This document shows positions 1-64,000 of a DNA stretch of 64,000 bases, piece after piece. The translations under genes and the position numbers were made by a program. Position 1 is the stretch's first letter. The number at the start of each line of letters is the position of its first letter. Under the pieces are notes generated by a model that had not been told where the DNA came from, did not search any database, and saw only the letters and a list, made by a program, of their open reading frames with translations. The DNA comes from Rhina ancylostomus (taxonomy: Eukaryota): the NCBI GenBank assembly GCA_030265395.1, contig JARFYF010000051.1:33846146-33910145 (forward strand), given 5' to 3'.

Positions 1-72
1 GATCTGTATGAATGGTATGCAAGACAAGTTTTTCACTGTACCTTGGTACATGTGACAATAATAAACCAATTC
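1..72 (+). mobile_element. 3' tail of a Rex1/L2-like LINE
   Basis: TTTTCACTGTACCTTGGTACATGTGACAATAATAAAC. Similar tails at about 21335-21380, 36300-36370 (minus) and 56220-56270. Confidence 0.6.
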
Positions 73-1559
73 TAATAAGAGAATTCAGGCAAAACTCTGA
101 TGCTGGAGGAAGTTTGTAGAATAGCCACCAACATGAAATGGTGCTTATAACTGAAGGCAGTTTTACTCAAGGCATGATTTGGGCACAAGGTGCAATTACG
201 GGAGAATTCCATGGAGATGACAGTGATGGCATAGCCTCCTTCTTCATGGTCAAACCATATGGAAACCACAAGGGGGTTTAACAGGGAACCAGTTGGTCTT
301 GTGGAGACCAAGTGAAGGTGCTCAAATTTCTGAAGCACATGCAACTGTCAAAGTTGGATTGTGGAGTCAATGCAGAGATGTTCAGGAATTGCAGAAATGA
401 TATGGTTCAGGTCAACAGCAGATACAGGAAAGTTCATGTGGATCACCTGTTGTCTGATCGTCACGTCAGAGAGGATGGAATTGACAACACTCAGAGATCT
501 GAGGTACAGGATGATCCCCAGAACATAGTCATTGCCCAAAGGGGAGAAAGACCTAAATGAGGTTGAGACAAAGACAAAGAGATGCCACAGAAAGTCCCAG
601 GAAAGTAAACTAACCAGCATCTTGAACAAGTACTAAATACACCTGCCCTGTGGAGGAGGCCTCAGACAGCAAGGTCGAAGATGCTGATAATGATGATTGT
701 TTTCTTTCACTGCATTAAAAGTTTCTTTTCTTCTTTTTGTTAATAGGTGGGCAGTAGGGCATATGTCAAATTAGTTGAATGTTGCTTTAAGGCTGCAGCC
801 TCTGTACCTACTGTTAGCTGAACAGTTACGTTGTTTGTAGGAGCTTCCACAGCCAGTCTATGTTTATTACAATGGCCACTTGGTCATGCTTGTTGGCAGC
901 TCCTGAAGTCTGTGCAAAACCAATCAGGACCTCACCTCAGTCCACCAGACACAGTGCTCTCACTGTCATCCCATAACCCCAGTCTAAGTTTAAGATAATG
1001 CCAGTGAGTGAGGGGTTTGTGTGAGGAGTATACTAGAGCTATGAATAAGGTCAATACTGAGAAATCTGAGCACCGTCCCTGCCCACCCCACGCCCCACCT
1101 TTCAGATGTAAACCATCTTGAGTGTTCTACACTTGTCTGGCAGCCAAAGAAGAAAACTGTAACCCAATGGGTCTGGGTTAAGTGTCTAAAAGGCTGCACT
1201 TGTTTTTGGCTTGCTGGCTTAGAGAGAAAGATGTGATGTTACTGCATGATATATATCATCAACTAATATCTGTACAGCATCTTTATATGCCCATTTGTGG
1301 TTATGTCCAATAGAGGTATAAAACTGACAATGAATAGATAATGTAACTTGATATAGATTGTCTGGAATAATAATTATTCAAATAATATACTGGTGCATGA
1401 ATACATAGCAACATGACTGGGTTTTTCAGTGCCTCTGAAATTCTTTTCCAAATTTCAATAACAATTGATGGAAGAGTGGAACACAGGTGACAGAGTGCTG
1501 TTATTGGTACTTCTGCTGTAATCTAAAACAGGGAAAAATTGTTGAAGTCTTTGAGGATT

Positions 1560-2300
1560 ATAATAGGAGCAGGACTATGCTATCTGCCCCTATAAGCCTG
1601 CTCTGCCGCTCATTAATATCATGGCTAGGCTTCTACCCTAGTGCCACTTTGCAAGACTGCCTCCATAACCCTCAAGTCCAGAAGTTTATCAATTTCTGTT
1701 TTGAATGAACACAACAACAGAGCGTCCACAGTTCTCCTGGGTAGAGTATTCCAAAGACTCATCACTCTCTGAGTGAAGAGATCTCTTGCCATCTCAGTCC
1801 TAACTGGAGCTTCCTGGTCCTGGGCGTCTCAGCCAGGAGAAGAATCTTCCCTGTATCCGGCCTGTCAAGATATTTAAGAATTCTGTAGTCTTCATTGAGA
1901 TCTCTCCTTCTAAACTCCAAAGAATGTGGTTCCAATCTACTCAATCTCTCCCTCTAAGGTAAGACCATCATCTAGTGAATCATTGCTGTGCTCCCTTTAT
2001 GGCAAATATTAGGTGAAGAGACCAAAACTGTGCACAATATTCCAGGTGCAGTCTCACCTGAACCCTGATAATTGCAATAAGACTTCAAATCCTCTTTCAA
2101 TAAAGGCCATCATACCAATAGCCCTCCCAATTGATTGTTACACCTGCACATTGTCTTTGAGAATCAACACTATTGAATCTTTCATCTTTTAACAAATATC
2201 ACTATTCTGCTTTGTGTACAACATTTTTTCCCATATTATATTCCTTTGACACATTCAATCAGCTTGTCCATTTCCACTTGGAGCTACTGGAAACTTACAA
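1560..2300 (-). mobile_element. Degenerate CR1-type LINE 3' fragment
   Basis: Reverse complement of the typical CR1 end and RT C-terminal region (GACCAAAACTGTGCACAATATTCCAGGTGCAGTCTCACC). Confidence 0.7.
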
Positions 2301-2574
2301 CTTTGGTCCTCGCTTGTCATATGCTGCCTAACTTGAGAAGGCTCCATTTATTCTCATTCTGCTTTCTGTCTGATTATCCCATCTGAATCCAGTCATTTAT
2401 AGTTATTCTTGGATAATTTCTGTGGAATATTAAAGCCCCATGGATATTCCACTTCTCACAGTGATCCAGAACTTCACAAGCAGATTACTTTCACAGGTGA
2501 GCTACCTGATAACTCTGCAATGGGGTTTTATTGGACCCCACACCACCTGTGCCACTGTTAACCTCCTAGAGCCG

Positions 2575-2900
2575 TAGACAGATACAGCACAGAAACAAGC
2601 CCTTCAGCTCATCGAGTCCATGTCAATCATTAACCACTCGTTCACACTAATTCTAATTTAATTCCCTGTTTTATTCTCCCTACATTCTCACCAACTCCAC
2701 CCAGCTTCTACCACTCACCTAGAGGCAATTTACAGTGACCAGTTAACCTATCAGCCTGCATACCCTTGGGATGAGGGAGCAACCCAGAGCGACCACAGGA
2801 AACCCATGAGGTCACACAATGAGAACACACAAATTCCTCACAGACTGAACCTGGGTCCCTGGTGTTGCAAGCCACTAGCTCTACAAGTTGTGCCATTCCA
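2575..2900 (-). mobile_element. tRNA-derived HE1/V-SINE-like element
   Basis: tRNA-like head with a B-box (GGTTCAGTC), V-domain-like body (TGGGTTTCCTG..GCTCTGG..CCCAAG) and CR1-like tail. Confidence 0.75.
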
Positions 2901-2917
2901 ANNNNNNNNNNNNNNNN

Positions 2918-3100
2918 NAGCAAAATAAAACTGCAGCTGGAGACAGTCAGCAGGTTGAGTAGCATCTGTGGAAAAAGAAACAAGTTCATTTCTCAGGTCA
3001 GAGACCAATTCTCGCATGGTGTCTTTGACCCGAAATGTTAACAGCTTTGCTTTCCACACATGCTACCTGTCCTGCAGTGTTTCTCCAGCATTTTATCTTT
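2918..3100. mobile_element. Palindromic Penelope-derived element
   Basis: Left arm CTGGAGACAGTCAGCAGG..GCATCTGTGGAAA is inverted relative to right arm TTTCCACACATGCTACCTG..TTTCTCCAGC. Central GACCCGAAATGTT. Confidence 0.6.
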
Positions 3101-3467
3101 TACTTCATGGCAAGGCCTTGTGTGGTTTGTACAATGTTTGGGTGGGGATGGGGGTGGAGGGACCGAGATAGACAGGCACTCATGGGGCAGGCAGCAGCGG
3201 TGGAAAGCTCATCTTTCTCACGACGATGAGAGAAGCGAATCAGATAAGCCACGACTTTTGATTTAGTTGGCCGTCAAAGCAGTCTGAGACATTTAGATGC
3301 ATTCAAAGACAGCAATTGAACAATTACACTTCTTGGAAAGATCCAACAGCAAAGCTTTTCGGGTGGAGTGCCAAGGGCAAGTGCTGAAGCATTGCCCCAT
3401 CAGAGCTAATCAAGTAAACATGGTAGAACAAGTGCCCCAGGAAGTCTGACACATGCACATTTGCAAA

Positions 3468-3818
3468 CAGTAAAACTCTAATAACCTGTTATTCAGCATC
3501 ATGCTCACCGGGTAATGATCCCTATGTTCCCCTGAAACTTACCAGTGCCTACACCCACCCAAGTCTCACTGGTCACTATGCTCCCCGAGACTTACTGGAT
3601 GCCCAGTTCTTGTGCTCCCCCGAATAACTAGGTCCCTGCTTCCTGTGATTTCCTGCATCTTTTTGGCTCACTGGCAGGTTTAATAATAATGCTGCATCAC
3701 ATCTAAAAACTCATTAAAACTGTGTTGGGGTATTAGTATGAATAACATCCAACTGTCCAGAAAATCTGCCAGACCAGTACCACCAAGTCCAGAGTGTGTT
3801 GGATTATCTGCTTTACTG
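3468..3818. mobile_element. Tigger/pogo-like non-autonomous DNA transposon (MITE)
   Basis: Imperfect TIRs CAGTAAAACTCTAATAACC ... GGATTATCTGCTTTACTG followed by TA. Internal degenerate repeats. Confidence 0.55.
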
Positions 3819-3970
3819 TACATGGGAATCCCAAGGTCTGAGGCAATGTGCGCTGGAAAAATATCAGCTGATGTATCTGTACAAAATCTGGGCTGTTGCT
3901 CTCTCTCTAGATTATGTATCTTTTTTTTATTATTCTTTGTAGTTGGAGTCATACGAAAGGCAGATTTATG

Positions 3971-3976
3971 TTTATT
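3971..3976 (-). terminator. Candidate distal poly(A) signal
   Basis: AATAAA on the minus strand near the end of the SINE-free block, about 2.45 kb past the stop. Confidence 0.45.
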
Positions 3977-5730
3977 GTAATACCCAAAGGAAACCTTGCC
4001 CATGTATTGGCAGACATGGATGTGCAACCCTGACCCTAGTCGGCAGCTCCTTTTCTGCAGTTGGTACATCGGGAATCTGGCCCTGAATTGTCACTCAGCA
4101 ATAGATCAGTGTTAACGTGCATCAGGCCATGCTAAAGACCTTGCGGCCAAAATATTTCATAAGAGTAAAAAATTTTACCAAAGCAACAAAACAAAACCCA
4201 CATCCAATCGAAAAAAGAAAAGGCAACCTGTGTTTTTAATGGAACTGGAAAGCATGGGTGATGAATGGTGCTTGAATGACTCCCCCCAGTCAAGTAACCA
4301 ACTACCCTACCCTTCCCTCTTTGTTCTGGGTAATAGTCTCTCCAGGCACGTAACCCAGCACTCTTCCAGTGTGAGCTCTGGTGCTAAGCTCAATTCACTC
4401 ATCCTTCAGTTCAAACAACGTTACAGTGACTCTGGAGAGTGAAAAGATATGGAAGTTTGTTCCCTCATCCTCACCTCCGTTGCTTTGTTGTGGCTTGGTA
4501 GCTCCATCATTAACCAGATCAGGTGCTATTCACAAGTTCCTCAATAGTTCAGCAATTAAATATCTTATAATAAGACTTCGAGGCTTTACTACTTTGCCCC
4601 AGAACTAGTGACTCATTTCCATTCTCTCCATAGCTGAGCATCAAAGTCTCTAAGGTAATGGATAGGCTCAAGCTTCTTGAATTTGAGGAGGCAGGAGCAC
4701 TTTTTAACCACCTGATCTGTAGTAAAATCATATTTTCATAGCTGAAACAACACAGGGTAGCTTTCAATTAGGTCGATCCCAAGACTTTGCCACATTTTCA
4801 TTTGATAAAACTGGCTCTCCCTGCCCCCAGTCCCCTCCAGCATTAAAACAACACTTATACAAAGTAGCTTACACCAAATGGAAACATCAAGAACTCCATC
4901 TGTTTGTAAGACGCATTTACAAAACAGGTAATTTCTGTGAAATATTTTCTGAAAGCACTAATTAGTGGAACACCACAAAGTTTATACACTACAGAATATA
5001 CAGGGTTCCAAAAGTTGTCTGGAACTAATTTAGATTTCAATGGTATTTAGGATTTTAGATGTTGGTAGGTGGTCCCTTCCAATTAAATTCAATTCCATCC
5101 ACAATTAGTCATGAAACAATCAAAACCCAATTTAAATGTGCAACCAATACCATAAGCTTTTTTTTAAATATCACCCCATACTTGGTTTAGTGAACACAAA
5201 TTGCAGTTCAGATGCATGAACATTTGGTACCTTTCAAATCTGAGGACTGTAGATTTTTAAAAACACATTAATCTATAATCTACATTGAGCTGTTTCTACA
5301 GGTTAATTTGTTTTGTGTGATATATACCTTTTCAAAACTGCTCATTTGCAGTTATATTCAAGATTTACCTTATCAAGAAAGCAGAATAAAGTTGACTAAT
5401 GCTTCAGAACCATTTACTGCCTGTTAAAGGCTGCCAAATTGCAGATAACAGTCATTCAGCTGCTAGTCATTACTGGGGTACATCAAAAGAGTCAAAAAAA
5501 ACCCCAAAAAAACTACAAGCTTCCATTCTTCAAACCCTTAGGCTAGAGTATTTCTGAACACACTAATTTATCAGAAATATGCTCTCGTTAGATCTATATT
5601 TGGAGTGTCTGGGTGACATTATTAATATGTGCAAGTATATGAAAATGAACCAATTCCACTTTAGTAGAAGGAAAAAGATATACAAGTTCATGTTCCACAA
5701 GATGTTCCACAAAACCATGGTGTAAAATTG

Positions 5731-5736
5731 TTTATT
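5731..5736 (-). terminator. Candidate proximal poly(A) signal
   Basis: AATAAA on the minus strand followed by GU-rich sequence (GGTTTTGTGG...CTTGTGG). Confidence 0.5.
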
Positions 5737-6424
5737 GGACAAACCGATTTCTCATCTGCTAGACAAAGCAATTGTATCAGAGTTGCTGGCAAAGTTACTG
5801 TTATTTTGTATTGCCAACCTAGGTGCAAGGAGGTTAAATATTTGGCTACTCCTAGGTCTCAAAATCTTAAACACATTGTATTGGCAGACAAATTAAAGTG
5901 CATAGAATTGCGGTTTTGATTATTTTAATAGAAAGTGACAGCTCAGTTAAAATAGTTAATAGAATACAGAAAGCATAATTAATTATACAATAAATTTGAA
6001 CACTGATTGTACTAAATGCAACAGTACCAGGAAACAAAGAAATAAACACAAATGTTAACACAATAAAACTGTATTACATTTGTGTTTCAAATATTACAAT
6101 ATAGTATGTACAAGAGTCATCCAAAATAAACATCTCATGCCAAATGAAAAAAAAATTATAAACTGTAAGCAGCAAAGAATAAAAGGGTTTGGTCTCCCTC
6201 ATGACAAAAGCTCAATATATACAGTAGGTCTAAGACATTCAACTTAGAACAGGAACAAAATGACTATATACTGTTTTCTTCCACCCTTTATTCCAAACAT
6301 GGCCACCAGCTCTGGATACTGTGTGTCTATTCTATTAGTTCCTGTTTCAATTCATATTTACATGTTAAGTAAACGATACAGAAGTTAGTGCTTATAACTA
6401 ATTTGATAGAAGTGCCCGACAAGG

Positions 6425-6530
6425 TCAGCGAACCTGGGATGCGTAGCCTTCTTTCATCAAACCTTCCTCATAGTCTGTCTGGCACAGAATCATATTGTTC
6501 TTGAGGAAAAATTTATCTCCAACACAAAAC
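6425..6530 (-). CDS. LMO3: LMO3 coding exon 3 (end of LIM2 to stop)
   Basis: Read manually as (R)FCVGDKFFLKNNMILCQTDYEEGLMKEGYASQVR-TGA. Acceptor CTGTGTTCAG|G with a pyrimidine tract. 106 nt; 206+126+106=438 nt, i.e. 145 aa plus stop. Confidence 0.98.
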
Positions 6531-7939
6531 CTGAACACAGAAGAGGGAGGGAGGGAGAAAATATGAGAGGTGTTAAATATATGGGACAACCAAGTAGACA
6601 GGTTCCTTAAATAGAAATAAAATCTATTAGTGTATAATACACCTGCACATTTCTATTATACGTTGAGAGCTACTTCACCTAGTCAGACATTTGGCTCAGT
6701 TGTTAGGTGGGGGTTCCAATTTGCTGATGGAAAGCAACATTTGTCTAATATGTATACATGACAAGTATGCACAAAGAGTTCTTAACTGTAGGCTTTTAAG
6801 CAAATTACAGTGCTTTGTGACCGTTTGGATTTAACCTTCAGAGGCTCTTATGCCTACTCTACCAAATCCAGTAAAACGGTGCATAATTACACAGATCAAC
6901 CCAGGTGACCCTTGATAGCAGGCTTTGTTGTTTGGATAGCTGTTTACTGATGATGTTCCATTGTACTGACAGAAATCCCATTGGTAATAATGTTAAACAG
7001 ATTAGATTTAATATTGAAAGCAACACAATGTTCTGTGATTCTCAAGTGCGGAATTAGAAGCTTTTCACAGATATTAATTCCAGACAAATTGTGCGCCTCT
7101 TCATCTCTCAACCAAGCAGGTTTCCTTTAGAACTGCTGCATTGATTACATAAGTTGGAAGAACTAAATAGAAGATGGTCTTTTGGAAAAGGCAAAAAAAG
7201 GTAAAAGGTAAATGTATTCTTTGCCACTTTTGCTAAATATGCATCTCGGGAAAGTTAACAAAGTTTAAAAAAAAATGGAGTGCAAAAAGTAGACACTAGT
7301 AAGCTCAGTATTCATTGTAAATGACCAAGGAAAAATTTCCTCTTTTTCTTTGTAAACAAGTAACTTCTCACTTTTTATTTGCATATTGTAGAGTTTAAAA
7401 AGACCCAGGGGAGCTTTATGAGCTATTGAGTTAGGAAGTGTCTCTTGCATTCTTCATTGGATTGGTGTGTACCTCACATTTTTAGTTCCTGTATTAGATG
7501 TACGTGTACGTAGGTTACAGAATATTTCTACAAACCATATGCTTATGTTAATGCTCAAATCAGATCAAGCTACATGATGCTGAACTAGCAGCATTTCACA
7601 GTCATTGTTTACCACATAATTTATACAAGAACTCAATTTCTTCTCAGACAAACTTTTTATGAATTGACTGAATAAAGTAGAATATTTTCTATTGCTCTAA
7701 GTGAAGATTTCAGTAGCTTACTGATGCTTAAAGTTGATCATACTTAAGTTTACTAATTCGGATTGTGAGCAGAACACTCTGGGCACAACTGCTTTGTTGA
7801 ACAAAGGTTCAATAGAAGAAACAGCATAGACAAGAACCTTTAAATTTAAAATGGGCAAGGGAAACAAGGTCACTCTATTCCTTGCTGTATGTTCTACAGC
7901 AAAGCCAAAGCACAAATCCAAAAATAGACTCAACACCTT

Positions 7940-8645
7940 TTATGATCGCAGGTCACCCCAATGTACGTCGATAACCAATAAATTACTTTTCTAGTCACTG
8001 TTGGAAAGCAGAAAGCCATGGTTGCCAGATTGCACACTCCCACAAAAAGAAATATGACATTGACCAGATAATCTGTTTGTGATGTTGATTGAGAGCTATG
8101 GGTGGGGGTTGTGTAGCTCAGTGATTAAGAATCCAGAGTCCTGGACTATTGATTTGAAAAGATTAGTTTCTCCACCACAGCAGCTGGGAACTCTAAATTT
8201 AAGCAAATGAAACAACCCAAAATAAAAAAGGTAGCATCACTAATGAGAACCATGAAAAGCACCAGACTGTCATTAAAACCCATCCTTACCTGTTTTGGCC
8301 TATGTGCGATTCCAGCCCCAACAAATTCCTCCTCAGTTCAGGGCATTTAGGAATGGACTAATAAAAAAATGCCAGCATTGCCAACGACATCCACATCGAA
8401 TGAACAAATAAAAAGAACAAATATAGGCCAATACAATGAGTAATAGATCCATGCTCTTCTTCAAAATGGTCCAATGGAATCTTTCATGTCCACCTGAGGG
8501 GACAGAGTGGGTCGCAAGGGGGCATCTGTGACAGAACAGCACTCTTTCAGTGGTCCAAAATGTTCTTCTCAAGTCTCCGAACTGGGACTTGAACCCACAA
8601 CTTTTTGACCCAGACAGCCGTGCCATCGACTGAGCCACAGCTGAA
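7940..8645 (-). mobile_element. DeuSINE (SacSINE1-like), interrupted by a second SINE
   Basis: Deu-domain-like TGACCAGATAATCTGTTTGTGATGTTGATTGAG (about 8060-8095) resumes at about 8450 (TGCTCTTCTTCAAAAT..TCCACCTGAG) and ends in a tRNA head (GGGACTTGAACCCACAAC..CTGAGCCACAGCTGA). Confidence 0.65.
8105..8415 (+). mobile_element. tRNA-derived SINE with a CR1-like tail, nested in the DeuSINE
   Basis: Head GTAGCTCAGTG, tail GGGCATTTAGGAATGG..TGCCAACGACATCCACATC..AAATAAAAA. A related copy lies at about 38370-38630. Confidence 0.55.
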
Positions 8646-9671
8646 GGAGGTGTGACTATTTCCTCAGGCATCTTCATAACTTTTCTCATTAATGCTGTCC
8701 TCTCTGCACAGAGCTCTTTATCCCCCATGCTGGCTCTCTCATCTCTCAATGGGAGCTTTTTCTGGTATCCATGCAGGATTTGCAATGCTCTGAGCTTGGG
8801 GGAGCCTCTTGGCCACGAGTGACATCACAAGTGAGTCCTACTACTTTCCTTACTCATGAGGCTGCATTTCTTCAGGGCAATGTGCTGGCAACACTACAAA
8901 TGGAGGACAGTTTCTCAAGCTCAATGACTTGTGAAATCATGAGAATGCATCTTATGGCTGGAGTAGTAGCAGGACCCAGGGGAGTCTTTGCAGTTTAGGA
9001 ATGTTAATTGACCTGATAAAAATCTCAATGCAAAGTAGTTAAGTTTGCAGATGATGCCAAACCTAGCGGGATAGGAGGCAGGAGGCAGAGCTAATGGGCG
9101 CGGCATGGGATGACTAGAAGGAATTTGAATGTGAGCAGCAAAGTGGGAGAAGAATTACAGTAAAGTCCCATTTATCCGATATTTATGCATCCAGAATTTT
9201 CATGCAACAAGAATTTCTAAGAATATTCAGCCTTTGATTTACAAACCTGATGAAATGCCATTAGAATATCCAGGACATGGTGAATAAATTGCACCAGCCT
9301 TTTGCCATTTAGAATTAAATGATTTTAGTTTAAGTGGTAGCCTAGACCAGGCTATGTGTAAAAAAAAGTCCATGCAAAGTGTACATGGATTGTCTTGTTT
9401 TTAAAATAAGCTGAAACAGTGAATTTTATTTCAAATGTTATGCAAAGTAAGTGTGAAAATATGTTTTATACTTTGTTTATACACAAGGACAGTGCAGTTA
9501 TATTTTGATTTGCAGCAGCATTTTTGAAGATTTGCCACTTTGTGTGATGGTGAGCAGTAATTTTTTCGATTTATTTTTGCTGTATTTTACATTAGTACTG
9601 TTTAGCTTTAAAATATAGAATTGCAGCATAAAGCAGAGTTATTTACAAGGATAAAGAGAGGACATAGTTCC

Positions 9672-9804
9672 GCAGACACAAGAGACTGCAGATGCTGGAT
9701 TCTGGAGCATCAAACAATCTGCTGGAGAAACTCAGTGGGTCGATCAGCATCTGTGTGGGGGAAAGGAATTGTCCACATTTCGGGTCGAAACTCTGCATCA
9801 GGAC
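9672..9804 (-). mobile_element. Penelope-derived element with a degenerate hammerhead motif
   Basis: Minus strand reads GTC-CTGATGC-AGAGTTTCGACCC-GAAA-TGTG-GAC, then the CACAGATGCTG..CTCCAGC..CAGCATCTGCAG tail. Confidence 0.65.
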
Positions 9805-10479
9805 CCTCTTCTCACTGCTCCCTCTCTGTGGATGCTCTACTCTCCGGCTCTTTAACCATATAGTTCAGCAATTTATTTAAAGGTTAATGCATAGAACACT
9901 AGTATGTGTTGTACAGAATTTTTTATTTGGAGAAATTCTTGTGCAGTGACATATTCACACAACTGATCCCCCCCCAACCCCCATTATGTTACAAGTCAGG
10001 TAAGCATGCTTAAATTGTGTAGAAAGAATTAAAGTAGAAGTTGAACGCAATCTGAGAGTTTCACAAGACTCACCACTTAGTTTGGCAAAGCAGTCGAAGG
10101 GAACAACATACTGCAGTGTGTTTGCACAGATCAGCAGGGCATAAGCCAGGAGGAGATTATCCCAAAACAGAACCATGCAGGGTATTGGCCAGAAGAAACA
10201 AGTGCAACAATTGCATCCTCAAGAGAGCTGGCCCTCATACTGGCTGTGTTAACAAGGGTACATTGAAGGAAACTTTGAAAGAAGAATGAGAACAGAAGCT
10301 TATAGAAACAAATACAAAACTGTAAACCCAAAGTGTAAATTCAGGGAAGCAGAACTGTAGAACAAGGATAAGTACACTGGAAAACTGCAAATCTAGGTTT
10401 CTGGAGTATTCTTCAGAAAGGAATTCTGATTGTTGTGGGTTAAAAAAACTAAACATTCAGCACCCTGCCCCAGGAGGAG

Positions 10480-10770
10480 AAGAATGTAGGAAAAATGGCA
10501 AACAAGTTTTGCACAGCACAGGCCCCACAAAACAGCCCTGAAGGATTGGTTAATCTGTTTTAGTGATGCTCGTTGAAGGATAGATATTGCCAAAATGCTG
10601 GACTAACTCACATGCTCATCAAATAGAAAATTTGGATAGTTTAGGTAGAGCCTTGATATAACTTGATCTGAAAGGTAGGATCTCAGCACTCCACACACTT
10701 ATTAGCTGAAGTTATAGATTCAGTCAGGGCAAGAGTTGGTGTCGAACCAACAATCTCCTGAGCCAAGTAA
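10480..10770 (-). mobile_element. Degenerate DeuSINE fragment
   Basis: AATGTAGGAAAAATGGC..GCACAGCAC..CCCACAAA..TAATCTGTTTTAGTGATG matches the Deu-domain-like sequence at about 8000. Confidence 0.55.
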
Positions 10771-11799
10771 ATGACATCACTCAGTAGCGCTTCTGATTTT
10801 GATGGTGAAGTTATAACAGAGATAGCAATTCTGCATACTCAGTTTAATTAACAGGATTGCCAGAAAACCAACCAATTCTAAGTTTCAAGCTACTGAGCCA
10901 TTAAATGAGCAAAAGTGAAAATGTTGTTCATTCTGCTGTTGCAGACAGAAAACAGCTCAGATAGTAAAACCCATTCAACTGGGTTGGGGTCAGCTGAACA
11001 AAGTATGAAACAGGACAATAAAACAAAGTGGTAAAGCAACAGGATGCAAATATAAAAGTGTTTGTAGAGTCCTTGCAAAAAAGCGGCTCAAAGNNNNNNN
11101 NNNNNNNNNNNNNNNNNNNNNNNNNNNNNNNNNNNNNNNNNNNNNNNNNNNNNNNNNNNNNNNNNNNNNNNNNNNNNNNNNNNNNNNNNNNNNGCTCAAA
11201 GAAGTGAATGAAGTCCAGAGTGTTGAGATGTCCTCTGGGTGTTGGATGTGCAGGGAATGCAAAACACCCAAGAGAGGCTTTACTCCCTTGCATTCAAAGT
11301 ATTTTTCTTGTGGGAGAGGAAGCATTCAAGACCTTAAGAATCACCAACTATTTTGGTAACACTGTAGCCTTGTAGCAACATTTCTACATGCTTCCCTGGA
11401 ATGGGTAGTTGGTTATAATCAAATGAACTGAAAGTAAACCGTGTACGTCGTTGTCACTCATCGTTATCACTTTACTCTGCAGGTACCAGGAATCCAGTAA
11501 TCCTCAATTCACCACGGTTACTCAACCAGCCTCAACTGTGTGCAGAGAGGCAATGAAATGTTCCCAGTTGACAATCGTTGCATTGTTGACAGGATCAGAT
11601 GTTTCTTGGAAAAGTCGCCACCAACTCATGTTCTTTCTAAGCTGTTGCAGACATTCAAGGTCGACAGCCACTGGTCTCCTGTATCCCTCACACCATTTCT
11701 GATCCCCCAGCAGGTTTTTCAGCAAGGACCTGTCAAAGTTGTTAAGCTCAGAGCAACTAGGGCTAGGACGAAGTCTCCTGGCCTCTTGAGTCTGCTTTG

Positions 11800-13450
11800 C
11801 CATTCGATAAGAACACAGGTATTCTGATTGCTGCTCCTTCCTACATATCTCTCATCCCTTTGCTTATTAAGAAACCATCTAAATCTGCCTTAAAAGTGAA
11901 GACTTTCTTCCTCAAAGGATGTTGCAAGCAGAAGTCCAAAAACTCACCACCTTCAAAAGAAAGAAAAATCCACATTTCTTAAGTGAATGATTTGTTCTTT
12001 CCAAACAGTGACCCACAGTTCTAAATTCCTCGAGAAGATGAAACATCATCTCTGCATCCATCCCATCAGGAGCTTGTGCATTTTAATCAACTCGTCTCTC
12101 ATTTTTCAAAACTCCAGAAGATAGAAACCTTTCCCGTACAAACCATTCCTCAAAACACTGCCCTCCCATTCCAGATATCAGTGGATGCATTTATATCTTT
12201 CCTTAAATAAGGAGATCAGTACTGTGCACAGTAGGGCACGTGCGGTCTCACTGTTGGGAGCACTCCTGTGTTCTGGGGGATTACATATAACACTTCACTT
12301 TTAGAATTTTACTGTATTAAAAGAAAGCTTCTCCATCTCTGCCCAATGCCTCTCCAACCTAAACCACAATCAATCCATCCCAACACATTTATAACCAGAA
12401 TTTGAACATTATAGGATAAAGAGTGGGGCCATAAGGGGGAAACTATTCTCAGCAAGTTCAATACCTGGTATGTACAATATCAGTAATAATTCATGAGCAT
12501 TGCAATAGTGTACGACCCTCAGGGATTATGTGAAAGCACTTAATCATCTAGTTAATGATAGTGCTGAAGTCAAGTGTCCACATGTTTTATACAATGTTCC
12601 ATCTTGTCTCCCCTTCAGATCAAGGAGACTCAAATAGGCAGAAGTCCAAGGCATCCCTGGAAGAGATGTCCTCTAGTGGTGCCATATGCAAAGAAACATG
12701 CACATTTTCAGTAATGCACAAGTGAGACCAGCTGCCACATAACCGCATACCCCAGTAAGAGGAAAAACAGTAGCAGCATGTGCTGGAGGAATATGCAAAG
12801 TTCATCATACACTGAAGCAGTACATGGCCATTTAGCTCCTTCTGCCCTTTCATTCATTCAATGAAACCTTGACTGATCTGGGACTTAACCTCATATTCCA
12901 TGGTCTCAAATCCCAAATTACCTTTGATAATTTTTTGTTAACAAATCTCAGCACTTAAAGCTGACAATTACCTTGCATCAGTTTGAAGAATTCCAAACTT
13001 CTACCACCCTCCAGATGTACACATTTCTTGACAAGGATCCTTCTAACTTTTTTTAGTCCTACCTTTTTCAATCAGAAGAAATAAGCTTCACCATGTCCAC
13101 CCTCTCAATTCCATAATATTTTCAGCTTCAATCTTTCCTTAGATACAAGCAATACAGTAAATAGTATTCTACATGTTGGCTTCATGTTTGAAAGTTTGCT
13201 GATAAATACATCCCATGCCTTTGTTCTGGTGGATCATAGGTAATGATATCTTAGCTTCACTTTTCTAATTTCACAGCAACTAGCAAAAAAAAACCTTCAC
13301 CATTTTCACCTGACACCTCTCTCCAGAAAATACAACCATAGGTTGTATAATCTCTCCTCATAATTTAACTCTCAAAGTTCAGGTGTCATTCCTATAAATC
13401 TACACTGCATTCCTTGCAAAGCCAGTGGATCCTCTGAAAAGGGAAGTCCA
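11800..13450 (-). mobile_element. Two degenerate CR1-type LINE 3' fragments (about 11800-12250 and 12820-13450)
   Basis: Reverse-complement CR1 features: GGCCATTTAGCTCC..CATTCAATGA..GACTGATCTG and AAATAAGGAGATCAGTACTGTGCACAGTA. Confidence 0.55.
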
Positions 13451-15487
13451 GAAGAGCATGCATTGCTACTTAATATTGCAGGGATTTACAACTATGCACC
13501 AGGAAAAAAATGCACTGTTATTTGTTACTGTAAATCATGTAAAAGCAAGTCAAATTTAGTGAACCCTGACCTTTTCCAATAGGTCCTTGTAGGTGTTTCT
13601 GCAGAGCTCAATACAATAGTTAGCAAGATCAACATCCACCACTATTGTTCTCATCTTCTAGATTGCATCTGCTTCCAACTGAAGCCCACAGGCTCGTCTG
13701 TCCCCAATAAAGCACATCACGCAAAATAGTTGTAGCATCTGAAATACTCTTCCAGCTTTTCAAATATCAGCTTTAACAATTCTAGTTCTGCCATGTACGT
13801 GGCTGCATAGAACAGGGATAAACAATTCAGGTCCTCTACCTATTCCACATAACAACTTAGCCAGTAAGTGTAATGATTCTTGATTTAAGTCAGTCGGGCC
13901 AGCAAGTTTTTGTAGTGTTCGACAATTTTATGGTCTTCTCTCTGGAATGGTTTAGCTCTAGTTTTAAGATGACTTTGTCTTGAATTCACCGAGCAGCTGA
14001 AAAGTCTCTCTCTATACACTAGCAATTACCTTGAGCCTAGAACCACAGTCTAGTTACACCACCTCTGCAATACACAAACTTTGATCTATTCTGGTGTTTT
14101 TTTACTGTACACCTTTCAAGGCTGACATGTCCCTGGATAAAGGCAGAGTTTCAGCAAAGGTTGCACAATGTGGCCTACACTAAAGTTGCATTTAATTTCC
14201 TTGAATGAAAGCATTAAAAACCTCTGCCTCAGAAACTGCACCTTTGCTCTGTACAGACTGAATGTCACCAACGTGATGCTTCAGCAAATGGCAAAGTAGG
14301 ACTTCAGTTATCCTCTAAATAGCGATGGTAAGTGACTGACTCCTGGGTCATACTGTGGGTGTCTAAAAAGTTACAATGAAAGGAAAATTGAAGACATTGG
14401 TGTGGTAACTGGTTAGCCAGACACTGTACTTACAGGGGGATCAACATCTCCCTCCAAATACTCAAATCAGCTACACCAAGTTGCTCTGACCCACCATTTA
14501 AACAGGCTTAATTTGGGATGTTCACTCTGTGTCCTCTGCTGCCGTGGGACACCCAGTCTTCCTGCATTCAAAAATGGTTAAAAAGAGCTGCCACACCCAT
14601 ATTATGGGGCTAAATATTTCTCCAAGCTAAAATATAGAGTTTGTTCCAATAGCTATTCCATTCATTTTGCTGTAACGTCATGACTGCAAAGCTCATTAAG
14701 CAAACCACTTCAACCTTTCCTTAGTTCGTCTCTCCTTAATATTGCAAATATGGAATAACACTCCTGTGTAACATACAAGGTTGTGGTATCGTTTCTGTTG
14801 CTACTTTTCTGTGATTTAAGAAAGTTAAAGGCAGGTGATTTTAATCTTTCCTGAATATATTTCCATCAGAAGACGATACACGCTTTCATTAATTTTCTAA
14901 AATATTAAATTTAATATACGCACACCTCAGCCACAAGCTAATGAACAAACATTCCACAATGTATCATTTTTATATTAGATCCTACATATTTATAGACTTC
15001 AACACAATTATTACCCTCAGGGGCTTGGAGTTGGCAGGAAGGCCCCCAAAGGCTGTAGAAACGTTAATGAATTTTCCTATTAATGTGCAGAGCCGGCTTC
15101 TTGGCAAGTACTGGTATCTCCATCACTATTTAAACATGCTTTACTATTAATTTGTTTAACCCTATGAATGCTATTGGTTATTCAGAACTTGAAGAATCAG
15201 AAGCTGACAAATTTTCTATTAATGCTTTATGGTGTTAACTCCAGCATATTAAGTTGTTCGAAGAATGCTCACTGCATTTTCTTGGGGTGGGGGAACATTA
15301 TACAGTCAAGCCAGACTTTGTGGTGATTAATGGGCAGCATTTTCTATAGTCAAAAATCTAATATAAAGCAGATGGGTTTCAGAAAAATGATTTGAATTTA
15401 CAGTGAGTACCAGATGTTACATTCTTTTAACTAATTGGGTTTCCGTGTGCACTGCTGGCAATGAGGGCTTTTGATCAAAAACTTTAC

Positions 15488-15613
15488 CTCTGATTGCAGA
15501 GCTGACAAGCAAAGCAGTCCAGGTGATAAACATTGTCCTTGGCCCTCATGACCATCTCAAAGGCAGGAATCAGCTTACTGCATGCGGCACAATTCCCCGT
15601 CACACCAAACAAC
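15488..15613 (-). CDS. LMO3: LMO3 coding exon 2 (most of LIM domain 2)
   Basis: Not in the ORF track; read manually as (R)LFGVTGNCAACSKLIPAFEMVMRAKDNVYHLDCFACQLCNQ(R). Acceptor TTTGCAG|G at 15615-15614, donor CAGAG|GTAAAG at 15487. 126 nt, phase 2-2. Confidence 0.98.
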
Positions 15614-15949
15614 CTGCAAAACAAGGAAGACAAACAAATTCAGCACTAGTCACAGAATCATGCACCTCTCGCTGGCTAGACATTTATTTACCTTCCCACA
15701 TCTCGGCTGGGAAAGTCTTTGTGCTCCCTGTTCAGCCTTAGCCCAAGGCCTGGTGAACCCTAATTCAAGCTTTCAATTCATGCCTGGGTGATGGAAGAGC
15801 TGAGGGATCTCAAATTATGCAGAAGAGGCCAAAGTAATTAGGGTTCATATTCAGAGAAGTGAACGTCAAGAGACATGACTATACTGCAGACGTCGGCACA
15901 AATAAAAGCAGCAACTGGTTCCATTAACAGAAGGGCTAGTAATGGAGTT

Positions 15950-16600
15950 CAGAAGGATGAGGGTAGAATCTCATTGAAACCTACCAAATATTGAGGGGAT
16001 GTTTTCCAGTAGTAGGAGTCCAGGATCTGAGGGCACAGCCTCAGAATAAGAGGGACTTCCCTTTAGAACTGAGATGAGGAGGAATTTCTTCAGTCAGAGG
16101 GTGGCGAGTCTGTAGAATTCATTGCCACAGAGGGCTGTGGAGGCCAAGTCATTGAGTGTATTTAACACAGAGATTGATAACTTCTTGCTTGGTAAGGGGG
16201 TTCAGGGAGAAGGCAGGAGAATGGGGTTGAGAAATAAAAGTCAGCAATGATTGAATGGCGGAGCAGAATCAATGGGCCAAATGGCCTAATTCTGCTACTA
16301 TATCTTATGGCAATCAGAGATCACATTTAACAAAAAATAATTTGCATGAGGACCAGAGGGAAGATGGAGGTACTTTTTTTTTGAGAAAGGTAAACATACA
16401 AGGATGATAATTGGTAACATTCTGGGTAAAAAGTGCTAGAACTGGACTGCATTGCATCTTTTTAAAAGAGAATTTGATAAATATTTCAAGAAATAATTTG
16501 CAGGGCAATAGGGAAAGAGCAACAACAGGCAAATGATTAGGTAGCTCTTCCACTAAACAGATGCAATGGGCCAAATGGTTCCCTTTCAGAGCTGAGTGAT
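15950..16600 (+). mobile_element. Two tandem CR1-type LINE 3' fragments
   Basis: GGGCACAGCCTCAGAATAAGAGG..TTTAGAACTGAGATGAGGAGGAATTTCTTCAGTCAGAGGGTGG..ATGGGCCAAATGGCCTAATTCTGCT, with a second more decayed copy at 16330-16600. Confidence 0.8.
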
Positions 16601-17117
16601 CATGAAAGAGATTTCACTGCAACGCAAAACAGGTTTTCAAAAAATCCAAGTTCACAGAGGGGAAGCTGTGAATTCTTTATTAGGGAAGAGGGGCAAATCA
16701 GAGTAGAAAGTGGCGCAATAAGGATCTCAATGCAAAACAGCACAAATCACAGGCCTTAAAAATGTGAACTCAAATGGGATCAACACTGAGAGTTNNNNNN
16801 NNNNNNNNNNNNNNNNNNNNNNNNAGGGTCCTACTCTCCCTCTGGAAGACGAATAATAGTCCTTACTTTCAATGTGGCAACAGGAAATATGAGAGCTCTT
16901 ATTGGACTATCTTAAAACACCATTACCTCGATAATAGGGTGCACTGGGGAAATAAACATCCTGATTTGAAACACTCACCAAACTAAAGATGTATATTTTT
17001 TCTTGGTAATTTTTGCTTTAGACAATGTATTTCTCTGGCGTCAGGAAGGGGAGGAAGTGAGTATTAACGCTGCAAAATGAGGCACTGAATTCAGACACCC
17101 AGAGTGAGTCATCAAGT

Positions 17118-17215
17118 TGTCCTGATGTAGGGTCTCAACCTGAAACATCGTCTTACACCATTTGCATCCACAGATGCTGCTTGACCTGCTGAGTTCTCTT
17201 GGCCTTTGTGTCAGT
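17118..17215 (+). mobile_element. Penelope-derived element with a degenerate hammerhead motif
   Basis: GTC-CTGATGT-AGGGTCTCAACCT-GAAA-CATC followed by CCACAGATGCTGCTTGACCTGCTGAGTT. Confidence 0.6.
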
Positions 17216-17427
17216 ATCAAGCACTTACTAATCAACTGGAACCAGTAATGGAACAATAACCACACGTTGCCTCAAAGCACCTTAACCAAAACTTGCCGAG
17301 AAGAACCACCGAAAGCAGCAAAGGATTTAGTATGCAACTAAGATGAAGATGATTCAGGCAGTTTGTAAAAAGATTCCTCTTTAAATTGTATATTTTGCAA
17401 TTCTACCTTTGCATATTAAATGCTTAA

Positions 17428-17615
17428 CAAAACCAGAATGCTGGAAATACTCAGCAGTTTGGGCAACATCTATGGAGAGACAAATAGTTAATGTTTCGGG
17501 TTAATAATCAACCTAAAACTTTAACTCTGTTTTCCTCTCCACAAACGCTGCCTGACCTGCGGAGTATTTCCAGCATTTTGGCTTTAATTCTGACTTAAGT
17601 CATCTGCAGTTTTTT
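17428..17615. mobile_element. Palindromic Penelope-derived element
   Basis: AATGCTGGAAATACTCAGCAG..CATCTATGGAGAG is inverted relative to CTCTCCACAAACGCTGCCTGACCTGCGGAGTATTTCCAGCATT. Confidence 0.65.
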
Positions 17616-17679
17616 TTGTTTTCTACACCAGATTCATTTCCAATCAAGCCACCATATCCCCATGGCTCCCACTCCATGC

Positions 17680-17845
17680 TGTGGAGTCATGAAGTATGGA
17701 AACAGGCCCTTTGGCCCACCACATCGAACCCCATGTTTTCAGAGGCAGAACATGCAAACTCCACACAGACAGGACCCAAGGTCAGGATTGAAGCAGTGTC
17801 TCTGGAGCTGTTGAGGCAGCAGTCCCAACTACTGCACCACCAGCT
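17680..17845 (-). mobile_element. Internally deleted HE1/V-SINE-like element
   Basis: AACATGCAAACTCCACACAGACAG..GGAGCTGTTGAGGCAGC head joined to the GGAAACAGGCCCTTTGGCCCA tail. Confidence 0.7.
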
Positions 17846-18391
17846 ATGTTGTTTATCCCCAGCTTTGTATTGGTGGAAGGTGCAGCTATACCAATGTAGG
17901 ATAGTTTCCTTGAAAAGGAAGAGATCTTGACCAGCATAGATATAACACTGCCTCCTAGTGGAGGATCCCAGTAAAGCACTATAACCACTCAAGTAAACCC
18001 TTTTGAGAAGGAAGGTAGATACAGATGTACATTGTTTGGAATGAATACAGGCACCTAGTTGAAGGAGTTAAGAAGATAATAGATTGAAGTGGGGGAATAG
18101 CTAAAATTCCTGTTTAGCCATTAAAAACAAAAGCAGCTGTGTTCTTTCTAAAAAGACTCACGATTTTATTTTAGAGACAGAATCCAAAATTCTGGATACA
18201 CTTTCAAATTAGGTGATGTCCAATGTTACTTTCAAAGATATCAGTGCTCATCAGGCATATTCCACATTTTTTCCAACAACTATCTCCAAGGTTTTATTCC
18301 CCCAAACATACCACAAGAGAGATTATTGTTTATTTGCATTACTGGGAAAATGCACACATTGTGGATGAACTTGAAGACAAGACCAACAATT

Positions 18392-18725
18392 GGGCAGCAC
18401 AGTGACAGGGCTGGTAGAGTTGCTAACTCACAGTGTCACCATCCTGGGTTTAATCATGACTTCTGGGACAGTGTGGCATTTGCTTCCTCTGTGACTGAGG
18501 GCATTTCTCCTAGGTGCTCTGATTTTCTCCCACATTCCAGGGATGTGAAGTTGGTAGGTTAATTTGCCACTGTAATTTGTCCCCGGCGAACATGCGAGTG
18601 GTAGATTCTGGAGGGAATTAACGGGAATGTGCAGAGAGTCAAATGGAATTGCACAGAATGATTACAATGGTCAGAATGGACTTGATGGGCCAAAGGGCCT
18701 CTTTCTGTGCTGTAATGACTATGAC
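18392..18725 (+). mobile_element. HE1/V-SINE-like element
   Basis: GGCAGCACAGTG..GGTAGAGTTGCT head, CTCCCACATTCC..GGTTAATT..CTGTAATTTGTCCC body, GGGCCAAAGGGCCT tail. Confidence 0.75.
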
Positions 18726-20184
18726 AATCCTGCTTGGCCACCAAGTATTTAGCATCCTCAAACCCTCTGGTTGCTTGCAGGCTCATCTGACCAGTCTTTG
18801 TGCTCTCCAGCTCAACCTGATGTCCTAATTTAGTCCAAATCCCTTCACCCCTCTTCTCATCAGTCTATTTACCCTTTGTTTGGTAAAGCCATCACTACCA
18901 TCAGGTTTTTGCACTACAAACATTGATGGAAATATTTGAACAGTAAATTTAATTTATACTATTGACATGCATACCCGACAGGAGAATTTGCCATCAGGTA
19001 ACAGAATGTTAAGCCATTGAATTTTGGATAATAAAAATAATGAACAGAAAACTACAGCTGCATATTTCATTTCTCAATATGCACCTCTGTGGCTTAGCTC
19101 CAAACTAGGAACATAGGTGGAAAATTTTACCTTTGATGGCACAATGAAGGATATAAAAGCAATTAATCAAAAAGCTGATTAATATTTGTAATGTGATTGC
19201 ACACTAAGTTTACTCCATTGAATTTCCAGAATTGGAGTTAGTATAAACTTAGCTTTATGATTTCATTGGTACTTCAGACTAATGTGGTCACATATTCAAA
19301 GGTAAATAATATTTCTGTAGGTAGCAGAAGAAAGTGTACACTGCTGAAGTTGTGTCAGACAATTTCATTGCATTTTAATATATTATCTTGTAATTAAAAA
19401 AAGATCTGAGAATTTGTAATGCAAGAGTAGCAGATTTATAAAAATTGGTATTAATACTAATTCTTATAATCCTACATAGTACTAATAAGAAATACCCTGA
19501 AATTGATTGATGGTCTAATTGGTACAGCATGTTAAAATTTACTGAATAATCTTAGAAAACAGTTCAAAAAGCTCCTTTGCATTTTTCAAACTCCTGAGGT
19601 TACAAACAAGCAATGCACTATATTCTCAATCTTTTTCACTGCAATATTGCATTTCACCTCCAACAAGCTACCATGGGAATGGAGCTAATCTGCAGGTCAA
19701 ATGGGAAACTGCTCAACTTCTGTCAGCTTCACTTGAGAACCAAGTTCACCTGACCCAAGGCTTTGGACTGCAGTACACAGATGAAATTTGTGTTTGTTGG
19801 GAGACCAAGCTAACTTGTCAACTTGTTTAATGAAGCCCACAAAGAGTCTGAAAACTAAAGCATTCACAAAAGAAACTTCCTCTATCAATCTGCACTGCTG
19901 TATAACACTACCCATGGCAAGATCCTGGAAGATGTGGAACACTGTTCATGGCTCAGGAGCCACCACTCAGGAGAGGCAGGCATCAATGGAATTCACCACA
20001 TCTTTTAATGTGTCAGAATAGCCTTTGGATGGCTCAGGAAAAGTGTGTTTGAAGATCAAGACCACAAACCCAGCACAAAGTTTAAGGGTCTGTTGATCAG
20101 CTGTGATAATCACCTTCCTGTAAGTATCAAGGTCATAGGTGATCCACAGTAGACATCAAAATACTGGAGAGAGATTACCAATGC

Positions 20185-20285
20185 TTTACACAGGGTCTCA
20201 ACCCAAAACATCAACAATTCCTTTCCCTCCACAGATGCTGTTCCACCTGCTGAGTTCCTCCAGCAGTTTGTTTTTTTGCTCCACC
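20185..20285 (+). mobile_element. Penelope-derived element (single arm)
   Basis: AGGGTCTCAACCCAAAACATCAAC..CTCCACAGATGCTG..CTGCTGAGTTCCTCCAGC. Confidence 0.55.
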
Positions 20286-20749
20286 TTCACTGGCAGGAGA
20301 AGTAAGCCAACATCAACAAGGTCTCCCAGGCCAACATCTCTGACTTTGAGGCTCTAATTACACCCAGTGGCCCATAATGTTCATATGCCTGACAAGACTT
20401 CCCTCCCCTCCCCCCCACCCACCCCCAAACAAAAAGGCACTCTTCTCAAAGTTGTCATGTCAAAGGATCGCCAAAAGGAACTAGAAAATACTTCAAGAAT
20501 GTGCACAAAGCCATGTTCAAAATACGTAACATTCTCAGCAAACAATGGGAATCCCTGGGCTGTGACCTACCAGAATAGAAGAGGAACACTCAGGTTGCCA
20601 ATGGGAACCCAAGGTCTCTTCATTGGGAGCATACAAAACCCAGCAGAAACAGCACACCACTTATGCTACCCACCCCAGAAGGCACCTGCTTCCCCACTGG
20701 CAGCAGAGTCTGCAGATCCCACATTAACCTCTACCATCACAGAATCCAC

Positions 20750-21470
20750 AGTGGAAACAAGTGCTCTTTGGACAAGCTGCCTTACAAGGAAGGGTTGGAC
20801 AGGATAGACTTGCACCTTTGGAGTTTAGGAGTGAGATGGTGCTTGATTAAAACACATGACAATGGTGGATGTTTCCTCTTGTGGGAAACAGGAGAACTGG
20901 GGATCACTGGAGAAAGGGCTGCCTATGTAAAATGGGGAAAGAGTTGAAATTTTCTCCGAGGGCCGTGAATCCTTTAAACTCTTTTCCTTAAAAGAGCAGT
21001 GAAATTGGTGTTTGAATATTTTTTGTAAAAAAGACAAAGGTAGGTAGATTCTTGATAAGATAGGGGGTGAAAGAATACAGCAGATAGACCAGAATGGCAC
21101 GGTAGTGTAGTGGTTATCGTAATTCTATTACAGCACCAGTGACCTGGGTTCGATTCCGGCTGCTGTTTGCAAGGAGTTTGTACGTNNNNNNNNNNNNNNN
21201 NNNGGTTTCCTCTGGGTGCTCCGGTTTCCTCCCACATTCCAAAGACGTACGGGTTAGGAAGTTGTGGGCGTGCTACGTTGACGCTGGAGGCATGGCGACA
21301 CCTGCGGGCTGCCTCCAGAACACTCTATGCAAAAGATGCATTTCACTGTGTGTTTTGATGTACATGTGACTAATGAAGAAATCTTATGTTAATGTGGAGT
21401 TGAAGTTACAATCAGAACAGTGATTCTCTTATTAAATGGCAAGAGCAGGAGGACTGAGTGATGTACTCCT
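20750..21470 (+). mobile_element. CR1 3' fragment interrupted by a V-SINE-like element (21095-21390) with a Rex1/L2-like tail
   Basis: CR1 RT C-terminal sequence at 20775-21090. SINE GGCACGGTAGTGTAGTGG..GGTTCGATTCC..GGTTTCCTCCCACATTCCAAAGACGTAC. The CR1 tail resumes at about 21390 (TGGAGTTGAAG..TTAAATGGC..GAGCAGG). Confidence 0.7.
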
Positions 21471-22584
21471 CTCATATTTTGTATGCACAAGGGAATTCTT
21501 TTAGGGATGTACTGGTAGGCTCCACCTTTAGGTTAGTTATGGGACTGAGGTTTGTCTTTTTTTTAAAAAAGGGCTGTAGGGACAGGTCCAACACTTGAGG
21601 CCATCCCCAGTCTACACAGTGTAGCAATGCACCACATGGGCTGTATACTTCATAATTCCACTGATGAGAGTCAGTTCTGCTGAAGAGGATCTTGCAGAAC
21701 ATAGACCTGTTTTGTAATATCTGTGAGATGCAGTACTTGCTTTGGCACCAAAACCAAATGGTCTTATTAGGTCTTAATGCACATATTCCATGGCAAAAGA
21801 GATTGGAGGGTCTAACTGAACGGTTGTGGCAATCCTGCAGCTGCCCTTTTCTTGCATGGGTAATAGTAAATCATAGAACAAGCAATATTACACTGGGGAG
21901 CAATGCAGTTTAAAATGGGCCACAGCAGCACCTCCTGCCTTGAGAAACATATGGTGGATATACTGCAGAATATAATGAGTTACTGATATTAGCTGTTTGC
22001 AGTTTGATTGTAAAGCTCAACTGCCAACACATTATAAAAAAAGGAAGGAAGTCTATTTGTAATACTTCTGCATATACCATTAGCAATTTGATTATTTGAT
22101 ATAAAGCATCATTAAGAAAAATGAACTCAGCTATTTCACCTGTCAAGATGGCAATTTCACTGCTTCACCAACTGGACAGCAGTACTGGGACCTCAAATTA
22201 GTTCCCAAGCTAAAATGAAATAATGGAGTACTTAAAGCACTCAGGCATGTATATCTTTGAACATGAAATATGTTGAATAAAGCAGAGTTGCAATTTAAAA
22301 TGCAGGCAACTATTTGTTTTTGATTTATGTAAATTCAACACAGATCAATTCAAATTTTGAACTAATAAGTTTGGCTCCTTTATCTGGATAGATATTAAAA
22401 CAAATGCAAAAAAATTAAGACCCAATTGAATCTAATAAATATCTAAGTCCAAGCAACACCACCTTTGGGCTTGTACTTCCATTCGCTTCCTCAATCTCCC
22501 AAACCCCACTATTTCCTTCCTGTTTAAATTTGCTGTGGTACGTTCATCCAATATGTTACGAAAGCTCATGTACACAATACTTGG

Positions 22585-22714
22585 AAAACAAAGAGAGCTG
22601 CAGATGCTGGATTCTGAAACAAAACCAGAAATGCTTGAAGAATTCAGCCAGTCAGGCAGCATCTATGAAAAGAGAAACCAGTCAACGTTTCGAGTCAGTG
22701 ACCCTTCCTCAGGA
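22585..22714 (-). ncRNA. Penelope-derived element with an intact minimal type I hammerhead core (22680-22714)
   Basis: Minus strand reads TC-CTGAGGA-A-GGGTC(ACT)GACTC-GAAA-CG-TT-GACT: CUGANGA box, stem II, GAAA box, palindromic stem III (AACGTT) and an NUH site. Confidence 0.6.
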
Positions 22715-25144
22715 TATTTCCTCACCATACTTGTACTGATCAATGGAGCATCATCGTCCTTTAAGCTCTGCCTATACTCTCCTTACTTAATATCTATATG
22801 CAAATTTAGTGCTGTGGTCACTTGCTTGCAAGTGAAGAGCTTCAAGAACCTTTGCCCATTTTGAACTCCCTGACCCAAAGTAGTTGAGATCAGTGACTGA
22901 GCTCAAACTGGGTACTCATCAGGAATCGATCCTTGGACTTTTCCAGGATTGCATAAACTTGTTATTCAACAGAAAAACTGTGCATTTGAGGAAACCCAAA
23001 GCTTACACTAAATTATTACAACAAAGGTTAAAAAGACAATTTGCTAAAGTACTTGCAATGTATTTAAATATTCCTTAGAAGATTTCATACCAGACTAATT
23101 AAACAGTATTCCTTTTGGGAAAATGTTTTAATTTGATCCAACTCAAAGCACAATTCATATTGGGGACAGACCGGCAACAATGGAAGTTTTTTTTAAAAAT
23201 AACATGACTTTTCTTTAATCTATTCCAAAGTGGAACAAGATTTGGCCATTTTATATATATAGAAACTATGTGTTATAATGGAATGAGTTTTACAAAAGTG
23301 ATGCAAATCTTTAATGGTGCTATAAACAGCAGCAATGGAACATCCTGTTCACTATCTGTGAATCGACCTGTTCTTCTGAGGTTTACAGCTATGGTAACTA
23401 CCATTACTTTAGTTTAGAGTACAATATTAAATGACCCCTCATTTATGCACCTGTTCTTGTCTGGAGAAGTTAGTCGTTTTGCAAAATCTTCCTATTCATT
23501 GATACGTATTTCTGTTAATTTGGAACAGTGAAGATACATTGAACTTATGTTGACTCTGTGACCAAGTTCCCTCATACGTTTTTCCAGCCATCTCCTACAC
23601 TGCCTTAGGGAGTGGTGGTTGCAGAATAGAACTGCACTGATGCACCTCAAGGGTGCAATATCATGAAGCCCAAAATCCAAGCTTCAGCCCTGTAAACATG
23701 CTGAAATTTATTCTACAATTCCACCCACAACACATTTTAACATTAGTGCATTTGAAATGCTTCTGTCCAATTACTGGCTCTTGGTCATTTCAATTCCATT
23801 AAATCATCAATCAAACTTTATAGAAAAAGAGAGAATAATATATAGTCAGAAGATACCATTAGGAGAAAGCTATTTTCATTTTGCTTGAAGTTGAAACTGC
23901 ACATTGGAAATATTGCCAAAGTGCATTTCGTTCTAGACCAGACAATGATTGTATTTCATCTGCAAACAAGATGGGAGTCTAAAAATTTGGCATGGCTGTG
24001 CTTGAAGGTGGTTCTGCAGGGATATCAACCATCCTAGCTATATGACCAATGACAACGACACCTTAACATTTTACGGGAACTTTGCAGGACCATTCAACAA
24101 ACAATTGATCGGCAGTTCACCAAGGAACACTGCATCATTGGACACAGCTTTGTGCATACCATGAAACAGCATAACACAGACAAGAAGGATCATCCAAACT
24201 GATACCTTCAGAGCCAATTACTTATAATCGTCGTACCTAAACAGGAACAGTCATAATGCAAATCGGCAGACCAAACACAAGTGACCAGCACCATGATACC
24301 TAGATCTAGGGAGCACGCAGAGCTGAGGGAATGTGGAGGTTTTATTCTTGTGGTGACAATGGTTCAAACATCTGTGTCACATAGGACAGATATGCCCTCT
24401 TTTCAAGTACTATTCACGTTAGCATCGTGTTAGATGCAGGAATAAACCTGGGAGGTGGCCTTAAAGAATATTCCAGAAAAAATTGAGAATTTAGTATGTT
24501 GCAGAACACTTGCAGAGAAGGGGCAGCTGGAGACCACACGAGAAGGTATTGAAGATAGGGATATGGGTCTAAGCGAAGCTGTTTGCTCATAACCAGCAAG
24601 CTGAGAACATGGGCAACATTAACGTGCATTGAATACGTTTGCAACCATGAAACTAATTGCTCTATTGCTCTTGTTTTCTATTACATATATCGTAAACAAA
24701 AATGAGTTTATGCTGTAGCGTTAGATACTCAATGACCAAGATGCAAGGGTCTTAACATAAAACAACTTTACAGCTCCCAATTGAGAGCACCAATTTTGCA
24801 TTTGCCGTATGATTTCATGCCTGTTCACTTTAATGGATAGAATGCCATAAAGCAAGATAATATTGTGAATTCCCGGCATGTCAGTTGATGTGTGATCAGT
24901 GTGCTGGTGCAGTGATGAATATTTACCTCAGTCAGATATGTGCAGTCTTATGGGAGTTTTAATGTGCTTTTAACCATATGTTGTGCGGTGAATTTCATGC
25001 AGCTCAGATACTGTTCCCTTTGCTACATGCCTCCTTTGATAAAGGATAAGCAATAGCAAAGGGTTGCACTGGCCCATGGACGACTTGCAACATAAAGAGG
25101 TTTTCTGCTAGATTCAATGTGGCTCATGAGGAGATAAATATCAT

Positions 25145-37112: not shown

Positions 37113-38864
37113 CACAAAAAGAAATGTCTATCAATTATAGGAAGCATATCAGGTACATGAACATTATAACAGGCACTAACCTTTCAGCCTCTTCTCTAAA
37201 AGGAGTTACAAATTGCTCCACTACTTTCCAGTGGCTGTATAACAACATTGTGTGTCACCCTAATTCCACTTGTGAAAGTCACATCAAAAAATCAAAATCT
37301 TCAATTGCGAGTTTCATAGAAATAACACGGGCAGTTTTCTCTGCGTAACCCTGTACTGAAAGTGGTATTAGCATGCCCTGTTGATCCATCACAAGTTCCC
37401 TACACTAAGCCTTGTGCACTCTCTGCAGTCGAGCCTTAAAGGGACATGTCACAATCCAAGCAACTCATCCAGCTACAGGGAAGTGTTGCTCCTGAATGAA
37501 TGGATGTTGCGATGATGATTTTGGCAGGGGATGGTTATGCTCGTGAAAGACCGCTCCCAAGGAATTAGAGGGACCTGGAGATGCTGGTAGGGAATAGTGT
37601 TTGCAGGAAGCACGTTCTTTGTGGAAAGGGACCAACTGTGACCTCAAAGTCCTGCAGGAGCTCCTGGCAAGATGTTGTGAAAGTCACGAGCGCAATCTCT
37701 CCCTATACTTTGGGGAAGCTTGCTTTGGAGGACAACTCCTTCCTGATTCCACGCGATAAAGTCTCATCAAGTACAAACTTGAGTGATCTTCCTCAGTGCA
37801 ATGAGCAGCAAACCAAGGCGTGGGGGAGGTCAGCAGTAGTCACCTGTAATGATCCCGAGGCTAGGGCTAGAATAATTATGATCTTGACCTTCAAAGGCAA
37901 AGCAGTCCAGGCACTCGTGCAGTTGTACCTGAAGTTGCAAGATGTCAGTGGAGATCAAAGAATGCAGTTTTAGTTTTGGCCCTTCAAATAGCATGGTTTC
38001 AGGAGAAACTGAGCTGGTGAAACAGACTTGTTGTGTGAGTAAGTAAGAATAGTTATGCTTCAGCCCAGCAAGGTTGAATATCTTTGGAGAATTTTACAAA
38101 TTGTACTACTGCTAAGGGACAGGAACTATGTGAGGTAACAATTGAGGAAGCAAAAGGAAAGGCTGGGGGGAGAGGGGAGAAAAACAAACACTGAATTTCC
38201 CAACAGGTGCTATGAAGCTCAGAAATGTGTGCAAAGTTGAAAGGGGGAAATGAAATGAGAAGAAAAAGAGAAACTGGGGTTATATAGAAAGCTTCACCTA
38301 AAATTTCCCTGAAAACATGCAACATATGAGCTAATGGAGGAAAAGACAATTACAAATCCTGTAACAGCAAATGTGGAATTTAAACTCAAAATTATGAAGT
38401 AAACGTGGAGCATTTTGCATCAGTAAAAGGTGACATTGGAAGTACCAGACCGTTATTGAAACCCATTAGGTTCACCAACATCTATAAAGAAAATCAGCTG
38501 TCCATTCCAGGCCAGATCTTTCAGTGGCTACAGACAAGAACAACGTGGTCCACTCTTAGTTGAAGGGCAATGAGGAACAGATAACCAATATCGGTCTATC
38601 CAGTGTTGCCCACATCCTGAAGGAATAAGAGCATGGAAAAGTAGAATGGCTTGGAGACAAACCCATTATTAAAGAGATTGATCTGAGTGCCTGCGAGCTG
38701 CTCACATCTTGCTTAAGGGCAAAAGTTTCAACTAGTTGCTTTTGGCAGCTATTACAATGTACAAGCTCCCACCATTTATTTACATGGTTTAAATTTAAAC
38801 TGTGGGACAACTTAATGTCATGAAGATATGCCACCCTGGGTGAGTTGTGTGGTGGAGCACTGGT

Positions 38865-39130
38865 GTCAGAATCATACAGCACAGAATCAGGCCCTTTGGC
38901 CCAACTGCTCCATGCAGACCAAGATTCCCATCTAAGTTGGACCCAGTCGCCTGTGTTTGGCCCATATCCTTCTAAACCTTTCCTATCCACGTACCTGTCC
39001 AAGTACCTTTTAAATGTTGTTAATATTTATCTTACATTTTTGATTACATTCTTACTCCACGAGAGTTGATTTAATCCAACCCCCTCATTATCCTAAGGGC
39101 TTCCATTAGAACACCCTCGGCTATTAGCTT
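38865..39130 (-). mobile_element. CR1-type LINE 3' end
   Basis: ATACAGCACAGAATCAGGCCCTTTGGCCCAAC..TTTGGCCCATATCCTTCTAAACCTTTCCTATCCACGTACCTGTCC. Confidence 0.8.
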
Positions 39131-39274
39131 CTCCTGACGAAGTCCAACACTCCCATCTCCCCCAAATTTGGTGCTTTCCAATCATATCAATAAACCTAAT
39201 TTGATGGTACAATGTATCTGTTAGTACATTAGATCTACTGACTTACATTGATCGGTACTGTGGGATAAATAGAA

Positions 39275-39480
39275 GACAAAAGAGACTGCAGATGCTGGAA
39301 TCTGGAACAAAAACAGAATGTTGGAAGAACTCACTGGGTCAAGCAGCATCTTTGGAGGCAAAAAGGTATAAGTCAACATTTTTGGTCCTGATGCTGGGTC
39401 TTGACCTGAAACGTCGACTTACACCTTTTGCCTCCGCAATGCTGCTTGACCCAGAGCTCTTCCAATGTTCTGTGTTTTGT
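39275..39480. mobile_element. Palindromic Penelope-derived element with a hammerhead-like motif in the loop
   Basis: Arms of about 70 bp (39307-39381 and 39409-39480). Centre GGTC-CTGATGC-T-GGGTC(TT)GACCT-GAAA-CG-TC-GACT. Confidence 0.75.
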
Positions 39481-40979
39481 GGAATAAATATTTCTGCATC
39501 AGAAATCCATTATGGATAAATTCTGCTTGATGTATATCAATATCTTTACCTATACACACATTTTGGTGCCAATAGCAGTTGTTGGCTGAGATTTTGTATG
39601 CAGAGATCAGAGACCACAACTGGGTAAATAATTTGTCAAATGGCACCAATTGTAATTTTTATTCACTAAAATTAATGACAGATAACGCAGGCCCAAAACC
39701 ACATTTCAAACTGCAGCAGGAGTGAAGACTTCGAAAATGTCTATGTTCCTTGCATTTCGATTGAAATATCAGACACCACCTCTTTCTTCAATTTATATAC
39801 TCCAACATATTCTTGTGATTGTATCTGGTTTTAATTTAAAAATGTAGGTTTCTTTGCATTTAACTTGAAACAAGCAGAATTCAAGCAGTGTAGTATCATT
39901 CAAGAAGTCTCAGATGGTTGCAAAAGATCTCACACTATGATTTGAACAAAAAATTGCATGGAAATTCACCTCAACCAACACTTAAGTACAATNNNNNNNN
40001 NNNNNNNNNNNNNNNNNNNNNNNNNNNNNNNNNNNNNNNNNNNNNNNNNNNNNNNNNNNNNNNNNNNNNNNNNNNNNNNNNNNNNNNNNNNNNNNNNNNN
40101 NNNNNNNNNNNNNNNNNNNNNNNNNNNNNNNNNNNNNNNNNNNNNNNNNNNNNNNNNNNNNNNNNNNNNNNNNNNNNNNNNNNNNNNNNNNNNNNNNNNN
40201 NNNNNNNNNNNNNNNNNNNNNNNNNNNNNNNNNNNNNNNNNNNNNNNNNNNNNNNNNNNNNNNNNNNNNNNNNNNNNNNNNNNNNNNNNNNNNNNNNNNN
40301 NNNNNNNNNNNNNNNNNNNNNNNNNNNNNNNNNNNNNNNNNNNNNNNNNNNNNNNNNNNNNNNNNNNNNNNNNNNNNNNNNNNNNNNNNNNNNNNNNNNN
40401 NNNNNNNNNNNNNNNNNNNNNNNNNNNNNNNNNNNNNNNNNNNNNNNNNNNNNNNNNNNNNNNNNNNNNNNNNNNNNNNNNNNNNNNNNNNNNNNNNNNN
40501 NNNNNNNNNNNNNNNNNNNNNNNNNNNNNNNNNNNNNNNNNNNNNNNTATCTGAAGCAGCAGATGCTTGAGACGTTGAAACAAGACCTGACAGACAAGAA
40601 TACAACACTGTACCACCATTTGCCCTTAAATCTCTGGAGTGAGATTTGGATTTACAATCTTCTGACTCAGGAGATAAATGCCCCAACCAAATCAAAGCTG
40701 TAGAGGAGGTTTCATATTAGTGCTGTAAAAATTGGAGATATCAGATATGATGAAAATTATCAACCTGTGATTTAGATTGAGCAAATAAAATGAAAAGTAA
40801 AGATTATCCACAGGATGGCAAGATCAGTTACCGCTCATTCCTAACCACCCTTCTGTTCAAGGATAAGTGTCGCTACTGTGGATCTGGAGTCTAACCAAAC
40901 AAGCAAGCATGGCAATAAACCCAGTAGGCTCAATCTGACAGCAGCAGGTCTCTGTGAAATGATAACTGAGACTTGTGAA

Positions 40980-41150
40980 GACTGTGTTAATTGGCTGTTG
41001 TAAATTACACCAAAGGTAGGTGGGTAGTTGGAGAATTGGGGGTGGGGTGGGAGTTGGTGGGTACATGAGAGAATAGGTTACAGACATATAAGTGGGGGAA
41101 TGGGATAGTTTTGGGAGCCAGTATAGACCATTTGGCCCATTGAGTCTGTT
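40980..41150 (+). mobile_element. V-SINE-like 3' fragment
   Basis: GTTAATTGGCTGTTGTAAATTACACC..GGGAGCCAGTATAGACC. Confidence 0.55.
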
Positions 41151-42934
41151 GCAAGCAAATGAGATGAGATATGAAAATATAAAATTACTGACACCGCTTC
41201 TAAAAACATCAGAGTGTATTTAATTAATTGAATTTAAATTCCCCAGCTGCAGTCATGGGATTTGAATGCATCTCTTGATCAATCTGTATCTCTGGATAAC
41301 TAATCCAGCAATTTAATCACACTGCCACCATGTCACTAAACTAAATGGTTTACATTCATTTCATCATGTGGCTTTATTTCCTGGACTATTAGCATAAATC
41401 TCCATTGTTCCTTTGCTCTGAAGACAGCAGACCCACAGCACAGTCCCTTTGCAATCTTCTTGGAAGAGATAGACTTCAGGCAACATCTGTCACACATGAA
41501 AATCTTTTGCCCCACTCTCAGTTTAGGAGTCACTAAAACACTGGCATTTTTTTTGTTTTATAGATAAAACGGAGGGAACTAATTTCTTCACAAATGCTTT
41601 ATAATGAATATTTGGTAAAAGTTCATTGAGAAATGAGAAATCATAGGTTTGGTCTGGGACCCATTACGTGTGCAAAATACTTCTGCATGTTGGAAAACTA
41701 ATCTTGTTATCCAGTCCCATTGGGACTGGTTATGCCACAAGGATACTTGAAGAAATTGCATGTGTTCTTATATGCCCATAGATAGATGAGCATTACTGTC
41801 AACTGGTATCACTGAATAGTAGAAAAATCTCAATGTCTTATTCGAGAAGCATGCAGAAACAGTATAGAGAGCAAAGAGTAAACAAACAATTGCAATTTAT
41901 ATATTTGAATTGAATTACTTAACCTTCAGCATGGAAAACCTGCAATGAATTAGTCTAAAACACAACTCGTATACAAACTGATATTGTTCCAACACCATTG
42001 CATCTATGTCCAGTGTTTGCTAGCAGATTACACTACATCTGTATAATAATTTCCTACCATTGCCATTCTTAGTTGGCATCATGACCGACTCTGTGGTAGG
42101 CAACCCAAACTGTGCCCTGACATTCTACAGGCCGGCTTGTGTTGAATTCTTGACCACATCAGATCTGCCCTAGAGCTTCTGCAGTGGAAACTTTTTTATT
42201 TAAAGAGAGAGCAACTTTAAAAATAGTTTGTAATCTCAAGACAATGTGGCAATGTGGCAACAACTTTGGGACAATTGAAAATTAGGCAAAAATCTACTGA
42301 CCTCCATCTTAAAGGGGGTCATAAAGTACATGTAGGAAACATGGGTAAATGGAGCCCAGCACAGATGACCCACAATCAAATGGTTGTTCAAAGGGTTGAA
42401 TGTCAACTCCACTAATTTGTCATATTTGTCAAATAAGTCCAACCAGATCATTTTGGCAGATTCAAAAATCATTCAAGAGTTCAATGTGATCAAATCAATT
42501 CAGACATTATACTTTAAAATTTGTGTTAACAGAAGCTGGTATTAAAATGAATTTAAGGATGAAAATAGAAGAAAATCTGGAAAACAAATAGAAAGTCTGA
42601 AGAAGTCTCCTCAATTTACGTACAAGTGTATTCTTAACAATGATCATTGCCTAACTGGAAAAGGCTTGGGCAGGTGAATGAGTTTGTACAATTGGCCAAA
42701 ATATGTTAACAGTAAAATGTGCAAGACAAAAGAGATTATCAATTGAAATTGATGTTATGCAAGGATTAAACAGGAAAAATTTGGCATTTTATACAGATAC
42801 TTCAAGTGTATTTTTGTATCTGTCACTGAGAATAATTTCTCCTCATCTTTAAAATACATCTAAAAATAATTGCAAAACCAGTGCATCACCACCTATATCC
42901 AGGACTCTTCCCAATTAACACGATTTGTTAATTT

Positions 42935-42937
<3 letters not shown>

Positions 42938-42998
<61 letters not shown>
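42938..42998. repeat. (TG)n microsatellite
   Basis: About 30 perfect units. Confidence 0.97.
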
Positions 42999-43000
<2 letters not shown>

Positions 43001-46000
43001 TGAAAGAGAAGGGAATGGAAAAAAAATTGATCCAGTTGTTGCCTACTTTTCTTTATTCCAACAAATACATTCCTTAAATTTTCCCTAAATACTTCTTCCT
43101 AAAAATTTTGATCAATGCACCAAAGATTTTAAACTCAGCCCACACCCCCCAGCCACTATATTCCAGGTACCATCCCAGTAAATGTGTCACTTTGTAGAAG
43201 GTGTGGTTGATTTGAAATTAGGTGATTTTGGCACTGGTAATTATAAAGCCTCACAGAATAGGTTCTCAGCAACAGCAGCTCTGGGGCAGATTGGGATAAT
43301 CTACCCACTGCAGGCTTATTGGCTACACATTAACATTAAAACTCAGAATTTACAGAGCAAGATGTGAAACAATGTGGAATAATAACTAGATGTACTGAAA
43401 CCTGCTGTAAGGGGTAAAAAGGTGGAGAACTCCTGTAGTGGAATAATGGGAGTGCTTTAAAAAGGCAGTCAATGATTCAGAAGGACACAGTAACCAAAAA
43501 AATGATTGAAAGTAAAATACATTTTTTCATTTATTTGTGCAGCACATGTAATATTTTTGTTCCATGTTTGCTTTTGGAAGGAGTCAACCTATGAATTTAC
43601 ACATTCTCCACATCAGTACAAAGCCACTTCAGCTTCCCATTAACTTGATTCGACAAAGCTGTGCATTAATGCTAAAACCAACTGAGGCAACATGGTAAGG
43701 AATTTATATACATAGCACCTTTTGCTAACTGAGGATGTTCCATTTCACAGCTGAAGTGGAATGAGATTCACTCCTCCAGAGCAGGCCGATCTTGAATTTA
43801 GTTTGCATTTACACAACTGTCTGCAACTGCGTTGTGAAACCACTTCAGGTGATGATATAGTTGTAGAGTAAAGACAGCTTGAGTAAATCTGTTTATAAAA
43901 GACTTTTCTCACAAATTGGTTTTCTTCTAGACAGAAGAAGTTTCTGCCACATTCCCACCGAGAACTTTAAAAATGTTAACCACAATATTGAAATTCTTCC
44001 TTAGTGTACATTACAAGACTATCCGGGGTGTAGAAAAACCTCTCCCAACTCTTTTGCGATTGTACTGCAATTCATTCACAGTTCTCCCCTCCACCCCACC
44101 CCCATATTAATGACCCCTGAAGGAGCCCTCAGGGATTGAGTAACAGGGCCGTTACACAAGGCAGCTCACTAATTGAGAAGTTGATCAGGGGTTGAGAAAT
44201 CCTGNNNNNNNNNNNNNNNNNNNNNNNNNAACCATGACTAGATTGACATCCCCAAATCACTGCCTAGAGGCCACTCTAAGTCAGAAACAGCAGTGCTTTT
44301 CACACCTGATAGGCCCCTACTCCATCTACATCAAGTCACATTAAAAAAGGAACATTTTAGAGCACAGGCCAAGCTTTCGGAGTAATTTGTTTGGCAGTCA
44401 AATTACTCACATGGACCCATTTGCTGTAACAGTCATGTAAGGAAACAAAAAAAAGGGCCATTTACAGAGAGTTATTTCAATTTGAATTGGAACACTGACT
44501 TTAATTTAAAGAAGAAGAAGTTAACAGAAGAACATAGTTTGTGCATAGATGTGCAAATCCCATTTTCTCAAGTTTTGTCTGCAGCATTTTAATAGCTTGG
44601 TGGTTATTGGGAGATTGTACCCACCCTTTTAAAATGAACTAAACTTGCCTATTGTTTGATTGCTCGTCTTTTATAGATCAGTTGAGATTAGAAAATCACA
44701 GGAATGATTAAAATGCCCTGTCTTGGCCACAACCAACAAACTATGGAATAAAACCAACTGAATAAACCACCCCCATCCCAAATAAAATTCAGATCTTGAT
44801 TTAACTTCACATCAGAGTGGACACCACACTATGCCCTGAACCTGGTTGTTATTGGGGTGTATGGAACCAATACGCAGTATTCAATGATGCCTGCTAAATA
44901 AAATTGCTACATCAATGTAAATGTCATTTCTTATTGGTTTCCCTGTTTTTGTTTCTTGCTTTTGAAAGACTGAGTATAAAGTCTCAAGGATTTATTTCTC
45001 AAAAATGAGATTTGAGAGTTCAAAACATCCCCTTGCCAAGATTCCTTCCACAACAGTTTGCAAATTAGAAGCCCTTAGTCGCGCAAGGGGAAAATGGATG
45101 CTGAAACAACAGTTTAAGACTGAAGGGCGCTTAAGGCTTACGAGCCATTTTGCAAATGTTTTGAATAAGGCTAGAATTTGAAAGCTTGTGTTCAAGCATG
45201 TGAAATTTTATACAAACCTTTGGTGACAAAATCTTGGGATTCCATGGTCAATTTGGAGAGACTTAAGTTTATCCTTTGACTTCAACCAAAATGTTAAAAA
45301 CTAATTTTAAAATGGTGATGTGACCAAAAATCCACTGTTTATCTTGTTCTGTACAAGAGCTTGGATGTCAATATGGGCCACTTTATTAAGATGCCAGAAA
45401 AGCAAAATTTAAATGCATCTTGTGGACTTGAAAATGTCAGGAATGCATGACTTCTGGGCTCCATTTGGAGCAGCTTGAGGAAAAGAATCATTTGTATATG
45501 CACTTTAACAGCATGGTCCAAAAAGAAAGGCTGGCAGCATGATTACTGACATTTTCCTGTGAGCAGAACACTAGTATTTTCCTGTGACACTTAAAGTGGT
45601 TTAATATTACAAGTGAAGCTACTGCAAATGGTGATTAAAGCCACTTTATTCCACTCACTCTTGTTCCACCATACCATCAAAATCTCTAAGAGGTACTTCG
45701 AACATTTGAGGCATTCATAGACGGACTCATTTTTGTGAAGATTGCGAGGGTTTATTCCTTTCTTTGCCTTGAAGCATTCTCATCATGTGTCAAAAATCCA
45801 GGACAAGAGTAGTTTATAATGCGCATATGTAATTTGAATTCAATACCCCAAGAGTCTCCATCAATACCCAAAGTTTAATGCTGGCTTTGTCTGTCTGGTC
45901 AATGACTGGGTGTGAAATAAAGGTCGCTTGTTGATCGCNNNNNNNNNNCTCTCAGATTCATTGCTGGACTCTGAGCCTTTGCTGTTTTTGAAAAACGTCA

Positions 46001-46234
46001 AGTCTTTAAGAAATTATGTGGAAAGTTGCATTGTGAAGTGTGGTTGTCAAGGAATGTGAACTTGCATTATAATGAATTAAAAAGGAAGCAGGCACAGGTG
46101 AAAGGTGTAGTCCACTCTGCAGTCTGAATATACCCCAAAAAGCAACTCATTGTGATTTAGAAACAGCCATTATATTACAGATGGCGGAAAAATTTTTGAA
46201 AAAATTCTTGTGGATGGCATAAAACAGCATTTAG

Positions 46235-46320
46235 AAGCATGGGTTTATCAAAGACTGTCACAGATTTGTTCAGGGAAGATCATGCCTGGCTAACAATTGA
46301 ATCTGAGGTAACAGCATCAT
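46235..46320 (+). mobile_element. CR1 reverse transcriptase remnant
   Basis: CACAGATTTGTTCAGGGAAGATCATGCCTGGCTAAC reads HRFVQGRSCLAN, resembling the CR1 motif HGFVKGRSCLTN. A KFADD remnant also lies at about 9040-9060. Confidence 0.55.
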
Positions 46321-47699
46321 CTTACTACCCTCTCTGATTGTCTAGTGCCTTGCTAAAATTCATGCAGGACATAATCGAAGTCTCACATTTATCATGCAGG
46401 ACCCCACAGAAACCCAGAAAGAGGCAAGTAGTCAAAGAGTTGTACGTGACAGGGCTCCACAGGCTTTGGCACTAGGAGCATTTGTTTTGCTGTGATGTAG
46501 ACAAAGAATTGGACATAGTCAGTTTTGGCATTTTAGGCAAACNNNNNNNNNNNNNNNNNNNNNNNNNNNNNNNNNNNNNNNNNNNNNNNNNNNNNNNNNN
46601 NNNNNNNNNNNNNNNNNNNNNNNNNNNNNNNNNNNNNNNNNNNNNNNNNNNNNNNNNNNNNNNNNNNNNNNNNNNNNNNNNNNNNNNNNNNNNNNNNNNN
46701 NNNNNNNNNNNNNNNNNNNNNNNNNNNNNNNNNNNNNNNNNNNNNNNNNNNNNNNNNNNNNNNNNNNNNNNNNNNNNNNNNNNNNNNNNNNNNNNNNNNN
46801 NNNNNNNNNNNNNNNNNNNNNNNNNNNNNNNNNNNNNNNNNNNNNNNNNNNNNNNNNNNNNNNNNNNNNNNNNNNNNNNNNNNNNNNNNNNNNNNNNNNN
46901 NNNNNNNNNNNNNNNNNNNNNNNNNNNNNNNNNNNNNNNNNNNNNNNNNNNNNNNNNNNNNNNNNNNNNNNNNNNNNNNNNNNNNNNNNNNNNNNNNNNN
47001 NNNNNNNNNNNNNNNNNNNNNNNNNNNNNNNNNNNNNNNNNNNNNNNNNNNNNNNNNNNNNNNNNNNNNNNNNNNNNNNNNNNNNNNNNNNNNNNNNNNN
47101 NNNNNNNNNNNNNNNNNNNNNNNNNNNNNNNNNNNNNNNNNNNNNNNNNNNNNTAGTTTAATTATTGGTAGTGTTAGGGTGATTATTCAATGAAATGAAA
47201 GAATTATAGCAGGTATATGTAGAACAAAACGATGTGGATTACTATAGAATACAAATGTTTCTGATTGAGAAATTGGTGTATGGACAGTTCTTGGGAATAG
47301 AACCCTTCAGTAACCCAGGGACCACCTGTGTTATATTATGAAAGACCCAAACAGGGTGAACAGTAATGATCTCTTTTCCTTAGTAGGAGAGAACAATAAG
47401 CAGAGGCAATAGATGTGTTCATTGGTTGGATGAGTATGAAACCCCCCCCCCCCACTCCCACTGTGTGGTTGGAGTCTGGAACACACTGCCTGAAAGAGTG
47501 GTGGAAGCAGAAACCTCACTACATTTCACACTCCCCACTTGATCACCTGAAGACCCTCAAGCTAAAGGTCATTTCTGGTCCATGAGCTAGGAAGCAGGAT
47601 TAAACCCAAATCCATTACTTGCTGGCATGGAAACTAAAGGCCTCCTTCAGTGCTGTAAATTTTTATGATGATCAAGAACGTTGGCCCAACATTGCCACA

Positions 47700-47915
47700 C
47701 CCCAACTACATATCATACTTCCTTGAGAATAACTTTTTCCCCTTCCCATCACCTCTTTATACTGACTCACTCCCCTTTATCTTTCAGTCCAGATGAAGGG
47801 TCTCAAGCAGAAATGTTGGCTGTCCATTTACCGCCACAGATGCTGCCCGATTGAGTTCCTCCAGCCGTTTGTTTGTTGCTCCAGATTTCCAGCATCTGCA
47901 GTCCTGTGTCGTCTC
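47700..47915 (+). mobile_element. Penelope-like 3' end with a near-intact hammerhead motif
   Basis: Pyrimidine-rich run, then CAGTC-CAGATGA-AGGGTCTCAAGCA-GAAA-TGTT-GGCTG and the full tail to CCAGCATCTGCAG. Confidence 0.65.
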
Positions 47916-48194
47916 CTCTTTTTCTAAACACTTCTACAAAGAGCAACCTGTTGAATCTGTGGGGCAGCTAACTACACTACAGAGAGTACCCTTTCAGAGC
48001 ATCAATGGTCACACATCCTGTCAGAGTCCCTGACTGTTGCCCTCAGTGGTCATCTGCCACACAACCAAATTTCTGATCAATAATTTTTCAGATCCATGAG
48101 CTTCAACTTTTGCCAATTAACGACATTATCTGCAATTTCAGGAAGCCCATTATAGGTAGGCTGCTACCTGCTAGTATAGTCAAAAGCAAACCAA

Positions 48195-48395
48195 AAGAGG
48201 CAAATTCAGGAAATTTGAAATTAAAACAAAATTCTAGAAACAGAGGTCAGGCAACATCCATGGAGAGAGAAACAGTTAATGCTTCAGGTCAATGAGCTGC
48301 CATCAGAAGTAACCATTCTAAAAGTAAGGTCATCAACTTGACATCATCTCTCCACAGATGCTGCCTGGCCACTTAATGTTTCCAGCTCTTCTCCC
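48195..48395. mobile_element. Palindromic Penelope-derived element
   Basis: GGTCAGGCAACATCCATGGAGAG is inverted relative to TCTCCACAGATGCTGCCTGGCC. Confidence 0.55.
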
Positions 48396-48719
48396 TTTGG
48401 CCATTATCACATCTTCAAAGAGCTCAATAGTTGTCAGACACGATCTACCTTTTAAAAATCCATACTAGGAAAGGGATTCCAATTTCCCTGCTAACAAATT
48501 TACTGGAAAAAGTGGAGTTGTACGGTACATTCAATTTTCCATTCCACAAGAAAGAACACTAGTGGAAAGAAATCAGGGTGTGTGCAATAATCTCATCTAT
48601 CCCAGAGGATCTGTCTCCAATAGTGCAACCATTTTCTTTGTCACATTAATGTTGTCAGCTCACTCCTGATACAATACCAGTTTCTCTGGAATGTTTTGCA
48701 GGCTTTTCTAAAAGTGAGG

Positions 48720-49575
48720 TTAGAGCAGGTAGTGCTGCTGTCTCACAGCTCCAATGACCAGTTTCGATCCTGATTGCCACTGCCGTGTGAAGATCAAGGT
48801 GCACCAGTTTCTTCCCACTTCCCAAAGATGTGCTGCTCAGTCAGTTAATTGTCACTTTAAATTGCTCCTAGTGTAGGTGGGTGGTTGGCAAATCAGGGGA
48901 AAGTTGAGGGGCATGGGAGAGAATGGAGGAATGGGATTGATGGGAATACTCAGAGCTGTCAGACTCTATGGACTTAATGGTCCATGTCATAAGGAAATAT
49001 AAATAATGATGCAAAAGGAATTACTCAACAATTCCTCATCTTCTACTTACAATCAGTGCTCACCTTAGGTGGGCCACTTCCTTCCTTTCCTTACAGGTTG
49101 CTTAATGACGTGCACACAGTCTCAGTAGGTCAAAGGGTCTGCTTCTGACTTGTTCCTCATCCCCCTTTGTTTTATTTCTTCCCCTCACCTGGAGATGAGG
49201 AGTTCTGTTTGCACTACACTATTTTGGTTGCCCTTGAACACTTTTGAAGAGCGAGATCCTATCCTGTTTTAGGAGGTACAAGCTCATAATGACGCAGGAA
49301 GCAACTATTTGGCCATTGTTATTTCTCTTTCCCCTTGCAAGTTGTTCTCTCCAACACATCCATCAACTCCTCTAAGTCTTTTTGCCGTTAACCTCCACAA
49401 CTGGGTGATCATACAGTGGTCAATTAACCTGCCCAGCCCATCCATAGAATCTGGGAGGAAAACAGGGCACCGTTGGGAAAAAGTCACAGGGAGAACATGC
49501 AAACTCCACACAGATAGCACCTCTGGTCAGGATTGGACCAGAGTCACTGGAGTTGCAAGATTGCAGTACCGTTTG
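48720..49575. mobile_element. Inverted pair of V-SINE-like elements (48720-48995 +; 49310-49575 -)
   Basis: GCTGCTGTCTCACAGCTCCAATGACC..CCCACTTCCCAAAG on the plus strand, and CACAGGGAGAACATGCAAACTCCACACAG..CACTGGAGTTG as reverse complement. Confidence 0.7.
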
Positions 49576-49749
49576 TTCAGCATCACAAAATTTCTTTGCA
49601 AAACCTCCTTCTGATCTTGCCATTTTCTCCATTAAGAACCTTGACCCAAAGATTGTAAGGCAAAATTAACGTCTGGAACTCTTAGGTCATTACATTGTTC
49701 AGAGTGAAAATCTGAAAGCCAAATACACCGCTCTCATAACAATGCTTTC

Positions 49750-49862
49750 CCAGCTCTGATGATAGGTCATGACCTGAAATGTTAAGTTTCCTTCACAGAT
49801 GCTGCTGAACCTGCTGAGTATATCTGGCATTTTGTTTGATTTCAGATCTGAAGCATTTGCAT
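49750..49862 (+). ncRNA. Penelope-derived element with intact hammerhead boxes (49756-49783)
   Basis: CTGATGA-T-AGGTCATGACCT-GAAA-TGTT, then CACAGATGCTGCTGAACCTGCTGAG. Confidence 0.5.
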
Positions 49863-62821: not shown

Positions 62822-64000
62822 TTCCCTTATAGAAAGGTAAAGCAACCAGAACCAACCTCTTGAGTGCGTCCAGAACCAGAGACTGCGGATTAATGAGACC
62901 TTTCCTATTGATTTAACCGTTTTACAAAAGTGTAGCAGAGCCGAGTTGTCTTTTCCCGGTTTTCACATTAAAAAAAACCCTCTTATGCGTTCACCACTGC
63001 TTTGAAATATCACTGTCTTTGTTAACCAATACACAGAAGCAGGGACGGGATGGAAGAAACAAGAGAAAGGAAATAAAATCAAAACAAATGGAACAGCTAA
63101 TGAGGACAATTAAATTAATTATGTTCAAGGAGATGAGAATTTTTTTAAAAAAAAACTGTATGATCTGCTATCCCTGTCTTGCCGTGACTGCTCTGTAATT
63201 CATGGGAACTGATTAGTGCATCTATGCAAATCTTTGTTTAAATCATTCAACTAATTAAATGATAGGATTATTCTTCTGCCTACAGTGACATCATTTCCCA
63301 GTAATTAGTACTCTATTTAGACCGTGGCAATAGATTCCTAATAACGCTGGCGAGCTGAAGACTCTTAACCACTTTCTCAAGCTTCTGACAAACTGCCCAA
63401 ACCCCGATTATACATTGTTCTTTCACAATCTCGGAGAAGATTTGAATGAATAATATGCCATAACTACATTTGAAAAAGAAGAAAAAAAGAAATCAATAGT
63501 TAACATTCAGCTCCACGCCATTCATTTCTCCCTCTCCNNNNNNNNNNNNNNNNNNNNNNNNNNNNNNNNNNNNNNNNNNNNNNNNNNNNNNNNNNNNNNN
63601 NNNNNNNNNNNNNNNNNNNNNNNNNNNNNNNNNNNNNNNNNNNNNNNNNNNNNNNNNNNNNNNNNNNNNNNNNNNNNNNNNNNNNCCCAATCATGCAATT
63701 TTCAGGTTTTTTTTGTCAGTGAAAAGAGACAAAATAGCATTTCCCCCTCTTCATAATCATATGAATTATTCACAGAAATCATCACAAAACCACACAGTTG
63801 AAGAGGCCCATCACTTACTGCACTACACAGATGTGATCAGTGATTTACCAGCAATGAAGTACTAGTACACACAAAATGATTTGGTGAACAAGAGGTGGAA
63901 TTTAATCATCAGCTGATATTCTCTGGAAATAAAAAAATTCATACTCTCCACAAAACCCCCTCCCCTCCAGCATATCACTTTCAAGCAAAAAAAGATGCAC

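Follow-up and report, generated by a model that had tools for sequence, protein, structure and literature searches.

In a window of 64,000 nucleotides of Rhina ancylostomus DNA, the whole stretch that was analysed, copies of a short element with a minimal hammerhead ribozyme (min-HHR) motif lie in and around the introns of a LIM-only gene. Very probably, these copies are old, 5'-truncated 3' ends, consisting of the ribozyme and about 100-140 nt, of several subfamilies of Neptune-type Penelope-like elements (PLEs); the reverse transcriptase (RT) and endonuclease of the element itself likely inserted them, and they are likely now decaying neutrally and predicted to leave the host pre-mRNA uncut. 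The element is of a known kind, namely a PLE end with a min-HHR; mildly surprising is the spread of two highly abundant lineages in which catalytic letters are altered. Min-HHRs have been described in the pLTRs of metazoan PLEs, including Xena, Poseidon and Neptune of fishes, coelacanth and Xenopus (Cervera and De la Pena 2014, PMC4209133); the passages of that text consulted here name no sharks or rays. Of the 15 papers listed among 18 matches in a literature search, none concerns the Rhina min-HHR family, judged by title or opening of the abstract, and a search on Penelope hammerheads in sharks gave a single paper, in which 'shark' refers to a head shape.

The host gene is encoded on the minus strand, with its coding exons, from first to last, at 59621-59826, 15488-15613 and 6425-6530. 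Its protein is LIM-only, the best solved relatives are LMO2 and LMO4, and we take the gene to be LMO3. The original prediction listed eight intervals with a shared short element, and all eight contain it, with a CTGANGA-like box, stem II, GAAA and a C/T-G-T-C/T stretch. The accompanying count of at least 10 copies was too low, because a profile built from unbiased genomic copies, which gave no match in shuffled sequence, finds 22 fragments at 17 loci. The 44-kb intron contains 15 of these loci and the intron after it one more (9674-9805), while the remaining locus (2925-3107) is past the last coding exon. An Rfam scan gave four matches at E<=5, none of them a hammerhead and all under gathering scores; the missing hammerhead match probably arises because the motif is without helix III. 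The window holds one min-HHR element per 2.8 kb vs one per 3.9 kb in the other sampled introns. Its density is typical of other introns, and the host-gene introns are nothing special. For the LMO gene itself the copies carry no importance and are typical repeat debris.

Several loci are solo pLTR ends. Those sense in the pre-mRNA, all on the minus strand, are 9674-9805 (listed as 9771; with tail, A9C subfamily, G at position 17), 22587-22715 (listed as 22680; catalytic core intact, GUU site, stem I of only 2 bp, the sole full-core sense copy) and 28284-28421 (listed as 28382; U4A subfamily, U16.1C). Antisense, on the plus strand, are 17118-17212 (A9C subfamily, now A9U, with stem I and helix III decayed and the palindrome lost) and 49745-49861 (listed as 49756; S4 type, core intact, stem I of 1 bp). 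The locus at 47737-47911 (plus strand, antisense, listed as 47784) joins a pLTR end of the U4A subfamily, with 2 of 4 stem II pairs, to some 50 nt from the pyrimidine-rich 3' UTR of the element. Shorter fragments begin within the ribozyme (20191-20286, solo, and 31939-32018, both plus strand) or inside stem II (30039-30151, minus strand), consist of tail only (25519-25601, without ribozyme, and 27939-28029, both minus strand), or are weak and decayed (26791-26868, plus strand). Five of the 17 loci are head-to-head hairpins, a form of insertion already known for PLEs: 2925-3107 (two truncated arms, S4 type, core decayed), 17429-17619 (both arms begin inside stem II, no CUGANGA box), 27569-27764 (14-nt target-site duplication with one mismatch; the right arm is listed copy 27677, with G8U and A9C), 39273-39512 (the right arm is listed copy 39384, A9C, antisense, with stems intact; a long duplex is predicted) and 48199-48390 (S4 type, core decayed).

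The family consensus fits the textbook min-HHR, in agreement with the predicted minimal type I hammerhead with a palindromic helix III. In column counts over 119 copies sampled without bias, stem I reads CAGTC/GACTG, the CTGATGA box comes with an extra A, stem II has 4 bp, and both GAAA and a loopless palindromic ACGT are present; the majority base is canonical at 11 of 11 core positions, and the CUGANGA and GAAA boxes and U16.1-H17 are all present. Core counts leave out 144 of 274 matches that do not cover the ribozyme. Stem II opens with G10.1-C11.1, the extra nucleotide follows A9, and C11.1 is ancestral and decays as a CpG with G12. At 15.2-16.2 of the helix III palindrome, which has no loop 3, CG occurs in 19, TG in 44 and CA in 44 of 130 arms; from this pattern, CG is taken as ancestral and TG and CA as its CpG decay. 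Stem I pair 2.1:1.1 covaries between C-G and U-A (57 and 33 of 130 arms, p=4.6e-7), which represents a single subfamily event, the pair being 70th in rank among 2775 column pairs; no other stem pair covaries to any extent worth noting in these arms. Rhina stem II, at 4 bp, is short compared with the 7-8 bp given for Schistosoma min-HHRs in passages of PMC4209133.

Two subfamilies depart from the canonical core, at U4 or A9, and both changes are inherited subfamily marks. Exact matches number 5,468 for the canonical core, 3,724 for U4A and 1,757 for A9C, and the abundance of the two altered forms is a difference from the min-HHRs described in the consulted parts of PMC4209133. A work by Lunse et al. 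in 2017 reportedly deals with small PLE hammerheads. A literature search on U4A and A9C gave nothing on them; they are possibly covered in Lunse et al. 2017 or in the supplements of PMC4209133.

The predicted Penelope origin is borne out elsewhere in the genome, where the motif follows remnants of RT, Cys-linker and GIY-YIG endonuclease. At 18 selected loci it lies 290-580 nt downstream of RT/GIY-YIG remnants. RT motifs (RVT_1, E=4e-4) and a GIY-YIG remnant (Pfam, E=0.002), both under the curated cut-offs, occur upstream, and several loci have a C-x4-C-x2-C linker between RT and endonuclease. The arrangement is RT, then C-terminal GIY-YIG, then the hammerhead motif in the 3' terminal repeat. 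A first look gave 33,943 candidates for the endonuclease end. The copy number is high, as predicted, with fragments of the order of 10^5 when extrapolated from six intronic blocks.

The parent appears to be a Neptune-type PLE. The name is drawn from motifs inspected by eye and from passages of Craig et al. (2021, PMC8557442), because the Pfam matches are under cut-offs and no full-length parent turned up in two protein-database searches, which are weak negatives. Rhina resembles the Neptune clade of those passages in the order of RT, CX2-5CxxC linker, C-terminal GIY-YIG and HHR in the pLTR, and also in heavy 5' truncation, an adjoining inverted 5'-truncated copy and a 30-40-bp tail on one end. 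Nematis also carries a linker and is a possible alternative. In contrast to the Neptune clade, Rhina yields no intact ORF or tandem unit. At 30 loci at the RT N-terminus, neither a full-length element, a tandem pLTR-ORF-pLTR unit nor a shared direct pLTR upstream was found, and the walk 5' from the RT did not reach the ORF start.

The original prediction regarded the short copies as a separate non-autonomous family. A SINE- or retrozyme-like family of about 140 nt, transcribed alone and mobilised in trans by the Neptune protein, is in our judgement improbable. It would account for the 80 of 122 scored ribozyme-covering copies without an upstream pyrimidine tract (of 130 arms, four with doubtful starts and four with N upstream were dropped) and for the peak of 5' ends at the ribozyme edge. 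It also has a precedent, since passages of a preprint (bioRxiv 10.64898/2026.07.22.740005) derive non-LTR retrozymes from pLTRs and report them in the one chondrichthyan sampled; like these, the Rhina copies are a pLTR-derived type I HHR without ORF in a vertebrate genome. Trans-mobilisation of short RNAs is possible because no ORF sequence is attached to the window copies. Against a separate family, ORF remnants adjoin some copies on the upstream side in every one of the canonical, U4A, A9C and S4 subfamilies (11 of 130 sampled arms, and the 18 selected loci), and because of these ORF-linked members the short copies are read as coding elements cut short by truncation. In three of four subfamily clusters, both core variants included, some members run on into 3' UTR and ORF remnants, and 3' UTR is shared among members of the fourth (N7A, 16 arms). 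Short copies have no extra 5' sequence in common, and a fixed 5' end and sequence of their own, discontinuous with the ORF element, were not found. Whereas the retrozymes of the preprint passages form tandem arrays with an HHR in every unit, the Rhina copies are dispersed singles or inverted pairs, with seven tandem neighbours within 60 nt among 252 sample matches and none in the window.

Reading the copies as truncated PLE ends, we next consider their form. In the genomic sample, 38 head-to-head vs two tail-to-tail pairs occur within 60 nt, and about 30% of fragments are in head-to-head pairs. The tail is on one arm alone in 33 of 43 pairs, a target-site duplication of at least 9 nt is seen in 10 of 34 pairs vs 2.7% in controls, and one duplication often encloses both arms. 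The palindromes at five loci of the window and at 38 of the sample, some with target-site duplications, would also be expected of a MITE-like DNA element whose long terminal inverted repeats resemble a hammerhead only incidentally. But the 3' ends of the arms are fixed and their inner 5' ends ragged, the tail is one-sided, single-armed copies are in the majority, long RT-bearing copies can likewise be capped by inverted arms (4 of 30 loci), and the sequence is continuous with the PLE ORF, with RT and GIY-YIG remnants that contradict a MITE; such an origin is extremely unlikely. Hairpin arms are more alike than random copies (0.75 vs 0.66, 36 pairs) and mostly not above the best unrelated copies. 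Difference counts by eye gave no obvious one-strand A-to-G scar in them.

Passages on Adineta vaga Penelope (PMC3846280) describe insertions with inverted pLTRs, a tail and an 8-10-bp target-site duplication. Rhina shares the head-to-head inverted pLTRs, the one-sided tail and the single duplication around the unit; it differs in that most units are pLTR ends alone, of 120-280 nt and at very high density. In passages on the Anolis Poseidon PAc (Frangieh et al. 2024, PMC11167929), nicking and extension take place on both target strands, a one-sided tail like that of Rhina is put down to a pair of internal RT start sites, and no RNA ends at the HHR cleavage site. By extension from this in vitro work, the Rhina protein would nick both target strands and use two internal sites close to the tail for priming reverse transcription; the cDNAs would usually stop early, often at the 5' edge of the ribozyme, and leave solo stumps or hairpins.

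The 5' ends do pile up at the ribozyme 5' edge, with 29.5% of 166 copies (13 of 179 with N excluded) starting at -6 to -1 from C3 vs 9.3% under uniform truncation. The peak is broad, and the ends form a continuum out past -700, which also speaks against a separate short family. Hammerhead cleavage as the origin of the 5' ends was rejected: starts at +25 to +30 occur in 4 of 181 copies vs 48 at -10 to 0. Nor was a shared spliced-on exon seen upstream of short copies, where base composition is at background by -7. A doubtful but conceivable reading is that the hammerhead fold serves as an RNA dimerisation and stop signal, not as a cutter: two template RNAs would pair via the helix III palindrome and stem I, each would be reverse-transcribed from one nick, and the cDNAs would halt at the 5' edge and join head to head. 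If true, this would explain the hairpins, a pile-up at stem I and not at the cleavage site, and ORF-bearing U4A and A9C lineages that reached thousands of copies with palindrome and stem I kept. Equally open is that the pyrimidine-CAG immediately ahead of the core acts as a transcription start or as a 3' splice site and so causes the pile-up.

For truncated PLE ends, any role of the ribozyme would lie in the RNA of the source element, as a dimer-dependent or protein-assisted motif, rather than in inserted copies. The spread of the U4A and A9C subfamilies fits the finding, in passages of PMC11167929, that catalytic mutants left in vitro insertion of Anolis PAc unaffected. PAc belongs to a different clade, and its variants were engineered (C3G, G8C), whereas those of Rhina are natural and amplified. 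They offer an in vivo parallel to the in vitro finding that insertion does not require ribozyme catalysis. For Penelope biology the Rhina family has modest value; its many copies yield statistics on the way in which cDNAs of these little-understood elements end.

Most copies are mutated and probably dead, as originally supposed: the core is intact in 18 of 119, and core and stems in four. Divergence from subfamily consensus is 15-21% and dominated by CpG changes. None of the 11 window arms covering the ribozyme has a full core with stems I and II, two having a full core with a stem I of 1-2 bp; because none keeps the whole motif, the window copies are likely inactive debris. The suggested check for strand bias of intact cores was negative (11 and 7), and the 119 copies as a whole show no bias (53 sense, 66 antisense). 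Core divergence is similar in sense (9.2%) and antisense (10.8%) copies. Core columns diverge somewhat less than the tail (124 of 1196 observed, 141-165 expected, P about 0.075), and some selection on them may have occurred.

That the intronic copies act, or were co-opted, as ribozymes cleaving LMO pre-mRNA by mutual pairing is very unlikely. At sense copy 22680 none of the 11 core positions is lost and the GUU site is present, and about 3% of sampled copies (the four above) keep core and stems, so that some intact sense copies exist in other introns. However, 22680, with its 2-bp stem I, is not predicted to fold as a hammerhead, the remaining sense copies are core-defective, and the hairpin at 39273 is predicted to bury the one further sense arm whose cleavage strand would be usable. 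Even for a perfect genomic copy, the energy model gives -19.3 kcal/mol for the double hammerhead vs -34.9 for an inactive duplex. Published min-HHRs are described as inactive as monomers and weak as dimers in passages of PMC4209133, or as needing the element's protein in those of PMC11167929. The absence of strand bias points the same way. The proposed complementation in cis within one pre-mRNA is implausible because no window arm has core and stems and only three of the eight listed copies are sense; the other five are antisense, and 22680 alone among sense copies has an intact enzyme half. Copy 47784 or 49756 with flank is also covered by contigs of other organisms (three records), which suggests old shared insertions.

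The original prediction of a minimal type I hammerhead with a palindromic helix III is borne out by the majority sequence of 119 sampled ribozyme-covering copies. Stem I and the boxes read CAGTC/GACTG, CTGATGA, one extra A and GAAA; stem II has 4 bp with a G-C opening pair, and helix III is replaced by the palindrome ACGT. The same features mark the minimal hammerheads of metazoan Penelope-like elements (PLEs) in the relevant passages of Cervera and De la Peña (PMC4209133). Genome-wide, a 34-nt canonical motif has 67 exact matches, compared with 0 for the reversed control. These decayed, ribozyme-bearing ends of Neptune-type PLEs are genuine and of a type already known, and there is no sign that they play a role in the LIM-only gene in which they lie.

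This gene, which we take to be LMO3, has coding exons on the minus strand at 59621-59826, 15488-15613 and 6425-6530 of the window (G000:C51:33846146-33910145; genome 2.2 Gb). Upstream of the first coding exon, GC content reaches 48% at 60001-62000, probably the promoter or 5' exons. To avoid circularity, an unbiased sample was drawn from six intronic blocks (985,529 non-N bases), with gene strand inferred from laminin-G exon matches. The element is present in all eight intervals first proposed. A profile built from unbiased copies found 22 fragments at 17 loci in the window, five of these loci being head-to-head hairpins; shuffled sequence gave 0 fragments. The sample blocks held 252 fragments, or 1 per 3.9 kb (range 2.5-10.4), and the window 1 per 2.8 kb. 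One block, G000:C63:100630001-100830000 (loci L158-L177), has about one third of the density of the other five (18 matches in 187 kb), chiefly of the S4 subfamily.

Upstream of ribozyme copies lie PLE-type reverse transcriptase (RT) motifs, then a C-x4-C-x2-C linker, and then remnants of a GIY-YIG endonuclease. The ribozyme is 290-580 nt downstream of the protein match in 18 loci selected for carrying both. Pfam scores of these remnants are below the curated cut-offs, and no intact ORF of the parent element was found. Read against the linker passages of PMC8557442, the linker sequence favours Neptune or Nematis over Poseidon. An ORF remnant lies upstream in 11 of 130 ribozyme-covering arms from the unbiased sample and the window (4 canonical or U4A, 3 A9C, and 4 of type S4, among which two have one remnant in common), and in 0 of the window arms. 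Because some arms are ORF-linked and 5' ends form a continuous range, starting within the tail and reaching past -700, the short copies are truncation products of coding elements, and the separate non-autonomous family proposed earlier is superfluous.

Among neighbours at most 60 nt apart, 38 pairs are head-to-head, 2 tail-to-tail and 7 tandem. The last ~30 nt occur on one arm only in 33 of 43 pairs, and target site duplications of at least 9 nt surround 10 of 34 units (mismatched-flank control, 2.7%); the hairpin at 27569-27764, for example, has one of 14 nt. Long RT-bearing copies are also capped by inverted arms. All of this matches the PLE insertion pattern already published, including in parts of PMC8557442, and fits the finding, in passages of PMC11167929, that Anolis Poseidon has two internal sites of RT initiation and extends both strands. 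The closest approach to a PLE tandem arrangement was seen in two RT-region copies, L261 and L287 (G000:C52:23055642-23059803), in partial tandem ~900 nt apart. The window hairpins at 2925, 17429, 27569, 39273 and 48199 are each predicted to form a sense-strand duplex of -71 to -118 kcal/mol, and are therefore possible dsRNA or editing substrates.

The 5' ends peak at the 5' edge of the ribozyme: positions -6 to -1, counted from core C3, hold 29.5% of 166 copies (uniform simulation, 9.3%), with no excess of 5' ends at the cleavage site. Exactly at this peak, a pyrimidine tract followed by CAG occupies -30 to -1 from C3 within the terminal repeat (window 47750-47790), abutting the core and kept across all subfamilies. 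The tract and CAG resemble a 3' splice site or an initiator, and the peak could come from either of these or from a plain RT stall. Passages of PMC4209133 give a 3' splice site precedent in D. virilis Penelope. A cryptic acceptor might cause antisense bias, of which intronic copies have none: the strand check named in the original prediction gave sense/antisense splits of 121/131 for all 252 sample matches, 53/66 for ribozyme-covering copies and, with low power, 11/7 for intact cores.

The reading of core changes as decay fails for U4A (34/119 copies) and A9C (29/119), each inherited with linked diagnostic changes elsewhere. Exact 19-mers number 5,468 canonical, 3,724 U4A and 1,757 A9C genome-wide, with A9G and A9U, the comparison for position 9, together at 307; at position 4, sampled copies with a changed base have A in 34 cases, C in 3 and G in none. 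Both variants have ORF-linked members. Either they still cut, or catalysis is dispensable, as it is in vitro for the Anolis Poseidon element PAc in passages of PMC11167929. Alternatively, A9C could reflect a base inserted between G8 and A9. Of core variants, U4C and A6C appear in passages of Perreault et al. 2011, whereas U4A and A9C do not.

Copies diverge from their subfamily consensus by 15-21%, chiefly at CpG sites; 18 of 119 ribozyme-covering copies keep an intact core, and 4 keep core and stems. Core columns are slightly better preserved than tail columns (124/1196 observed, 141-165 expected, P about 0.075), which counts against strict neutrality. Since the core change rate is alike on both strands, our reading is that selection acted on the source elements and not on inserted copies.

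Two halves, enzyme and substrate, are required for a double hammerhead in cis. Only two of 11 window arms have a full core, at 22680 (sense; stem I 2 bp) and 49756 (antisense; stem I 1 bp). The idea that copies complement each other in the pre-mRNA finds little room here: only 3 of the 8 copies proposed are sense, the only intact enzyme half (22680) would grip a partner by ~4 bp, and the one other usable cleavage strand, the left arm at 39273, is predicted to be inaccessible within its hairpin. Even for a perfect genomic copy, the predicted energy is -19.3 kcal/mol for the double hammerhead versus -34.9 for the inactive duplex.

A second dispersed repeat family (D6, D9, D11-D13, D15, D17 and D20), as common in the window as the PLE ends and unrelated to them, occupies 17681-17810, 18504-18714, 21206-21264, 25153-25805, 29064-29220, 34159-34330, 36177-36647, 38866-38921, 48789-48899 and 49433-49555; it presumably looks like SINE or LINE-tail repeats of elasmobranchs. 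At 30826-31065, a 100-nt N stretch is flanked by two copies of a 69-nt sequence with 99% identity, possibly an assembly overlap.
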